Assembly: GCA_964451705.1 (NCBI GenBank)
Contig: CAYVIV010000001.1
Span: 62,807 to 126,806 of the forward strand
Direction: 5' to 3'
DNA length: 64,000 nt
Origin: an uncultured Candidatus Peribacteria bacterium
Lineage (GTDB): Bacteria > Patescibacteriota > Gracilibacteria > UBA1369 > GCA-2718715
Part shown: positions 1 to 64,000 of the stretch, piece by piece
Layout: every line of letters starts with the position of its first letter
Position numbering within the stretch: the first letter of the stretch is position 1
Notes under the pieces: model-generated
Database searches by the model: none
What the model saw: only the letters and a program-made list of their open reading frames with translations
What the model was told of the DNA's origin: nothing
Program-made: the position numbers and the translations under genes

Positions 1-497
1 CCAATTATATGAAAATCTTCTGGTGCTTCTAGAACTGTTATTAAGGTGTTAGCTGCAGTTTGACCAATAGCCTGCTTTTGCTCCTCTGATATAACATCAT
101 TTTCCTCTTTGAATTCCAGTTGGATGGTTTTGCCAACTCTTTTTTTTGCTTCGTCGAGGTCTTTAACTCCAGCTAACTCTACTATTATATGGTTTTGCTC
201 TCCAATTTTTGAACTATAGATATTAGGTTCTGAGACACCTAGTTTGTTAACACGCTTATTAATAACTTCTTGGACTCCCTCTATAACATCTTTTTGATCC
301 TCTATGGCGACTTTTCTTAGGTCAATAGCATAGTCCAATTGCGAGCCACCCTGTAGATCTAGCCCAAGATTTATCTTCATATCTTTAATAACCCCTGGCA
401 TAAAGCTTGGTTGTAGGTTTTGTGGGATACTAACTACGAGTATCAGAAGTGCACTAATTAGTATTGTTGGCAGCTTCCAGTTAAAGAAGTTCCTCAT
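1..497 (-). CDS. secD: Protein translocase subunit SecD, N-terminal part (the 3' end lies beyond the window start)
   Basis: Absent from the ORF track because it runs off the edge. My reverse translation from the ATG at 495-497 reads MRNFFNWKLPTILISALLILVVSIPQNLQPSFMPGVIKDMKINLGLDLQGGSQLDYAIDLRKVAIED...VNKLGVSEPNIYSS...IIVELAGVKD. That is an N-terminal TM helix followed by the GLDLxGG, LGVxEP and ELxG motifs of the SecD periplasmic head. Confidence 0.75.
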   Translation of the reverse strand, partial: MRNFFNWKLPTILISALLILVVSIPQNLQPSFMPGVIKDMKINLGLDLQGGSQLDYAIDLRKVAIEDQKDVIEGVQEVINKRVNKLGVSEPNIYSSKIGEQNHIIVELAGVKDLDEAKKRVGKTIQLEFKEENDVISEEQKQAIGQTAANTLITVLEAPEDFHII

Positions 498-520
498 GTA
501 ATTTGATTTTAAATAATAAT

Positions 521-922
521 TTATGAAAAGTTTTGCTGGTGAAGTTGAGTGTCAGTGCTAAAGTTATTACCTTTGCCACTGCGTCCGTAATCATCTTCTA
601 ATTTTACTATATCATCTAGTTCTGGTGTGGAGACCTCAAAAATTTCTGAATCTTCTAAAGCTTCAACGCGATGTATAGTTGGGGGTATGATCTCGAATTT
701 TTGGCCTGCTTGCAAGACTTTTTGCTCTAGTGTGTTGACATCTTTACCGAAAATCATTTTAATTTTACCGCTATGTAGGTACATAGTTTCTATTTTTCTT
801 TCATGATATTGTAGGCTGAGACGGTGACCTTTTTTTACTTCTAAAATTTTGCCTGCATAGTTTTGGTTTTGTGCAAACCAAATTTCACGCCCCCATGGTT
901 TTTGTTTGTATTGTATTTCCAT
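521..922 (-). CDS. Cupin-fold protein, stand-alone type II mannose-6-phosphate isomerase-like domain
   Basis: 133 aa. KPWGREIWF...GHRLSLQYHERKIETMY...IPPTIHRVEA is the cupin His/Glu metal motif seen in the C-terminal PMI half of bifunctional GMP/PMI enzymes. Confidence 0.6.
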   Translation of the reverse strand: MEIQYKQKPWGREIWFAQNQNYAGKILEVKKGHRLSLQYHERKIETMYLHSGKIKMIFGKDVNTLEQKVLQAGQKFEIIPPTIHRVEALEDSEIFEVSTPELDDIVKLEDDYGRSGKGNNFSTDTQLHQQNFS

Positions 923-930
923 ATAATTGA

Positions 931-2415
931 TTATTTTATAATCAGGCTTGAGCCTGTCATTTGCTCTGGTATTGGAATTTGCATTATATCTAGGATAGTT
1001 GGTGCAATGTCTGCCAGACTCCCTTGTTTTATTAGCTCATATTTCTCCTTACTGACTATAAAAAAAGGCACTGGGTTAGTAGTGTGTGATGGGCATGCAC
1101 TACCATCTGGATTTTGCATTTGCTCTGCATTGCCGTGGTCGGCTGTAATCAGTACGCAGTAATTGTGCTCTAGTAATTTAGGCACTAAGGTTTGAAGTTG
1201 TTGATCTATAGTTTCTACGGCTTTTTTTGTAGCTTCAAAATCACCACTGTGTCCAACCAAATCTGCATTTGCATAGTTGATTAAGATAAAGTCTGGATTA
1301 TTTTCAGTAACTGCTGCTAATGTTTTTTGAGTAATTTGTGCAGCACTCATGGCTGGATCATCTTTGAAATTTACAATTTTTTTAGAATCTACTTTGATTC
1401 TGTGTTCGGTTTCTGGAAAATCTTTGTTTTGGCTGTTAAAAAAGAACGTCACATGAGCGAACTTTTCTGTCTCGGCAATTCTTAGTTGAGTTTTTTGATT
1501 TGCATCAAGTACCTGACTCAAATTATTTTGAACTACTGGATTTTCAAATAAATTTGTGGCATCGATACAGTATGAGCCAAAGCTGAATAACTTATGAGTT
1601 TTGACAATTAGATTAGATAGTTGAGCAGCTCTATCGGTTCTAAAGTTTAGAAATATAAATATGTCATCTTGCTGAACGCCTGTATAATTTTTACTGGCGA
1701 TGGCTTTTAGATAGTAGTCACTATCTAAATTGTTTTGGTATTGATTTTCTACTGATTCTAGAAAATTATCAGTTTGAATTGTATCTTGTAGATTGGATTC
1801 TGGGCTAAAAATTAAGTCATAAGCTTGCTGTGTGCGTTCTTGGTTGTGGTCTCTATCCATAGCATAAAAGCGTCCAATTAATGTGCTGAGCGTAAGCCTG
1901 GAGCCTGCTTGGCAATATTCTTGGATCATTTTCAGGTATTTTGGTAAGCTTTTTGCAGGAACATCGCGACCATCACTAATGGCATGTAGATGTATATTCT
2001 TGATATTTGGATATTTTTTGCAGAGCTGCAAAACTGCTGGAATGTGCTGAATATCTGCATGGACTCCTGCATCAGAAATCATACATATTAAATGCAGGTC
2101 GGAATCGAGTTTAGATAAATCTTGATTAAGACTGGGGTGTTCGTAAAATTTGCCACTTTCAATATCTTGATTAATTCTCAGCAATGACTGTGCGACAACT
2201 CGACCAGCGCCCATGGTATAGTGTCCAACTTCAGAGCCTCCCATGGTACCTGCAGGTAGCCCAACAGCCTCACCACTTGCCTGTAGTTGTGTGAGCTCCG
2301 AGTTATTGAGGTGTTTATGAAGCAGGGGAGCGTTAGCTTGTAAGACAGCATTGTAGGGTGTTTTTTCTGCTATCCCTAGTCCATCTAGGCTAATTAGAAC
2401 GACTTTATTTGACAT
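931..2415 (-). CDS. gpmI: 2,3-bisphosphoglycerate-independent phosphoglycerate mutase
   Basis: 494 aa. Motifs SLDGLGIA, GGSEVGHYTMGAGR, ANADLVGHSGD and ITADHGNAE match the metal and phosphoserine sites of iPGM. Confidence 0.9.
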   Translation of the reverse strand: MSNKVVLISLDGLGIAEKTPYNAVLQANAPLLHKHLNNSELTQLQASGEAVGLPAGTMGGSEVGHYTMGAGRVVAQSLLRINQDIESGKFYEHPSLNQDLSKLDSDLHLICMISDAGVHADIQHIPAVLQLCKKYPNIKNIHLHAISDGRDVPAKSLPKYLKMIQEYCQAGSRLTLSTLIGRFYAMDRDHNQERTQQAYDLIFSPESNLQDTIQTDNFLESVENQYQNNLDSDYYLKAIASKNYTGVQQDDIFIFLNFRTDRAAQLSNLIVKTHKLFSFGSYCIDATNLFENPVVQNNLSQVLDANQKTQLRIAETEKFAHVTFFFNSQNKDFPETEHRIKVDSKKIVNFKDDPAMSAAQITQKTLAAVTENNPDFILINYANADLVGHSGDFEATKKAVETIDQQLQTLVPKLLEHNYCVLITADHGNAEQMQNPDGSACPSHTTNPVPFFIVSKEKYELIKQGSLADIAPTILDIMQIPIPEQMTGSSLIIK

Positions 2416-3448
2416 CGGGGTTTTGATTAATAAATTCTTTCAGTAACTTAGAGTTGTCCTTAGGCATTACTAGTATTTTATCACCTGTACAAATAACACT
2501 TAGATTGTCGACTCCAAGTACAGTTATAGTTTTGGTTTTATCATTATTTATGATTATATTGCCATTGCTTTCAAGTGTCATTGTAGCACCTTGTGTTAGG
2601 TTTTGTTCCTGGGAGTGTGCTAGTTGTTCATGTAGGCTTTGCCAGGTTCCAATATCGCTCCAATCTAGATCGGCTGGGATAATTAAAATTTGCTCTGGGT
2701 TAACTTTTTCAATTAAGGCATAGTCAATTGAGATTGCTGTATATTTACTGTAGCTTTGTTCTAAACTCTGCATATCTATTGATTTTGTAGTTTCATAGAG
2801 TTTGGGTGCATGTTTTTCTAGTTCACTGAAAAAGTCTGCAAGCCTCCAGATAAAATACCCGGTATTCCACATGTACTTATATGATTTGAGGAATTCTCTT
2901 GCTTTTTCTATGCTCGGTTTTTCTATGAACTTATCTAAAGTGTATACAGAGGTGTTGTTTTGTGTGCAAAATAAATCTTTAATTTTGGCGTAGCCTAAAT
3001 TGGGATTTGCAGATTTTGCTTTAACCTCTACTATGGCAAACTTACTATGTTTTGCTACTAGTTCATGTCCTAACTGAACTTTCTCGGCATACTCTTTGCT
3101 ATTGGAGATAATATGATCAGCTGGTGAAATGGAAACTGTTTCCTGGTCTCCAAATTTCTTTTGCAGTATTTGCATGGCAAATGCGAGAGCAGGGCCACTA
3201 TCTTTTTTTTCTGGTTCTATTATAATATTTTGACTTGGTAATTCTGGTAACTGTTGTTTGACTATCTCCAGGTATTGCTTGTTTGTAGCGACAAAAATAT
3301 TTTCTGCTTTAGTAAAATTGTGTCTGTCATAGGTTAGTTGCAGTAGAGTTTTGTCGTTAATAAATTTTTGAAACTGTTTGGGCTGTTTTGTCGTCGAAAG
3401 GGGCCATAATCGAGATCCATGTCCTCCAGCTAGTATTAAAAATTTCAT
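2405..3448 (-). CDS. Mannose-1-phosphate guanylyltransferase (nucleotidyltransferase domain only)
   Basis: 347 aa. The N-terminal ILAGGHGSRLWPLS sugar-nucleotidyltransferase signature is present. Length and layout match GDP-mannose pyrophosphorylase without the fused cupin. It overlaps gpmI by 11 nt on the same strand. Confidence 0.8.
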   Translation of the reverse strand: MKFLILAGGHGSRLWPLSTTKQPKQFQKFINDKTLLQLTYDRHNFTKAENIFVATNKQYLEIVKQQLPELPSQNIIIEPEKKDSGPALAFAMQILQKKFGDQETVSISPADHIISNSKEYAEKVQLGHELVAKHSKFAIVEVKAKSANPNLGYAKIKDLFCTQNNTSVYTLDKFIEKPSIEKAREFLKSYKYMWNTGYFIWRLADFFSELEKHAPKLYETTKSIDMQSLEQSYSKYTAISIDYALIEKVNPEQILIIPADLDWSDIGTWQSLHEQLAHSQEQNLTQGATMTLESNGNIIINNDKTKTITVLGVDNLSVICTGDKILVMPKDNSKLLKEFINQNPDVK

Positions 3449-3476
3449 ATAATTGTTTTATGACTTAATAACGCTA

Positions 3477-4187
3477 TCAAATTAGCAGCTGAATGTAAAT
3501 TGATAAAGCAAGATAGGGGATAAACCCAAATTTAATCCCTTTAAGGCTTCTTTTTTTAATTAGGTAGTAAGGTACAAGCACAAGAGTTGCAATCCAGTAA
3601 CTAATAATAATTGTTTCCAGGGTCTGAAATCCAGCAAATAAAAATCCAATCGCCATACCCACAAAAGCGTCGGCAGAGCCAACCCATTTTTTGGCAGAAA
3701 TCAATTCTTGTAAATAAAAGAACACATAACCTACTAAGCCCCAAACTAGTATGTTTAGAATTGAATATTCAAAAAAGAAAAGTCCATATAAAAAACTTAT
3801 AAATGTAAATAAATATAGCAGAAAACTATCTACATACATTTTTTTTAAATCCTGTAGGGCAAGCGCTAGCAAGACTGTGAGCAGAGGGATTAAGACCAAG
3901 GTTGCATAAAAGCCTATGCTCGTTGCTAGCAAGACAGTTGCTACTGCAAATACTAACTCTACTAGGGGATACTGCCAAGAAATTTTATTTAGGCAGTACC
4001 TACATTTACCTTTGTACATTATAAAACTTATGAGCGGAATGAGGTCCAGAGCCTTTAGGGTGTTTTTACAAGTAGGGCATTGTGAGCGTTTGCAGATCAG
4101 GCCTTTTTTGTCTGTGAGCATTCTGCTTTGGATACATTGAGCAAAGCTGCCAAAGCACGCTCCAATAATAAATAGGATTATATTCAT
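3477..4187 (-). CDS. pilD: Type IV prepilin peptidase (A24 family)
   Basis: 236 aa, polytopic. It has paired Cys knuckles (CPTCKNTL...CRYC) and then two Asp-containing segments (ALQDLKKMYVD; GSADAFVGMAIG) in a multi-TM core. Confidence 0.8.
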   Translation of the reverse strand: MNIILFIIGACFGSFAQCIQSRMLTDKKGLICKRSQCPTCKNTLKALDLIPLISFIMYKGKCRYCLNKISWQYPLVELVFAVATVLLATSIGFYATLVLIPLLTVLLALALQDLKKMYVDSFLLYLFTFISFLYGLFFFEYSILNILVWGLVGYVFFYLQELISAKKWVGSADAFVGMAIGFLFAGFQTLETIIISYWIATLVLVPYYLIKKRSLKGIKFGFIPYLALSIYIQLLI

Positions 4188-5620
4188 TCTTGTATTTCTT
4201 TTATAATTTTTTGGTAGAGCTTGATATCTTTATTTGCAGATGCTAAAGCCAAGGCTTTATTTAGATTTGCCTTATAAGAATTAGGATTGTTGAGTAATTT
4301 GTGATTTTGAGCAAGTAGATAATAGGCCTCACTAGAAATTGGATTGATCTTGAGTGTATTTTCAAGGTATTGGATAGACTTGGGGAAATTTTTTGTGAGT
4401 AAATATAAATGCGCTAGATTATATGAGTATAAGTCATGAAAACCAAAGTTATCTTTGAATAATTGCAGTAAACTAGTTGCTTGTTTAAAATCAGATTCTT
4501 TTAAATATATTTGGCACAAATTTGCTAAAATATATGGATTTATGTGTTGATTATTAATGAGGTTTTTATAGTTATTACTAGCATTTTCAAAATTTTGACT
4601 AGCAAAATAACTATGCCCTAAAAATTCTTGAGCTAAATTAGGATCCTTGGTTTCATAGTTAAGTGCTAGATTGAGGTGGCGAATTGCAGAGTTGAAATTA
4701 TTTATTTTGAAATGAGTAATTCCTAGGTATAAATGAGTTTGACTATGATAAGGGTCTAATTTTCTGGTTTTTTCTAAGGTTTGAAAGGCTTTTAGATTTT
4801 CTTTGGCTTTTAAAAAACTATAACCTAGAGTTAGCCAGGCATCGCGAAATAAATTATTTTCTTTGAGGGCTGTGTAAGTAAGTGCACGTGCTGTAACAAT
4901 TTGGTTAAAGTTTAATAGTTGCTTGGCAAATAGAACTTGCAAGAACCCGACAGGGGAGTCTCTAAAAGTTAAATAGAGCTCGTGGTTTTCTAAAAACACA
5001 TTTGCTAGGTAGTAGTACGGGTTATTAACTTGATTTTGACTTAAATTTTTAAAGACTAGTCTGGCCTGTTCAATTTGATGAGTGTTAAGGTAAAATATAG
5101 CTTGTAAAAACTGCACATCGGCATATTGAGGACTTAGAGAGTTTAGGCTTTCTATGGCTTTGGCATTTTTTCTACTATAAATGTAATATTGAGCCTCGAT
5201 TAACTTGCCATAAAGCCCGTAGTTATCTTTAAAACTTGCTGCATATAAATTTTTTTCTGCTAGTTCTGGTTTATCAAGATTCAAATATGCTTCTGCCGAT
5301 AAAATATATGGCAAGGACTCAGTTTTGTTAAGTTTGTTTGCTTTTACAAAGTGTGAAACAGCTAGTCTAAATTCTTGTTTTTGAAAATAGTTAATCCCAG
5401 TTTGCATTTCTTGTTTGTAATCAGTGCTTTCTGACTGAATTTGATTTAATAAGTCTTCTTTTTTAAACTGTTTATTACTAGATTGTTTGGATATCTCTAA
5501 GCTGTTTAGGTCGACTTTAGATGCTTGTGTGTTTTGCTTGAAAACAACCGAGCTCCCAAAGACAAGTATACCGACTATTAGAATTAAAATCGGAGTTTTG
5601 TGGAGCCTTTTTGCTGGCAT
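4184..5620 (-). CDS. Membrane-anchored TPR-repeat protein
   Basis: 478 aa. An N-terminal TM helix (ILILIVGILVFGSSVV) is followed by many 34-residue A/Y/L-patterned repeats (e.g. AEAYLNLDKPELAEKNL, AYYLLAQNHKLLNNPNSYKANLNKAL). Its stop overlaps the pilD start by 4 nt. Confidence 0.6.
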   Translation of the reverse strand: MPAKRLHKTPILILIVGILVFGSSVVFKQNTQASKVDLNSLEISKQSSNKQFKKEDLLNQIQSESTDYKQEMQTGINYFQKQEFRLAVSHFVKANKLNKTESLPYILSAEAYLNLDKPELAEKNLYAASFKDNYGLYGKLIEAQYYIYSRKNAKAIESLNSLSPQYADVQFLQAIFYLNTHQIEQARLVFKNLSQNQVNNPYYYLANVFLENHELYLTFRDSPVGFLQVLFAKQLLNFNQIVTARALTYTALKENNLFRDAWLTLGYSFLKAKENLKAFQTLEKTRKLDPYHSQTHLYLGITHFKINNFNSAIRHLNLALNYETKDPNLAQEFLGHSYFASQNFENASNNYKNLINNQHINPYILANLCQIYLKESDFKQATSLLQLFKDNFGFHDLYSYNLAHLYLLTKNFPKSIQYLENTLKINPISSEAYYLLAQNHKLLNNPNSYKANLNKALALASANKDIKLYQKIIKEIQE

Positions 5621-5672
5621 GAATTTTTTATTTTAGATATCTTTAATTTAGCATTAATTTATATTTTTTTAA

Positions 5673-6152
5673 ATGATTATTCTTGGTTTGGACCCTGGAT
5701 TTGACCGTGTTGGTTTTGGAGTAGTTAGTTTCGCTGCTCGTGAATTTGAATATTTAGGTTCTGGAATTATAAAGACAAACCCTAATCAAGATTTTTATAG
5801 TCGTTTAGCAGAAATTCAAAGTGACTTAAAGCAAATTATCAAGCAACACAAACCAGAATTAGCCTGTGTGGAAAAACTTTTTTTTGCTAAAAACGTTGCT
5901 ACTGCCATGCAAGTAGCAGAGGCTAGGGGAGTTATTAACCTGGAACTATATAATCACTCTATTGATTTTTTGCAGGTAGCTCCAACTACTGTCAAATCTG
6001 CGATTACTGGCAATGGCAGTGCGGATAAGCAGGCGGTAGAGTTTATGGTGAAAAAGATTTTAAAAACCCCAGACTTAAATGCCATAGATGATGCCTGTGA
6101 TGCCTTGGCTATGGCTATTTTTGCTGGGAATAACTATCGCAAAGTTCTTTAA
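5673..6152 (+). CDS. ruvC: Crossover junction endodeoxyribonuclease RuvC
   Basis: 159 aa. MIILGLDPGFDRVGFGVV provides the catalytic DPG start, and DDACDALAMAI is the C-terminal acidic motif. Confidence 0.9.
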   Translation: MIILGLDPGFDRVGFGVVSFAAREFEYLGSGIIKTNPNQDFYSRLAEIQSDLKQIIKQHKPELACVEKLFFAKNVATAMQVAEARGVINLELYNHSIDFLQVAPTTVKSAITGNGSADKQAVEFMVKKILKTPDLNAIDDACDALAMAIFAGNNYRKVL

Positions 6153-7092
6153 GGGTTTTAATTGCTATAAAAGGATTCTGCCCAATAACCGTTTCGTTTG
6201 TGAGTATAAAACCTTTAGCTCCATCCATAATTGACTCGTAGATATCATTGCACTCTGCTCTAGATGGAGTTTTGTTTTCGAGCATAGTTTTGAGAACTTC
6301 TGTTGCAATTAGAACGGGGACATTAAGTTTAACTCCAGTTTTTTGAATTAATTCTTGAGCTTGCGGTAGGTTTTCTAGTCCAAGTTCTACCCCAAGATCC
6401 CCACGGGCAATCATGCATAAATCAGCATGTTTGAGAATGTCTTCAATTTGATTTACAGCGGCTTGAGTTTCTATTTTAGCTACCACCTTGGCTTGGCCTG
6501 CTAGAATATTTTTCAGTTGGATTATGTCTTGCTCATTGTGAATAAAGCTCAGAGAAATCATATCGAGATTGTGCTTTAGACCAAATTCAAGATCTGCTTT
6601 GTCTTTGGAACTTAAAGGTTCTAGTTCTAAATTAATTCCTGGAGCGTTGGCGCCGTTACGATTTTTAAAGCTGCCAGTAGACAGTGCTTTGCAGGTGATA
6701 GTATTGTCTTTAACATCGATTATCTGTAGGCGAATGCTGCCGTCTTTAATTAATATAAACTGACCTATATTTTCTTGCTTGTATAGACCCTTAGCTTTTA
6801 AATTGGGCAAGCTTGGATTGTCATAAGCAAATTGTATTTCTTGCTCCGGTTTGAGATTAACTGTTTGTGTTAAATTGCTAACCCTAAGTTTTGGGCCTTG
6901 CAAATCTTGTAAAATATATACTTGCAGCTTGTTTTCTGCAGCTACCTCTCGGATATCTTTGATTATTTGTACATATTCCTCGTGGGTGCCCCAGCTAAAG
7001 TTGAGTCTAAATGTATTGGCGCCTGCCTGCATTAATTTTTCTAAGCTTTGTTTATCACCAACTTGCGGGCCAATGGTTGCACAAATATACAT
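6115..7092 (-). CDS. pyk: Pyruvate kinase, short form (A and B domains only)
   Basis: 325 aa. ICATIGPQ...GANTFRLNFSWGTHEEY, IARGDLGVE and LTNETVIGQNP are PK barrel motifs. The sequence ends right after the A domain. Confidence 0.8.
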   Translation of the reverse strand: MYICATIGPQVGDKQSLEKLMQAGANTFRLNFSWGTHEEYVQIIKDIREVAAENKLQVYILQDLQGPKLRVSNLTQTVNLKPEQEIQFAYDNPSLPNLKAKGLYKQENIGQFILIKDGSIRLQIIDVKDNTITCKALSTGSFKNRNGANAPGINLELEPLSSKDKADLEFGLKHNLDMISLSFIHNEQDIIQLKNILAGQAKVVAKIETQAAVNQIEDILKHADLCMIARGDLGVELGLENLPQAQELIQKTGVKLNVPVLIATEVLKTMLENKTPSRAECNDIYESIMDGAKGFILTNETVIGQNPFIAIKTLKELCDSYSQQK

Positions 7093-7184
7093 TGAAATTT
7101 ATTTATTTGATTTTATTTTAACATTTTTTATTTGAAAAATAAATCCGCTTGTTTTTGCATCTATGTAATGGTTTATTTGCGTGT

Positions 7185-8972
7185 TTATTTTACAGTCACG
7201 CTTTTTGCTAGGTTTCTAGGTTTGTCTGGATTGTTGTTTTTAAGAATACCTATAAAGTAGCTCAGCAGTTGGACTGGTATTAGGTTAATTATGGCAGTGT
7301 CGACTGTGCTTTCTGGAACTTTTAGCCAAGTATCAAATACAGGGTGGTTTTCAGAGCTGATTCCGATTATAAAGCCTCCTCTGGATTTGATCTCTGTGGC
7401 ATTGGAGATTATATCGCTATAGTTTTGATCTTTTGTAGCTAGAACTATTACTGGAGTTCCCTCAGAGATCAAAGCTAAAGGTCCGTGTTTGAGTTCGCCG
7501 CCTGCAAAGGCCTCGGCATGAATATAGGTGATTTCTTGCAGTTTAATAGCAGACTCTTTTGCGACTGGAAAATTTATACCCTTGCCTATAATAAAAATGT
7601 CCTTGCTGTCTTTAATTTTGGCAGATAGCTTGAGTAGGTGGTTTTCATACCTAGGATTTAGCATATCGTTGATTTTACCAGATGTATCTTTGAGCAGCTG
7701 TTTTGCTGCATTAGTCTTATTGATTGTGGCGTAGGCAAGTAAAATTAAAATTGCAATTTGTGAGCTAGTAGCTTTGGTAGATGCAACTGCCTTTTCTATA
7801 CCTGCATTTAGTAAGATTGTTAGCTCGGCAGTGCGAGCAATTGTAGACTGGTCGACATTGGTAATGCAGGCAGTTTTACAATTCATGCTTTTGCCCATTT
7901 CGATTGCCTCCAGGGTGTCTATGGTTTCGCCACTTTGGCTAATACCGATAATTACTGAGTTTTCTTGTAGCAGTTCTTTGAGGTGGCTGAACTCTGACCC
8001 ATATTCAAAATGAACTTTTTTCTTGGCAATCCTGGCAAATAAGTAGCGTGCGCACATAGCCACAACACCAGTAGTGCCACAACCTACAAAATATACATCT
8101 TCTGCATTTTTAATTATTTCGGCTAGCTCTTCGAGTCTTTGATTTGTTTGGTTGATGGCTCTTAGGAGTGAGTCTTTTTGCTCCATGATTTCTTTAATCA
8201 TAAAGTGATCAAACTCTCCAAGCTCTGCCTCCTGGGCATCTAGTTCTACTTGGATTTGTCTTTTTTCGATTTGTTGTAGGGATTTTAAATCAAAGAACCT
8301 TGTGCTTATTTCTTGGCCATTGAGGGTTAGCACAGCTAGTTGATTGTCGTCTAAATATGTAACGTTATTTGTATGATTTAAGAAGGCTGGTATATCAGAC
8401 GCGATATATATTTGTTTATTTTCAAGATTGTTGCCAATAATAATCGGGGAGCCATTACGTATTGCATAGAGGTTGTTGTCGTTTAAAAATTTAATAACCA
8501 TGGCATACCTACCTTTAAGAGTTTTGTTGAGTTGAGCCAGTGCTTCAAGTGGGTTGAGAGTTTTTGTGAGGTCTTCCAATAAGACAGCTGCGACCTCGGA
8601 GTCAGTTTGACTGTAGAAACTATAGCCTTTGGCTTCTAGTTGTTTTTTGATTTCTAAATAATTTTCAAAAATCCCATTGTGGACAAGCATAATCTGCTTG
8701 TTATTAGAAACATGAGGATGGGCGTTTTCTTTTGTAACGCCTCCATGGGTCGCCCAGCGAGAGTGTCCAATTGCAAAATTAGTTTCTGCATTAGCAAATG
8801 GGTTTGTAGAGTGTTCTATCTCTCCTGTTTGTTTGTGAATGATAAATTCTTGCTTTGTAGTTATGGCAATTCCAAAAGAATCATAGCCTCTGTACTCTAA
8901 TTTTTTAAGTCCATCTAAGACTATTTGTCCTGGATCTGTGTCTATACCGATAAAACCAAAAATACCACACAT
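7185..8972 (-). CDS. glmS: Glutamine--fructose-6-phosphate aminotransferase
   Basis: 595 aa. It has the MCGIFGFIG Ntn-Cys start, two SIS domains and the C-terminal NLAKSVTVK tail. Confidence 0.95.
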   Translation of the reverse strand: MCGIFGFIGIDTDPGQIVLDGLKKLEYRGYDSFGIAITTKQEFIIHKQTGEIEHSTNPFANAETNFAIGHSRWATHGGVTKENAHPHVSNNKQIMLVHNGIFENYLEIKKQLEAKGYSFYSQTDSEVAAVLLEDLTKTLNPLEALAQLNKTLKGRYAMVIKFLNDNNLYAIRNGSPIIIGNNLENKQIYIASDIPAFLNHTNNVTYLDDNQLAVLTLNGQEISTRFFDLKSLQQIEKRQIQVELDAQEAELGEFDHFMIKEIMEQKDSLLRAINQTNQRLEELAEIIKNAEDVYFVGCGTTGVVAMCARYLFARIAKKKVHFEYGSEFSHLKELLQENSVIIGISQSGETIDTLEAIEMGKSMNCKTACITNVDQSTIARTAELTILLNAGIEKAVASTKATSSQIAILILLAYATINKTNAAKQLLKDTSGKINDMLNPRYENHLLKLSAKIKDSKDIFIIGKGINFPVAKESAIKLQEITYIHAEAFAGGELKHGPLALISEGTPVIVLATKDQNYSDIISNATEIKSRGGFIIGISSENHPVFDTWLKVPESTVDTAIINLIPVQLLSYFIGILKNNNPDKPRNLAKSVTVK

Positions 8973-9022
8973 GATATATTTATATTAAATACTTAGTTAG
9001 TTTAATGAGATGAGTTTTCTTG

Positions 9023-10087
9023 TCAAGGACTCCAGTATGAATCTTTGATTGCCTTGGGGAAATTTGTTAAGTTTTTTGAGCCTTTGTCGCTTACCACTAG
9101 CATATCTTCTATTCTAATCCCAAATTTGTCTTTAATGTAAATTCCTGGCTCTATAGTAATGACCATATTTTTCTCTAATTGGTTTTTTGTTGGTGATTTA
9201 CTGCTAATGGTCGGTGATTCATGTACTTCTAGGCCAATCCCGTGTCCTAGTGCATGAGTAAATGTTTCTGCGTGTGGATTTGCTTTTAAAACTTGTCTAC
9301 AGATATCATCTAGTTTTTTGCATGCAACTCCAGTTTGGATAGCCTCTATGCTAGCTGACTGTGCTGCCAATAATGTTTCGTAGGTTTGGATTTGCAGTGG
9401 GCTTGCAGACTTAGGCAAAAAACACCGAGTCATATCTGAGTGATAGTTATCAACTTGAACCCCCATATCAATTAGGACTAGATGATCTTTTTTGAGTTTG
9501 GTATGACCGGGACTGTGGTGGACGTTGGCGGAGTTTTTGCCAAAGCCAATAATTGGTTCGAAACTAAAGCCTTCGGCACCATGCTTGAGAGCTTCGATGA
9601 GCATTATGTTGCGAAGTTGAATTTCTGTGATTCCAGGTTTAAGATGTTTAAGTGTGGATTTTAGGGTTAGTTCATTAATAGCTTGAGCTTTTGCCAGCTT
9701 CTTAATTGCTGCAGCAGATTTGATGGCTCTTTGGCTGGAAATCATAGATTTGTCCGCAATAAAACTGGCAGATTTAAACATACGTTTAAAAGCTCTGTAC
9801 TTGGCATAGCTAAGGTTGTTATCTTGGAAAACTACTGTTTTAATTTTATGTTTTGCTTGAATTGTTTGAATTTGCCTGGGGAGATCCTCAGCTATAATCA
9901 CAGTTAATTCCTCGCTGGCTAATTTTTGAGCGGGGTTTTGGTAGCGAGAGTCTGTAAATAAATAACTTTTGTTTTTCAAGACAATTAAGAAGGCAAAGCT
10001 AGCCTGGAAGCCTGTTAAATGAAAAATATCATGTTTATCGGTTATAAGTAATGCAGATGCATTAAACTTTTTTAATATGGTTTGCAT
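9023..10087 (-). CDS. Xaa-Pro aminopeptidase (M24B family)
   Basis: 354 aa. A creatinase-like N domain is followed by the M24 metal ligand motifs DMGVQVDNYHSDMTR, HALGHGIGLEVHE, ITIEPGIY and RIEDMLVV. Confidence 0.85.
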   Translation of the reverse strand: MQTILKKFNASALLITDKHDIFHLTGFQASFAFLIVLKNKSYLFTDSRYQNPAQKLASEELTVIIAEDLPRQIQTIQAKHKIKTVVFQDNNLSYAKYRAFKRMFKSASFIADKSMISSQRAIKSAAAIKKLAKAQAINELTLKSTLKHLKPGITEIQLRNIMLIEALKHGAEGFSFEPIIGFGKNSANVHHSPGHTKLKKDHLVLIDMGVQVDNYHSDMTRCFLPKSASPLQIQTYETLLAAQSASIEAIQTGVACKKLDDICRQVLKANPHAETFTHALGHGIGLEVHESPTISSKSPTKNQLEKNMVITIEPGIYIKDKFGIRIEDMLVVSDKGSKNLTNFPKAIKDSYWSP

Positions 10088-10944
10088 TAGTGATAGGTTA
10101 CTATTTCTTGATTTAAAAAATTTTCAACTTCAGGAATTTGTAAGATTGCCTCTACAGCTTGGGTGTCGAAATTATTTGACAAGCTTGTGTAATGTTCAGT
10201 GCTAATTGCCGCCAGCTGGAACTCCTGAATTTGACTAGCATTTAATGTAACGCAGCTATACGTATTGTGACTTGATGGCATTTGTTTTTGGACTTCCTGT
10301 AAGAGTGTCTCTCTATATTGTAGTAGAGCAGCACTGGTTATAATTTCTGTTATTTTAGATATACGTTTTGTAACTACTGTATTCATATCGGTGTAATGTT
10401 CATATTGGTACTTTAGTTGGTTTTGTTTTTCAACAAATAGCTGTTCAATTTGATTCAGAGATAGGCCAACAGTTGAGCTACTGAGTGCAAATCTATGCCC
10501 GATGTCACTTAAAAAGAAACCTAGGCCAGAGCTGCCACAAGCAGCATGTCCAATAAATGAATATATACTACCATTGGCTGTTTTGGTTTGTTTGCATATG
10601 TGTTCTATGTTGTCGGAAAGCTGTTGGCTACCACCATCTGAGTTTAGAAAGAGCATTAGGTTTACTGACTCTAGCATAAATTCTTGTATTGTTTTGAGAG
10701 GGATCTTAACTATTTTTCTGTTAATTATTTTGCTAATTTTTTTTAACTCTTCAGAATTTGTATTTAGAGTGGTTTTTTGGTCTTGGAGAATTCCTTGATA
10801 TGTAAGTAATGTTGAAATTTGGCTAATGTCTGCTTTATAGGATAGTTGGTTTTCTAGGTCTGATATATAGCAAACAGGCCATAAAGCTGGATTCACTAAA
10901 CTACTGTCTGGATTTATGATAATACTTGTCGAGAGCTTTTGCAT
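10087..10944 (-). CDS. Hypothetical protein with a divergent ClpP/S14-fold-like core
   Basis: 285 aa. LFLNSDGGS...FIGHAACGSSGLGFFLSDIGHRFALSSS parallels the ClpP pattern INSPGG...GxAASMG...RFALPNS. The catalytic positions look altered. Its stop shares one nucleotide with the downstream start (TAATG). Confidence 0.4.
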   Translation of the reverse strand: MQKLSTSIIINPDSSLVNPALWPVCYISDLENQLSYKADISQISTLLTYQGILQDQKTTLNTNSEELKKISKIINRKIVKIPLKTIQEFMLESVNLMLFLNSDGGSQQLSDNIEHICKQTKTANGSIYSFIGHAACGSSGLGFFLSDIGHRFALSSSTVGLSLNQIEQLFVEKQNQLKYQYEHYTDMNTVVTKRISKITEIITSAALLQYRETLLQEVQKQMPSSHNTYSCVTLNASQIQEFQLAAISTEHYTSLSNNFDTQAVEAILQIPEVENFLNQEIVTYH

Positions 10945-11001
10945 AATCCCTATCTATTTCACCTAGAGTATAATCGCTTTTTGCGCCTTTAACAATTATA
11001 A

Positions 11002-12953
<1,952 letters not shown>

Positions 12954-12984
12954 AATTGCGATACTTAGTTTTTAATATATTATA

Positions 12985-13299
12985 ATGTACTGTGTTGTAG
13001 AGTTAGCTGGTCAGCAGTTTAAAGTCCAAAAAGGTGATAAAATCACTGTTAATCAGGTTTCTCATGAAGAAGGTTCTAAATTCGATGTAGATACAGTTTT
13101 GCTACAGTTCGATGCAGATGCCAAAGATATCAAGATTGGTACACCTGTTTTAAGTGGTGCTAAAGTAACTTTTAAAGTTTTAGAAAACAAAAAAACTGAT
13201 AAAGTCCGTGTTTATAAAATGCATGCTAAAAAGCGTTACAGAAGAAACAAGAGTCACCGTCAGCCAATTTCTGTTTTAGAAGTAGTAGCTGTAGCTTAA
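12985..13299 (+). CDS. rplU: 50S ribosomal protein L21
   Basis: 104 aa. It starts MYCVVELAGQQFKVQKGDKI and has a basic C-terminus. No rpmA follows it. Confidence 0.9.
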   Translation: MYCVVELAGQQFKVQKGDKITVNQVSHEEGSKFDVDTVLLQFDADAKDIKIGTPVLSGAKVTFKVLENKKTDKVRVYKMHAKKRYRRNKSHRQPISVLEVVAVA

Positions 13300-13343
13300 T
13301 TTGCTAGCTTAGCTTTTGTCAGATTTTAGAATTATAGATCATC

Positions 13344-14273
13344 TTATAGATGGTCTTTTTTGATGTCTAAAATGCTTTGAGGTTCTGGGAGCTCAAAACT
13401 ATATTTTTCGCCAAATAATTCAAACTCGAGTTTGTAGGCTTGTAGAATCTGTTTGTCGATATTGTAGTATTTTATTAGGGCTTGGTTATCTTTTTTGTTG
13501 CCATACTTGCTGTCGCCACAGATAGGCAGGCCAATCGATCGTAGGTGTACCCGAATTTGATGTGTACGTCCGGTTTCTATCTTGATATCTAGTGTGCTAA
13601 AGGCATCTGAAAAATTTGGGTTTTTAAAACTTTCTAATAGTTTAAAGTGAGTAATAGCATTTTTAGCTTTTTGTGAGATAGAAATTTGCACTTTAGTTGG
13701 GTCAATAGGACTTTGCATGAGTGGCGCATCTATTGTGCCACTTGTACTTTTGGGGATACCAAAAACCAGGCAGCGGTAATGTTTGTCTATTTTGCGTTCG
13801 GCAAATATTTTTTGGAGTTCATAGTGTGTTTTGTCATTTTTAGCAATCAGCAAGAGTCCAGAAGTATCTTTATCGATACGATGAACTAATCCAGGTCTTA
13901 ATGGAGCGCCAACTGTAGAGAGCTGTTTGTTGTGGTGCAAGAGAATGTTAATCAGGGTTTTTTCCTCTAATTTACTAATAGAGGGGTGTACAGTTATTCC
14001 TTGTGGCTTGTTTATGACAAAAAAATCATCGTTTTCAAAAACAACTTCTAGTTCTCCTGGCATGGCTTTTATAATGGACTCTGGTTTAAATGCTTCAAAC
14101 TCTATTAAATCACCTTCGGTTAATTTGAAGTTTTTGCTTATTTGTTCTCCATTTACGGTTGTAAGACCTAGTTCTATAGCTTTTTGGACTCGACTTCTGG
14201 TGATATCTGTATTGGCTGTCAGAAACTTATCTATTCTTACTCCGTGATTGTCAAAATCTATTTTGAATTGCAT
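13344..14273 (-). CDS. rluD: 23S rRNA pseudouridine synthase, RluD family
   Basis: 309 aa. An S4-like N-terminus is followed by the catalytic motif HRIDKDTSGLLLIAK and by GRTHQIRVH. Confidence 0.85.
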   Translation of the reverse strand: MQFKIDFDNHGVRIDKFLTANTDITRSRVQKAIELGLTTVNGEQISKNFKLTEGDLIEFEAFKPESIIKAMPGELEVVFENDDFFVINKPQGITVHPSISKLEEKTLINILLHHNKQLSTVGAPLRPGLVHRIDKDTSGLLLIAKNDKTHYELQKIFAERKIDKHYRCLVFGIPKSTSGTIDAPLMQSPIDPTKVQISISQKAKNAITHFKLLESFKNPNFSDAFSTLDIKIETGRTHQIRVHLRSIGLPICGDSKYGNKKDNQALIKYYNIDKQILQAYKLEFELFGEKYSFELPEPQSILDIKKDHL

Positions 14274-14312
14274 AACTCGATTTTATACTAGTTTTTGCTT
14301 TTGTCAAAGAAC

Positions 14313-14341
14313 TTGTGATGTGAGCATGGGTAGATTATAAT
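14313..14341 (+). promoter_or_regulatory. Putative promoter of the tyrS fusion gene (TTGTGA, 17-nt spacer, TATAAT)
   Basis: The -35-like TTGTGA is at 14313-14318 and a perfect TATAAT is at 14336-14341. The ATG lies 22 nt downstream. Confidence 0.35.
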
Positions 14342-14363
14342 TTTTGTGATTTAAATTTAGTTT

Positions 14364-16271
14364 ATGAAGATTTCAGTAAGCTCACAGATATTTGACTCTA
14401 TTTCGAATTTGCACTCAAACTTTGTCTATGTGGAGGGGCTGGAATTCAAGCAAGATATGCAACATGAGCTGTATGATGGTTTAAACGAAGTTTTTTCTAG
14501 ATTGCGAGGTCATAAATCTATATCTGAAGATAAACAAATTCAAATTTACCAGGATGTATTAGAACAAATTGGTTTGGCCCACGCTTCGGTTTCGACAAAA
14601 AAGATGGTCGATTTGATTGTAGAAAAGAAAAAAGATTTAATTTTGCACCATCCTATTATAGATTTTTATAACTATTTTAGTTTACATACTTTAACGCCAA
14701 TTGGTGCTTACGATGTGGATCGTATAGATGGGGATATTTTGATTAGAAAATCTAATCCCACAGATAGTTTTAAAAAACTTGGCCAAAGCAAGTCTGATAA
14801 AGTAACACATGATTCTGTAGTAATGGCAGATAATGTTGATATTATGTGTTTGGACTGGGTTTATAAGCAGTCTGAAGGACAGAAGATTAGACCTCGTACA
14901 AAAAATGTACTATTTAGAATCGAGTCTCTTAACGATGAGATTGCAAATGCTAAACTCTTGAATGAATTTAAAGAAGATTTGTCTAAATTTTTTAATTTTA
15001 AAACTATTCAGATTGAAACTTTAACTAATTCAGATCCGGAATCTACAATTAAGCTATCAAAAGAGGCAACTGCGCGAAGGGATAGGTACCAAGATTATAC
15101 AGATATTTTAGCTCGTGGAGTTTCGGATGTGATAGTCTACGATGATTTAATGGCGGACTTGATAGAAGGTAAAAAGTTGAAGGTCAAACATGGAGTTGAC
15201 CCAACTAAAAGATCTCTTACGCTTGGGCATGCTGTTAACTATGAAAAACTTCGGCAATTTCAGCAGAGGGGACACGAAATCCAGTTTTTAATTGGTTCTT
15301 TCACTGCTATGTTTGGAGATCCTACAGATAAGTCTGAGTCTCGAACTATGAGGACCAAGCAAGAGGTCATGGATATGGCTAAAAACTATATTCAGCAGGT
15401 AACTATGATTTTAGATAAGTCGAAGCTTAAGGTTTTTTATAATGATAAGTGGTACTCTAAAATGCCTGTCGAAGAGTTTTTACGGCTTTTATCATCCAGC
15501 ACTGTTGCGCGTATGTTAGAGCGAGATATGTTTCAAAAAAGAATTGAGGATGGACGAGAGATTGGTTTGCATGAGCTTATTTATCCTATTTTGCAAGGTT
15601 ATGACTCTGTAGAAATGCAGTCAGATTTAACAGTTATTGGTACAGATCAAACATTTAATGAGCTGCAAGCTAGACCTTTGCAGAAAGATAGGGGACTAAA
15701 GCCTCAGAATGTAATTAGTATGCACATGTTGCTTGGGACAGATGGTAAACTTTTAATGAGCCAATCTCAGGGGAATTATATAGCAATGGATGACACTGTT
15801 GATGATAAATTCGGTAAATTAATGAGCATCCCAGATTCGGCAATCCAAACGTATGCCAATGCTTTGTCGCGGTACTCACGTAAGGAATTGCAGGCTTTGT
15901 TTTCTCGTTTGGATGCTGGGGAGAACCCACGTAATGTCAAAATGGATTTAGCAGAGCATATTGTTGCAAATTTTCACGGTGAGAAGGCGGCTCAAAAAGC
16001 TCGAGCAGGATTTAAGGAAATTTTTCAAAATAAAGGCCTGCCCGAAGATATGCCTAAATTTGTTGCTAAACCTGAGCACACAATTCTAGAGATTTTGCAG
16101 TTGTCATCACTGGTAACCAGTGGTTCTCAAGCCCGAAGGTTAATAGCTCAAGGTGCGGTGAAGGTGTATGAAGGTGATAAGATTATGGATGTCTCTATGA
16201 GTTTTAAAGCAGGTCAAAAGCTAGTCCTGCAGGTTGGTAAACTTAAATTTTTGGATTTAACAATTGAATAG
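14364..16271 (+). CDS. tyrS: Tyrosine--tRNA ligase fused to an N-terminal B3/B4 (PheRS-beta editing-like) domain
   Basis: 635 aa. Residues ~90-190 (HHPIIDFYNYFSLHTLTPIGAYDVDRIDGDILIRKS...RTKNVLFRIES) fit the solitary B3/B4 domain pattern. Residues ~245-635 are a TyrZ-type TyrRS: GVDPTKRSLTLGH, FLIGSFTAMFGDPTDKSESR, GKLLMSQSQGNYI, KFGKLMSIPDS and a C-terminal S4 domain (SGSQARRLIAQGAVKV). Confidence 0.8.
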   Translation: MKISVSSQIFDSISNLHSNFVYVEGLEFKQDMQHELYDGLNEVFSRLRGHKSISEDKQIQIYQDVLEQIGLAHASVSTKKMVDLIVEKKKDLILHHPIIDFYNYFSLHTLTPIGAYDVDRIDGDILIRKSNPTDSFKKLGQSKSDKVTHDSVVMADNVDIMCLDWVYKQSEGQKIRPRTKNVLFRIESLNDEIANAKLLNEFKEDLSKFFNFKTIQIETLTNSDPESTIKLSKEATARRDRYQDYTDILARGVSDVIVYDDLMADLIEGKKLKVKHGVDPTKRSLTLGHAVNYEKLRQFQQRGHEIQFLIGSFTAMFGDPTDKSESRTMRTKQEVMDMAKNYIQQVTMILDKSKLKVFYNDKWYSKMPVEEFLRLLSSSTVARMLERDMFQKRIEDGREIGLHELIYPILQGYDSVEMQSDLTVIGTDQTFNELQARPLQKDRGLKPQNVISMHMLLGTDGKLLMSQSQGNYIAMDDTVDDKFGKLMSIPDSAIQTYANALSRYSRKELQALFSRLDAGENPRNVKMDLAEHIVANFHGEKAAQKARAGFKEIFQNKGLPEDMPKFVAKPEHTILEILQLSSLVTSGSQARRLIAQGAVKVYEGDKIMDVSMSFKAGQKLVLQVGKLKFLDLTIE

Positions 16272-16280
16272 TTTTTACTT

Positions 16281-18320
16281 ATGTTAAATGCGTCTTTAAA
16301 AGATTCTATTAGAACTACTCGTGGTCATCTAGATGCACTTTCTGGAATGGGTATTAATACTGTGCATGATTTGCTCTTTAATTTTCCTTGGCGTTATAGT
16401 GATGAGACTAAAATGGCTAGTGTTACAGATTTAAATGGCTTGGAGGCTCGTAGTGTCTCTGGGAAACTCAAGCAACTGCGTTCTGGACGCACACGAAATG
16501 GTAAATTTATGTTAAATGCCGTGTTTTACGACGAAACAGGGGAGGTAGATGTTATGTGGTTTAACCAGCAATATCTTTCTAGGATTTTTAAAAATGATAT
16601 GGAGGTTATTTTAACTGGAAAAATAAAATGGTCTGGCTCAAGAGGCAAGATGCTGAGCCCACGCCACGAAATTCCTAAGGCTGGAGTAGACTTAATCCAT
16701 TCGGGCAGGGTAGTACCCGTGTATCATGAGAACTCTAAGATTAATTCCAAATGGTTGCGAGAAAAAATTCAGCCATTATTGTATTTGACAAACATGATAG
16801 AAGATCCCCTACCAGAGGAGATTAAATCTGAGAATAAACTTATGACTCTTGGCGAGGCTGTAAATCAGGTTCATTTTCCAGACTCACAAGAGGATTTGTT
16901 AAAAGCAAGAAAAAGACTGGGATTCGATGAAATGTTTGCAATTCAGTTAGGTGTCCTCAATAGAAAGTTGCAGTTTCAGCAAGACACGCAGGAGGTTTCG
17001 AAATTAGTAGACATTGATTATGATTTAATAGAGGAATTTAAGTCTAAATTACCATTTGAATTGACTAATGCTCAGTTGCGTACTATCAAAGAAATTTTAC
17101 AAGATATTTCCTCCCCACGAATTATGAATCGATTGCTAGAAGGAGATGTGGGTGCAGGTAAAACTTTGGTGGCATGTATTTGTCTGCTTGTGGTCATCAA
17201 GTCTGGTTACCAGGGTGTTTTTATGGCCCCCACCGAAATATTAGCAAAACAACATTACAAAAACTTAATAAAAACCCTACAACCATTTGGCATAAATATT
17301 CAATTATTGACGGGCTCGTTAACAAAAAAGCAAAAGCAACTAGTTGCATCTGGCCTTGCTACCAAAACAGTAGACCTGGTAGTTGGCACGCATGCGGTAA
17401 TTCAAGATGGTATAGAATTTGTTAATTTAGGTTTGGCTGTTGTCGATGAGCAACATCGCTTTGGTGTCAATCAAAGGTCTGTGTTTAAGAAATTTGGAAA
17501 ACCTCACATGCTTTCTATGACAGCCACACCAATTCCACGAACATTAGCCTTAACTTTATATGGCGATCAGGAATTATCGATTTTAGACGAAAAACCTATG
17601 GGCCGTAGCCCAATCATTACGCGTTGTGTGCCAAGTTCCAAAAGGAAGGAAGCTTATTTGTGGATAGAAGATCAACTAACAAAAGGTCGTCAAGCATTTG
17701 TGGTATGTCCTTTAATAGACCCTTCAGATGCTATTGCGGCCAAATCTGTAGTACAGGAATATGAGCGCTTACGAGATATTGTATTTCCAAACAGGCGTAT
17801 TGGTTTAGTGCATGGAAGATTAAAACAAGATCAAAAAGATGAGATAATGTTGCAGTTTAAAAATAATGAACTAGATATTTTGGTAGCAACTACCGTTATA
17901 GAGGTTGGTATCGATATCCCTAATGCTTCGATTATGGTCATTGAAGCCTGTGAAAGATTTGGTCTCGCACAGTTGCATCAATTGCGTGGTCGAGTTGGTA
18001 GAGGAGTCCACCAAAGTTATTGTTTTTTGTTTCCAGAAACCTACTCACAAACTACAAGAAAACGTATGCAAGCCATGGTTCAGTACGATGATGGTTTTAA
18101 ACTTTCAGAGATCGATTTAGAGCTCCGTGGTCCAGGAGAGGTCTATGGAGTGCGTCAATCAGGAATTCCAGATTTAAAGATGGCAAGCCTGGCCGACACC
18201 AAACTTGTGAAGGCAGCAGCCAAGGCTGCGGAGTATGTTATGCAGCACTATGCTGGCACACGTGAACATGCCAGAATTGTGCAAAACTACCAGGTTTCAA
18301 TATCGGAGATAGATTACTAG
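16281..18320 (+). CDS. recG: ATP-dependent DNA helicase RecG
   Basis: 679 aa. An OB wedge N domain is followed by Walker A GDVGAGKT, DEQHRFGV and QLRGRVGRG. Confidence 0.95.
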   Translation: MLNASLKDSIRTTRGHLDALSGMGINTVHDLLFNFPWRYSDETKMASVTDLNGLEARSVSGKLKQLRSGRTRNGKFMLNAVFYDETGEVDVMWFNQQYLSRIFKNDMEVILTGKIKWSGSRGKMLSPRHEIPKAGVDLIHSGRVVPVYHENSKINSKWLREKIQPLLYLTNMIEDPLPEEIKSENKLMTLGEAVNQVHFPDSQEDLLKARKRLGFDEMFAIQLGVLNRKLQFQQDTQEVSKLVDIDYDLIEEFKSKLPFELTNAQLRTIKEILQDISSPRIMNRLLEGDVGAGKTLVACICLLVVIKSGYQGVFMAPTEILAKQHYKNLIKTLQPFGINIQLLTGSLTKKQKQLVASGLATKTVDLVVGTHAVIQDGIEFVNLGLAVVDEQHRFGVNQRSVFKKFGKPHMLSMTATPIPRTLALTLYGDQELSILDEKPMGRSPIITRCVPSSKRKEAYLWIEDQLTKGRQAFVVCPLIDPSDAIAAKSVVQEYERLRDIVFPNRRIGLVHGRLKQDQKDEIMLQFKNNELDILVATTVIEVGIDIPNASIMVIEACERFGLAQLHQLRGRVGRGVHQSYCFLFPETYSQTTRKRMQAMVQYDDGFKLSEIDLELRGPGEVYGVRQSGIPDLKMASLADTKLVKAAAKAAEYVMQHYAGTREHARIVQNYQVSISEIDY

Positions 18321-18743
18321 TTATTTTATATTTATATCTTTTGTCAAGCGGGGTGAGGGGGACTCTAGCTGATTGCAAACTAGGGGAATTAAAAATTTTT
18401 GCAAATAAAATTTTTTGGCAGGCAAATTTGTAAAAATTTATGAAGGTTGGGCAAAATTAAAAAAATCTAAATTAGAGATAAATTTGGCCTATACACATAT
18501 GAAAATTTAAAAATCTAAATTTAGCTTTTAATATAAAGGTATCTATGCTCATTAAATTTATAAAAAGCTCTTAGAATCGAATATAGGAGGTCGCCATAAG
18601 AGTTTAAATGATATTATGCCAGATTAAAACCGGGGTAGCTATAGATTGGCTTTAACTACTAGTGTTAGTTCGCACAAGATACATTGTGCGGTATAACATT
18701 GCGGGTCAAACTTGAGAAGGTTTTGCACAAAATTCAATAAGAT

Positions 18744-18780
18744 CAAAAAAACCACAACCCTGTTTTATATGAGTTGTGGT
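18744..18780 (-). terminator. Rho-independent terminator of the 24166-18805 operon
   Basis: The minus strand reads ACCACAAC-(14-nt loop)-GTTGTGGT followed by TTTTTTT. It starts 25 nt after the stop of the 61-aa ORF. Confidence 0.6.
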
Positions 18781-18804
18781 CTATTGACTCTTGGCTCTTG
18801 CTGA

Positions 18805-18990
18805 CTAACTTTTTATTAAATGGTAGAATTCTTTAATATTTATAACTAGCACTCTAAGAGCTAATAGGCTTAAAGCAATTACTATATAGTTACTATATTC
18901 AGGGTAATATTCGAGCCCCTGGATTCCTAAGAAATAAAATATAGCTAAGGATATGATGGTTTGAAGAATGATGAGATTACTTTGTTTCAT
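18805..18990 (-). CDS. Small two-TM membrane peptide, unknown function
   Basis: 61 aa with two hydrophobic helices (LIILQTIISLAIFYFLGI; YIVIALSLLALRVLVI). It lies 19 nt downstream of the 1136-aa ORF and just upstream of the terminator. Confidence 0.5.
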   Translation of the reverse strand: MKQSNLIILQTIISLAIFYFLGIQGLEYYPEYSNYIVIALSLLALRVLVINIKEFYHLIKS

Positions 18991-19009
18991 TATAAAATTT
19001 TGTTAGTTA

Positions 19010-22000
19010 TTAGAGTTGTGTTTTATGACCTGTTGCATAATATGCATTTTGTAGTTGCTGTTCGCTATAACCCCTCATGCTAATTACAGATAGAAGTTCA
19101 GCTTCTAGACTTCTATTATTAAGGCCTTTAAAGTACAGTTTAGCTAGCTCATTTATATTCATTTGTAGTAACCTTCTTTTAAAGAGATTGAGTTTAGATA
19201 CATTACTGCTAACTTCATCTACACGTTCGTACCATCTTTTACGTTGCTCTTTTCTTTCTCCACTAAAGGCATATTTACCACTTTCATAGGCTGCATCTAA
19301 TGTTCCTGTTGCTGCATTACCTGCTGCCTTCCATGTTCCGCTAAAGGTACCGTGATTTATCAAAGGAAGACCTATAGATATGCCTAGGGTTGTTAGGAGA
19401 GTTTTTTCTGCTGCATTTAGAACTTTGAGACCTACGCTTCCACTGTTAATCAATTTGTCTGCAAGCTTAGCATAATTGCTCGTAGTATTGTTTTTTGCTA
19501 GGTGAGTAAATACTTTTAGTTCATCCTTATTTGCAATATTCGAAAGCTTTGTTAAGTCTTTACGATGTTTTAAAACAGTTGCAGTTAGTTCCTTAGCTTC
19601 GTTTATCAACCCTAAATTATTGTTTCTAAGTGCTTTAAAGTCTTGATTTGCATGCTTACTTAATTTTCTATTATTCATGTTTAATGCCTTTGCTAGAGTC
19701 TCATAGTTTGTGTAAGGCGTTCCATTAGGTTTCTTAAATATAGCTAGCAACTGTCTTTCTATTTGTGCTCGGCGGTGTGTTAAAGCAACTACTTGTGCGT
19801 TTACATCTTGAAACTTCTCAAAGGCTTTAGCACCAGCTTGCACAGCGGCTTTGTTGACTCCTAGCCCCGCAGTTAAGGCTGTTGCTACTTTATTGTTTAT
19901 GCCTCTACGCACGACTCTAATACCTTTCATAATTGGTTCAAGTGCTGTTTTACTAGCTCTGTAAATAGCTCTGGGGATTCTGTAACCTAGACCTAACACA
20001 CTAGATGCTGCTGCAGGTAGGAATGCTGCTGCATGAAAGACATTTGGTGCATTAATATAGGCTCTTGGATGAGTCCAGGCCCTACCTAGTCTATTGAAGC
20101 CTTGGAGGTTTTTACCAAAATGACTACTCCCCTCTGTGAATCCCCTCCAACCTTGTTTAAAGGTTTCTTTAGTTCTTGCAAGTGCTGTTAGTGGCTGTGA
20201 GGCGTCTACTAATTTATTGAGATCATTTGCTTTATCATATAGTTTATTTGCTGTATTTACTCTATTACCTATTATATGCCCAATTTTATTCCCTACTCTG
20301 GCTAATATAGGGGCTTTAGAACTTGCATGGGCGACTTTGGCAGCTCCTGTACCTAGTTTAGATCCAACGAGTGCAGCTCTTAAACCTACTCCAACTCCTC
20401 CAAATAAAGTTAAGACATCTGTACCAAGTTGTAATAAACCAAAACCTGCCGTAGTTACTCGTTCCCAGCCACTTAGCTTGTCTCCAGCTAATGTTTGGCC
20501 ACGAAAGACTTGAGTAAAGGTAAGTATGGTACCTAGAACTGGTACAAACATTCCGACTGTTTCTCCAACACTGACTCCTATTTTAGAGATAGATGAATTG
20601 CCACTAGTGGCATCTAGTAAATGTGGTAGTCCCACTACACCTCCAACTACCCCTGCCATTCCTACTCTCTTGATTGCACCATAACGAATCTCTTCGACAA
20701 TTTCTTCACCTGTTTTGCGAACTTGTGATTTGGTCACTTGCTGACTACTGATCTTATCCATGTCTTCTGCTGTAGTTTTTAGCAAAGTATCTGTTTGTTG
20801 CCCAGCTACTGTTTTAGATAGGCTTGTTCCAGAAGTTTTCAATCTACTGGCTTCATCGAAGGCAGCAGTGTAGGAACTAAAATGAGACTGGGCTTTTGCA
20901 TGGGCCGCTCTATGATTTGTTAGTTCTTCACTAATTTTCGTGCGAGATGTTTCGTCTGCAGCCTGAGATAGTTTTTCTAGTAAGTGTTTTTCTTGGCTTA
21001 AAGCTTTTTGGTTAAAGTCTTCAATGTACTGGCTAAACTGTCCCATTTTTTTATTGATATCTTTGCTGTTTAGATTACTGCTTTGCAGATTATCTATATC
21101 TGGAATTTTACTTACTAGTTTTTTCGTTTGATTAAATGCTTTCTCAGTAGTTGTAGCATTCCTAATTGTCTCTGAACTGGCATAGGCTAGTGTTCTACCA
21201 GCATTTACGTGAGATGCTTGAAACAAGTGGCCTTTCATAAAGCGTGGCCAGATCCTGGCAGCTCTGTAGAATGTTATTAGTCGTTGTCCAATAAAATCAT
21301 ACTTTGTGACTCCTGATACGTTGTCAAATGTTGCTAAAATTAAGAGTTCTAGTGGTAGTGATTTTAGGTCTCTTGCCATTAGTTTTAATTCTTGTTTGGC
21401 TGTTTCACTAAGTTTGTCATTAGAATTAATTGCTGCAATAAACTCAGTTTGGAAGGTGCTGACTCTACTTTCGGAGAGGAATCTTTTTAATTTCATTAAG
21501 TTAGCCTTTGTCTGTGCTGGTACTTTGGACATTACGTTATCATTCTTGATATTGCGTAACAGTGTGTCTAAGGTAAAGTGTTGTATTTGTCTTAGATGTC
21601 TTTTCTCGATGCCTATCTTAGTAGCAGCAGTTGCAAATATTTTTGCAGACCTGATGGATAGTGGAAGTCTAGATAAACCTGTGATTTTATCCAGTCCTAG
21701 CTGTCTAGATATTTTACCAAATGTACTTTGATCTTTGTTTTCATCTAGAAATACGTCATCTACCATATAGTTAATATCCTCCAAACTATCTACACCTGGT
21801 ACTTTAAGCTGACTATTTGCAATTGCATTATTTATAAGAGAGTTGATTTCACCATAGTTTTTACTAGTATCAAGAGCCTTTTTGATTTGTTGATACTGTC
21901 TGGGCGCAACTAGTTTTTCTAGTATATTCAGGGCAATTGTTTTTTTTCTTTGATTACTTTGCAAGCTAGCAATTGCACTTTTTTGCATTTCTTGTTTGTG

Positions 22001-22420
22001 CTTATCTTCAAAGATTAGGCTAACTTGGTTTTTAAACAAGTTACTATTAATTAGTTGTGCGGTTTCTCTAAATAACTCTTCAAACTTATCATGTTCGTTG
22101 TTTACTAAGCTTTCTATCATTGCAGATATCTTTGTTTTAACTGGTGCGGCTAACTGTTCTGCCACCCCTGTGTTTTGGTTCAGGCTAAGTTGACTTTTTA
22201 GCCAGCTTTGAAGGCTTTGGAACATTTCATCTTTTAACATCTGCCTTTTATTGCTTGCGCGTCCGTAAACTTCTAGCATAGATTCTAACATTTGTCGGTA
22301 CCCACTAATAGCTTCTGTCGTGTTTGCGAGTTGAAATTCCGTAATCAGCCTAGACCTATCTATTGTAGCTGGCACTTGTGAACTAGCTTTTTCTCTAGTT
22401 GTAGGTTTGTTGTCATTCAT
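19010..22420 (-). CDS. Large (1136 aa) helical protein of unknown function with an internal glycine-zipper hydrophobic core
   Basis: One uninterrupted ORF with no N-terminal signal peptide. Long K/E/Q/L-rich helical stretches flank a Gly/Val/Leu-rich block (GMAGVVGGVVGLPHLL...VGMFVPVLGTILTF...AGFGLLQLGTDVLTLFGGVGVGLRAALVGSKLGTGAA). I see no family signature I recognise. Confidence 0.7.
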   Translation of the reverse strand: MNDNKPTTREKASSQVPATIDRSRLITEFQLANTTEAISGYRQMLESMLEVYGRASNKRQMLKDEMFQSLQSWLKSQLSLNQNTGVAEQLAAPVKTKISAMIESLVNNEHDKFEELFRETAQLINSNLFKNQVSLIFEDKHKQEMQKSAIASLQSNQRKKTIALNILEKLVAPRQYQQIKKALDTSKNYGEINSLINNAIANSQLKVPGVDSLEDINYMVDDVFLDENKDQSTFGKISRQLGLDKITGLSRLPLSIRSAKIFATAATKIGIEKRHLRQIQHFTLDTLLRNIKNDNVMSKVPAQTKANLMKLKRFLSESRVSTFQTEFIAAINSNDKLSETAKQELKLMARDLKSLPLELLILATFDNVSGVTKYDFIGQRLITFYRAARIWPRFMKGHLFQASHVNAGRTLAYASSETIRNATTTEKAFNQTKKLVSKIPDIDNLQSSNLNSKDINKKMGQFSQYIEDFNQKALSQEKHLLEKLSQAADETSRTKISEELTNHRAAHAKAQSHFSSYTAAFDEASRLKTSGTSLSKTVAGQQTDTLLKTTAEDMDKISSQQVTKSQVRKTGEEIVEEIRYGAIKRVGMAGVVGGVVGLPHLLDATSGNSSISKIGVSVGETVGMFVPVLGTILTFTQVFRGQTLAGDKLSGWERVTTAGFGLLQLGTDVLTLFGGVGVGLRAALVGSKLGTGAAKVAHASSKAPILARVGNKIGHIIGNRVNTANKLYDKANDLNKLVDASQPLTALARTKETFKQGWRGFTEGSSHFGKNLQGFNRLGRAWTHPRAYINAPNVFHAAAFLPAAASSVLGLGYRIPRAIYRASKTALEPIMKGIRVVRRGINNKVATALTAGLGVNKAAVQAGAKAFEKFQDVNAQVVALTHRRAQIERQLLAIFKKPNGTPYTNYETLAKALNMNNRKLSKHANQDFKALRNNNLGLINEAKELTATVLKHRKDLTKLSNIANKDELKVFTHLAKNNTTSNYAKLADKLINSGSVGLKVLNAAEKTLLTTLGISIGLPLINHGTFSGTWKAAGNAATGTLDAAYESGKYAFSGERKEQRKRWYERVDEVSSNVSKLNLFKRRLLQMNINELAKLYFKGLNNRSLEAELLSVISMRGYSEQQLQNAYYATGHKTQL

Positions 22421-22429
22421 GATATATAT

Positions 22430-24166
22430 TTATTTTTTAAAGTTATAATTCTCTAAGTGTTTGATCCTGGCGTAGGTAGCCTGACCAAAAATCGATGTTG
22501 CCGGTGGAATTGTTTGATTTGTTAGAATAGCCCTTTGTTTAAGTGTAATTGTAGCTAAGCTATCTTGAATTGTTACTGTGTAATCTATGTCTTTTTTAAG
22601 TTTGTTTCCATTTGTTGCAGCATTTAATAGCTTCAATTTATCAATTTCATCTTTACCAGTTGTAATAGTGCTGTTTTCTGCAACATACAAGGCATTTGAT
22701 GCTGGTATGTTTAGACCAGCAGCTATTGTGAACTTATGTTGTTTATCATTGTGGACCTCTGTTTGTTTACGATTTGTAGGTTGTTGTGTTGCTGTGATGG
22801 TTTCAACTGTCTCGATTGTTTGTGTGTTTGGTGCAGCTACCTTGTGATCTGCTACCTGTTCACCTTGTTCGAATCTTGCATAGTCTTTATTGAAAGTTAC
22901 AATGTGTTTAGCCCGAGTTAAGACTGCAGAGAATATTGCAAAGGCTCCCACACTAAGTTTGGTTGTTGGTACAGAACTATCAGAAGCTAGTATGTAGTAT
23001 ATTTTTTGGCGATCCAGCATACCTAGAAATTCTAGTGTCGAAATTAACATACTTTTTTGACCTCGTTTTTTGAGTATCTCTATACGTTCTTTAATTTGAG
23101 CAGCACTTAATTTAGGTCTTTTTGCACTTTGTGCATCAGTTTCTTCTTGTGTTTGTTGATGGGTTGACGGCACTAAAACTGTAGAGTCATCTGTATTTTC
23201 AATCTGTTCTAGAGTGGGTTGTGGGTTTACAGTCTCAACATTTGCTCTTACTGTCTCTCTATGAGTATCATAATGCGTTTTGATAGTGCTGACTTTGCCT
23301 TGTAAGTCTTTATCATCAAGAGGTTTATACAATGTTGATGTATCTATTGAAGTCCAAGATTTTCCTGTGTTACTACCATCAATTCGATAGACTTGCGGTT
23401 TGTCTTGCTCTTGAAAATTAATAAGTTCATATGCATTATCATCAGTTTTTCTAAATGCAAGGTAAGCTAACATACTTGGTTCAAATAGCATCTTAGCTAG
23501 TAGAGCCATGCCTTTGTTAGGTATTCTGACTAGTTCATTTTGAGTGACAGCCTCTGTTTCTAATAATTTGATGAGTTCTGTTTCACAATCACCATTATTA
23601 AAGTCTGTGTCCCCAGTCGTGTCACCTGAATCTAATGTGATAAAGCTGTCACTGCTAGTATCTGGCTTATTGGTTGCGATATAGGTTTTCATTTGCCCAA
23701 TCTTGTCTGGATCGAGCTGATTATCTACAACTTTGCTATATGCTGACCCCTCTCTAAAGTCGTCTGCATTACTCCACTGCTCTAAACTTAGATCTTCACC
23801 TAGACTGTAATTTTGAGTACCCCCTTGGTAGTGCAAGCAATATAGGTACTTTAGGTAGGTGTGTTTGTCTTCAAGAGATGTAATGCTTGCTGGAAACTTA
23901 TACTTTTCATATGGGTCTTGGGTGTGTCTAAGTTGGTCTAGTTTTATAGTTCTATAATTTGACTTAATACTTTCTTGCAGTTCATGGCTAAGGTTTGCCT
24001 TTTGAGTATTTGTAACCTCGAGATCAGAGCGCAATTTGTAGAGTGCTCGAAAGTCTGTAATGCTTTGACTACCATTTGTTTCAAGATAGTATGGGCCTTG
24101 ATTTGGGCGTGATGGTACGACCATTTGTGAGGGGGTTATTTTGAAATTAACTAAATTATACCACAA
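22430..24166 (-). CDS. Hypothetical 578-aa protein, unknown function
   Basis: Long ORF that ends 9 nt upstream of the 1136-aa ORF. No signal peptide or recognisable motif. It has an acidic/Thr-rich middle and a Q/T-rich linker. The true start may be the internal Met at MVVPSRPNQ. Confidence 0.65.
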   Translation of the reverse strand: MWYNLVNFKITPSQMVVPSRPNQGPYYLETNGSQSITDFRALYKLRSDLEVTNTQKANLSHELQESIKSNYRTIKLDQLRHTQDPYEKYKFPASITSLEDKHTYLKYLYCLHYQGGTQNYSLGEDLSLEQWSNADDFREGSAYSKVVDNQLDPDKIGQMKTYIATNKPDTSSDSFITLDSGDTTGDTDFNNGDCETELIKLLETEAVTQNELVRIPNKGMALLAKMLFEPSMLAYLAFRKTDDNAYELINFQEQDKPQVYRIDGSNTGKSWTSIDTSTLYKPLDDKDLQGKVSTIKTHYDTHRETVRANVETVNPQPTLEQIENTDDSTVLVPSTHQQTQEETDAQSAKRPKLSAAQIKERIEILKKRGQKSMLISTLEFLGMLDRQKIYYILASDSSVPTTKLSVGAFAIFSAVLTRAKHIVTFNKDYARFEQGEQVADHKVAAPNTQTIETVETITATQQPTNRKQTEVHNDKQHKFTIAAGLNIPASNALYVAENSTITTGKDEIDKLKLLNAATNGNKLKKDIDYTVTIQDSLATITLKQRAILTNQTIPPATSIFGQATYARIKHLENYNFKK

Positions 24167-24262
24167 GCCGTCAAATTTTGCACGTCTTTTTTTATTTTTG
24201 TAAAGTTATCTGGCTTTAATAAGCCAATTTGGGGTGCTAGATTACTTGTTTTGTTTTTTACT

Positions 24263-25909
24263 TTAGAGTTCTTTGAGCATGTAGCTACCGTCTAAATGAT
24301 AGCCAAGTTTTTTATAGTATTCTCGAGTGCCAATAGCAGAAATCACAGCAATTTTTTTATATCCTTCCAGCTTAGCTTGTGCCTCTGCGGCTTGCATAAG
24401 TTTTGTGCCTAGGCCAAGGTGTTGGCTTTTGGAGTTGAGTTTGGTTTTGGATAAGCTTTCTTGCTTGCCATAGACATGTAGTTCTCGAACAATGGCAGCA
24501 TCTTTGAGCTCTGGAATAAAAACATCAGAATTATTAAGGCAGCGCAGTCGTACTAAGCCAATTAATTTGTCTAATTGAGGCTCTACAACAGATATAAAGT
24601 ACTCTGTTGCCTGGTTACTTTGGTATTTGTAGCTTTGGATTTCAGTATTTTTTATATCAAATGCTTGGTCTTTAATTTCTCGACAGCGAATGCATTTACA
24701 TTCGACCTTTTTATCTTTAAGTAGTTGTCGCATGTTTAGGGTTTTGGAACCCTTTAAAACTAGGTCCGATGGGAAATCACGTAATATACGGATGATCCTG
24801 CAATATTCTGGGACAATTTTCTTTGTAGCAGCTAGGAGTTCAAATAATTCTGGGTCTGTATATGCTTTGTAGATGCTCGGGTCTGCCTCTACCATTTTAG
24901 CCAGCTTGGTATATGGCACTACCATACATGGATAGATTTTAATGTAGTCTGGATTGAGAATATCTTTTTCAAAACAGTCGTGAATAGTTTGCAGGTCTGA
25001 TTCTAGAGTGGATTTAGGTAGGTTTGGCATTATATGATGGCAAATTTTCAGGCCAGCATCGCGGCAGAGCTTGGTGGCAGCCACCGATGTTTTGAGGTCG
25101 TGGCCTCTTTCGCTAAATTCATTTACTTTGTCATCTGTGGTTTGGATGCCAAGTTCTATACCGGTCACACCATAGTCTCGCAGACGCAGAATTTCTTCTT
25201 TGGTCACCCAGTCTGGCCGGGTTTCGACCCAAAGGCCAACACAGCGAGAGTTTGCTGTTTGATTCTCATGAATTAAGTCCTCTAGTTTAGCCTGGCTTAT
25301 GTTTTGGTTGGCAACTGCTAGTTCTTCAATGTCCCCTGGCCCTTGGTTGAGGGCGTAGTAGATTGATTTTATAAAATGTAGCTGATAATCATGCAGATAG
25401 GATGACCAAGTCCCCCCTGCCGTGCGAATGTCAATTTTGCTGGTGTCATGCCCTTGTGTTTTTAATCCATTCAAACGAGCTTTGACTTGAGTATATGCAT
25501 CGAAATCATTACGGACAGCTCTAAGCATAGCTGGTTGGTTGGAGAAATAACTTTTAGGCATGCCTGGTTGTGTTGGACAGTAAATGCATTTGCCCGGACA
25601 GCCAAATTCCTTGAGCATAACAGTAATATTGGCTATTCCAGAAAGAGTACGTACTCTACGCTTGGTAATAAAATTGAGTACCTGCTGGTTGGCTGCTAAA
25701 GCTCCACTGTCTACCAGTTTGTTATAAGCGGCTACTAGCTCAATATTGCGAGGTGGGGTTAGCTTATGTTTTTTTGTGAGTTTGTTGCGTAGTTTTTCGA
25801 GCGTGCGTTTATCTAGCATTTCGGCCCCTGCCATCTCTATGAATTCATAGATTGCTATAATCACCTCTTTGGCGAGTTGTTCGTAGTTTTTACGTAATTC
25901 GTAGTTCAT
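24263..25909 (-). CDS. elp3: Elp3-family radical-SAM/GNAT tRNA uridine(34) carboxymethyl-forming enzyme
   Basis: 548 aa. The radical-SAM cluster motif is GCPGKCIYCPTQPGMPKSY. The C-terminal GNAT segment QHLGLGTKLMQAAEAQAKLEGYKKIAVISAIGTREYYKKLGYHLDGSYMLK closely parallels the canonical Elp3 tail (QHxGxG...ISGIGxRxYYRKLGYxLxGPYM). Confidence 0.85.
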   Translation of the reverse strand: MNYELRKNYEQLAKEVIIAIYEFIEMAGAEMLDKRTLEKLRNKLTKKHKLTPPRNIELVAAYNKLVDSGALAANQQVLNFITKRRVRTLSGIANITVMLKEFGCPGKCIYCPTQPGMPKSYFSNQPAMLRAVRNDFDAYTQVKARLNGLKTQGHDTSKIDIRTAGGTWSSYLHDYQLHFIKSIYYALNQGPGDIEELAVANQNISQAKLEDLIHENQTANSRCVGLWVETRPDWVTKEEILRLRDYGVTGIELGIQTTDDKVNEFSERGHDLKTSVAATKLCRDAGLKICHHIMPNLPKSTLESDLQTIHDCFEKDILNPDYIKIYPCMVVPYTKLAKMVEADPSIYKAYTDPELFELLAATKKIVPEYCRIIRILRDFPSDLVLKGSKTLNMRQLLKDKKVECKCIRCREIKDQAFDIKNTEIQSYKYQSNQATEYFISVVEPQLDKLIGLVRLRCLNNSDVFIPELKDAAIVRELHVYGKQESLSKTKLNSKSQHLGLGTKLMQAAEAQAKLEGYKKIAVISAIGTREYYKKLGYHLDGSYMLKEL

Positions 25910-26000
25910 AGTTTCTTTTTGCAGTTATTTTATGTTTTTAGCTTTGTATTTGTCAAATTGGCTTTTTAATTTTATAATTAATGCACTTAGTTTTACAAAC

Positions 26001-26681
26001 ATGGTTTTACACAAAGTTGTTAACGAAAGTTATAATCAGATCGCTAGTAAATTTTCTAAATCCAGAAATAAGCCTTGGTTAGAGTTTGATTTATATAACA
26101 AAATTGCAGCGCCAAATTCAAATATACTCGATATAGGTTGTGGTAATGGTCGGTTGCTTTTATCTTTAAACAAGCCAGGTATCGCCTATACAGCTTTGGA
26201 TATATCTTCGGAAATGTTAGTCCAAGCCAAGCAAAACTTAGCCTCGGTAAACTGTCAGAAAACTTTTGTTTGTAGTAACTTTTTAGATGCTAATTTAGGA
26301 GCTAATTCATTTGATAGTATTTTTTCTGTGGCCTGTTTACATCATATACATGGATTTTGGAATAGATTAGCTTTTTTGAATGCTATTTATGACTGTCTTA
26401 AGCCAAATGCGACTGCTTGTGTCTCTGTATGGAATTTGTGGCAGCCACGCTATGCTAAGAATTTCAAACAAGCTGCTAAAAAGAGTTTGTTTGCAAGAAG
26501 GGACTTAAATATCAAATTTGGCCAAACAGCTAGGTATTACCATGCTTTTGGCTTTTGGGAGTTGAAGTTTTTGGTTTTTTGTAGTAAGTTTAGAGCTTGT
26601 GATATACTATTTGTAGACAAACAGCAGTATTTACCATCACAAAAAAACTCTCATAATATGATTTTAATTTTGAATAAATAA
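26001..26681 (+). CDS. Trm9-like class I SAM-dependent methyltransferase
   Basis: The ORF track starts at 25932. That 23-codon hydrophobic extension would leave only 22 nt to elp3, so I prefer the ATG at 26001 (MVLHKVVNESYNQIASKFSKSRNKPWLEF). SYNQIASKFSKSRNKPW matches Trm9 VYxxIAxHFSxTRxKPW. ILDIGCGNG is the SAM motif I. FSVACLHHI, VWNLWQ and RYYHAF also parallel Trm9. Confidence 0.7.
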   Translation: MVLHKVVNESYNQIASKFSKSRNKPWLEFDLYNKIAAPNSNILDIGCGNGRLLLSLNKPGIAYTALDISSEMLVQAKQNLASVNCQKTFVCSNFLDANLGANSFDSIFSVACLHHIHGFWNRLAFLNAIYDCLKPNATACVSVWNLWQPRYAKNFKQAAKKSLFARRDLNIKFGQTARYYHAFGFWELKFLVFCSKFRACDILFVDKQQYLPSQKNSHNMILILNK

Positions 26682-27431
26682 ATGTTGTATTTCCACAAAG
26701 CGCCAATTTTTAATAAATCGGCAGACGACTTATTGCAGCTATGTTTGGAGAGAATTAAAGAGGCAAAATATACTAGTTTTATAGCGACACCAAATCCAGA
26801 AATGTATGTTGAGGCTGTCCACAATAAGGCTTTTAGATCTGTTTTGCAAAACACCAGTTTTAACATTATAGATGGTTTTGGTTTATACCTAGGTTTGAGA
26901 TTGTTTGGCTTTAAAGTTCAGCGTTTAACTGGAACAGACTTGGTGGAGTCTTTACTCACTAACTCTAGGGCAAGTTTTTACTTGCTCGGTGGTGCCAAAG
27001 GCAACGCCAAGCTTATACAGCAAAAGTTTCCTAAGGCTCGGATAGTTGGACACTTCGATGGAGCTGTGAATGCAAAGTCGACCCAAAAAATCTTGAGTCA
27101 AATTAATGAGCTTAAACCTCAGGTGGTTTTAGTGGCTTTGGGAGCTGTAAAGCAAGAAAAATGGATTCTGGATAACTTGACTGATTTGCAAGCTTCCAAG
27201 CTCTTAATTGCTTGTGGTGGGGCCTTAGATTATTTATCTAATAAAGTTACAAGAGCACCGAGATTTTTGCGAAATCTAGGCTTAGAGTGGTTATATAGAC
27301 TCTTAAGACAACCAAAACGTATTTTTAGGATTTTCAAGGCAGTTGTTGTGTTCCCTATTGTGTTTTTTCTGGTAGAACTAGTTTGTTTCTTGTATAGGAT
27401 TGTTCAGGCTGCTTATACCAAGTGCAAGTAG
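26682..27431 (+). CDS. WecB/TagA/CpsF-family glycosyltransferase (ManNAc transferase-like)
   Basis: 249 aa. IATPNPEMYVEA, DGFGLYLG, LGAVKQEKW and LEWLYRLLRQPKRIFR are the family pattern. The start abuts the upstream stop (TAAATG). Confidence 0.8.
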   Translation: MLYFHKAPIFNKSADDLLQLCLERIKEAKYTSFIATPNPEMYVEAVHNKAFRSVLQNTSFNIIDGFGLYLGLRLFGFKVQRLTGTDLVESLLTNSRASFYLLGGAKGNAKLIQQKFPKARIVGHFDGAVNAKSTQKILSQINELKPQVVLVALGAVKQEKWILDNLTDLQASKLLIACGGALDYLSNKVTRAPRFLRNLGLEWLYRLLRQPKRIFRIFKAVVVFPIVFFLVELVCFLYRIVQAAYTKCK

Positions 27432-28088
27432 ACATGCTGTTTCTAATCTGAGTATTTTTTTACCTAGGCTGACTTTTGTATGTTTGAGAGTTTGCATAAA
27501 CTCGAGATCTTGTTGGCTAAAGCCACCTTCTGGTCCTATTAAAATGTTAATTTCTTCTAAACTATCTATTTGCGTGATTAACTTTTGATTATTGCCTACA
27601 ACGCAGGCTAAATAATGCTTTTTGGGATCGATTTGCTTGAGGGTGCTTGTAGTGTGGAGAATAGGTAGAAATCTGCTTTCGGATTGGCTAGCAGCGGATT
27701 TTATAATCTGATTAAGCCTCTCTAGCTTGCCAAGACTGTGAACTTGAGTGTATTCGGTGATAATTGGGTAAAAATTGTTAACTCCAAGTTCGGTGCCCAT
27801 TTTTAGTATAAGCTCTAGCTTTGGTAATTTATTGGGAATCGCAAAGTAGAGGTTTAAGCGCTTAGGATTGTAGCTGGATTCTTGAATGGTTTCTAGTTGG
27901 AGTGCGACCTCTTTTTTGTGAGCCATAGTAATAGTGGCCTGGCAATATTTACCAAAGCCATCGAGGACTACTACTTGTTGGTTTTTTTGAAAACGCAGTA
28001 CATTTATAATGTAATTGATTTGTGCTTTATCGGTGATTTTTAGCAGAGAGTTGCTTTTGAGAGTAGTATCTAGAAATAGATATTTCAT
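27378..28088 (-). CDS. rsmE: 16S rRNA (uracil1498-N3)-methyltransferase RsmE
   Basis: ILIGPEGGFSQQDLEF is the SPOUT knot motif. The track ORF (to 28193) overlaps the upstream gene, so I use the internal ATG at 28086-28088 (MKYLFLD...). This leaves 7 nt after the upstream stop. Confidence 0.8.
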   Translation of the reverse strand: MKYLFLDTTLKSNSLLKITDKAQINYIINVLRFQKNQQVVVLDGFGKYCQATITMAHKKEVALQLETIQESSYNPKRLNLYFAIPNKLPKLELILKMGTELGVNNFYPIITEYTQVHSLGKLERLNQIIKSAASQSESRFLPILHTTSTLKQIDPKKHYLACVVGNNQKLITQIDSLEEINILIGPEGGFSQQDLEFMQTLKHTKVSLGKKILRLETACLLALGISSLNNPIQETN

Positions 28089-28095
28089 GCTGTAA

Positions 28096-28437
28096 TTAAT
28101 TCTTGAGTTTTTTCTTGCTAGACTTCGAAGCAGATTTAGAACCTGTGTCAGAGTCTGAACTAGATTTGCTTCTGGCCTTGTGTATATAATCACGAATAGA
28201 CTTTTCTATAATTGGCGTAAGCTTGCCTACTATAGATAAAAGCATATCAATTGGTCCGGTAACAATACTATGCACTCTAGATGTTATATCCCCTGTCGAA
28301 TGGCTAATTTTTCTAATATCTTTTAGAATCTGGTAAACTTTAAAAAGAACTAAACTTAAGAAGAATAAACTTAAAACCCCACCAAGGTATAATAATGCTT
28401 GAAAAATTTGTTCTAAGGTATATACGTTTGTAAGCAT
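28096..28437 (-). CDS. Small membrane-anchored protein with a Ser/Lys-rich tail, unknown function
   Basis: 113 aa. It has one N-terminal TM helix (ALLYLGGVLSLFFLSLVLF), a helical middle and a KSSSDSDTGSKSASKSSKKK tail. Confidence 0.5.
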   Translation of the reverse strand: MLTNVYTLEQIFQALLYLGGVLSLFFLSLVLFKVYQILKDIRKISHSTGDITSRVHSIVTGPIDMLLSIVGKLTPIIEKSIRDYIHKARSKSSSDSDTGSKSASKSSKKKLKN

Positions 28438-28487
28438 AATAAGTTTTTAATTCTTTTGTTAATTATAGCATTATTTTGGACGAAAGT

Positions 28488-29924
28488 CTATTTTTCTGCA
28501 AGCATTTGCATTAGTTTTTTAGAAATATGTGCAGGATTTAGCTGACCTTTGGACTCCTTCATGCAAAAACCAACTAAAGCACCTATAGCTTTGTGGTTGC
28601 CTTGGCGCACATCGTCTGCAGCTTTTTGGTTGCTGTCTATAGCTTTTTGGCAGACGCTCTCGAGCAGGCCTTCGTCTATAACTTGTTTTAGATTGTGTTT
28701 TTCAATAAGCGTTTCGACATTCTCACCTGTCTCCAAGGCTAGTTGCATAAGTTTACCCTTGGCAATATTAAAGGAAATAACCTCTTCATTAATGAGTTTG
28801 ACTATAGTACCGAGATTTTTGGCTGAGACCGGAGACTCACTAATGTCTAGGTTTTGGTCTGCGAGTTTTTTTAGTAAGACTGTAGTTAAAAGCGAACAGG
28901 TTTTTTTTGGGTCATCAGAAATCTCGAGAGCCTCTTCAAAATACTCTGCCATTTCGAGTGTGTTGGAAAGTGTAAAGACTTCATCTGCGCTAATCCCATA
29001 TTCTCTGTACTTTTGCCTTTTTTGCATTGGCAGTTCCCCTAACTCTTGCCTAATTTCTTCGACTAGCTCTTTGCTGTGTGTAAGTGGTGGAATATCTGGC
29101 TCAGGAAAATATCTGTAGTCCTGTGCGGACTCTTTGGATCTTTGGCCGACTGTGATTTGTTTAGCATCGTCGTAGCCTCTGGTTTCTTGATAAATTTCGT
29201 TACCGGCATCTAATTCCTTGGCTTGGCGTTTGATTTCGTAGGCGAGGGCTTTTTCTAAAGAAGAGAAGGAGTTCAAGTTTTTAACTTCGACCTTGGTACC
29301 TAGTTCTGCCTGGCCCTTGGGTTTGAGGGATACATTGATATCAAAACGCATCATGCCTTTTTCCATATCTGCATCGGAAGCTTTTGTGTATCGTATTATT
29401 CTTTGGACTTCCCTGGCATATGCCGAGGCTTCGCTGACACTATTCATGTCTGGATCGGAGACAATTTCCATAAGTGGAGTGTCACAGCGATTAAAATCGA
29501 CTAATGAGCCAGTTGACTCGTGAGTGAGTTTACCGGCATCACCTTCTAAATGCATATGGTGAATGCCCACATCTTTAGCTCCGTTTTCTGTTTCTATGCT
29601 AACATTGCCTTTCTTTGTAATGGGACGAAATTGCTGTGTGATTTGGTAGCCCTTAGGACTATCAGGGTAGAAATAACTTTTTCTATCGAAAACTGAGACC
29701 TCAGAAATTTCACAGCCCAAAGCTAGTCCTGCTTTAATACCTTTAGTTATAGCTGCTTTATTAACTACTGGTAGCTGCCCAGGAAAGCCCATGCAAACAG
29801 GGCAGGTGTTGGTGTTTGGCTTAGCTGACTGAGAATCATTGCTGCAACCACAAAATAACTTGGTTTTTGTATTCATTTGGCAGTGGATTTCCAGACCCAC
29901 CACGACATCGTATTTATCTTGCAT
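28488..29924 (-). CDS. gatB: Asp/Glu-tRNA(Asn/Gln) amidotransferase subunit B
   Basis: 478 aa. It has VVGLEIHCQMNT, CPVCMGFPGQLPV, the GatB core and a YqeY-like tail. Confidence 0.95.
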   Translation of the reverse strand: MQDKYDVVVGLEIHCQMNTKTKLFCGCSNDSQSAKPNTNTCPVCMGFPGQLPVVNKAAITKGIKAGLALGCEISEVSVFDRKSYFYPDSPKGYQITQQFRPITKKGNVSIETENGAKDVGIHHMHLEGDAGKLTHESTGSLVDFNRCDTPLMEIVSDPDMNSVSEASAYAREVQRIIRYTKASDADMEKGMMRFDINVSLKPKGQAELGTKVEVKNLNSFSSLEKALAYEIKRQAKELDAGNEIYQETRGYDDAKQITVGQRSKESAQDYRYFPEPDIPPLTHSKELVEEIRQELGELPMQKRQKYREYGISADEVFTLSNTLEMAEYFEEALEISDDPKKTCSLLTTVLLKKLADQNLDISESPVSAKNLGTIVKLINEEVISFNIAKGKLMQLALETGENVETLIEKHNLKQVIDEGLLESVCQKAIDSNQKAADDVRQGNHKAIGALVGFCMKESKGQLNPAHISKKLMQMLAEK

Positions 29925-29975
29925 GCTTTTTATTTATTGGTATTTAATTTATTTAAGTGTAATTCCTGGGAAATT

Positions 29976-30593
29976 TCAATCTAAATCGTCAATTAAGGAG
30001 ACACCATTTTCATTAATATGCCTTTGTAGCATGTTTGTAATCATACCTTTTAGGTTTTCATGTTCTTTATGAACATTAGATACAGAATGTTTACTTTGGA
30101 ATTCCATGAGAATATGGCAGGCTCTTTTAGGATTATAAATACCATTAATTTCCTTAGCATTTCCAGAAAGTTTAATGATTGTGATTGTACCAATATTATT
30201 GAGGGTATGAAAAACTCCTGCTATTTCGTAGGAAAAACTTTCTATCTGATTATAATCAATTCTTTCGGAAAGCATTCTAAACAAACCATTCCACTCAATA
30301 TTGATTAAGTTTAGGTTGGTTACAAGTAGTGCATTGTAGTGCCAGGTGTATAATTTGGCAATAATTCTAAAAGTTCCTATTGCCATCAATCCTAGCCATA
30401 AAAATGATAGATTAGCAAAATACCAAAAACCAATACTAGGTATAACTATTAATATTATAAAGTTTATGGCAAATGGTTTTAAAAGACTGTCTAAATGGTG
30501 ATGTATCACATTGACTATCTGTTCGTCTTCTTCTAGGTATTTGCGAAATAAAAAGTTATTTAGTTTCATAAAAAAGTTTGTGTTTTTAGTCAA
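29976..30593 (-). CDS. Membrane protein with a bacterial PH (YdbT-like) domain
   Basis: 205 aa. Two TM helices are followed by NIEWNGLFRMLSERIDYNQIESFSYE...GTITI, which resembles bPH_2 domains. Confidence 0.45.
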   Translation of the reverse strand: MTKNTNFFMKLNNFLFRKYLEEDEQIVNVIHHHLDSLLKPFAINFIILIVIPSIGFWYFANLSFLWLGLMAIGTFRIIAKLYTWHYNALLVTNLNLINIEWNGLFRMLSERIDYNQIESFSYEIAGVFHTLNNIGTITIIKLSGNAKEINGIYNPKRACHILMEFQSKHSVSNVHKEHENLKGMITNMLQRHINENGVSLIDDLD

Positions 30594-30639
30594 TTACCCT
30601 TACATTTTATAGTGTTTTATATCAATTTAATATAGTTTT

Positions 30640-31266
30640 TTGAAAAGTTGGGTTGAATTTTTTTTAGATTTACTAATTGTAATGCTGGCAGCATTGCTTA
30701 TTCGAGCATATGTAGTGATTCCCTTTAAGGTATATGGACCTTCTATGTGTAACACATTAAACAGTCGTTCTGGTGAGTGTTTAATGGCATATGGAGATCG
30801 GATGGTTGTCAATATTTTTGGGTATTTGCGCGTAGGTGATTTTGAAATAGGTGCACCCAAAAGTGATGACATTATTATTTTCGCCCCATCTGCTGTAACG
30901 CAAAAGTTTTATGTTAAAAGAATTGTTGCTGTCCCAGGCGAGACTATTCGCATTAAGGATGGTTATGTTTATAAAAAACAAGATGGTGAGTTTGTAGAGT
31001 TAGAAGAACCTTATTTGTCTGAGAAAAATATAGGTAACACCTTACTGCCAAGTGGTCCCACAGATGCGATTTACACAGTGCCAGAGGATCACTATTTTGT
31101 TATGGGTGATAACCGCTTACAAAGTACTGACTCGAGAAACTGCTTTCATAAATCAAGCATTCAGCCATGTTCAACTGAATCTTTAGCTGCCTTTGTGGCG
31201 CGAGATCAAATTAAAGGTAGGGCCTGGATAAGATTTTGGCCATTGAACAAAATTGAGCTTCTCTAG
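30640..31266 (+). CDS. lepB: Signal peptidase I
   Basis: 208 aa with a TTG start. It carries GPSMCNTL (catalytic Ser box), YVKRIVAVPGETI (Lys box) and GDNRLQSTDSR. Confidence 0.85.
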   Translation: MKSWVEFFLDLLIVMLAALLIRAYVVIPFKVYGPSMCNTLNSRSGECLMAYGDRMVVNIFGYLRVGDFEIGAPKSDDIIIFAPSAVTQKFYVKRIVAVPGETIRIKDGYVYKKQDGEFVELEEPYLSEKNIGNTLLPSGPTDAIYTVPEDHYFVMGDNRLQSTDSRNCFHKSSIQPCSTESLAAFVARDQIKGRAWIRFWPLNKIELL

Positions 31267-31664
31267 TTTTTTTCTTTAAAGATTAGTTCAACTGTCATTA
31301 GAATTAGCAGCATAAGACCAATGTTCCAATTCTCTATTATGCCAAGTATTTTGCTTGTTAGAATATATTGAATAAAAATTGCAATTAGTATCCCCTGCCT
31401 CAGGCTAGATCCCAGTGCAGAATAGTAATTTTTATATTTAAGTATTTTAAATAAATATATGAGTAGGCTTACAAGGCTAATACTGAAAATGAACAAATTT
31501 ACTTGAAAAATTGCAATAATTTGTGTGTTAAGGTTGGCACAAAAGTTTGCTGCAGAATACCCATCACAGGGTTCGAATTTATGAATCATTGTTAAAAGTC
31601 CGGCTAGACTAACTAGACTTATAGCTGATAAATAAGTGATTGGTTTTTTTAACATAGATAGCAT
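31263..31664 (-). CDS. Hypothetical polytopic membrane protein
   Basis: 133 aa with about four hydrophobic helices and no recognisable motif. Confidence 0.45.
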   Translation of the reverse strand: MLSMLKKPITYLSAISLVSLAGLLTMIHKFEPCDGYSAANFCANLNTQIIAIFQVNLFIFSISLVSLLIYLFKILKYKNYYSALGSSLRQGILIAIFIQYILTSKILGIIENWNIGLMLLILMTVELIFKEKN

Positions 31665-31689
31665 TTATTTACTTAAATATATGCTAAGG

Positions 31690-32655
31690 CTAATTTTTTG
31701 GCAATTGATTAAAGTCCCAAGATGTTTTCTTTTGTAATCTACCTGCTACTCGAAAACCTGCAGCTTTGGTGTGGCCGCCACCGCCAAAGTTTTCTGCGAC
31801 CTTAGCAACATTAATTTCATCTTTGCGGGTTCTCAGTGAGGCTTTAATTTTGCCCGACTGCTCCTCTGTAAATAAAATTGTATAGTCTGTGTTAGGTATG
31901 GAGCAAATCATGTCAGCAACGCCAGATAAATCGTCTGTAGTGGCATTATATTTTTTAAAAGTAAACTGCGACACTCCACTTTGGACAACTCCCTCTTGAG
32001 TTATATCTATATTAGAGAGTACCTCGCCCATAAGTTTAAGTTTTTTGTAATTAGTTTTTTTAAAATTATTTTTCTGAATTGCATGCCTGTCAGCCCCAAG
32101 TTTTGTGAGTTTAGAGGCTTGTCTTAGCACTAATGTATTAGTATTGGAGTGCATAAAGCTACCTGTGTCTGTGTAAATACCGTTTAGCAGGCAGGTTGCC
32201 ATTTCGCTATCAATTTCATAGTTGAGTGTCTCTAGTATTTGCATTAGTAAACTTGTGGTAGAGGTTGCCTTTGGATCTATAATATTCAAGGTTCCAAATG
32301 GTTGGCTGGAGGCATGGTGATCTATTGTGACAATGGGCTTTTGAGTACGTTCAAGTTCTGGATATTTTTCGAAAAAGCTTACCAAGTGCTTCGCAGCAGT
32401 ATCTACGACAATTACACAGTCATATTCCTCGAGCACAAATTCTTGGACTATAGATTCTATATTTGGTAGAAACAACATAGTATCAGAAACTTTATCGTGG
32501 CAGGCACTAGTAACTGTTTTGCCAAGTCTACGCAAAACCTTAGAAAGTGCTAGGTTAGAGCCAAGCGTATCGCCATCTGGTTTATTATGCGAAATCACAA
32601 CAAATTTTTGATTTGTTTTAATAATTTCTTGGAATTCTTGAATAAGTTCCTGCAT
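31690..32655 (-). CDS. nrnA: DHH/DHHA1 phosphoesterase (NrnA-like oligoribonuclease/pAp phosphatase)
   Basis: 321 aa. Motifs are HNKPDGDTLGS, VVDTA, TIDHHAS and the DHHA1 motif GGGGHTKAAG. Confidence 0.8.
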   Translation of the reverse strand: MQELIQEFQEIIKTNQKFVVISHNKPDGDTLGSNLALSKVLRRLGKTVTSACHDKVSDTMLFLPNIESIVQEFVLEEYDCVIVVDTAAKHLVSFFEKYPELERTQKPIVTIDHHASSQPFGTLNIIDPKATSTTSLLMQILETLNYEIDSEMATCLLNGIYTDTGSFMHSNTNTLVLRQASKLTKLGADRHAIQKNNFKKTNYKKLKLMGEVLSNIDITQEGVVQSGVSQFTFKKYNATTDDLSGVADMICSIPNTDYTILFTEEQSGKIKASLRTRKDEINVAKVAENFGGGGHTKAAGFRVAGRLQKKTSWDFNQLPKN

Positions 32656-32720
32656 GCTTGTATGATTGGCTATGTATTAAGTCTAAGATTTTACCTTTAT
32701 TTGATTAACTTGTAAAGCTG

Positions 32721-33641
32721 ATGTTGAATATTTGTTATATGGGCTCTGGACCATTTGCAGCAAGAGTCCTTGAATTGCTTGTAAAAGATGCAAGGTTTAC
32801 TATAGAAATGGTAGTTACCCAACCTCATGCACCTAGTGGACGCAAGAAGACTTTGACCCCGACCCCTGTTTTTAGCTTAGCAAAAACTTTGGGTTTGCAA
32901 ATTTTCGAGGCTGCCAATTCCAAGCAGATTTTAGAAATTTTAAAGCCTGAGACAGTAGATTTTTTGATAGTTTGTGACTACGGTGTTTTGTTAAAACAGC
33001 CAGTCATAGACTTGCCAAGGTTCGAAACCTTAAACATTCATGGTTCGCTACTACCTAAATATCGTGGGGCCTCACCTATTCAGGCGGCTTTGCGGAATGG
33101 GGACTCGAGTACAGGCATTAGTTTGCAACAAATGGTGCTTAAACTCGATGCTGGCCCTGTGTTTGCAGAAAAAACTTACTTTATAGATGAGACTTCTGGA
33201 TTTATTAAGGTACGAGATGATTTAGCCTGGCTGGGAGCAAAATTATTATTAGAGTCTTTAGAGAGAATTAAAAACGGTGATTTGCTAGCAAAACCGCAAG
33301 ATGAGTCTCATGTGAGTTTTTGCACTAAGATTCAAAAGTCCGAAGCTCAAGTTGATTTCAAAACTATGACTGCCTTACAAATATACAATTTGTATAGAGC
33401 CTTTGAGATTTGGCCGAAACTCTTTTTTAATTTTTCAGAGCATTTGATTACAATGCACAAACTTGCTTTGTCAGAGAAAAAGCTGAAGCCAGGAGAATTT
33501 TTGGTTGAAAATAAGTCTGTATATGTAGGTTGTCAAACTGGCAGTCTGCAGATTTTAGAACTGCAGTTAGCTGGTAAACCTGTTATGTTAACTGCGACCT
33601 TCCTCAATGGACGCAGTCGGTTTTTTGAAAATCAAAACTAG
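32721..33641 (+). CDS. fmt: Methionyl-tRNA formyltransferase
   Basis: 306 aa. It has the formyltransferase N domain with NIHGSLLPKYRGASPIQ and a C-terminal OB-like domain. Confidence 0.9.
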   Translation: MLNICYMGSGPFAARVLELLVKDARFTIEMVVTQPHAPSGRKKTLTPTPVFSLAKTLGLQIFEAANSKQILEILKPETVDFLIVCDYGVLLKQPVIDLPRFETLNIHGSLLPKYRGASPIQAALRNGDSSTGISLQQMVLKLDAGPVFAEKTYFIDETSGFIKVRDDLAWLGAKLLLESLERIKNGDLLAKPQDESHVSFCTKIQKSEAQVDFKTMTALQIYNLYRAFEIWPKLFFNFSEHLITMHKLALSEKKLKPGEFLVENKSVYVGCQTGSLQILELQLAGKPVMLTATFLNGRSRFFENQN

Positions 33642-34634
33642 ACTCCAAAGCAAAATCCCTTGGTTGCTAGATATTAGATAATGATCAAAACAAGCAAGTA
33701 CAAGCATCAAGATAGCCAGCTTTTTGTCGTGTTTATATAGGACGTATAAAATTAAGACTAAGGCGACGACAAAGATTGGATTGATCTGCAGGCTTTCAAT
33801 GAATATATTATGAGTTGGTGTATCTAACCAGGGTTTTAAGCTAGAGCTGCCTATGTTTGATAATGGTGCAGAAAGCTCTTGGAGCCTTTGGCTGTAGCTA
33901 CTTAGGTTGAAAAGTGGGTTTTTTAGAATCAAAATTAGTATTAATGGGAGCCAATATTTAAGCTTCTTTAGGCTTTTTTTGCTATGCGAGCATAGGTTGG
34001 CAATTGCAGCAGACAAACTTAGGCTGACTGGGATAAAATAAGACAAAAACTTGTATTCCAAAGCACACAGTGCCAAATATGCCCCAAATATATTGGGATG
34101 TGCAAAAGTTCCATAACCTCTGAGAATTTTATAGCCATAGAAATTAATATAAGAACTGCCAGGTATCTGTGTACTTACTTGGGACTCCCCTAATAACTGC
34201 AGTCCTAATGAACTAGCTAAGAGCACTTGCAAAGCTCCAACTGTTAATTGAAGGATGATAAAGTAAAGTAAGATTTTTTTAACGGTTTGTAATTGCTTAG
34301 TTCCAAGCTTGCAGATAGCCAGTGTGATGGGAATGTTGAGCAGAAAGACTGGATTTAAAAAACTCAGCGTTATAAATGCCAAAATCAGCAGCTTGAGTTT
34401 GTGAGTCTCAAGGCTGTCTAAGTTAGATTGAGAGTGAGTTTTTTTGAGCAGCATTATGATTAGCAAGCTTGATACAACTGCAAAAATTGCAAACAAATTG
34501 ATTTTATCTGCTTGAAAGTAATTAAATTTGCCTAAATAAAAACTTGGATTACTAGTTACAATGAATTTATTGAATGTTAGTAACCCAAGTGTGATTCCAA
34601 AAAAAATTGTGAGTTTATTCTTTTTCTCCAGCAA
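33588..34634 (-). CDS. Polytopic membrane protein, O-antigen ligase/Wzy_C-like
   Basis: 348 aa with ~9-10 TM helices. An external loop reads YGYKILRGYGTFAHPNIFGAYLAL, matching the RxxGxFxHPN pattern of Wzy_C proteins. Confidence 0.5.
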   Translation of the reverse strand: MLEKKNKLTIFFGITLGLLTFNKFIVTSNPSFYLGKFNYFQADKINLFAIFAVVSSLLIIMLLKKTHSQSNLDSLETHKLKLLILAFITLSFLNPVFLLNIPITLAICKLGTKQLQTVKKILLYFIILQLTVGALQVLLASSLGLQLLGESQVSTQIPGSSYINFYGYKILRGYGTFAHPNIFGAYLALCALEYKFLSYFIPVSLSLSAAIANLCSHSKKSLKKLKYWLPLILILILKNPLFNLSSYSQRLQELSAPLSNIGSSSLKPWLDTPTHNIFIESLQINPIFVVALVLILYVLYKHDKKLAILMLVLACFDHYLISSNQGILLWSLVLIFKKPTASIEEGRS

Positions 34635-36000
34635 TGATCTGATTTAGTTTTTTAGTAGAAAGTACTTGGTTTATTAGAGCCTGGGTACTGCTGAGTTTTT
34701 GTCTTGCTCTAAATTTATATTCAGGATCTAAAATAAGTTCTTCAAACATTTGTGCAAAATACTCTCTATATTTGTGATCATCGGCAATTACTAAGCTTTT
34801 GGCAATTCCTAGTTGGTTGACAAAGGCTGCATATACTCGGTTTGAGCGTTGTTTGCTAATCATATCGCGTCTACTGGTTGGTTTAAAATTGTTTTTGTAG
34901 AGTTTTTCTAGATTGGGCTTAGAAACCATTTGAGAGATCAGAGCCCAGGCTTCAAATTTATTTTGGGAGTTCTTAGAGACTACTTCCGAGAAATAGTTTG
35001 CGTATGCCACTTTGTCTGAGTCTGCCTCTATGCTTTCTTGCGGAATTGGATTAATTCTAATGTCCGAAGCATCTATAACAGTTTTACCTGCTCTTTTATA
35101 TGCCTGATGCAGCTTTAAAAGGTCTTTGTACAAGTGGCTGTAGCCAAAAATCATCGATGTTTTGCCAGTTAAAAAGGCTTCGACCTCTTTGTTAGCAGAC
35201 TCTGGATCGACAATGTTTTGATTAGTGGAGTAGTTGGGACTAGTCTCATCTGCAAAACTTAGTTGAAATTTGACTAGGTTTTCTGTCTTAGAATTTTTTG
35301 CAAAGCTGGCTGTGCTGTAATCTTTATTATAGAAATTAACCCCATTTTGTAGTAGTCGAGTATAGAATATATCTATTTCTTTACTGTTAGAGCTTGGATC
35401 TCCTAGTGCTGTTAAGCTACGAATTAGGGTGTTGCCCTGTTTAAAATTCATAACTCTGGCATCGGACTGCATTTGATTCCAGGTAGCAGCAGGTTTGCCT
35501 CTTTCTGGAATAGCAGCCTCAAAGTGGGCTTTGTTATAATAAACAGCTAGTGTATCTATGCTTAGTGGCACACCATATATGTGTTGTTTGTCATTAGTAT
35601 CTAGGATAATATTGTCTTTGGCGGCAATGTCTAGGAATAGATTCTTGTATATTTCTGGAGTGACTATGGAGTTTGGAGCGGGTGAGAGTTTTAAGTAATT
35701 AGGTTTTACCCACCAGTTTGGTACAGAAAATACATCTGGTCCCCTGCCTTCTGCAAATTCGTTAAGTATGGTTTCGTAGTACTTGTCTGGATCTGTAAAC
35801 TTCCTATAGTTTACTGTCACATAAGGAAATTGCTTGCGAAATTCAGTGAATAGTGGGTTGAGATTTTCTTGGTTTTCATAAAGTTTGTAGTAGCTTAAGG
35901 TAACTGGTGCTTTGTTTTCTTGAATGACTTGTTTTTTGCGACATCCTCCAATGCTAAGCATTAAAATGCTTATAAGAAGTATAGATAAAAGTTTTTTCAT
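34615..36000 (-). CDS. Extracellular solute-binding lipoprotein (ABC family-1-like), no adjacent permease
   Basis: 461 aa. It has a lipobox signal (LMLSIGGC) and an SBP_bac_1-like layout (GRGPDVF, GVPLSIDTLAVYYNK). Confidence 0.65.
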   Translation of the reverse strand: MKKLLSILLISILMLSIGGCRKKQVIQENKAPVTLSYYKLYENQENLNPLFTEFRKQFPYVTVNYRKFTDPDKYYETILNEFAEGRGPDVFSVPNWWVKPNYLKLSPAPNSIVTPEIYKNLFLDIAAKDNIILDTNDKQHIYGVPLSIDTLAVYYNKAHFEAAIPERGKPAATWNQMQSDARVMNFKQGNTLIRSLTALGDPSSNSKEIDIFYTRLLQNGVNFYNKDYSTASFAKNSKTENLVKFQLSFADETSPNYSTNQNIVDPESANKEVEAFLTGKTSMIFGYSHLYKDLLKLHQAYKRAGKTVIDASDIRINPIPQESIEADSDKVAYANYFSEVVSKNSQNKFEAWALISQMVSKPNLEKLYKNNFKPTSRRDMISKQRSNRVYAAFVNQLGIAKSLVIADDHKYREYFAQMFEELILDPEYKFRARQKLSSTQALINQVLSTKKLNQIIAGEKE

Positions 36001-36055
36001 TGATTTGCAGGCTAAATTTAATTAGATTATACATAATTGATTTTAACTCTTAAAG

Positions 36056-36649
36056 GTGTTTAATGGAATTATTCGAAACTTAGCAAGTTTAGAGTCAAAA
36101 CAAAGTCAAAAAGATCATACAAAGTCTACAACAACTTTTGTGTTTTGTTGTCCTGCTATTGCTAAAGAAAGCCAACTTGGTGACTCGATAGCTGTTAATG
36201 GTGTCTGTTTGACAGTAGTTTCCAAAACATCAGAAAATTTGAGTTTCGATGTCTTAGATGAATCCCTATCTCGTACCAACCTTGGCCTTTTAAAAGCTGG
36301 AGAGACTGTGAATTTGGAGCAAAGTTTGAGACTTAATGACTATATTTGTGGGCACTTAGTAAGTGGCCATGTAGATTTTTGTGCTAAATTGCTAGAGGTC
36401 AATGCAGATAAATGGACTTTTGAGTTAAATCCAGATTACAGCCACTTGGTGGCTTCTAAAGGATCTATTACCTTAAATGGTGTCGCTTTAACGTCTTGTG
36501 AGCTTGATGACGATAGTTTTAGTGTTTACTTAATTCCAGAAACCTTAGAAAGAACTAATTTAAAGGATTTAAAGCCAGGAGATATGGTAAATGTCGAAAT
36601 AGACATGATAGCCAGATATGTAGAAAGATTAATTAACCATACAAAATGA
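36056..36649 (+). CDS. ribE: Riboflavin synthase alpha chain
   Basis: 197 aa with a GTG start. MFNGIIRNLASL is followed by two lumazine-binding repeats (GDSIAVNGVCLTV; GSITLNGVALTS). Confidence 0.85.
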   Translation: MFNGIIRNLASLESKQSQKDHTKSTTTFVFCCPAIAKESQLGDSIAVNGVCLTVVSKTSENLSFDVLDESLSRTNLGLLKAGETVNLEQSLRLNDYICGHLVSGHVDFCAKLLEVNADKWTFELNPDYSHLVASKGSITLNGVALTSCELDDDSFSVYLIPETLERTNLKDLKPGDMVNVEIDMIARYVERLINHTK

Positions 36650-37050
36650 AAAAAATAGCAGTAGTTTATTCGGATTATTATAAAGATGTAATTGATGGTT
36701 TACTGGAAAAGTTTAAGGAAGCTAACCAAAAATATGGCTACGAAGTAGATTATTATAGAGTTACGGGTTCCTTGGAAATAATTTTCAAAGTAGCTAGTTT
36801 AACAAAAACAAACCCAGAATATGCTGGTTATGTAGTATATGGTTGTGTAATAGAAGGCAAAACTTACCATAATCATGTGATTCAAGACAATGTATACGAA
36901 AAATTACTTCAGGTTTCTTTAGATTCCATGCGCCCTATTGGTTTTGGAGTCTTAACTGTTAAAAGCTACGAGCAAGCCTTAGAAAGATCTGTTGGAATCA
37001 AAGGGCGTGGTGCCGAAGCTTTAGAAGGCCTACATAGCCTACTTATCTAG
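36646..37050 (+). CDS. ribH: 6,7-dimethyl-8-ribityllumazine synthase
   Basis: 134 aa. Motifs are VTGSLEI, YGCVIEGKTYHNHV, FGVLTV and ALERS. It overlaps ribE by 4 nt. Confidence 0.8.
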   Translation: MKKIAVVYSDYYKDVIDGLLEKFKEANQKYGYEVDYYRVTGSLEIIFKVASLTKTNPEYAGYVVYGCVIEGKTYHNHVIQDNVYEKLLQVSLDSMRPIGFGVLTVKSYEQALERSVGIKGRGAEALEGLHSLLI

Positions 37051-37222
37051 TATTGCTAGTGACTTAGGTTTTCGATGTCTAAACCAGTCTGGTGTTGACA
37101 TATTCTAACAACAGGTTTTAACTTAGGTCTTTAGCTAGCAGAAGCCAATTTGAACTATTTATTTGTTATGCTTTTGACAACTTTGACATATAGGCTAATC
37201 TATTTTTAGATTAACAACTTAA

Positions 37223-37882
37223 ATGTTTAAAATCCTTGGACTATATATAGATTTTTTTGATACAGCTGTCTTTGGTGTTTTGGAAGGTTTTTTCTCTCAA
37301 ATCACACTAACTTCTCAGGATTTTGTGACTATTAGGCAGGCTGTCTGGCTGCAGTTATCCATTTTCTTTGTGTTTTTGCCTTTTGCTTTGGGAGATAGTC
37401 TAAAACTTATTGAGAAAATCTCGAAAATGCCTAGACATGGTAGTATTAAGGTCTTGTTAATTGATTCTAAATTTCGTGAGTCTGTATGCAATTTGGCACT
37501 TCAGTCGAATATGTATTACTATTCTTTGTCTACACCTTTGGAGAAGCTGTGCAAATTGCTAGATATTTTAAGATCTACCGTACAAACTCGCTTTCTTAAA
37601 TATAAGGATCTATCTTTAGATTGTTTTAAGCGTACTATTAGTGTTAATTCAAGAGAGTTAGCTTTAAAAAATCTTGAGTACGAGCTTCTGTCATATCTTA
37701 TGCTACATGCTGGACGTAGTGTGTCGAAGGTAGAACTATTGGAGCATGTCTGGGGCGCGAATTACGCTATGGCAACCAGAACAGTAGATGTACATATTTC
37801 TAGGCTTAGGCAACTTTTAGCCAAGTCTCTTGATAAACCAATCATCCACACTGTACACTGTTATGGATATATCCTTGAATAA
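37223..37882 (+). CDS. OmpR/PhoB-type winged-helix transcription regulator with a degenerate receiver-like N-terminus
   Basis: 219 aa. The C-terminal segment LEYELLSYLMLHAGRSVSKVELLEHVWGANYAMATRTVDVHISRLRQLL is a typical Trans_reg_C domain. The N-terminal half has receiver-like spacing but no obvious phospho-acceptor Asp. Confidence 0.65.
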   Translation: MFKILGLYIDFFDTAVFGVLEGFFSQITLTSQDFVTIRQAVWLQLSIFFVFLPFALGDSLKLIEKISKMPRHGSIKVLLIDSKFRESVCNLALQSNMYYYSLSTPLEKLCKLLDILRSTVQTRFLKYKDLSLDCFKRTISVNSRELALKNLEYELLSYLMLHAGRSVSKVELLEHVWGANYAMATRTVDVHISRLRQLLAKSLDKPIIHTVHCYGYILE

Positions 37883-37884
37883 AA

Positions 37885-38319
37885 ATGCAAACTGTTAATC
37901 ATCACTCTTGTGGCACCGTGGTTTACCACCAATTAAATGATAAAGTAGAATATTTACTGCTTCAATACCCCCAAGGACACTGGGATTTTGCTAAAGGTCA
38001 TATAGAGGAGAATGAGAGCACTGTTGCCTGTGCACTGCGAGAACTAACGGAAGAAACTGGACTAAATAAGATTCAGCTAATCGATGGGTTCTTTCATGAA
38101 TTATCTTATTACTATCGTCAAGATGCTGTTGCGCATTATAAAAAGGTCGACTTTTTCTTGGTGGAAGCCTTTGAGACTCAAGTTAAAATTTCACATGAAC
38201 ATCAGGATTTCAAATGGTTGCCATTCCAGGATGCCCTAGAGTTAGTTAGTTTTGAAAATGCCAAAAACCTGCTTATTGCTGCGGATAGTTTTTTAAAAAC
38301 TCTGCATGGGCCTGCTTAA
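37885..38319 (+). CDS. Nudix hydrolase
   Basis: 144 aa. GHIEENESTVACALRELTEETGL matches the Nudix box GX5EX7REUXEEXGU. Confidence 0.8.
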   Translation: MQTVNHHSCGTVVYHQLNDKVEYLLLQYPQGHWDFAKGHIEENESTVACALRELTEETGLNKIQLIDGFFHELSYYYRQDAVAHYKKVDFFLVEAFETQVKISHEHQDFKWLPFQDALELVSFENAKNLLIAADSFLKTLHGPA

Positions 38320-39817
38320 TTTGCTCTAAATATTCTAGGTCTTTAAGCTGAGTGTCGCTAAAAATATTTTCTAATGTTTGGTAGCTGGATTTATAGTTAA
38401 TATAGTCTGTATTGTATTTCACGTGCCTTAAATACCAGTCTTTATAGTTTTTAAGCCACTGTGAGTCAACTTGAAGTGTGTCAATTTGCATATCTGGATT
38501 TAACTTTAGGACTAATTCTAAATGTTCTAATGTCCAAGGGTCTTGTTTAAAGACTCTTAGGCTAAGTGCTGGGTCTTGCGTGCTTTGTGCTAAGGCGTAA
38601 AGCACAGGCGTGTCTATGGGGTTTTGTTGTATGTGTTGGCTGAGTTTGCCTTCTTGGACTAAATAGTCTTTATGAGCCACAAGGCTACTGCTTGCATACT
38701 GAGGATACCTAATAATTACCAGGCTCAAAACTGCAATGGTTGTTAGCAATACTGTGGCAGTTTTTTGTATATTATTAAGTTTAGCTTTGCTGTCTGGAGC
38801 TTTTTGGCTAATGAGTACTATGAGCACAAAAATACTCAGTCCAAAATTAATGTTTAGATCTAACATGTTATGTAGCGTAAAAGGTACTAAGGCCAGTATG
38901 CTTGCACGTGGTAGTTGGCGTAAATATCCCCAAAAAATGTATATGCAGACAGCTAGTATTAAAAAACCATGTTCCAGACCAATGTCGAGTAATAAATTAT
39001 GGGCATGTATAGATTTATTGAGGGGTATTGTTTGTACCTGTGGATACAAATACTGAAAGCTTTCAGCACCTGTACCAACCAGGCTTTGTTTTAAATCAAA
39101 GAGTTTTGGAGTGTTGCGAAAGAATTCTAGACGATGGGTCGCACTAGATATCCCTTGGGCTTGCTGGAGTTTGTGTTGGTAGTTGTCAGAGAACATAGAA
39201 GATAAGATAGCAATTCCAAGCATACTAACTACTCCAAGAAACAGTAGATACTTTTTAGACTGAGCTTTAAATGATTTAGAAAAGTAAATTTTCACTCCCA
39301 TAAAAGCTAATATCAAGGCCAAGGCAATTCTAGATTTGCTTAAAAAGATTGTGATAATATTTAGCAGGACCAATGGTCCTTGAATAAATGGTGTAATTAA
39401 CAGCATTAGGCTTGCTAATGAATTAGGGTATATTTGTCTGGGGTCAAAGATGTTCATATAAGTCCCAAAGCCAAAATCAAAGTTAAAATATTGATAAATT
39501 GCTAAGCCAAACATTAAAATGCTTAGTGCTTTGAATAGTTTTTGTTTGCAACTGTCTTTTATAAAAAAGACTGCTGGCCCCAGTACTGCTGCTAGATAAA
39601 GTAGGCTTTGTTCTAGAGATTGGCTTGGAATTTGTGAATAAAGAAAACTTATCACAAATAAGGCAATAGCAATGATATGCTTTTTTTCTAGATAATTAAC
39701 TTTAAAACTTGCTAGGCACATCGCAGTAAATAAGCCAAGAGCACCAAAGCTACTATTGTAGTCATTAAAGATGAGACTACTTATTAATGCTAAAAAAATT
39801 GCAAATTTATATATCAT
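38273..39817 (-). CDS. O-antigen ligase / Wzy_C-family polytopic membrane protein with a soluble C-terminal domain
   Basis: The track ORF runs to 39976, but its first 53 codons are antisense to tRNA-Leu. I use the ATG at 39815-39817 (MIYKFAIFLALI...). The protein has ~10 TM helices plus HAHNLLLDIGLEHGFL, which is the Wzy_C signature. Confidence 0.65.
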   Translation of the reverse strand: MIYKFAIFLALISSLIFNDYNSSFGALGLFTAMCLASFKVNYLEKKHIIAIALFVISFLYSQIPSQSLEQSLLYLAAVLGPAVFFIKDSCKQKLFKALSILMFGLAIYQYFNFDFGFGTYMNIFDPRQIYPNSLASLMLLITPFIQGPLVLLNIITIFLSKSRIALALILAFMGVKIYFSKSFKAQSKKYLLFLGVVSMLGIAILSSMFSDNYQHKLQQAQGISSATHRLEFFRNTPKLFDLKQSLVGTGAESFQYLYPQVQTIPLNKSIHAHNLLLDIGLEHGFLILAVCIYIFWGYLRQLPRASILALVPFTLHNMLDLNINFGLSIFVLIVLISQKAPDSKAKLNNIQKTATVLLTTIAVLSLVIIRYPQYASSSLVAHKDYLVQEGKLSQHIQQNPIDTPVLYALAQSTQDPALSLRVFKQDPWTLEHLELVLKLNPDMQIDTLQVDSQWLKNYKDWYLRHVKYNTDYINYKSSYQTLENIFSDTQLKDLEYLEQIKQAHAEFLKNYPQQ

Positions 39818-39888
39818 AGTTTTTTTTAAATTATCATAGACAATAATCTTTCTTTTTGCTATTTTTATTTTACTTTTAGACACTTTAT

Positions 39889-39975
39889 GCCGAAGTGGCG
39901 GAATTGGTAGACGCGCGGGTCTCAAAAACCCGTTCAGGCAACTGAGTGAGGGTTCGATTCCCTCCTTCGGCACCA
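39889..39975 (+). tRNA. tRNA-Leu (anticodon CAA), CCA encoded
   Basis: I folded it by hand. Acceptor GCCGAAG/CTTCGGC; D arm GCG-GAATTGGTAGA-CGC; anticodon arm CGGGT-CTCAAAA-ACCCG (anticodon CAA); long variable arm TCAG-GCAA-CTGA; T arm GAGGG-TTCGATT-CCCTC; then ACCA. Confidence 0.9.
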
Positions 39976-40011
39976 TATAGTGTTTTTAACTGTGCCTTTT
40001 ATAGATATTGC

Positions 40012-40039
40012 TTGACAGAACTCGGGATTGTGATAGAAT
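40012..40039 (+). promoter_or_regulatory. Putative promoter (TTGACA, 16-nt spacer, TGaTAGAAT) for the Tyr/Asn-rich protein gene
   Basis: A consensus -35 TTGACA is at 40012-40017. The extended -10 TGaTAGAAT ends at 40039, 20 nt before the ATG. Confidence 0.45.
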
Positions 40040-40059
40040 CTTGGTAATTAATCAACAAT

Positions 40060-40419
40060 ATGTATAAATTCATAGTTTCAGCACTTATCTTTCTTTTGTT
40101 TCCAGCCACTACTTTGGCAGCGCTTGTTCCAGATAGGACTGTGAATCTTAATTCATATCGATGTGGATACTACTCTTGTGGATATAGTCGGACTTATAGT
40201 CTAACTCCTTCACCTAATGTACCTGTGCAGATTCGTGAGAATGGGCTTGTAAACTACAGATTTTTACCTTTTTATACCAACCCAAATATTGCTTTTAATA
40301 ACCGATCTGACTATCTACGTTATCAAAAACGCAGATATAACTACTATAATAATTACTATAATAGTTATTACAATCGTTACTACAATGGTTACCGTGCTAA
40401 CTATGGCTATAGTTACTAG
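40060..40419 (+). CDS. Small secreted Tyr/Asn-rich low-complexity protein
   Basis: 119 aa. It has a signal peptide (MYKFIVSALIFLLFPATTLA) and the tail RRYNYYNNYYNSYYNRYYNGYRANYGYSY. Confidence 0.55.
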   Translation: MYKFIVSALIFLLFPATTLAALVPDRTVNLNSYRCGYYSCGYSRTYSLTPSPNVPVQIRENGLVNYRFLPFYTNPNIAFNNRSDYLRYQKRRYNYYNNYYNSYYNRYYNGYRANYGYSY

Positions 40420-42413
40420 TCTAGTTGGAATTGTTTAAGTCGTTTTTGTCTGTTCTTACTAATTGCAAAGCGATGGGCTTCGTTACGTAGTCTTTGAATT
40501 AGCTGTAATGACTTTGAGCTATTTGCAAGCAAAACTCTAGTTTTGTCTGCTTTAAAGATTTCCTCTAGACGTTTGGCAATGCTAATAAATTCAATTTGCG
40601 TTCCGAGTTGCTTTTGAGCTTTGAGTGCAGCAGATAGTTGGCCTTTGCCGCCATCTATGACAATCAGATCTGGAACCTTTGCAAACGAAGTATCTTTATT
40701 GATTTGATAGCTGTATAAGGCATGTTTATGCTCCGATTTGACTGCTTTAAAGCCTAAATCAACCAATTGCTCTGTTAGTTTAGCGGGATAGTAGACTTTT
40801 TTAAGTTTGTGTTTTTCGATGGTTTTATAGATAAGTTGCTTTAAGACAGCTAGCTTTTTTGTTGGGTTATCTATTTTTATGATTTTTATTTGATGTGTTT
40901 TGATAAATTCAAATTTTAACTCGGCTATTTGTTTCTTATCTTTCCTTATGCTGGTGCTTTCATCTTGGTACTTAGATCTATAGGAACTGTCTAACTTGCA
41001 AAGATATTTGAGCCTTCTTAAAAGCACTTCGTTTATTGATGCAAAATCATCTATTTTATTATCTACTAAGGATTTGATGTTAAACTGCCTATAATCTTGT
41101 TTTTTGGCTTGTCCATTTTCAAAAACCACCATACTGGCTACTGTATTGCTGCCGCCCAGATGTGAAATATCGTAACACTCAATGCGTTTTGGCAGTTTTG
41201 TGAGTTTTAGGTCTTTTTTAAGCATTTTCAAAACTATTTCGGCTTGTTTTGGGTCTGTTTGCAGTTGTTTTCTCTCTTGTGACTCTGCAAGCAGCTTGGC
41301 ATTTTTTTTAGATAAATTTAACAAATTAAGCTTATTACCTCTAGCTGGATTCGTAATAGATATATTTTTAGCAGACAGTTCATATAGTAAGTCTTTAAGC
41401 TGTTTTGTGTTGTCTAAGCTAATGTCTGTGATGATTTCTTTCGGAAAGTCTGCCGAGGCACTGTAATACTGGCTCACAAAGGATGATAATATTTGCCCAT
41501 CTGTTAGCTGGCTGAGTTTGCTTGCCATAATGTGGTGGCTGGTTTCTATGAGTTTACCAGCTCGAATTTTTAGCAAATGGATTAAGACAGTATTGCTGCA
41601 AGGCACGCAGCTAATAACATCTAGGTTATCATCTAGTTTGGTAGAGGTGATTTTTTGCTTCTCGGAAAGCTTTTGCAGGTAGAATAAGGTGTCACGTAGT
41701 TTAGCTGCAGACTCAAAATTTTTGTCTTCGGCGGCTTTTTGCATAAGCATAGAAACATGTGCTTGGATTTGCTGGTATTTGCCTTTAAACAAGTCAATTA
41801 TGAATTCTATGATTTCATTCTGCTCCTCTACAGATAAATCGCTTATACAAGGACTATGGCTTGTATCTAACTGTTTTATTTGGCAGATACTTTTAGCTAA
41901 CTGAGCCTTTGAGGCAGCGTTTTTCTTGAGTATTTCCACATGTAGCTGGCAATTGCCAAGGTTTAAGACTTTATTAAGTATAGATATAGGTTGGGTAATA
42001 GCCAGATTGCTAGTTTTGGGACCAATATAAATTGCCTTGTCTTTGAGTATTTTGCGGACTATGTAAAGTTTTGGTGTTGGTTCTTTGGTGATTTTTAAAT
42101 AGCAGAAGTTTTTGTCGTCTTTCATGAGAATATTGTACTTTGGCCGGAGTTCTTTAATTAAGTTAGTTTCCAACAGGTAGGCTTCTAACTCAGTATCGAC
42201 AACTGTTGTTTTGATATCTTGAATTTTTTTAAGCATTACCAGGTTCTTGACTGAATGCTTGGTAGACTTGGCAAAATAGCTAGAGACTCTGTTTTTAAGG
42301 TTTTTGGCCTTGCCGACATAGATAATCTGTTGATCTTCGTTAATAAACTGGTAGACGCCAGGTTTTTTCTCGATATTTTTGAGTATTTTTTGTATTGTTT
42401 TACTATCTAGCAT
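40416..42413 (-). CDS. uvrC: Excinuclease ABC subunit C
   Basis: 665 aa. It has the GIY-YIG motif (GVYQFINEDQQIIYVGKAKNLKNRVSSYF), a UVR domain (FESAAKLRD) and the C-terminal endonuclease with IVIDGGKGQ. Confidence 0.95.
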   Translation of the reverse strand: MLDSKTIQKILKNIEKKPGVYQFINEDQQIIYVGKAKNLKNRVSSYFAKSTKHSVKNLVMLKKIQDIKTTVVDTELEAYLLETNLIKELRPKYNILMKDDKNFCYLKITKEPTPKLYIVRKILKDKAIYIGPKTSNLAITQPISILNKVLNLGNCQLHVEILKKNAASKAQLAKSICQIKQLDTSHSPCISDLSVEEQNEIIEFIIDLFKGKYQQIQAHVSMLMQKAAEDKNFESAAKLRDTLFYLQKLSEKQKITSTKLDDNLDVISCVPCSNTVLIHLLKIRAGKLIETSHHIMASKLSQLTDGQILSSFVSQYYSASADFPKEIITDISLDNTKQLKDLLYELSAKNISITNPARGNKLNLLNLSKKNAKLLAESQERKQLQTDPKQAEIVLKMLKKDLKLTKLPKRIECYDISHLGGSNTVASMVVFENGQAKKQDYRQFNIKSLVDNKIDDFASINEVLLRRLKYLCKLDSSYRSKYQDESTSIRKDKKQIAELKFEFIKTHQIKIIKIDNPTKKLAVLKQLIYKTIEKHKLKKVYYPAKLTEQLVDLGFKAVKSEHKHALYSYQINKDTSFAKVPDLIVIDGGKGQLSAALKAQKQLGTQIEFISIAKRLEEIFKADKTRVLLANSSKSLQLIQRLRNEAHRFAISKNRQKRLKQFQLD

Positions 42414-42422
42414 ATCTCATGT

Positions 42423-43307
42423 ATGAAATTTGAATCTGATATTAAAGCTCTATTTTTTCGTAACTTTTTTGGATACTTAGTACCTAGTAGTTGTTTGAAC
42501 AAGGCTTTCTTAGATTATATGCGCAAAGACTCAAAAATCCAAAGCTTTCAGGGACAAATTGCCTTAACTTGCTTTAATTTAGATGATTTGCAGTTATTTG
42601 ATGAAGTAAATTACAAGAAACTTACACAAGAAGCTCAACAAATATCAAAGTTTTTAAAAAGCTGTCCAGGTATAGTGGCCTTTAGTATTTGCAATAGTAT
42701 TGCTCTTAAGACTTGCAATCAGGACTCAGATATAGATTTTTTTATTATATGTGATCCCCAATTGCTATTTGTAGCACGTTTAAGAGTTATGTTTTACTTA
42801 AAATCCAAAGCCTTGTTACCTAAAGTCTGTCCAAGCTTTTGGATTAGCACCAAGGCTCTCGATTTATCTGCTATAAGATTAAAAAACGATATTTATTTAG
42901 AGCACTGGCTTAACTCCCTTGCTTTTGAGACAAGTTTTAAGGCAATTTTAGGTGGTTTTAATAAGTTAAATAGCTCCAAGGCTACTCTTAAATCTGTTTA
43001 TAGCTTGTCTAAGCCATGGTATTCAGCTGTTTTAAAGCTTTTAAACCCTGTTTTAAGGCATTTACAGCTATTTAAGGCTCATAGAACTGCTAATAAATTA
43101 AAGTCGCTTAGAGCCTACTCTCAAGACTCCCCTGTAGCTTCTAGCACAGTTGCTTCTGGTATTTGCATTGAGCCTAATATGCTCAAGTTTCATATGAATG
43201 ATATCCGACCAGAGTTTAACCCTCTGTGTCTTCGGGAATATGATGCGTTTTTACAAGGTAATCGTGTAAAAACATACCAACAATACCGGCAAGTGGAATC
43301 GAAATAA
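42423..43307 (+). CDS. Hypothetical protein, possible minimal nucleotidyltransferase fold
   Basis: 294 aa. The only motif is FSICNSIALKTCNQDSDIDFFII, which resembles the GS...DxD of Pol-beta-type NTases. The call is weak. Confidence 0.35.
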   Translation: MKFESDIKALFFRNFFGYLVPSSCLNKAFLDYMRKDSKIQSFQGQIALTCFNLDDLQLFDEVNYKKLTQEAQQISKFLKSCPGIVAFSICNSIALKTCNQDSDIDFFIICDPQLLFVARLRVMFYLKSKALLPKVCPSFWISTKALDLSAIRLKNDIYLEHWLNSLAFETSFKAILGGFNKLNSSKATLKSVYSLSKPWYSAVLKLLNPVLRHLQLFKAHRTANKLKSLRAYSQDSPVASSTVASGICIEPNMLKFHMNDIRPEFNPLCLREYDAFLQGNRVKTYQQYRQVESK

Positions 43308-44448
43308 TCATTCCTAAAACTCCTTGAAATTTGTAACCTAAAATCATTGCTGTAATTACGACGATTGGGTGCAGCCCAGTGGCCTTTTTCATAATCATAG
43401 GCACCAGCAAGTTGTTTTCTAGTCTTTGGATAATAAAGTATAAAATACTGACTGCAACGACAGCAGACCAGCCCATGTTAAAGGCAATTGGTAATGTAGT
43501 TACCCAGGCTAAAATTGGCCCGACAACTGGTACTAACTCTGTAAACCCAGCAAATAAGGCCAGCGTAAATGCATACTTAATATCCAAGGCCACAAGTCCA
43601 ATATAGGTTAGAGTACCTACTGCTAGCATTTGTAGTACTTGGCCTTTAAGCCAATTACCGACCTTAGATTTAATTCGCTGTGATCGGTTTTCTATATAGG
43701 TTTGGTACTTGAGTGGAAATAATGAAATTATAAAGCGTTCTATGCTTTCGTGGTCAACTGTCATAAAGTAGGTTAAAACCAAAACCAAAATCGCATTCGC
43801 TAAACCATTAGAAATACTAATTATCAAATCGACAGCATTACCTGCAATAGAGCTCAAATTGCCTCCGGCTGTGAGCAGGTTTTTTTGGAGCGAACTTGTA
43901 ATTTGAGTATTAGATAGATTGGAAAAACTTTCTTGAATAGCAGGTTGGAAGGTTTGTAAGAACCGCGGCAGTTCTATAGATCCATCACTAAACTGGCTAA
44001 GTAGCTGTTGTGCGTGGAAGGCTAGGTCTACAAGCTCCATAGACAGAATTGGTATTAGGTTACCAACCATTAACGAAAGTGCTGTAATTAATACAACATA
44101 TATAATCAAGACAGAGACTCCCTTGGGAATTTTGTATTTTTGGAGTTTTTTTACAGATGGCACAAGTGCTGCTGCAAATAGATAGGAGAAAAATAGAATA
44201 AAGGCAATATCACGTACTTCATAAAAAACAAAGGCTGCTGCAAATAACCCAATGATTACTAGAGAGGCTTTGGCAACATCGTTCATAGGAATTTGGACAA
44301 TCCTTGTGGAGTCCTTTTTCTTAGTTGACTTTGGTGCCTTGATTTTAGCTGGTGCTGCAGTCTTTTCTGCAGTACTAGCCTCTAGTTTCTCTAGAGTTTT
44401 GAGGGCGAGTTTTTTTAGTTTTTTAAGCATAATATTAATATGAAACAA
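43216..44448 (-). CDS. AI-2E (PerM/UPF0118) family transporter
   Basis: 410 aa, polytopic. The conserved C-terminal half includes FTELVPVVGPILAW and RLENNLLVPMIMKKATGLHPIVVI. The start may be the Met 6 codons downstream (MLKKLKK). Confidence 0.8.
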   Translation of the reverse strand: MFHINIMLKKLKKLALKTLEKLEASTAEKTAAPAKIKAPKSTKKKDSTRIVQIPMNDVAKASLVIIGLFAAAFVFYEVRDIAFILFFSYLFAAALVPSVKKLQKYKIPKGVSVLIIYVVLITALSLMVGNLIPILSMELVDLAFHAQQLLSQFSDGSIELPRFLQTFQPAIQESFSNLSNTQITSSLQKNLLTAGGNLSSIAGNAVDLIISISNGLANAILVLVLTYFMTVDHESIERFIISLFPLKYQTYIENRSQRIKSKVGNWLKGQVLQMLAVGTLTYIGLVALDIKYAFTLALFAGFTELVPVVGPILAWVTTLPIAFNMGWSAVVAVSILYFIIQRLENNLLVPMIMKKATGLHPIVVITAMILGYKFQGVLGMIISIPLAGIVGMFLHDYLVKTHHIPEDTEG

Positions 44449-44962
44449 GTGTTTGCACTAAGTCTACAATCATCCAGCTACATAATGCTATTATTAAACC
44501 AAAAATTGCATTTTTGACTGTAGCTTTGGCTTTGGTGTCTTCTCCTTGGACCATGGCCAAGAAGTATTGATAACCACCCAAAACAATAAAGAGCATAGAT
44601 AGTACTCCGGCGAGTACACTTAGATTTTTAATTAAATAAACCACAAATGGTTTCCACATATACAATCGAATCCTTCCAGTGACTATGGCACAGCCCAATA
44701 AATCTGCTTCTGTTAACTCTTGATTCACTTTTGTTAAAGCCCATGCAAAGCGCTTATAGCTATTATATTGGTGACTTGTGAGGTTTTCACCACCATCATT
44801 GCTAGTGTTTTGGTAGGCTGTGTCGAAGCTTCTTAATTTCTTTAGGCAATTAGCTCTGGATTGGTCGGTTTTGGGAAGGACAGAAAAGTCCTGGGCAAAA
44901 ACTGATTGGCTTAAGCCGAGGAAAAGAGCTGTGAATATGAATAATTTGATGATTTTGGTCAT
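44435..44962 (-). CDS. Small secreted/membrane protein, VirB2/TrbC-like (T4SS-pilin-like) architecture
   Basis: 175 aa. A signal peptide (FTALFLGLSQSVFA) is followed by two C-terminal TM helices around a short polar loop (LAGVLSMLFIVLGGYQYFLAMVQGEDTKAKATVKNAIFGLIIALCSWMIV). Confidence 0.5.
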   Translation of the reverse strand: MTKIIKLFIFTALFLGLSQSVFAQDFSVLPKTDQSRANCLKKLRSFDTAYQNTSNDGGENLTSHQYNSYKRFAWALTKVNQELTEADLLGCAIVTGRIRLYMWKPFVVYLIKNLSVLAGVLSMLFIVLGGYQYFLAMVQGEDTKAKATVKNAIFGLIIALCSWMIVDLVQTLVSY

Positions 44963-45060
44963 TTTTGGGGATTTCTTGTTTTAATTATAGCATTTTTTTA
45001 TAGATTTTACTATACAAAAAGCAAATTTGGGTGTAAGCTTGCAATAAATTAATTTGGTAT

Positions 45061-46383
45061 ATGCTGGCTTCGGTAGCTATTATAGGAAAACCCAATACTG
45101 GTAAATCTACTTTGTTTAATAGGATTGTTGGCAAAAAGTCAGCAATAACCTTTGATAAAGCGGGTACAACTCGCGATAGAGTCTTTGAATTAGTTAGTCT
45201 CAAGAGTCGTCAGTTTTTGCTTGTAGATACCGCGGGACTCGATTTTGGTTCTAATGAAGACTTAGAATCAGACATTCGTACTCAGACAGAAATTGCTATT
45301 AACGAGTCGGATTTAATTTTGTTTGTTATAGATTTATCAAGACCTGTTTCTAGCGATGATTTTTTAGCAGCAAAAATTTTGCGGCAATCAGGCAAACCTG
45401 TTTTGTTAGTGGGTTCTAAGGCAGATAGAAAGGTCGACGAGTATTTTTATAGTTGTTTTGAGCTTGGGTTTGGAGAACCTTTGAGTTTATCTGCGATTCA
45501 AAATCGTGGCGTTGTCGAGCTAAATCAAGCTTTGAACAAGCAACTAAACGCTCTCAAATTACCAAAGTCCACAGAGACTTTCGATAGAGCCAACAGTATT
45601 TGTTTTTTGGGCAGACCAAATGTTGGAAAATCTTCACTTATGAATAGTTTAATGGGCAGCCAGAAGGTTATAGTTTCGGATATTCCGGGTACAACCCGTG
45701 ATAGTGTTAGTTTACCTTTTAAGTATCAAGAAACTAACTTTATGCTTACCGATACTGCTGGTATTCGTAAGCAAGGCAAGTTGAGATTTGATAGATTGGA
45801 AAAGTTTTCAGTAATTAGGAGCCTTAAGGCTTTAGAATATACCGATGTAGGGGTTTTAGTCATAGATGTGACCCAACAGCTTGCTAAGCAAGACTTAAGG
45901 GTCTCAGAGTATATTTTAGAGGCTAAGAAGGGTTTGGTGATTGTCTTGAACAAGGCAGATTTGATTCCACCGGAAAAAAAGAATATGTGGGTTAAGCTTT
46001 TGCAGTCTAGAATGCCCTATGCTTACTATGCACCTGTTATTTTCACCTCGGCACTCACTGGTACCAATGTCACTAAAATTCTAGATTTAGCTATTGATAT
46101 TAATAAGGAGCGCCGCAAAATGTTACCAACGCGTGAGCTTAACTACTTTTTAGAGCGCACAATTGATAAGCACCCACCTAAGATGGGCATTCGCTTTAAT
46201 TTTATTCAACAGGTTGATACCTGCCCTCCGACTTTTAATATCTTTGTCAATAAGCCCAAAGACCTACACTTTAGTTATAAGCGTTATATAGAAAATGCCA
46301 TCCGCGAGGAATATGGCTTTGAGGGTACGGCGATGACTTTGCGTTTTAAATCTAAGAATGATTTTAAAAAAGCATCTAAGTAA
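45061..46383 (+). CDS. der: Ribosome-associated GTPase Der/EngA
   Basis: 440 aa. It has two tandem GTPase domains (GKPNTGKST...DTAG...SKAD; GRPNVGKSS...DTAG...NKAD) plus a KH-like C-terminus. Confidence 0.95.
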   Translation: MLASVAIIGKPNTGKSTLFNRIVGKKSAITFDKAGTTRDRVFELVSLKSRQFLLVDTAGLDFGSNEDLESDIRTQTEIAINESDLILFVIDLSRPVSSDDFLAAKILRQSGKPVLLVGSKADRKVDEYFYSCFELGFGEPLSLSAIQNRGVVELNQALNKQLNALKLPKSTETFDRANSICFLGRPNVGKSSLMNSLMGSQKVIVSDIPGTTRDSVSLPFKYQETNFMLTDTAGIRKQGKLRFDRLEKFSVIRSLKALEYTDVGVLVIDVTQQLAKQDLRVSEYILEAKKGLVIVLNKADLIPPEKKNMWVKLLQSRMPYAYYAPVIFTSALTGTNVTKILDLAIDINKERRKMLPTRELNYFLERTIDKHPPKMGIRFNFIQQVDTCPPTFNIFVNKPKDLHFSYKRYIENAIREEYGFEGTAMTLRFKSKNDFKKASK

Positions 46384-46399
46384 CTAGATGCCTGAGTTC

Positions 46400-49075
46400 T
46401 TAGTAGAAGGTTACAAGCCCTTTACTGGAGGCTAGGTATAGAAATTCTATAATTTCTTGTCGTGTGATTTTTTGTGCAGGATTATATTCAGCTTGCAAGC
46501 TATTGAGGTTTTTAGCTAAAAAGTATTTTTTAGCGAAGTCAGTACCATTAGCTAGGTTTTTTACAATTTGAGCATATGGTAGGTACCACTGGCTTTGTGC
46601 ATTTAAAGGAGTGTCTTTAAATGGTTTGTCTTGAACGTAATAGTCTATACTTGTGTTTAGTTGAGTGTGACCACTGTGGTTAATGCTTTCTATAAACAAC
46701 TTGTAGAACTCAGCTCGAGATACTGCCTGGTTAGGTCTAAAACTATCATCCTTGTAACCCTTTAAAAGCGTTCTACCGACCTTGTTGGCATTAGTATTCT
46801 TATAGACTGGGCTTTTGAATAAAGTTGCCATGTAGGGCATGTACCAAGCCTGTGGTTGCAGGTCATAGAATCCAAACTGTTCGTCTAATTCTGGATTGTA
46901 GTTTTCTAATTTTAAATTATTAGTTTTTACAATTAGAGCTACAGCTTCGGATCTTTTTAAAACATTATTTGGTCTGTAATACTGAGATTCAGAAATGATT
47001 TTTTTGTCCAAAGCAAAATCAGCTGCCTGGCATAGGTAGCTATCGGCTGGTATATCTAAAAATTTTCCACATGTATATTTTGCTCTTGAGCTAAAACCTA
47101 AAAAGGCCAACTGGCCTTTTGTAGATTCTTTATAGTCTCTTACGAGTGATGCTATTTGCGTCTCATAAATATTTGAGGAATATTCGTTGTGACTTATATA
47201 AAAACTTGTCATATCTGCATCTATACTTGTTGGGGTAACTGCAGTCACTCTAATCTGATATTCACCGTCTGTTAGATTGCGACTAGTAAACTCCCCTACT
47301 TCGTAATGAAAGCCACCTGTAACGACGCGATTTTTGAAGATAGTTTTAACTACTTTAGAGTCTTGAACTATTTCAGCAGTAACAGTAGCTTTGTTTTTTG
47401 AATTAAAAGAGATAAATGTTTTGGCAGTATTTGTAAGTACTTTTGGATTTACAGATAACTGTGTAATTAATGATTCATCAATTACTTGTTTTCTCTCTAA
47501 AACATTCGCAGGCACTACATATGTAGTTTTAAACTTTTGTGTAGTAGCCTTTGGAGTTGATGGAGTTTTCTTAACTGTTGTTTTTGGCATGTAAAGTCTT
47601 TGTACTGTTACTGTGTCATTAAGAACAGTCTTGTTGTTTGCTGTGTCGTATAAAGTAATTGCAACTGAATACTCACCAGCAGAAACTTTATCGCCTAATG
47701 TGTTTTTACCATTCCAAGTAATTGTTTGATTTTGAGATAAGACATTATTGTATTTTTTATTGTAGACAGTAGTCTTAGCTTTTTTGTTTACAATTTTCAC
47801 TTCTAAATCTTTGTACTGAGTTAAGTTAGTTAGGTTCACACCAAACTGAACTTTTTCGTTTCTGTCTGTATTAATAACGTCAAATGATTTTGTGAAACCT
47901 AATTCAGCTTTAAGGTTACTTGTTGCAATCTGTTTTTTGGCTTTAGCACTAAGTCTTGCTGCTCTAAATTGTGCAGGTGCTTCTGGTCTTTGAATCTGAG
48001 AAGCAGAGCTTACACCACGTGCTTGCAAGTTAAATGCTAAGTTAGCTTGATTTGTTGAGTTATTTTTTAGGATAATTGTTTGACTCTTAGTACCAAGCGA
48101 AGTTGCATTAAAAGTAATTTTTATATTAGCAACTTGATTAGCTGCAAGAGTTGTTGGATATGTAATTTTGAAATCACCTTGTTTTAGTTTTGCAGGCATT
48201 TGATACTTTCTTTTAGCTTCAAATGTTACTGGCTTATTGCTTAGGTTTTTAACTTGAACCTGTTGCATAACTTGAGTACCTACTAGGTTTGCTCCTAAAT
48301 CAAGAGTAGATTGAGAAACTTCGATTTGTCCATACTCAGTATTTGCCTGTGCACCTTGAGATGATCCTGTAATTTGAGTAAATAAATAGCTCTTCTTGTA
48401 GTCTGTAGTAGTTATAGCAAGTGTTGCTTTGCTAAGCTTTTTCTTTTTTGGTTTAAAGACAAATGTAATTTCTAGAGTTTCCCCGGCTTTAATAGTGCCA
48501 GGAATTCTCTCTTTCAAACTAATTGCTCCAGATGGAACTTGGTTTGTAGAAAGTTTTACATCGTAATCATTTGTGTTTGTAAGTTGAATACTAGTTTCAG
48601 AAACAGAACCAACTGGAGTTTTCTCTAACTTTACTTTGTTTGTAGAAAACTGTAGACCTTCGTTTGTAAGTTTCTTTTTTGTAAATCCTCTAAGTTGGAT
48701 AGTTTTTAGCTCTCCAGTGGATTCTAGTTGTAGTTGTAGTAAATCACTAAACTCCCCTTCGCCTGTAGCATGGTAGCTAATTGCTAGGGTTTTAGTTGAT
48801 TGTGCTAGTAACACAATTGGACTTGAATTACTAATAGAAAATGGAGCACTTACATTGGATACAACCATTACCTTTTCTGTGGTAGCACCTGTGTTTTCAA
48901 TGATAATTTCTCTAGTTTCTGTGTTATCCTTAGTCGTTAAAAAGTTAACGATTTCAGAATCTGGGTAAACTTTTATGTTTGAGTTTGTAGCAAACTCAGA
49001 TGCACTTACAAAGTTAGGTATAAGCAACGCAAACATTGTAAAGACACTTAATATTTTCTTAATTTTTGTAAACAT
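46400..49075 (-). CDS. Secreted surface protein: three PapD/ASH-like Ig domains, two FlgD-Ig-like domains and three C-terminal SLH domains
   Basis: 891 aa with a signal peptide (FALLIPNFVSASEF). Repeated beta-sandwich modules are present (IIIENTGATTEKV...; IQLTNTNDYDV...; VQVKNLSNKPV...), as are TWNGKNTLGDKVSAGEYSV (FlgD-Ig-like) modules. The SLH signatures include LKGYKDDSFRPNQAVSRAEFYKLF. Confidence 0.75.
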   Translation of the reverse strand: MFTKIKKILSVFTMFALLIPNFVSASEFATNSNIKVYPDSEIVNFLTTKDNTETREIIIENTGATTEKVMVVSNVSAPFSISNSSPIVLLAQSTKTLAISYHATGEGEFSDLLQLQLESTGELKTIQLRGFTKKKLTNEGLQFSTNKVKLEKTPVGSVSETSIQLTNTNDYDVKLSTNQVPSGAISLKERIPGTIKAGETLEITFVFKPKKKKLSKATLAITTTDYKKSYLFTQITGSSQGAQANTEYGQIEVSQSTLDLGANLVGTQVMQQVQVKNLSNKPVTFEAKRKYQMPAKLKQGDFKITYPTTLAANQVANIKITFNATSLGTKSQTIILKNNSTNQANLAFNLQARGVSSASQIQRPEAPAQFRAARLSAKAKKQIATSNLKAELGFTKSFDVINTDRNEKVQFGVNLTNLTQYKDLEVKIVNKKAKTTVYNKKYNNVLSQNQTITWNGKNTLGDKVSAGEYSVAITLYDTANNKTVLNDTVTVQRLYMPKTTVKKTPSTPKATTQKFKTTYVVPANVLERKQVIDESLITQLSVNPKVLTNTAKTFISFNSKNKATVTAEIVQDSKVVKTIFKNRVVTGGFHYEVGEFTSRNLTDGEYQIRVTAVTPTSIDADMTSFYISHNEYSSNIYETQIASLVRDYKESTKGQLAFLGFSSRAKYTCGKFLDIPADSYLCQAADFALDKKIISESQYYRPNNVLKRSEAVALIVKTNNLKLENYNPELDEQFGFYDLQPQAWYMPYMATLFKSPVYKNTNANKVGRTLLKGYKDDSFRPNQAVSRAEFYKLFIESINHSGHTQLNTSIDYYVQDKPFKDTPLNAQSQWYLPYAQIVKNLANGTDFAKKYFLAKNLNSLQAEYNPAQKITRQEIIEFLYLASSKGLVTFY

Positions 49076-49105
49076 TTTTGGGTGGTTAATTTAAATTAAG
49101 ATGCT

Positions 49106-49134
49106 ACTTTAGCTTTAAACTTTAATTTTGTCAA
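49106..49134 (-). promoter_or_regulatory. Putative promoter of the 891-aa SLH gene (TTGACA, 17-nt spacer, TAAAGT)
   Basis: On the minus strand, TTGACA is at 49134-49129 and TAAAGT is at 49111-49106. The start codon lies about 30 nt downstream. Confidence 0.45.
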
Positions 49135-49206
49135 TATAAAAGCTTAGGAATTGGAAATTCCGTAGGCCAGGCATTTATTATTCAATTAAGGTACAGTGAG
49201 TGGTAA

Positions 49207-49236
49207 GGGCGGCGCGCCGCGCAGGCGCGCCCGCCC
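49207..49236 (-). other. Near-pure G+C hairpin (12 bp, one bulge), possible terminator or RNA-stabilising stem
   Basis: The sequence is GGGCGGCGCGCC-GCGCA-GGCGCG(C)CCGCCC. It begins 4 nt after the stop of the 1257-aa ORF. There is no U-tract on either strand. Confidence 0.4.
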
Positions 49237-49240
49237 AAAC

Positions 49241-52200
49241 TTAAAACTCTCTATATGCTGGTGTGTATTGTGGTAGGTTGTAGCCAGTTGTGTAGTTGTA
49301 GTTTTGATAGACGCGGTTTTGTGTGTTTTGAGTTTGGAATAAGTATGGATTGCGTGCTGCTCTAATTAGTCTAGCTGTCATTGCTACTAGGTCTCCTATA
49401 GTGGCATTAGCTTCTGGATTTATTGTTAGGCTGAGTTCTTGGAACTTTTCTTGTATTGCTCTAACTCTGCTAGAAACTGCCTCTTGAGTACTTAGGTCTG
49501 CTTGTGGTTCTAAAAGTTTTGCAGCGATTAGTAATGTTTGTGCTGCTTGTATTTGTCTTAGTGGCTGGTAGGCATTTAGATTACCGTTGGCATCTGGAGA
49601 AATAACTCCAAATTTTAGGAGCGAGTATGCAGGTACCAACCACCAGTGGTTATTTGCATTTGCTATAACTTCTGCATCTATATCATTTATATAGGCAATT
49701 AGCTCATCTGCGTTGGGTTCAAATAGCGGTAATTTTTGAGTTACCTCAAGTAGTTTTTCTGTAAAGCTAAATAAATGCGCATTGGTAGCAGCTTTGTCGT
49801 AGTTAGAAACCTGTTTGGCATTTGCAAACTGTCCTTTGTAGACTCCAAGTTCATGCAGGTAGACTAGGTCGTTGCAAATTGGATTGTTCATATTCATATC
49901 AGTATACAAGACCATACATTTTGGATTGGGTGGTGGTGTGTTTTGATGTTTGTTTTTAAAGAATTTAGCAAATGGTCCACCTGTGCCTTGGCCAGAATAA
50001 TATGGGAAGCCCATACCAAGCGAGCTGCCTTGCATGTAGATTTTTGGCTGAGCTCTAAAGGCTTTTTCTATAATCTCTACATATTTAATGATTTTGCCTT
50101 CTGGGCTTAGGTTAATGCCAACAATTTTTAGATTGTAGGTGCCTGGTGTTTGGATCTTGGATGTATTGTAATTTTCTATCATTACTAGGTCTGGTCCTTG
50201 TAGTTCTGCTTCTCTTGTAAAGCGATTACACGCTTTGCGGACAAAGTTTTTACTGACTGTTCTCACGAAATCCTGTGAGCAATATGTGTAGAGGGCACCT
50301 TTTTGTCCTCTGGTATTTCTATCGGAGCTATGACCTTGGTATGAGAGTTGTAAGAGGCCTAGATTCATGAAATTTGGGACTTCTATATCAAAGTTTATGT
50401 TGTCGCCTATTTCGAACTCGGGAGTTATTTCTGCGTCAAGCTTGTCTGAACCTGTAGTAATTCCATCTTCATTTCGGTCGCTAGGGTCGATAATATCTAT
50501 AAAGGAACTAGTACGGAAAATGTCTGGATTGGTCTCAGATAATGAATTACGGTCTACTAACAGGATACTAGGTTGGCTGTTTGTTTCGTCTGGCACAAGA
50601 ATTCCAGTTGCCTTAAGGACTGTGCCTGTGTTTGTGTTAGTTCTAATTAGACGCCGGCCAAGATGTGGCTCGGTGCCTTCTATGAATATCAGAATTTCTC
50701 TATTAATAAGTTGATCAGATAATATTGATGTTTCACAGCTAATTTTACTACCTGCGACTGCAGTGTTGTTATTAGAACACTTGAAAATGTTATTTTTTAG
50801 TTTTTCTGCTCGTAGTTCTTTATCTGCTTTGATTTCTATTGTTCTACTTTCGTGTTGGCTTATACTAGAGTTATCACTGAGAATTTTAAAGGTATAAAAG
50901 CCTGGGCTAAAAGTGTTTTCTATATCAAAGCTATTAAGATTGAGGCTTAAGTCATTCTGACTTATTGTCTTACATGGTGTGATAATGTTTAGCTTTTGTT
51001 GAGTCTCAATGTTTGAAATTTGAACTTGATACTTATCTACAGCTTCCAAGCATATAAAACTACCTTGAATTAGGTCGGTATTGCCTCCTTCTACTAATAA
51101 ATCTTGTTTGGCAATTTCTAATAAGACGTCTGTTTCTAGTTCTAGTTCATTTTCAGCATTTAGGATATTTAGTTTGATAGCACTGCAACTACTGTTATGG
51201 CAAGCAAGCATGTCACCTAGGTTGAGTGTGGCAGTTTCCTGGGTGTCATCGACTTGTACAGAGCTAGGCCGGGTTATGATTTCATCGTTTAAGGTGAAAA
51301 TATATTTATTGGCCTGTTCTGGGAGATTTTCACCAGTGATTTCTAGACTAACATTGTCAGCAGATAGCAGACTTACTAGTTGGGCATCTACCTGTATATC
51401 ACTGTCTGATTCATCGTCGCTATCGCCACCGTCGTCGTCGCCGTCACTGACTACATTTCTGATTTCGAATGTTTTGTTAGTTTCGAGTTTTTGTGTTTCA
51501 AAGACTATGATACTTGCATCATATGTGCCATTTTCTAGGTTTGCAGTATTATTATTGGCTTCGAATAAAAGGCTACCTGGTGTTACAGCAATTAGATCTA
51601 CTATAATTTTTTTATTGGAACCTGCTTTGCTTAATTCCAGTTTAATAGTTTCTTGCCTGAGCTCTAGGTTTTCTGGGAGATTGTTTATAAATTCTGCATT
51701 AGCTGATAATTCAAATAATACTGTATTGTTATCCCTTGCTCTTACTGTATCTTGGCTTGCTGCCTGGGCACTTAGTGCCGCCTGGGCAGCTTGTAGTCTG
51801 TCTTTTACATGTATTATGAGAATTTTGCTTCTGTTTTTATTACCAGCAGGCCCATCGGCAAAGTTTGATTCACCAGGTGGCACCTGACTTTCAATTTCGA
51901 TTGCAAGTAAATAATCTTTTCTAAAGTCTAGCTCAACATTTTGCAGGCTGGTAATATCAACAATTTGTTTGCTAAATGTTCTCACATTTTTGCTAGCTGT
52001 TTTATGAATAACATTGATATCTGTGTCAGTAGCGGCTGCAGCATCCCCTGCTGCCGCACCAGCTGCTGCTGCTTGAAATCGTATATTAAGCTGAGTACCA
52101 GATTGCTGGCTACTAAAATCTATTGCTTCAAGAAGGTTTTTTGCTAATAAGGCTGTGATTGTTTGTGGGTCTACTTCTAAAAGTATTGATTGGTAATTAT

Positions 52201-53014
52201 AATTAGACTGATTACTTTGAATTAAAAGATTAGTTTGAGAAATATCAAATAAGCTTACTTTGCTGCCAATATCACTGTTTACAAAGTTAATATCTGCAGC
52301 ATCTACAGCGCCAGCTGGTAGGCTGAGATCTTGCTGACTTATAAAGCTATTGTTGTTAGCGGTTATAGTATTGAGCTCCTTGTAATTTAGGCTAAAGTAC
52401 AGGTCTTCTTTTGTACTTTCTAGGTCATTGATTAAATTGGCATTTCTGCTAGGTTCATTATCATCACCACTACAAGCAGATTCAATTGCAGCATTGTATA
52501 TTAAACTAAGTTTTTGAATATCTTCATAGACAATAAAACCTGCTCCTTGTTGAATGGTTTCTAGTTCAAAATCATCGTGTAATAAAGGACTAACTATCTC
52601 CCGGGTAATAACTTCCGTTATTGGATTACCATCTTCATCATTCTCTCCTGTATCTACTAGTTCATCGATAGATATGGTAGTGGTTTGGTTGTTGTATAAG
52701 TCTACAATTTGAAAGAACTTGTCAATTGCATTGCTGTCAGTGTTGTTGGAGAGTAAGGTGTTAATGACCTCTTTTTGTTTATTGAGATCACCTGCAGAAT
52801 TTGTAGCTACTGCCATCGGGTTTGGGCAGGTATCAAACTTTGATTCAAAAGCAGTTGTACTTACAAGCCGCTCTGTAAATGCCTGTTGATCTGGCACACT
52901 AAGAAAGCCTTTGAGCAAATTACTTTCTATGTTTTTGTTTAGGCTTATACTACTAATAAAAATTGCAAATACTGCAACTATGGCTAGGATTGAATATTTT
53001 CGCTGTTTAGTCAT
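49241..53014 (-). CDS. Giant (1257 aa) N-terminally anchored surface protein with SLH-like C-terminus, paralog of 53273-58459
   Basis: It has an N-terminal anchor (ILAIVAVFAIFISSISL), an acidic tract (SDGDDDGGDSDDESDSD), Ig-like modules and a C-terminal SLH-like block (CNDLVYLHELGVYKGQ...NHWWLVPAYSLLKFGVIS...). Segments are colinear with the 1728-aa protein. Confidence 0.75.
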   Translation of the reverse strand: MTKQRKYSILAIVAVFAIFISSISLNKNIESNLLKGFLSVPDQQAFTERLVSTTAFESKFDTCPNPMAVATNSAGDLNKQKEVINTLLSNNTDSNAIDKFFQIVDLYNNQTTTISIDELVDTGENDEDGNPITEVITREIVSPLLHDDFELETIQQGAGFIVYEDIQKLSLIYNAAIESACSGDDNEPSRNANLINDLESTKEDLYFSLNYKELNTITANNNSFISQQDLSLPAGAVDAADINFVNSDIGSKVSLFDISQTNLLIQSNQSNYNYQSILLEVDPQTITALLAKNLLEAIDFSSQQSGTQLNIRFQAAAAGAAAGDAAAATDTDINVIHKTASKNVRTFSKQIVDITSLQNVELDFRKDYLLAIEIESQVPPGESNFADGPAGNKNRSKILIIHVKDRLQAAQAALSAQAASQDTVRARDNNTVLFELSANAEFINNLPENLELRQETIKLELSKAGSNKKIIVDLIAVTPGSLLFEANNNTANLENGTYDASIIVFETQKLETNKTFEIRNVVSDGDDDGGDSDDESDSDIQVDAQLVSLLSADNVSLEITGENLPEQANKYIFTLNDEIITRPSSVQVDDTQETATLNLGDMLACHNSSCSAIKLNILNAENELELETDVLLEIAKQDLLVEGGNTDLIQGSFICLEAVDKYQVQISNIETQQKLNIITPCKTISQNDLSLNLNSFDIENTFSPGFYTFKILSDNSSISQHESRTIEIKADKELRAEKLKNNIFKCSNNNTAVAGSKISCETSILSDQLINREILIFIEGTEPHLGRRLIRTNTNTGTVLKATGILVPDETNSQPSILLVDRNSLSETNPDIFRTSSFIDIIDPSDRNEDGITTGSDKLDAEITPEFEIGDNINFDIEVPNFMNLGLLQLSYQGHSSDRNTRGQKGALYTYCSQDFVRTVSKNFVRKACNRFTREAELQGPDLVMIENYNTSKIQTPGTYNLKIVGINLSPEGKIIKYVEIIEKAFRAQPKIYMQGSSLGMGFPYYSGQGTGGPFAKFFKNKHQNTPPPNPKCMVLYTDMNMNNPICNDLVYLHELGVYKGQFANAKQVSNYDKAATNAHLFSFTEKLLEVTQKLPLFEPNADELIAYINDIDAEVIANANNHWWLVPAYSLLKFGVISPDANGNLNAYQPLRQIQAAQTLLIAAKLLEPQADLSTQEAVSSRVRAIQEKFQELSLTINPEANATIGDLVAMTARLIRAARNPYLFQTQNTQNRVYQNYNYTTGYNLPQYTPAYREF

Positions 53015-53190
53015 TGTTTTTGGCTAATTTAACTTTATACTATATCATTTTTTCATGAAGATAAAAAGCTTTGCTTTGCAAAATCGCTAAAAACTTGTCT
53101 GCCTTTTTTTACTGTTTTTTTTGAAGCTTTTGGATCTGATTACTATACTGGAATAATGTTTCTGTTGTTTGGTAGTTTATGCTTTTAGGA

Positions 53191-53226
53191 TTCAAAAAGC
53201 TCCCAGGTTTTTATGCTGGGAGCTTT
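53191..53226 (-). terminator. Rho-independent terminator after the 1728-aa gene
   Basis: The minus strand reads AAAGCTCCCAG-CATAAAAAC-CTGGGAGCTTT followed by TTGAA. It lies 47 nt after the stop. Confidence 0.6.
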
Positions 53227-53272
53227 GAAGTTTTTGGTTTATATTTTTAGGCTTACCGTCAGGTTTTGCCTA

Positions 53273-56200
53273 TTAATACGCCGGGTAATACCCGCTATAT
53301 TGTGTGTGGGCTGTACTGTACATTTGACCTTGAGGGTACATTTGTTGGTTTAGGCCACGAGCTGCATAGGATTGTTGTCCCATGTATGGATTGTTTGCTG
53401 CATACAAGCTTGGGTTTTCCATAATTTGCATGCTTCTAGATAATAGTAGGATTATGTCTCCCATATTAGCTGGAGCTGTTGGGTTAATGTTAAGTCCATA
53501 CATAATGTATTGAGCTACAACATCTGCATACCATGGATTGTTTGCCGCGAGTTGTTGTGGAATTAGTCCTGTTGCCATACCAATTAGCTTGGCTGCCTCC
53601 GCCTGTGTTACTGGGGCAAATGGATTAGCATTGTATTGTGCGTCTCCTTGAATGTATCTGTAACCAGTTAAACTGTATAAAGGAGTTAGCCACCATTGAT
53701 TGGATGGATTAGAGACTATGTTTTGATTTATGTCTGAATAGTATCCAATTAGTGCACCATGGTTAACTTGGACTGGTGGAAGATTTTGGGTGGTTTGTAG
53801 TAATTGGTAAACCAAAGAGAATAAATGTGCTCTTACTGCTTGTTGGTAAGCTCCAGAGACAACGTTATTGCCCATTTGGACACCTCGGTAAAGATTTCTT
53901 TCGTAAAGGTACATAATGTCTGCACAGAGCTCTTGTCTTCCTGCTAGGTCTGCAAAGACTGTCGAACATTGTTGTGTGTTAACTTGTACAACTGGACTCA
54001 TTGGGTTAAAGCCCATAAGTGTTCCATAGCCTACTGCATGACCACCGTAGTTATTGTTTTCTAGTTCAAAGGCATTTTCTATAACGATTTCACCAATTTG
54101 TAGTTGTACACCGTGAGCGTCTGCATATGCTGTGTTTGAGTCAATCTCAGCTAATTCTCCTGAAACTGAGTTGGCATCGTAGATTAGATCTATAATAATG
54201 TCATAATCTCCCTCTACTTCTATGCCTGAAGTATCAAAATCTTCAACTTCTAGGCTGTCTGGACCTTGTAGCAGACTTCTTTGGTAGTGATCTTCACAAT
54301 ATCGGTCCATTCTGTTTTGAGCTCTACGACCTTCGAGGAATTCGGTTAAGTCATCTTGGCAATATATATACATAGACCTCTTATTCTCTCTTCTAGTGTC
54401 TCTATCATCTTGATTGCCGGCATAGGATACTTGTAGGAAGTAAATATCTATTTCCTCATCTATATTAATGTCGAAATCAATTAGCTCTCCAGACTCTATA
54501 GTGTTGCCAATGCTTACATCTACATAGTCTTCTATAGTATCATTTCCACCTCTAGTTTGAGTATCTGTTCCGCTGTTAGATGTTTTCACTAGTACTGTCG
54601 ATGCGGTTTGAACCTCCTGATAACCGTTGCTAGTTGGAATCAAGACTACTATATGTTTGGTTGTTTGCTCTGTTGCCGTAGGAATCACTAGACTATTGGC
54701 AGAGTAGCCATTGTTGATTACAGATAGTGGTACAGCTTGATCGTTAGTAGTACCCTCTATTTTTATTTTGTAGTTGGCACCAATTGTTGCATTTGGGAAT
54801 GGGTTAGTTGTGTTACAGGCTGTTGTTGCACCTGTGATGACAACATTTTTGTCTCCAGCAATTGTGTGACCATCTTGATTTTTATAATCAGGATATGTTC
54901 GTCCACAACTAAATGGTAGAAGTGCTACCTGGCTTGCTGATAGTAAATATGTGTTAGATGTACTGAAATTAATGCTTGTGTACTGATTAATAATTTCTTG
55001 TCCATCTACTATCATACTTACATCTACATTGTAGCCAGTAGATTTTTCTAGACTGTCGATATTATTAATGCTTGCAGAGTCACCTGTACAAGCTTTTTGG
55101 TAGGAATTGCTTTCTCCTGTAGCTTGATTGGTAACTGTTACTTCATATAGGGTGCTAATACCTGCAAGGCATTCAAATTCTACTGTAGGATTTTCTTCAT
55201 TAATTACAGATGCGTTAAGTGGGCTGCTAATAGCAAGTTTGTTGACGTTCAAAATTACTCCAGTTAGCTCATTTTTGTAAGCTAATTTGTAAGGAGGGCA
55301 ACTGCTATTTTCTAGGCAAGGTAGCAAATGATTGCTCTTTGAGTTAAATATGAGCGTAAGATCCCCATCTGTTGTTAGTGTGGCCGAGTTGGCAGTTGCA
55401 TGTACTACTAGGCTTCCTGCCTCTCCTGTAACAATTTTGTAGTCTGAGGCAGTGGTTGTTAGGTTCGTGCCTGTTAGTTGAATACTGTAGTTTTTTGGAT
55501 TAATTGTAACTGCTTGACTATCTATGGATGTTTCTTGATTTTCAAGAGCTCCATCTGCATCGGCATCGGCATCTTCATCTGCTTCGATTATTGTGATGGT
55601 TGTGTTTGTGTTTTCAAACTGATCATCATAAATTGAAATACATATATTGTACTCTCCAGGCTCTAGACCACCTGGTACTGGATTAGTTGTGGTTATACTA
55701 CCATTTTCGTTAATAGTAACAACTGCTCCTAGTATTGTCAGTTCATTGTCATCATCTGTGACTGCACAAGTTTTCCCATTGTCAGACGGTTTGAGACCAT
55801 ACTGATAAGCCTCTGTAACATCTCTTGCTGGCAGAGTTAGGTCACCCTGTTGTGGCTGTTGTGGAATTGTGGTGATTATTATATTTTCGTTTGGAGTATA
55901 ATTATCTTTATCCCCATCTGTAACTGAAGCATCTACTAGTGCTTCAGTTGTATCAATGTTGTCGCGGAAAATATAGATGAATACTTTTTGTTCTAAATGT
56001 TTGTTTTTTGAATTCTCTATATAGTTATGTTCGAAATCATCAGTTTGGTCTGAAGCAACTCGAACTAGTAGGACCTGAGGTTGATTTGGATTAATTCTTA
56101 AATCAGTGTTAACATTGCCCCTAAAATTTCTTGCGTCAGCGTTTAACTCAGCTAGATTTATAGTAGAACTAAAGTTATGGTCTTGAATCTCAGTGTGGTA

Positions 56201-58459
56201 TTTGGTGACTAGGTTAGCACCTATGCTAAGTGCCTGTGTACTTCCACCTGCGCTAACTGCATTGCTACCACTGGTTCCTAGGATGCCTGGAGTTAGGTTA
56301 GATAGTGATTTGATAAAGTTTGTATCTAGTGGCACTGCTGGTATTAAGTCATTAGTTGATTCTACTTGTATAAGTGCTAAATCTACTATGCCATCTTTAA
56401 TGTCAGATTTTATAACAAGTTGCTCGGGGAAAGCGCCATTTATCTCGCTGCCTGCTCGAAAGTCTATTGCTAGGCTTGGCTCGCTATTTACAATTTGGAA
56501 ATCTTGGTGTAAGCGTAGTTTAATACCCTCTTTAACTCTATTTATTTCTTGGTATGTTCTGGCTATAAGGCTTTCTGCGTGCCTTTCTGGTGCACCATCT
56601 TCAGAGGCTACCAATAAAGCATCTAGCAGGCCAACATATTCCTCTAGAGAGGCTTTAATAGAGTCCATGGCATCTGCGTCTACTGCTTGAATATTGGGAT
56701 GACCTAGTTCTCCTGGGATGTTTGTGGTGTTATCAATGTGAGTGTTAAAAGTTGCTCCACCACCACCTAGTATATTATCTGCGACTGTGTTCCTTTTTGT
56801 TGTTGCTTCACCAGAAACAGCAGCACGTTGTGCTTCGGCCTTTTGTGTGAATACAGCTCCTGCTGCCCTAGCTGTGAAAGTTTGCTCTTTGGCTGTTAAA
56901 GTAAATTTTATAATTTCTGCAAGGCTGTTTAATTGCTCTTTTCCGGTATCGAGGATTGGTGTTAGGCCATCTACAATTTCGTTTTGGTTTTCAAGGATGG
57001 CTAAGTACTCAATTTGGGCTGTTGCCAGGGTTGTAAATGTTGCATCGTCACCATTGATTACAGCTGCTTTTGCTTCTGTAACAGCAGCTAGGGCTGCCCC
57101 TGCATCTATTCCAAGAGCTAGACGCTGCGGGTCGGATACTGGTGGTGCTGGTGGTGCTGCTACTTCATCATCATGTAGTGTACCGTACCTAATGGCCAGT
57201 TGACCAACGTAGGCAGTAGTGTTGGCCTCTGTTATGCCTGGTGTTGCTAGGCTAAAACCAAGAATAGCTTCGATAGCCACATTAGCACCATCTGTGAGGA
57301 TGTTGGCTGTTTCGCTGTCTTCGACTGCTGTGATAGCTTGTGTAAGTTGAGGGGCTGGGTCTGTTGCTAGATCAGCTGTCGCAGCTATGTTATTAGTTAG
57401 TTTAGTACCGCCTTTTAACTCACTTCCTTGTACAAGGTCTGAGTCTACATAGTCAGTAAGTTCTTCAATAGCATCTCGATATTCGCTAATTTCGGTGTTT
57501 ACGGCCGCAAGTATATCATCTTGAGTTTCACCTTGGGTAAAGTCAAGAGCGTCTGTGGCCGCTCCTCGACCTGCTGGGTTCAAGTCTGTACTGATTGCAT
57601 CAAAGTTAGTTTGGTCGTCACTGTTACCAAGGAAGATTGTGGGCTCGATCTGACCTGATAAATCTAGGCTAGAGGCAATTATATTTTTGTTACTAGTCAG
57701 GTTGTTTAGACTTGCTGTTGAGGATAGATTGCTGTTTGTGACTATATGTTCTTGTGTTTCATATCGGGTTTCGAATAGTTTTACTAGGTCGTTTGTGCTA
57801 ACTAGTGTTGGTGTACCGTCTACATCGTGCCAATACGCTGGAATGCTGTCTATACTAGCACTGCAACCTGTTTGATAGGCAAAATGATTGATTAATATCA
57901 CTTTTTGGATATCTTCGTAGCTTATAAAAGGAGTGACCGCTGCGTCTCCACTTGTTAGATCTAAGCCTAAATTGCCCTCAATTAACGCTGACCGGTTGTC
58001 ACTTGTAATAGTTTCGTAGAAATTTTTGATTGCTAGAAAATTTGCAATCTCATCTGGATCTGTTCTATCTGCTAATAAAGCAATTAGTGTATCGTATTGG
58101 TCTTCTAAGTTTCCGCTTTCAAAGCCATTGCTTTCCCTACAATCGTTTTGGTTATCAAAGAGAGGATTGTCTAATTCATCTGGTGCTTCTCCTCTAAAGA
58201 ATAGAGCAAAGTTGCCTCCTTCGGCACCAGCTTTAAGTTCCATCGAGTCGACCTCGAAACGCTCCTCGCCAATGCTTGTTCTTATGTAGTCTTCAGCGTT
58301 ACTAAAGTCTTGTGTTCCATCGGCAGCTGGTGCTGTGACATCAAAGGTTAGGTAGCCTTTGAACATGTCTCCTGTGTTTGTGTATAGCCCGATAATTATA
58401 GCTATTGGTACCACAATGGCCCCAAGTATACCGAGCAATCTACGATTATTTGATTGCAT
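53273..58459 (-). CDS. Giant (1728 aa) N-terminally anchored surface protein with SLH-like C-terminus
   Basis: It has an N-terminal anchor (LLGILGAIVVPIAIIIGL), an Ala-rich helical region, an acidic tract (EADEDADADADG), Ig-like modules (PGGLEPGEYNICISIYDD) and an SLH-like C-terminus (CADIMYLYERNLYRGVQ...NQWWLTPLYSL...VTQAEAAKLIG). The tail is rich in Q, Y, P and M. Confidence 0.75.
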   Translation of the reverse strand: MQSNNRRLLGILGAIVVPIAIIIGLYTNTGDMFKGYLTFDVTAPAADGTQDFSNAEDYIRTSIGEERFEVDSMELKAGAEGGNFALFFRGEAPDELDNPLFDNQNDCRESNGFESGNLEDQYDTLIALLADRTDPDEIANFLAIKNFYETITSDNRSALIEGNLGLDLTSGDAAVTPFISYEDIQKVILINHFAYQTGCSASIDSIPAYWHDVDGTPTLVSTNDLVKLFETRYETQEHIVTNSNLSSTASLNNLTSNKNIIASSLDLSGQIEPTIFLGNSDDQTNFDAISTDLNPAGRGAATDALDFTQGETQDDILAAVNTEISEYRDAIEELTDYVDSDLVQGSELKGGTKLTNNIAATADLATDPAPQLTQAITAVEDSETANILTDGANVAIEAILGFSLATPGITEANTTAYVGQLAIRYGTLHDDEVAAPPAPPVSDPQRLALGIDAGAALAAVTEAKAAVINGDDATFTTLATAQIEYLAILENQNEIVDGLTPILDTGKEQLNSLAEIIKFTLTAKEQTFTARAAGAVFTQKAEAQRAAVSGEATTKRNTVADNILGGGGATFNTHIDNTTNIPGELGHPNIQAVDADAMDSIKASLEEYVGLLDALLVASEDGAPERHAESLIARTYQEINRVKEGIKLRLHQDFQIVNSEPSLAIDFRAGSEINGAFPEQLVIKSDIKDGIVDLALIQVESTNDLIPAVPLDTNFIKSLSNLTPGILGTSGSNAVSAGGSTQALSIGANLVTKYHTEIQDHNFSSTINLAELNADARNFRGNVNTDLRINPNQPQVLLVRVASDQTDDFEHNYIENSKNKHLEQKVFIYIFRDNIDTTEALVDASVTDGDKDNYTPNENIIITTIPQQPQQGDLTLPARDVTEAYQYGLKPSDNGKTCAVTDDDNELTILGAVVTINENGSITTTNPVPGGLEPGEYNICISIYDDQFENTNTTITIIEADEDADADADGALENQETSIDSQAVTINPKNYSIQLTGTNLTTTASDYKIVTGEAGSLVVHATANSATLTTDGDLTLIFNSKSNHLLPCLENSSCPPYKLAYKNELTGVILNVNKLAISSPLNASVINEENPTVEFECLAGISTLYEVTVTNQATGESNSYQKACTGDSASINNIDSLEKSTGYNVDVSMIVDGQEIINQYTSINFSTSNTYLLSASQVALLPFSCGRTYPDYKNQDGHTIAGDKNVVITGATTACNTTNPFPNATIGANYKIKIEGTTNDQAVPLSVINNGYSANSLVIPTATEQTTKHIVVLIPTSNGYQEVQTASTVLVKTSNSGTDTQTRGGNDTIEDYVDVSIGNTIESGELIDFDINIDEEIDIYFLQVSYAGNQDDRDTRRENKRSMYIYCQDDLTEFLEGRRAQNRMDRYCEDHYQRSLLQGPDSLEVEDFDTSGIEVEGDYDIIIDLIYDANSVSGELAEIDSNTAYADAHGVQLQIGEIVIENAFELENNNYGGHAVGYGTLMGFNPMSPVVQVNTQQCSTVFADLAGRQELCADIMYLYERNLYRGVQMGNNVVSGAYQQAVRAHLFSLVYQLLQTTQNLPPVQVNHGALIGYYSDINQNIVSNPSNQWWLTPLYSLTGYRYIQGDAQYNANPFAPVTQAEAAKLIGMATGLIPQQLAANNPWYADVVAQYIMYGLNINPTAPANMGDIILLLSRSMQIMENPSLYAANNPYMGQQSYAARGLNQQMYPQGQMYSTAHTQYSGYYPAY

Positions 58460-58529
58460 GTTGCATGGTTAAATTTTATATATTTTAATAGGTATAGCGC
58501 AAAAATGCGATTACCCAAATAATAGCTAG

Positions 58530-58550
58530 GCATAGACATATAGTCTATGC
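58530..58550. promoter_or_regulatory. Perfect palindrome GCATAGAC-ATATA-GTCTATGC upstream of the 1728-aa gene
   Basis: It has 8-bp perfect arms and a 5-nt spacer. It lies 71 nt upstream of the start at 58459 and directly downstream of the preceding terminator. Confidence 0.3.
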
Positions 58551-58554
58551 TTTT

Positions 58555-58586
58555 TGCAAAAAACCGCTTTACAAAAAGCGGTTTGC
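58555..58586 (-). terminator. Rho-independent terminator after the 374-aa SLH gene
   Basis: The minus strand reads AAACCGCTTT-TTGT-AAAGCGGTTT followed by TTTGC. It starts about 30 nt after the stop at 58615. Confidence 0.6.
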
Positions 58587-58614
58587 AGCTTTGGCAATTG
58601 CTGGATTAATGTTT

Positions 58615-59739
58615 TTAGAGAAAGAGCACTTCGTACATTAGGTCTACAGCAGTCGATCTTTGGATGTGTCGCATAGGTTCTATGTAGGTTCCTCGTTGTC
58701 TCCAAAAGTCAACGATTCGACTATACCAAGGACCAGATGCAGCATCTGAAACATTTGCTCCACGGATATTTGCTATAACTTTGGCAAATTCTGCCTCGGA
58801 TACTATATCAAATGGCCTCAGGCTGGAGTCGCTGTACCCTTTCATAATACCTTTTTCTATGAGTCTGGCAGCAGCTTGAGTCCACCAGGTGTTTTCTTTT
58901 AGGTAAATTTGGCTAATGTCTAGATCCTTAAATTGTTCTAGCAAGCTCAAGTTGGCCTGTGTACGCAGGTACTGGCTTTGGTTTAGCATACGGTCTGCTA
59001 AGACAAAGAATTCAGCACGCTTTAAGGTATGATCTAAGTTAGCTTTTGGCAGCCTAAATTGTTCTGGAATACGTGTGTTTTGATTTTTCTGACCTGTGAA
59101 AATTCCCATTTCTCTAAGAACTGTGATTTTCCCACATCTTAGGTTGGTTTTTCTAACATCGTAAAAATAATCTTGGCAGCGTAAGTTACCAGTATCTAGT
59201 GTCCGGTTGTTTGGTACCATGGTGTATCTACTGCGGCCTGGTCTTTGGAAATTATCAAAGTCCGAAAAGTCGTAGCTATTATACCTGTCTGTTCTTTGGG
59301 CTTTTATATTAATTTTGGACTGTGTTTTAAAACGGACACCTGTTTCCCAAATATAAATTTTTTCTGAACCTGCATTTTTTAGGTATATGCTTGGGCAAGA
59401 AACTAGGTTTAATTGGTCTTGGTAACAAAAGTCTGATTTTTCGTTATCTATCTCCATGCGTGTATTATCCATTATCTGAAAACCTAGGGGTAACCTATAG
59501 TAGCAGTTAGTAGATTGGTATTCATCACGGTTGTCGCAATCGACCTTAATATGTTTTACATATTCAGTCGCTCTAATTAATGGTCGTTCGACCATTTGCA
59601 TATTACCGTAGTAATTTGGGCTCAGCGCCCCTTTAAATAAATTGGGATTAAGGGTATCTATACTCTTAACACCAAAAACCACAAGTAAGAATGCCACAAA
59701 GCCTCCTAATATACGGTTTTCAAATTTCCTATTCGACAT
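58615..59739 (-). CDS. N-terminally anchored SLH-domain envelope protein (374 aa)
   Basis: It has an N-terminal anchor (ILGGFVAFLLVVFGV) followed by LFKGAL. The C-terminal SLH signatures are CGKITVLREMGIFTGQ and TWWTQAAARLIEKGIMKGYSDSSLRPFDIVSEAEFAKVI. Confidence 0.7.
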   Translation of the reverse strand: MSNRKFENRILGGFVAFLLVVFGVKSIDTLNPNLFKGALSPNYYGNMQMVERPLIRATEYVKHIKVDCDNRDEYQSTNCYYRLPLGFQIMDNTRMEIDNEKSDFCYQDQLNLVSCPSIYLKNAGSEKIYIWETGVRFKTQSKINIKAQRTDRYNSYDFSDFDNFQRPGRSRYTMVPNNRTLDTGNLRCQDYFYDVRKTNLRCGKITVLREMGIFTGQKNQNTRIPEQFRLPKANLDHTLKRAEFFVLADRMLNQSQYLRTQANLSLLEQFKDLDISQIYLKENTWWTQAAARLIEKGIMKGYSDSSLRPFDIVSEAEFAKVIANIRGANVSDAASGPWYSRIVDFWRQRGTYIEPMRHIQRSTAVDLMYEVLFL

Positions 59740-59773
59740 AGATTCAGTGTTAAATCTTTTAATTTTAACACAT

Positions 59774-60874
59774 TTATCTATTTTTTACAAGCATCTTATA
59801 TAATTGTTGCCCACAAAGTCGCAAATTATACTTGTATGGATTTTTGGGTTTAATGAGATCGTTTGGAATCTTATAGTCCTTAAGCTCTTGAATGTAGTTG
59901 AGTCCAATCTTATGAAAGAGTTGTTTGTAAGGCTGTATTTTTAGACAAATAACAGGAGTTTTGTGGACTAGAGCCTCGTAAATTGGTAGCCCAAAGCCCT
60001 CGAATTTAGATGTATACAAGAGTGCTTTGGATTCTTGTATTAATTTGAATTTTTCCTGGTCACTAATATTAGATAAAAACTCTATATTTGTGAGTTGAAG
60101 TTTCTTGGCTGATTTAAAGCAACTTTGCCCAGAACCAATGATTTTAAACTTATGATCCAAATTTGCCTGCGCAATTTTGTAGATTAACTCTAAGTTCTTA
60201 CGCTTTTGCAGTGTTTGTATGCAAAGGATCTGCCTAGTTTTGTTTTTGATTTTATAGTCCGGATGAATCGCCTCTGGCTTGTTTATGCTTGGATACACAA
60301 TTTTAATGGCTTTCTTACCATAATTTTTAACTAAAATCCTCCTACTATAGTCTGAGTTGCTTAGCACAAGTCTGGCTTTTTTATATATGTTTTTTGGTCT
60401 TATAAGCCAAAAGTATAGTCTTGCCCGTGCCGACAGGCTGTTTTTACAGTATTTAAAGGCTAAGTCATGAAAATATATAAAACTTTGACTAATTTTACTC
60501 AGAGCAAAGGGGCGAATATCTAGGCACAAGTATGAAATTTTTTGCTGGTTACGCCTTTTCGACTTAAAATTCAACTTTTTATAGGCTAATTTGTCAATTT
60601 TAGGCCAGTTAAAGAATGCCAAGCTTAAATTCAGCAGTATATTTGGGACTTTTAGGTGTTTGTGTCTAATGTTGCTTTTTTTTAGATAGCTTGCGAGTTT
60701 GTCCAAATGAATTTTGGGTTTTTTGAAACCACTACTAAAAAAGACGATTTCTTGGTCGGATTTTAATTTTTTAACAATCTCATCTATAAACAATCTATTC
60801 ACTGTCTGAACGCCTCCATATTTGTAGCTTTGGAGTGGTCGAAGATCAATTATAAATTTCTTTATGCGCGACAT
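59774..60874 (-). CDS. Glycosyltransferase, GT-B fold (GT4-like)
   Basis: 366 aa. The C-terminal SKFEGFGLPIYEALVHKTPVI is an EX7E-type motif. Confidence 0.7.
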   Translation of the reverse strand: MSRIKKFIIDLRPLQSYKYGGVQTVNRLFIDEIVKKLKSDQEIVFFSSGFKKPKIHLDKLASYLKKSNIRHKHLKVPNILLNLSLAFFNWPKIDKLAYKKLNFKSKRRNQQKISYLCLDIRPFALSKISQSFIYFHDLAFKYCKNSLSARARLYFWLIRPKNIYKKARLVLSNSDYSRRILVKNYGKKAIKIVYPSINKPEAIHPDYKIKNKTRQILCIQTLQKRKNLELIYKIAQANLDHKFKIIGSGQSCFKSAKKLQLTNIEFLSNISDQEKFKLIQESKALLYTSKFEGFGLPIYEALVHKTPVICLKIQPYKQLFHKIGLNYIQELKDYKIPNDLIKPKNPYKYNLRLCGQQLYKMLVKNR

Positions 60875-61970
60875 AGGCAGTATTTACTATTTTTTTAAAT
60901 TTTTCGATAAATTTTTGGCTTTCAAACTCTTTAGCATGATTTTTAATGTATTGTCTGTCAAAGTCAATCCTATCTAGTTTTTCGATTGCCTGATTGAGGC
61001 AGTTTACAGTTTGTTCATCAAAGAGAATCCCTGTTTTGCCATCTATGAGACTATCACGAATCCCCCCTTTATTATAGGCTATTACTGGGACTCCATAGCT
61101 TTGGGCCTCGGCTTGGACTATGCCAAAATCCTCAATTTGTGGGAAAATAAAGGCCTTGGCGTGAGCAAAATAGTTTTCAAGAGTTTTTCTACTCACAAAC
61201 CCAAGCAACTTTGTATTGGGACTGGTGTTGAGTTGTTTGAGTACTGGTAGCATTTCGCCTGTGCCAATTATGACTAGATTTTTTTGAGTTTTATTAAAGG
61301 CTTTAACAATCAATTCAAAATGTTTGTGGGATTTCAATCTACCCACAGCTAGGTAGTAACTACTTTTCTCTGGATTTTTATCGTTGCTAAATTGAGCTTT
61401 TGGGATCCCTGGATTCAAAACTACTGATTTGGCACCATAGAATTTTTGGATGCGTTTTTGAATATAGCTAGAATTAGCGATAAACTTATCAACCCTTTGG
61501 GCTGCTAAATAATCCCAGATCCTTATTTTGTGTAATGGGAATTTGGTAAATAGCTTGAGTACTTTGGGGAATTTATACTTATTAATAAAATCAATATAAT
61601 TGCCCCAAACATAACGCATAGGAGTGTGACAATAGCAAATATGCAGAGTTTCGACCTTGGTTATGACACCTTTACTACAAGCAAAACTTGAAGAAATTAC
61701 AATGTCGTATGCAGATAAATCAAAGTTTTCAAAAGCATACGGCATGAGACTCAAATACAACTGATGTTTGGTCTTAGCAAACGGCAAGTGCTGAATAAAG
61801 CTAGTTTTAGGTTTGTATTTAGCAAATTGCGGCATAGCTTTTGCGTTGTAGATGCTTGTATATAAATCTGCATTTGGAAAGGCAGTTAATATATCTGCAA
61901 CAACTTTCTCAGCTCCACCTTGATTTGTTAGCCAATCTGCCACTACGGCTATTTTTAGATTCTTCTGCAT
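60846..61970 (-). CDS. Glycosyltransferase family 4
   Basis: 374 aa. It has an N-terminal GGAEKV and EDFGIVQAEAQSYGVPVIAYNKGG (EX7E motif). Confidence 0.85.
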   Translation of the reverse strand: MQKNLKIAVVADWLTNQGGAEKVVADILTAFPNADLYTSIYNAKAMPQFAKYKPKTSFIQHLPFAKTKHQLYLSLMPYAFENFDLSAYDIVISSSFACSKGVITKVETLHICYCHTPMRYVWGNYIDFINKYKFPKVLKLFTKFPLHKIRIWDYLAAQRVDKFIANSSYIQKRIQKFYGAKSVVLNPGIPKAQFSNDKNPEKSSYYLAVGRLKSHKHFELIVKAFNKTQKNLVIIGTGEMLPVLKQLNTSPNTKLLGFVSRKTLENYFAHAKAFIFPQIEDFGIVQAEAQSYGVPVIAYNKGGIRDSLIDGKTGILFDEQTVNCLNQAIEKLDRIDFDRQYIKNHAKEFESQKFIEKFKKIVNTAYVAHKEIYN

Positions 61971-62045
61971 ATTCTAAAATTAACTACGCGAATACTAGCT
62001 TATAATTTAAAATTATGCTATAATTTTTAGATTAATATAGTTTTT

Positions 62046-63008
62046 ATGGAATTTTTATATTTTGCAGTTGGACTCTTCTTATTGTTCTATGGTTCTAGCT
62101 ACATTATAGACTCTTCTTTGGCAGTTGCACATAAGTATTCTTTAAACTCTGTAATTGTTGGTTTAACTTTGGTGGCGCTCGGAACATCTGCTCCAGAATT
62201 AGCAATTAATATCTCCAGTAACTTAAAGGGGGTTTACGACGTTGCCTTTTCCGATGTAATTGGTTCGTCTATTTTTAATAACTTGTTAGTACTAGGTTCA
62301 GTCTTGTGTTTTCGTCCGATTGTTGTAAACCCTAGGCTTCTTGCTCGAGAGATACCTTTTGGACTAGTATCTGGACTTATGTTATTTATCTTAGCCAACG
62401 ATAGTTTGTTTAACTCCGTTAGCACAAATGTATTAAGTACCGGAGATGGTATGATTTTTTTACTTGTGTTTGCAGTTTTTCTCTGGATTCTAGCAACCTA
62501 TAAAGAAGGTTTCTTTGAGACTCAGTACACCACCCCTAAATTTGGCCTTGTTAAAGCCACAGTTTTATTTGTAGCTGGTGTTGCTTTGCTAGGTGCCGGT
62601 GCCCATATGTTAATTGACTCTGTAATAGCACTTTCCGATAAACTTGGTGTTAGTCATAAGTTTTTGGGTGTATCTATGGTGGCTTTTTCTACCTCGGCAC
62701 CAGAACTTATGACAGCATACTTGGCTGTTAAAAGAGATGAAGTCGCTTTAGTTTTTGGTAACATTATAGGCTCGAACATTTTTAATGTCCTGTTTATCCT
62801 TGGTGTTTCGACTATGTTTGGAGGCATGGTTTTTAATGCTCCAGCCCTGAATCTAGACTTGATATTTTTGATTCTTATTAAGCTCTTACTGCTTGTATCG
62901 ATAATCTTTGCCGCTAAAAAATTCCACCTATCTAAGAAAACAGGCTTCTTGTTTTTAGCCTTGTTTGTATCGTACTTAGCTTACTTAGGTTATACCCTTG
63001 GTATCTAA
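62046..63008 (+). CDS. Ca2+/Na+ (CaCA, YrbG-type) antiporter
   Basis: 320 aa with ~10 TM helices. The two alpha-repeats are GTSAPELAINISS and STSAPELMTAYLA. Confidence 0.85.
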   Translation: MEFLYFAVGLFLLFYGSSYIIDSSLAVAHKYSLNSVIVGLTLVALGTSAPELAINISSNLKGVYDVAFSDVIGSSIFNNLLVLGSVLCFRPIVVNPRLLAREIPFGLVSGLMLFILANDSLFNSVSTNVLSTGDGMIFLLVFAVFLWILATYKEGFFETQYTTPKFGLVKATVLFVAGVALLGAGAHMLIDSVIALSDKLGVSHKFLGVSMVAFSTSAPELMTAYLAVKRDEVALVFGNIIGSNIFNVLFILGVSTMFGGMVFNAPALNLDLIFLILIKLLLLVSIIFAAKKFHLSKKTGFLFLALFVSYLAYLGYTLGI

Positions 63009-63040
63009 GCTTAACTGTAGCTTAGCTGTAGCTTAACTGT
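63008..63040. repeat. Three tandem copies of an 11-mer (AGCTTAACTGT / AGCTTAGCTGT / AGCTTAACTGT)
   Basis: Read directly in the convergent spacer between the antiporter and the PrsW-like gene. The first copy overlaps the TAA stop. Confidence 0.6.
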
Positions 63041-63057
63041 GTGTTGGTTGACCTGCT

Positions 63058-64000
63058 TTAGTTTTCTTCTTGTAAAGCGTCGAAGGCTTTGGACTTAAAG
63101 ATTTTAACTACGTTGTTATCGGGGTCGCGGCGTTCTAGGCGTTCGCAAATTTCGTAGACCTGTTTGTATTTTTTTTGTTTAAACCAGACGCCAATTAGTT
63201 CTAAAACTACGTCTTCATCTTTGCTGTCCATGGTTGATTTATACTTGTCTGCGAGAATAAAGGTTAAGTTACCTGTTTTTTGACCTAACAAATGTCTTAG
63301 GAATAAGAACATGAGAATTACCTGGAATATAACAATCAGAATATTAATGTTATTAGGCAGGCTAATTGAGAGCATAGTATTAAAGAAGGCATGCAAACCG
63401 AGCGAAAGTGCCAAACCAATCCCTATATATTTACGTCTATGCGAAGCATAATCCAAGATAGAAACCTTTTGACCTTGCCACTTTTTAAAGTCTACAAAGT
63501 CTTTTGAGAACTTGGAGACTCCGTAATAATAGGCAAAAATTCCAGAAAAGATCAGGTGGGCACAAACTGTAAATACAGATCTAAATATAAATGGAGCAAT
63601 TAAACCCTCTGTTCCCATGCTATTGAGAATCCGGACAAAATAAATAATATTCTCACTAAAGGCAAATCCTAATGCCGATAGAATACCCATTTTCAGGGCA
63701 TCGTTAATTGTTGTAATAATCTCTGGATGTCTTTTATCGAGGATTTTGACTATATAAAACTTTACTATTTCTTCTGTGATTCCGACAAAGGCATACAGCA
63801 AGACAATCCAGTAGTTACCTGTAATAATGCCTTTAATTTTAGCCACAAAATCTAAGTCTGGATTATCGCCAATTAGCGACAAATAAACGTACTGATAAGC
63901 TAGAATTGGTAAGACGGTGAGGGTTCCCCCTAAAAAGACCCAAATATAGGTTTTAAAGTTTTTATCACGTCTTTTCAGGAAGATGGCACTCCAAATTATG
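63058..64000 (-). CDS. PrsW-family intramembrane protease-like protein (5' end beyond the window)
   Basis: The track ORF starts at a TTG at 63882, but the frame stays open to position 64000 (…IIWSAIFLKRRDKNFKTYIWVFLGGTLTVLPILAYQYVY-LSLIGDN…). It has multi-TM helices with GITEEIVKF (EExxK), CAHLIFSGIFAYYYG and LHAFFN motifs. A soluble helical tail follows. Confidence 0.65.
   Translation of the reverse strand, partial: IIWSAIFLKRRDKNFKTYIWVFLGGTLTVLPILAYQYVYLSLIGDNPDLDFVAKIKGIITGNYWIVLLYAFVGITEEIVKFYIVKILDKRHPEIITTINDALKMGILSALGFAFSENIIYFVRILNSMGTEGLIAPFIFRSVFTVCAHLIFSGIFAYYYGVSKFSKDFVDFKKWQGQKVSILDYASHRRKYIGIGLALSLGLHAFFNTMLSISLPNNINILIVIFQVILMFLFLRHLLGQKTGNLTFILADKYKSTMDSKDEDVVLELIGVWFKQKKYKQVYEICERLERRDPDNNVVKIFKSKAFDALQEEN

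Follow-up and report, generated by a model that had tools for sequence, protein, structure and literature searches.

A conserved envelope locus of SLH-type proteins with two anciently diverged giant paralogs in an uncultured CPR-like marine bacterium

Among described systems, the SLH modules of SpaA (Paenibacillus alvei, 6CWN/7SV5) and Sap (Bacillus anthracis, 3PYW/6BT4) are N-terminal, three-repeat helical spindles. In the anchoring scaffoldins of the Clostridium thermocellum cellulosome, a large N-terminal string of beta-sandwich domains is attached to the wall through a triple SLH at the C-terminus. Repetitive adhesins that are stabilized by Ca and carry TSP3/RTX-type acidic repeats, such as the ice-binding adhesin region of Marinomonas (4P99), are very acidic multi-Ig strings with a DxDxDG-type repeat array. 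In the OmpM/SLH outer-membrane tethers of diderm Terrabacteria (PDB 8BYS/8BZ2; PMC10628300) an SLH domain joins a membrane-embedded beta-barrel to a peptidoglycan-bound polymer.

The window analyzed here, a stretch of 64,000 nucleotides, comes from an uncultured, CPR-like marine bacterium with a small genome (0.93 Mb). It contains a cluster of six genes, all on the minus strand: a 374-aa GT4 glycosyltransferase (60846..61970), a 366-aa GT4-like glycosyltransferase (59774..60874) whose gene overlaps the preceding one by 29 nt, a 374-aa SLH protein (58615..59739), two giant proteins of 1728 aa (giant A, 53273..58459) and 1257 aa (giant B, 49241..53014), and an 891-aa SLH protein (46400..49075). 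A check of the open reading frames agreed with the sequence-only reading on position, strand, length and order of all six genes, and each peptide string quoted there was found in the translations. Its description of a conserved cell-envelope locus also held: synteny is kept in five independent metagenome loci, and the four structural proteins each combine a signal peptide or signal-anchor with an SLH-type wall-binding end. Each has a single N-terminal hydrophobic segment and an even number of cysteines. We consider it probable that this is a genus-level syntenic envelope locus for SLH-type-anchored, wall-tethered surface fibrils or adhesins together with a conserved tether protein. Since the giants are genus-restricted, anciently duplicated and have no detectable relatives elsewhere, the locus would be a variant, particular to its lineage, of an established way of anchoring surface proteins and not a new type of system.

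The closest correspondence to SpaA and Sap was seen in the 374-aa SLH protein, which comprises an N-terminal TM helix followed by LFKGAL (59584-59739), a small beta domain (59302-59571), a disordered linker and a complete triple-SLH module (58618-59187). The module scored 29.1 bits with Pfam SLH (PF00395, cutoff 20.8), and its AlphaFold2 (AF2) model (pLDDT ~80-88) showed the same three-repeat helical spindle. The top nine Foldseek matches of this model were all SpaA or Sap SLH trimers, solved as structures with pyruvylated ligand (E 2e-5, probability 1.0, TM 0.64-0.71 over ~185 columns). The motifs KRAE/SEAE/QRST and GIFTG/GIMKG/GTYIE parallel TRAE/TVEE/TRAQ and GVFSG/GLMQG/GLFSK of SpaA, in which Arg43 is missing from repeat 2 and Gly29 from repeat 3, and both SpaA-type pocket triads are present in the alignment. 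At 66-67% identity to its relatives, this protein is conserved more strongly than the other three structural gene products, to a degree also seen among the flanking genes (49-82%). With its TM helix, beta domain and intact SLH trimer it could serve as a membrane-to-wall tether or adapter, a role similar to that of OmpM, whose chains (8BYS/8BZ2) were also matched by the profile of the shared module. Instead of an outer-membrane beta-barrel, however, the window proteins offer a single N-terminal candidate anchor helix, presumably for the cytoplasmic membrane of a monoderm.

The 891-aa protein would be a wall protein of conventional type, exported by Sec, rich in Ig domains and anchored through SLH. 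A cleavable-looking signal peptide (49001-49075) is followed by three choice-of-anchor-D/HYDIN-type Ig domains (48026-48970), a FlgD-Ig-like region (47156-47866) and a triple SLH (46403-47098) that reached 33.2 bits with Pfam SLH; in a phmmer search the SLH domain of Sap was matched with E 1.5e-3. The Ig domains were recognized by Pfam HYDIN_VesB_CFA65-like_Ig (E 3e-17; PF22544, 63 bits against a cutoff of 25.5), by ASH (E 8e-13) and, in three stretches, by NCBIfam choice_anch_D (NF012200, 75.2 bits against a cutoff of 45). Orthologs of both SLH proteins are likewise annotated with PF00395. Identity of the 891-aa protein to its relatives is 43-47%.

Giants A and B are colinear, and pairwise alignment bore out the proposed segment-by-segment paralogy (BLASTP E 2e-52, 27% identity over 816 residues), with a separate N-terminal match (E 8e-6). 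Their cysteines, 12-14 per giant and 14 in giant A, are paired and colinear as well. The duplication had been read as recent, which is refuted by the low identity, by the presence of both paralogs, in unchanged order, in each of the five related loci and by a deep split: A and B form two clades with 100/100 support, on stems of ~1.4-1.5 substitutions per site. The duplication is thus ancient. Searches among 1.84 billion representatives returned 14 matches to the giant body; each of the three genomes sampled from the genus carries the family, and beyond the genus matches were weak or fragmentary. Pfam and NCBIfam scans of giant A assigned no family, and by sequence comparison the body is an orphan family restricted to the genus. 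The scaffoldins of C. thermocellum share the general plan of an N-terminal beta-sandwich string with a C-terminal triple SLH; unlike them, the window proteins contain neither a cohesin nor another recognizable functional domain.

Whether all four structural proteins end in SLH-like modules, as the sequence-only reading held, depends on the protein. For the 374-aa and 891-aa proteins this follows directly from Pfam, whereas the same Pfam SLH scan gave no match in either giant of the window. A profile of the giants' tails, searched against 2741 ORFs, retrieved the module of the 374-aa protein (E 5e-22) and a canonical SLH protein of the genome, on contig C32 (E 4e-8). Across the giant family, SLH was the Pfam family matched most often (5 of 14 members at E<=1, best 1.4e-4). 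When the profile of the shared module was compared with the PDB, all eight matches were SLH proteins (best E 1.8e-6), and the helix pattern of residues 1031-1224 in the giant B model is that of the SLH spindle of the 374-aa protein. A profile built from the giants only gave marginal values against solved SLH structures (E 0.04-0.15); because of this and the missing Pfam match, the homology of the giants' modules to SLH is transitive only, and on this transitive evidence their tails appear to be divergent SLH derivatives. Compared with SpaA and Sap, the window modules are C-terminal, those of the giants have diverged too far for Pfam, and the common three-repeat module of all four proteins opens with a conserved Cys-x12-13-Cys pair.

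The primary ligand pocket of SLH domains is formed by Arg43 of repeat 1, Gly29 of repeat 2 and Trp13 of repeat 3 (PMC6081394). As judged by ortholog sequence alignment only, this triad is kept in the families of the 891-aa protein, the 374-aa protein and giant A. All three repeats of the 891-aa window protein carry Arg43, as do those of its orthologs apart from one Lys in repeat 3 (L009). The giant B family departs from SpaA and Sap in this respect: Gly in repeat 2 is replaced by Pro or Thr, repeat 3 lacks Trp, and in the window copy Arg is additionally changed to Asn. Without the triad, giant B is likely to rely on a partner protein, for which its paralog, giant A, is the simplest candidate.

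From its N-terminus, giant A is organized into a leader with TM helix and MFKGYL motif (58316-58459), a conserved head (57860-58159), a hypervariable Ala-rich stretch (56510-57712), an acidic tract (55550-55585), a beta-rich C-terminal half, an SLH-derived module with the R/G/W triad (53390-53995) and a Tyr/Gln-rich tail (53276-53389). In giant B, the leader with TM helix and LLKGFL (52871-53014) precedes an acidic tract (51398-51448) and five modeled beta-sandwich domains (50048-51646), followed by the SLH-derived module with its degenerate pocket (49343-49924) and a Tyr/Asn-rich tail (49244-49342). The AF2 model of giant B (pLDDT 74, low pTM) shows these five domains and then the helical module, and its Foldseek matches were generic Ig/FnIII/MG strings only, among them 4P99 of the Marinomonas adhesin, which the very acidic giants (net charges -146 for giant A and -65 for the other) resemble. 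Pfam found no TSP3 repeats (PF02412 or PF18884) in the window's giants, where the tract has shrunk to 12-17 residues compared with TSP3/RTX-type adhesins. In the orthologs of giant B, insertions at precisely this site comprise 2 to 10 Pfam TSP_3 repeats, so the tract of the window protein is best read as the vestige of a TSP3 array. RTX or T1SS signals are absent from the window's giants, and anchoring would instead be by the SLH-type module. A Foldseek hint at an alpha-2-macroglobulin or complement-type thioester protein was rejected, as giant B has no CGEQ-type thioester motif of the kind that lies within a TED domain; these matches had TM values of 0.1-0.2, reflecting generic MG/Ig strings. 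Giant A has a single CLEN, and giant B does not share the C-x5-C loop around it.

With 35-43% identity to their relatives, the giants evolve faster than the other genes of the locus. Interspecies variation is concentrated in the hypervariable stretch of giant A (~400 residues at 8-17% column identity) and in the TSP3-type acidic repeat array, which expands and contracts. Surface variation, as suggested by the sequence-only reading, was therefore found between species and concentrated in the giants, but the one strain variant observed was almost identical, its giant B differing by no more than a 2-residue indel. The divergence between species would fit giants acting as adhesins of an episymbiont, with variable regions that track host surfaces and SLH-like tails that fix the proteins to its own wall, as would the behavior of the repeat array, reminiscent of RTX/TSP3 adhesins, the restriction of the family to the genus and the proposal of large extracellular proteins as attachment factors in Peregrinibacteria (PMC4736985). 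Set against this are the near-identity of the strain variant, an N-terminal head that is conserved even between A and B, and the result that Pfam, NCBIfam and Foldseek recognized no adhesin, lectin or receptor-binding domain in the giants; we regard host adhesion in this specific form as quite unlikely. It overlaps with, and does not exclude, the broader interpretation as fibrils or adhesins.

A related question is whether the locus encodes an S-layer. S-layer proteins of Gram-positives are usually free of cysteine. The giants, with 12-14 paired cysteines, conserved N-terminal TM helices and a beads-on-a-string architecture of low pTM that resembles only generic Ig strings, do not conform to this picture, the ligand pocket of giant B is degenerate, and at least seven other SLH proteins encoded in the genome would qualify just as well. 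A true S-layer, in which the giants, perhaps as a heterodimer, would be SLH-anchored lattice subunits glycosylated by the GT4 enzymes and the 374-aa and 891-aa proteins would be accessory, accordingly appears unlikely to us, even though the SLH-type anchoring, the CsaB-like gene of the genome, the acidity of the giants, the conserved synteny and the neighboring glycosyltransferase and Wzy_C-type genes, a setting also seen in S-layer glycosylation loci, all speak for it. S-layer genes have also been reported in Peregrinibacteria genomes (PMC4736985). Of the proposed S-layer or outer-sheath toolkit, the envelope locus stands and a lattice is not supported. We favor the giants as wall-tethered surface fibrils or adhesins: they would form very acidic, disulfide-paired strings of beta-sandwiches whose acidic tract is of Ca-binding type and whose N-terminal region is specific to the lineage.

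In the preferred scheme, the SLH-type modules would attach the proteins to a secondary wall polymer that is pyruvylated, linked to peptidoglycan and made with the CsaB-like, TagA-like and LCP enzymes of the genome. Anchoring to such a polymer is plausible because all three are encoded. The CsaB-like pyruvyl transferase gene (PS_pyruv_trans, E 2e-17), a further likeness to the SpaA and Sap systems, lies beside rhamnose-nucleotide genes, and the LCP enzyme was identified with E 1e-34. A TagA/WecG-family glycosyltransferase (Glyco_tran_WecG, E 1.3e-45) is encoded in the window itself at 26682..27431 on the plus strand, outside the region delimited by the sequence-only reading, and may be a wall-polymer pathway partner of the surface locus. 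Pyruvyl transferases serve other polysaccharides too. In model organisms ManNAc is supplied by UDP-GlcNAc 2-epimerase; a search of the genome, which is 95% complete, did not find this enzyme, so that a ligand other than 4,6-pyruvyl-ManNAc may be used.

Both glycosyltransferase assignments were borne out by the C-terminal Pfam domain Glycos_transf_1 of the GT-B fold (cutoff 26.4): the 374-aa GT4 reached 100.6 bits (E 9e-29) and the 366-aa protein 59.1 bits (E 5e-16). Glyco_transf_4 was above cutoff in the former (34.6 bits) and below it at the N-terminus of the latter (21.9 against 28.5 bits). NCBIfam returned generic GT4 matches only, far under the equivalog cutoffs, and no equivalog-level assignment. 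The product of the two enzymes is probably a glycan, destined for either the wall polymer or the surface proteins. Membership of the pair in the locus is true in the sense of a conserved neighbor, since in all loci examined it lies in the same place and direction with respect to the structural genes, but not in the sense of a fixed unit: in four of five related loci, genes for an uncharacterized 242-aa protein and an AstE/AspA-type hydrolase, unrelated to the cluster, intervene. It is conceivable, if short of an even chance, that the six genes do not form one unit and that the pair makes a general wall or lipid glycan, adjoining the surface genes through conserved neighborhood; the insertions and the generic GT4 matches are in line with this, while the constant arrangement and a spacer of only 34 nt between the GT4-like gene and the 374-aa SLH gene in this window argue for a closer association.

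Transcription signals bear on both of these alternatives, as an individual hairpin behind each structural gene is in keeping with an S-layer locus and with a separate glycosyltransferase pair. Terminator hairpins with a T-run follow the 374-aa SLH gene (58555..58587, -15.3 kcal/mol, z -2.8, then a U-run) and giant A (53191..53229, -17.9 kcal/mol, z -5.0). A hairpin of G+C only and without T-run lies behind giant B (49207..49236, -28.8 kcal/mol, z -3.6) and may be a terminator or an RNA stabilizer, and the 891-aa gene is followed by a hairpin within the 16 nt that separate it from the convergent gene der (46370..46393, -10.5 kcal/mol, z -3.5). A promoter-like site (TTGACA, 17 nt, TAAAGT; 10/12 match) precedes the 891-aa gene at 49106..49134, all of these on the minus strand. 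Of the individual terminators or promoters claimed earlier, stable hairpins behind all four structural genes are upheld, but matches of a generic promoter and terminator scan of the region were not above chance.

A further difference from SpaA and Sap is the conserved N-terminal TM helix followed by an "LFKG" motif in three of the four structural proteins, the 374-aa SLH protein and both giants. It is doubtful, though worth stating, that these three are held at both ends, by the TM helix and the SLH-type module, and form a heteromeric membrane-wall scaffold in which giant B, its pocket lost, rides on A; on this reading the leader, with its juxtamembrane motif, would act in sorting or processing as a signal not described before. 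The leader pattern consists of a basic N-terminus, the TM helix, 6-10 residues and [LF][FL][KT]G-x-[LF]; only ~4 proteins per genome carry it, but it is met again on unrelated proteins throughout this CPR order.

The six open reading frames of the locus (46400-61970) lie on the minus strand with the lengths proposed in the sequence-only reading, and every peptide string quoted there was found in the translations. The two upstream genes, which overlap by 29 nt, were correctly assigned to the GT4 type (Pfam Glycos_transf_1, E 9e-29 and 5e-16), while NCBIfam returned only generic sub-threshold matches for both. They are followed by genes for a 374-aa protein (58615-59739), the giants A (1728 aa, 53273-58459) and B (1257 aa, 49241-53014), and an 891-aa protein (46400-49075). 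These four structural proteins each have one N-terminal hydrophobic segment and an even number of cysteines (2, 12, 14 and 6, with 14 in giant A), arranged in the giants as colinear pairs, and the giants are strongly acidic (net charge -146 in giant A and -65 in giant B), features that fit exported, disulfide-bonded proteins. Sortase anchoring was ruled out, as none of the four contains an LPxTG motif. The genome (0.93 Mb in 54 contigs, estimated 95% complete) is of a size typical of CPR/Patescibacteria, and the related contigs are from marine metagenomes, one of them a Tara sample. Genome-wide, 15 SLH matches were found in about nine proteins, so the locus is not the sole home of SLH proteins in this organism.

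SLH modules had been proposed at the ends of all four structural proteins. Direct Pfam matches bore this out for the 891-aa (33.2 bits) and 374-aa (29.1 bits) proteins, both above the gathering score, and left the giants undetected. The four tails are nevertheless alignable across about 200-240 residues, each opening with a conserved C-x12-13-C pair ahead of three SLH-like repeats. Built from 14 tail sequences of the giants and searched against all 2741 ORFs of the genome, a profile recovered the 374-aa protein (E 5e-22) and, at E 4e-8, a canonical SLH protein from contig C32, but not the 891-aa protein. In a Pfam scan of giant orthologs, SLH was the most frequent family (5/14, best E 1.4e-4). 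When the 374-aa family and the giants were combined into a shared-module profile, eight PDB chains were matched, all of SLH proteins, with SbsB (1.8e-6), Sap (5.7e-6) and OmpM-type chains among them; a giants-only profile reached the same SLH chains at just E 0.04-0.15. In the AlphaFold model of the 374-aa protein the module (pLDDT about 80-88) matched SpaA and Sap across their full SLH trimers, whose structures were solved with pyruvylated ligand, at a Foldseek probability of 1.0 and TM 0.64-0.71 over about 185 columns. Strictly defined, SLH proteins are thus the 374-aa and 891-aa ones, and transitive evidence places a diverged derivative of the same module in the giants. The Cys-bridged, C-terminal and partly degenerate form of this derivative is new.

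In SpaA, the primary ligand pocket is formed by SLH-Arg43 of repeat 1 (TRAE), SLH-Gly29 of repeat 2 (GIIxG) and SLH-Trp13 of repeat 3 (PMC6081394). The corresponding residues were read from an alignment with orthologs and the canonical SLH protein of the genome. The 374-aa family carries the motifs KRAE/SEAE/QRST and GIFTG/GIMKG/GTYIE; its pattern of kept and lost residues is that of SpaA (TRAE/TVEE/TRAQ and GVFSG/GLMQG/GLFSK), and both SpaA-type pockets therefore appear intact. The 891-aa family retains the primary triad and has Arg in all three repeats, except for Lys in repeat 3 of the L009 ortholog. In giant A, all three triad residues (Arg, Gly and Trp) are retained. In giant B, Gly29 of repeat 2 is replaced by Pro or Thr, repeat 3 has no Trp, and the copy in the window has also exchanged Arg43 for Asn. 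Such a pair, unequal in the integrity of the predicted pocket, is a new element, and it offers a natural comparison within one locus, one paralog keeping the pocket residues and the other having lost them.

A polysaccharide pyruvyl transferase (E 2e-17) is encoded beside RmlA/RmlB/RmlD-type genes, and the genome also has an LCP ligase (E 1e-34) and, as its sole WecG-family gene, a TagA/WecG-family glycosyltransferase (26682-27431 of the window, plus strand, E 1e-45), which is a candidate for wall-polymer synthesis. The latter is located directly 3' of a class-I methyltransferase gene (25932-26681, plus strand). The CsaB-like pyruvyl transferase gene (G000:C3:4107-5012, in stretch L011 of contig C3) is adjacent to RNase HII, and the block beside it, with neighbours reaching to 10674, includes two RmlA-type nucleotidyltransferases as well as RmlD and RmlB-type genes. 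A UDP-GlcNAc 2-epimerase was not found anywhere in the 95% complete genome. From the pocket residues and the pyruvyl transferase, TagA/WecG and LCP genes we infer that anchoring of the structural proteins to a pyruvylated wall polymer is plausible; the exact sugar of this polymer may not be the one used in the model systems. The anchoring principle is that of the known SLH/pyruvylated-SCWP system of SpaA, Sap and OmpM, and the classic Gram-positive scheme is probably in use in this lineage; current ideas are not overturned, and a known mechanism is extended to a poorly known group.

The sequence-only reading had also described the giants as colinear paralogs, and this holds: BLASTP aligned 816 residues of their C-terminal two-thirds at 27% identity (E 2e-52), with a second, N-terminal match (E 8e-6). 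Modelled by AlphaFold from a 15-sequence alignment (mean pLDDT 74), residues 440-1257 of giant B are predicted to form five beta-sandwich domains, then an acidic linker of low confidence, a linker rich in glycine and proline, a helical SLH-like module and a disordered Tyr/Asn/Gln-rich tail. Foldseek matched this model just to generic strings of multi-Ig, FnIII and macroglobulin domains (TM 0.1-0.2), and the sequence profile of the full giants found no meaningful match in the PDB. An alpha-2-macroglobulin/complement-like thioester protein, hinted at by Foldseek, was dropped because the thioester motif is not conserved and the TM scores were only 0.1-0.2. With the SLH module removed, the giants' profile matched 14 proteins among 1.84 billion representatives, essentially all members or fragments of the family itself. 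In a survey of the GTDB family, all three genomes of the genus encoded such proteins and a neighbouring genus had one distant relative (1227 aa); none was found in 300 sampled genomes of the class. The giants are thus a new orphan family in a CPR lineage. Disordered tails rich in Tyr, Asn and Gln end both proteins (49244-49342 in giant B, 53276-53389 in giant A); their character is conserved in orthologs (L001, L008-L010), many of which terminate in YGYM or GYFY, and they could serve as sites of cross-linking or tyrosine O-glycosylation. Two Wzy_C-type genes are also located in the window (33588-34634 and 38273-39976).

On balance we favour, with somewhat better than even confidence, the interpretation of the locus as a set of wall-tethered surface proteins with a common SLH-type anchor. 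The conserved 374-aa protein would act as tether or adapter, and the giants would be rapidly evolving surface fibrils or adhesins of a multi-Ig, Ca-binding type. Giant B, whose pocket appears dead by sequence, would depend on a partner. That these proteins instead build a true S-layer lattice seems unlikely to us, given the paired cysteines, conserved TM helices and beads-on-a-string shape of the giants and the many other SLH proteins in the genome. Literature searches for a molecularly identified CPR S-layer gave nothing specific. Slightly less probable still is a role of the giants specifically as host adhesins, a reading that overlaps with wall-tethered fibrils. Life in attachment to other cells is commonly assumed for small-genome CPR bacteria, and very little is known of their envelope molecules; the locus provides a concrete candidate set for the wall-anchored surface of one marine lineage.

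The giants had been regarded as recently duplicated, which the phylogeny contradicts. In a maximum-likelihood tree, A-type and B-type sequences form separate groups (support 100/100) whose stems measure 1.4-1.5 substitutions per site, and five independent loci of relatives share the order GT4, GT4, 374-aa protein, giant A, giant B, 880-aa Ig/SLH protein and der, followed by a T4SS-type pilin and an AI-2E transporter. The duplication hence predates all sampled relatives, ruling out a recent event or strain-level copy-number variation; in the sole near-identical strain variant, giant B differs just by a 2-residue indel in its acidic tract. In four of the five relatives, two genes for a 242-aa unknown protein and a 271-aa AstE/AspA-type zinc hydrolase are inserted between the GT4 pair and the 374-aa gene (L001:1979-3532, L008:6984-8597, L010:6981-8597, L007:6652-8265), and both are missing in the window and in L009. 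Because these unrelated genes intervene in most relatives, it is uncertain whether the GT4 pair works together with the structural genes. In L007, a 614-kb long-read-derived contig (ERZ28548091), the 374-aa, giant-B and 880-aa orthologs were called as several short fragments, probably reflecting assembly frameshift errors rather than real pseudogenes. The stand-alone T4SS-type pilin gene of the window (44435-44962, minus strand, Pfam T4SS_pilin E 1e-8) is flanked by the AI-2E transporter and der, a position kept in relatives.

Identity to relatives was 49-82% for flanking genes (PrsW, Na/Ca exchanger, Der, T4SS pilin, AI-2E, UvrC), 50-63% for the glycosyltransferases, 66-67% for the 374-aa protein, 43-47% for the 891-aa protein and 35-43% for the giants. 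Residues of about 250-650 of giant A (56510-57712) form a hypervariable stretch with 8-17% column identity, bounded on one side by the leader and head and on the other by the C-terminal half, all of them conserved; conservation of giant B is more even along its length. The short acidic tracts noted from sequence are present in giant B (51398-51448) and giant A (55550-55585), and orthologs carry thrombospondin type-3 (Ca-binding) arrays at the same site. In giant-B orthologs, Pfam recognizes 2 or 10 TSP_3 repeats (E 2e-16 and 4e-75); they are placed behind residues 521-539, and the inserts lengthen the orthologs by 92 to 356 residues (L008:15095-19975, L010:15287-19363). One A-type ortholog has bacterial TSP3 repeats. 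The acidic tracts of the window are vestiges of a TSP3-type repeat array. At the species level, surface variation maps to the hypervariable stretch of giant A and to a Ca-binding repeat array that can expand.

The 374-aa protein and both giants start with a basic stretch and a hydrophobic helix, followed after about 8-10 residues by the motif [LM][LF]KG[FYA]L (leader at 59584-59739 in the 374-aa protein, 58316-58459 in giant A and 52871-53014 in giant B). Genome-wide, the only other ORF with this leader encodes an 80-aa protein on contig C5 (G000:C5:39055-39189; L012:1056-1190). In the 891-aa protein, by contrast, the signal peptide is an ordinary one and its cleavage site is of the VSA type. 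Orthologs conserve the leader well, and in giant A it is clearly more conserved than the next several hundred residues, an uncommon feature in a plain Sec signal peptide. KG-[FYA]-L superficially resembles the cleavage site of a type IV prepilin-like leader; this assignment was rejected as the motif here comes after the hydrophobic helix, not before it, and NCBIfam and Pfam leader models gave no match. A 49-position leader profile matched 28 of 121 genomes of the order, where the true motif, in the form [LF][FL][KT]G-x-[LF] 6-10 residues past the TM helix, was seen on proteins, both small and large, from several unrelated families (LFKGFL, FFKGSL, LFKGYL, LLKGTL and others; loci L016-L022), most of them without SLH ends. 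This order-wide motif is new; it may be a retained membrane anchor or be recognized by a dedicated processing route, and it is possibly a lineage-wide signal that could mark a dedicated route of sorting or processing.

Individual terminators or promoters had been ascribed to the structural genes. Direct folding revealed stable hairpins 3' of all four, whereas a generic promoter and terminator scan performed at chance level, overlooking even these obvious hairpins, and promoter assignments are accordingly weak. The hairpins after the 374-aa gene and giant A are accompanied by T-runs, and that after the 891-aa gene falls within a 16-nt convergent spacer shared with der. The 30-nt hairpin behind the stop codon of giant B (49207-49236, -28.8 kcal/mol) has no T-run and consists almost entirely of G and C, an odd composition in a genome of 36% G+C.
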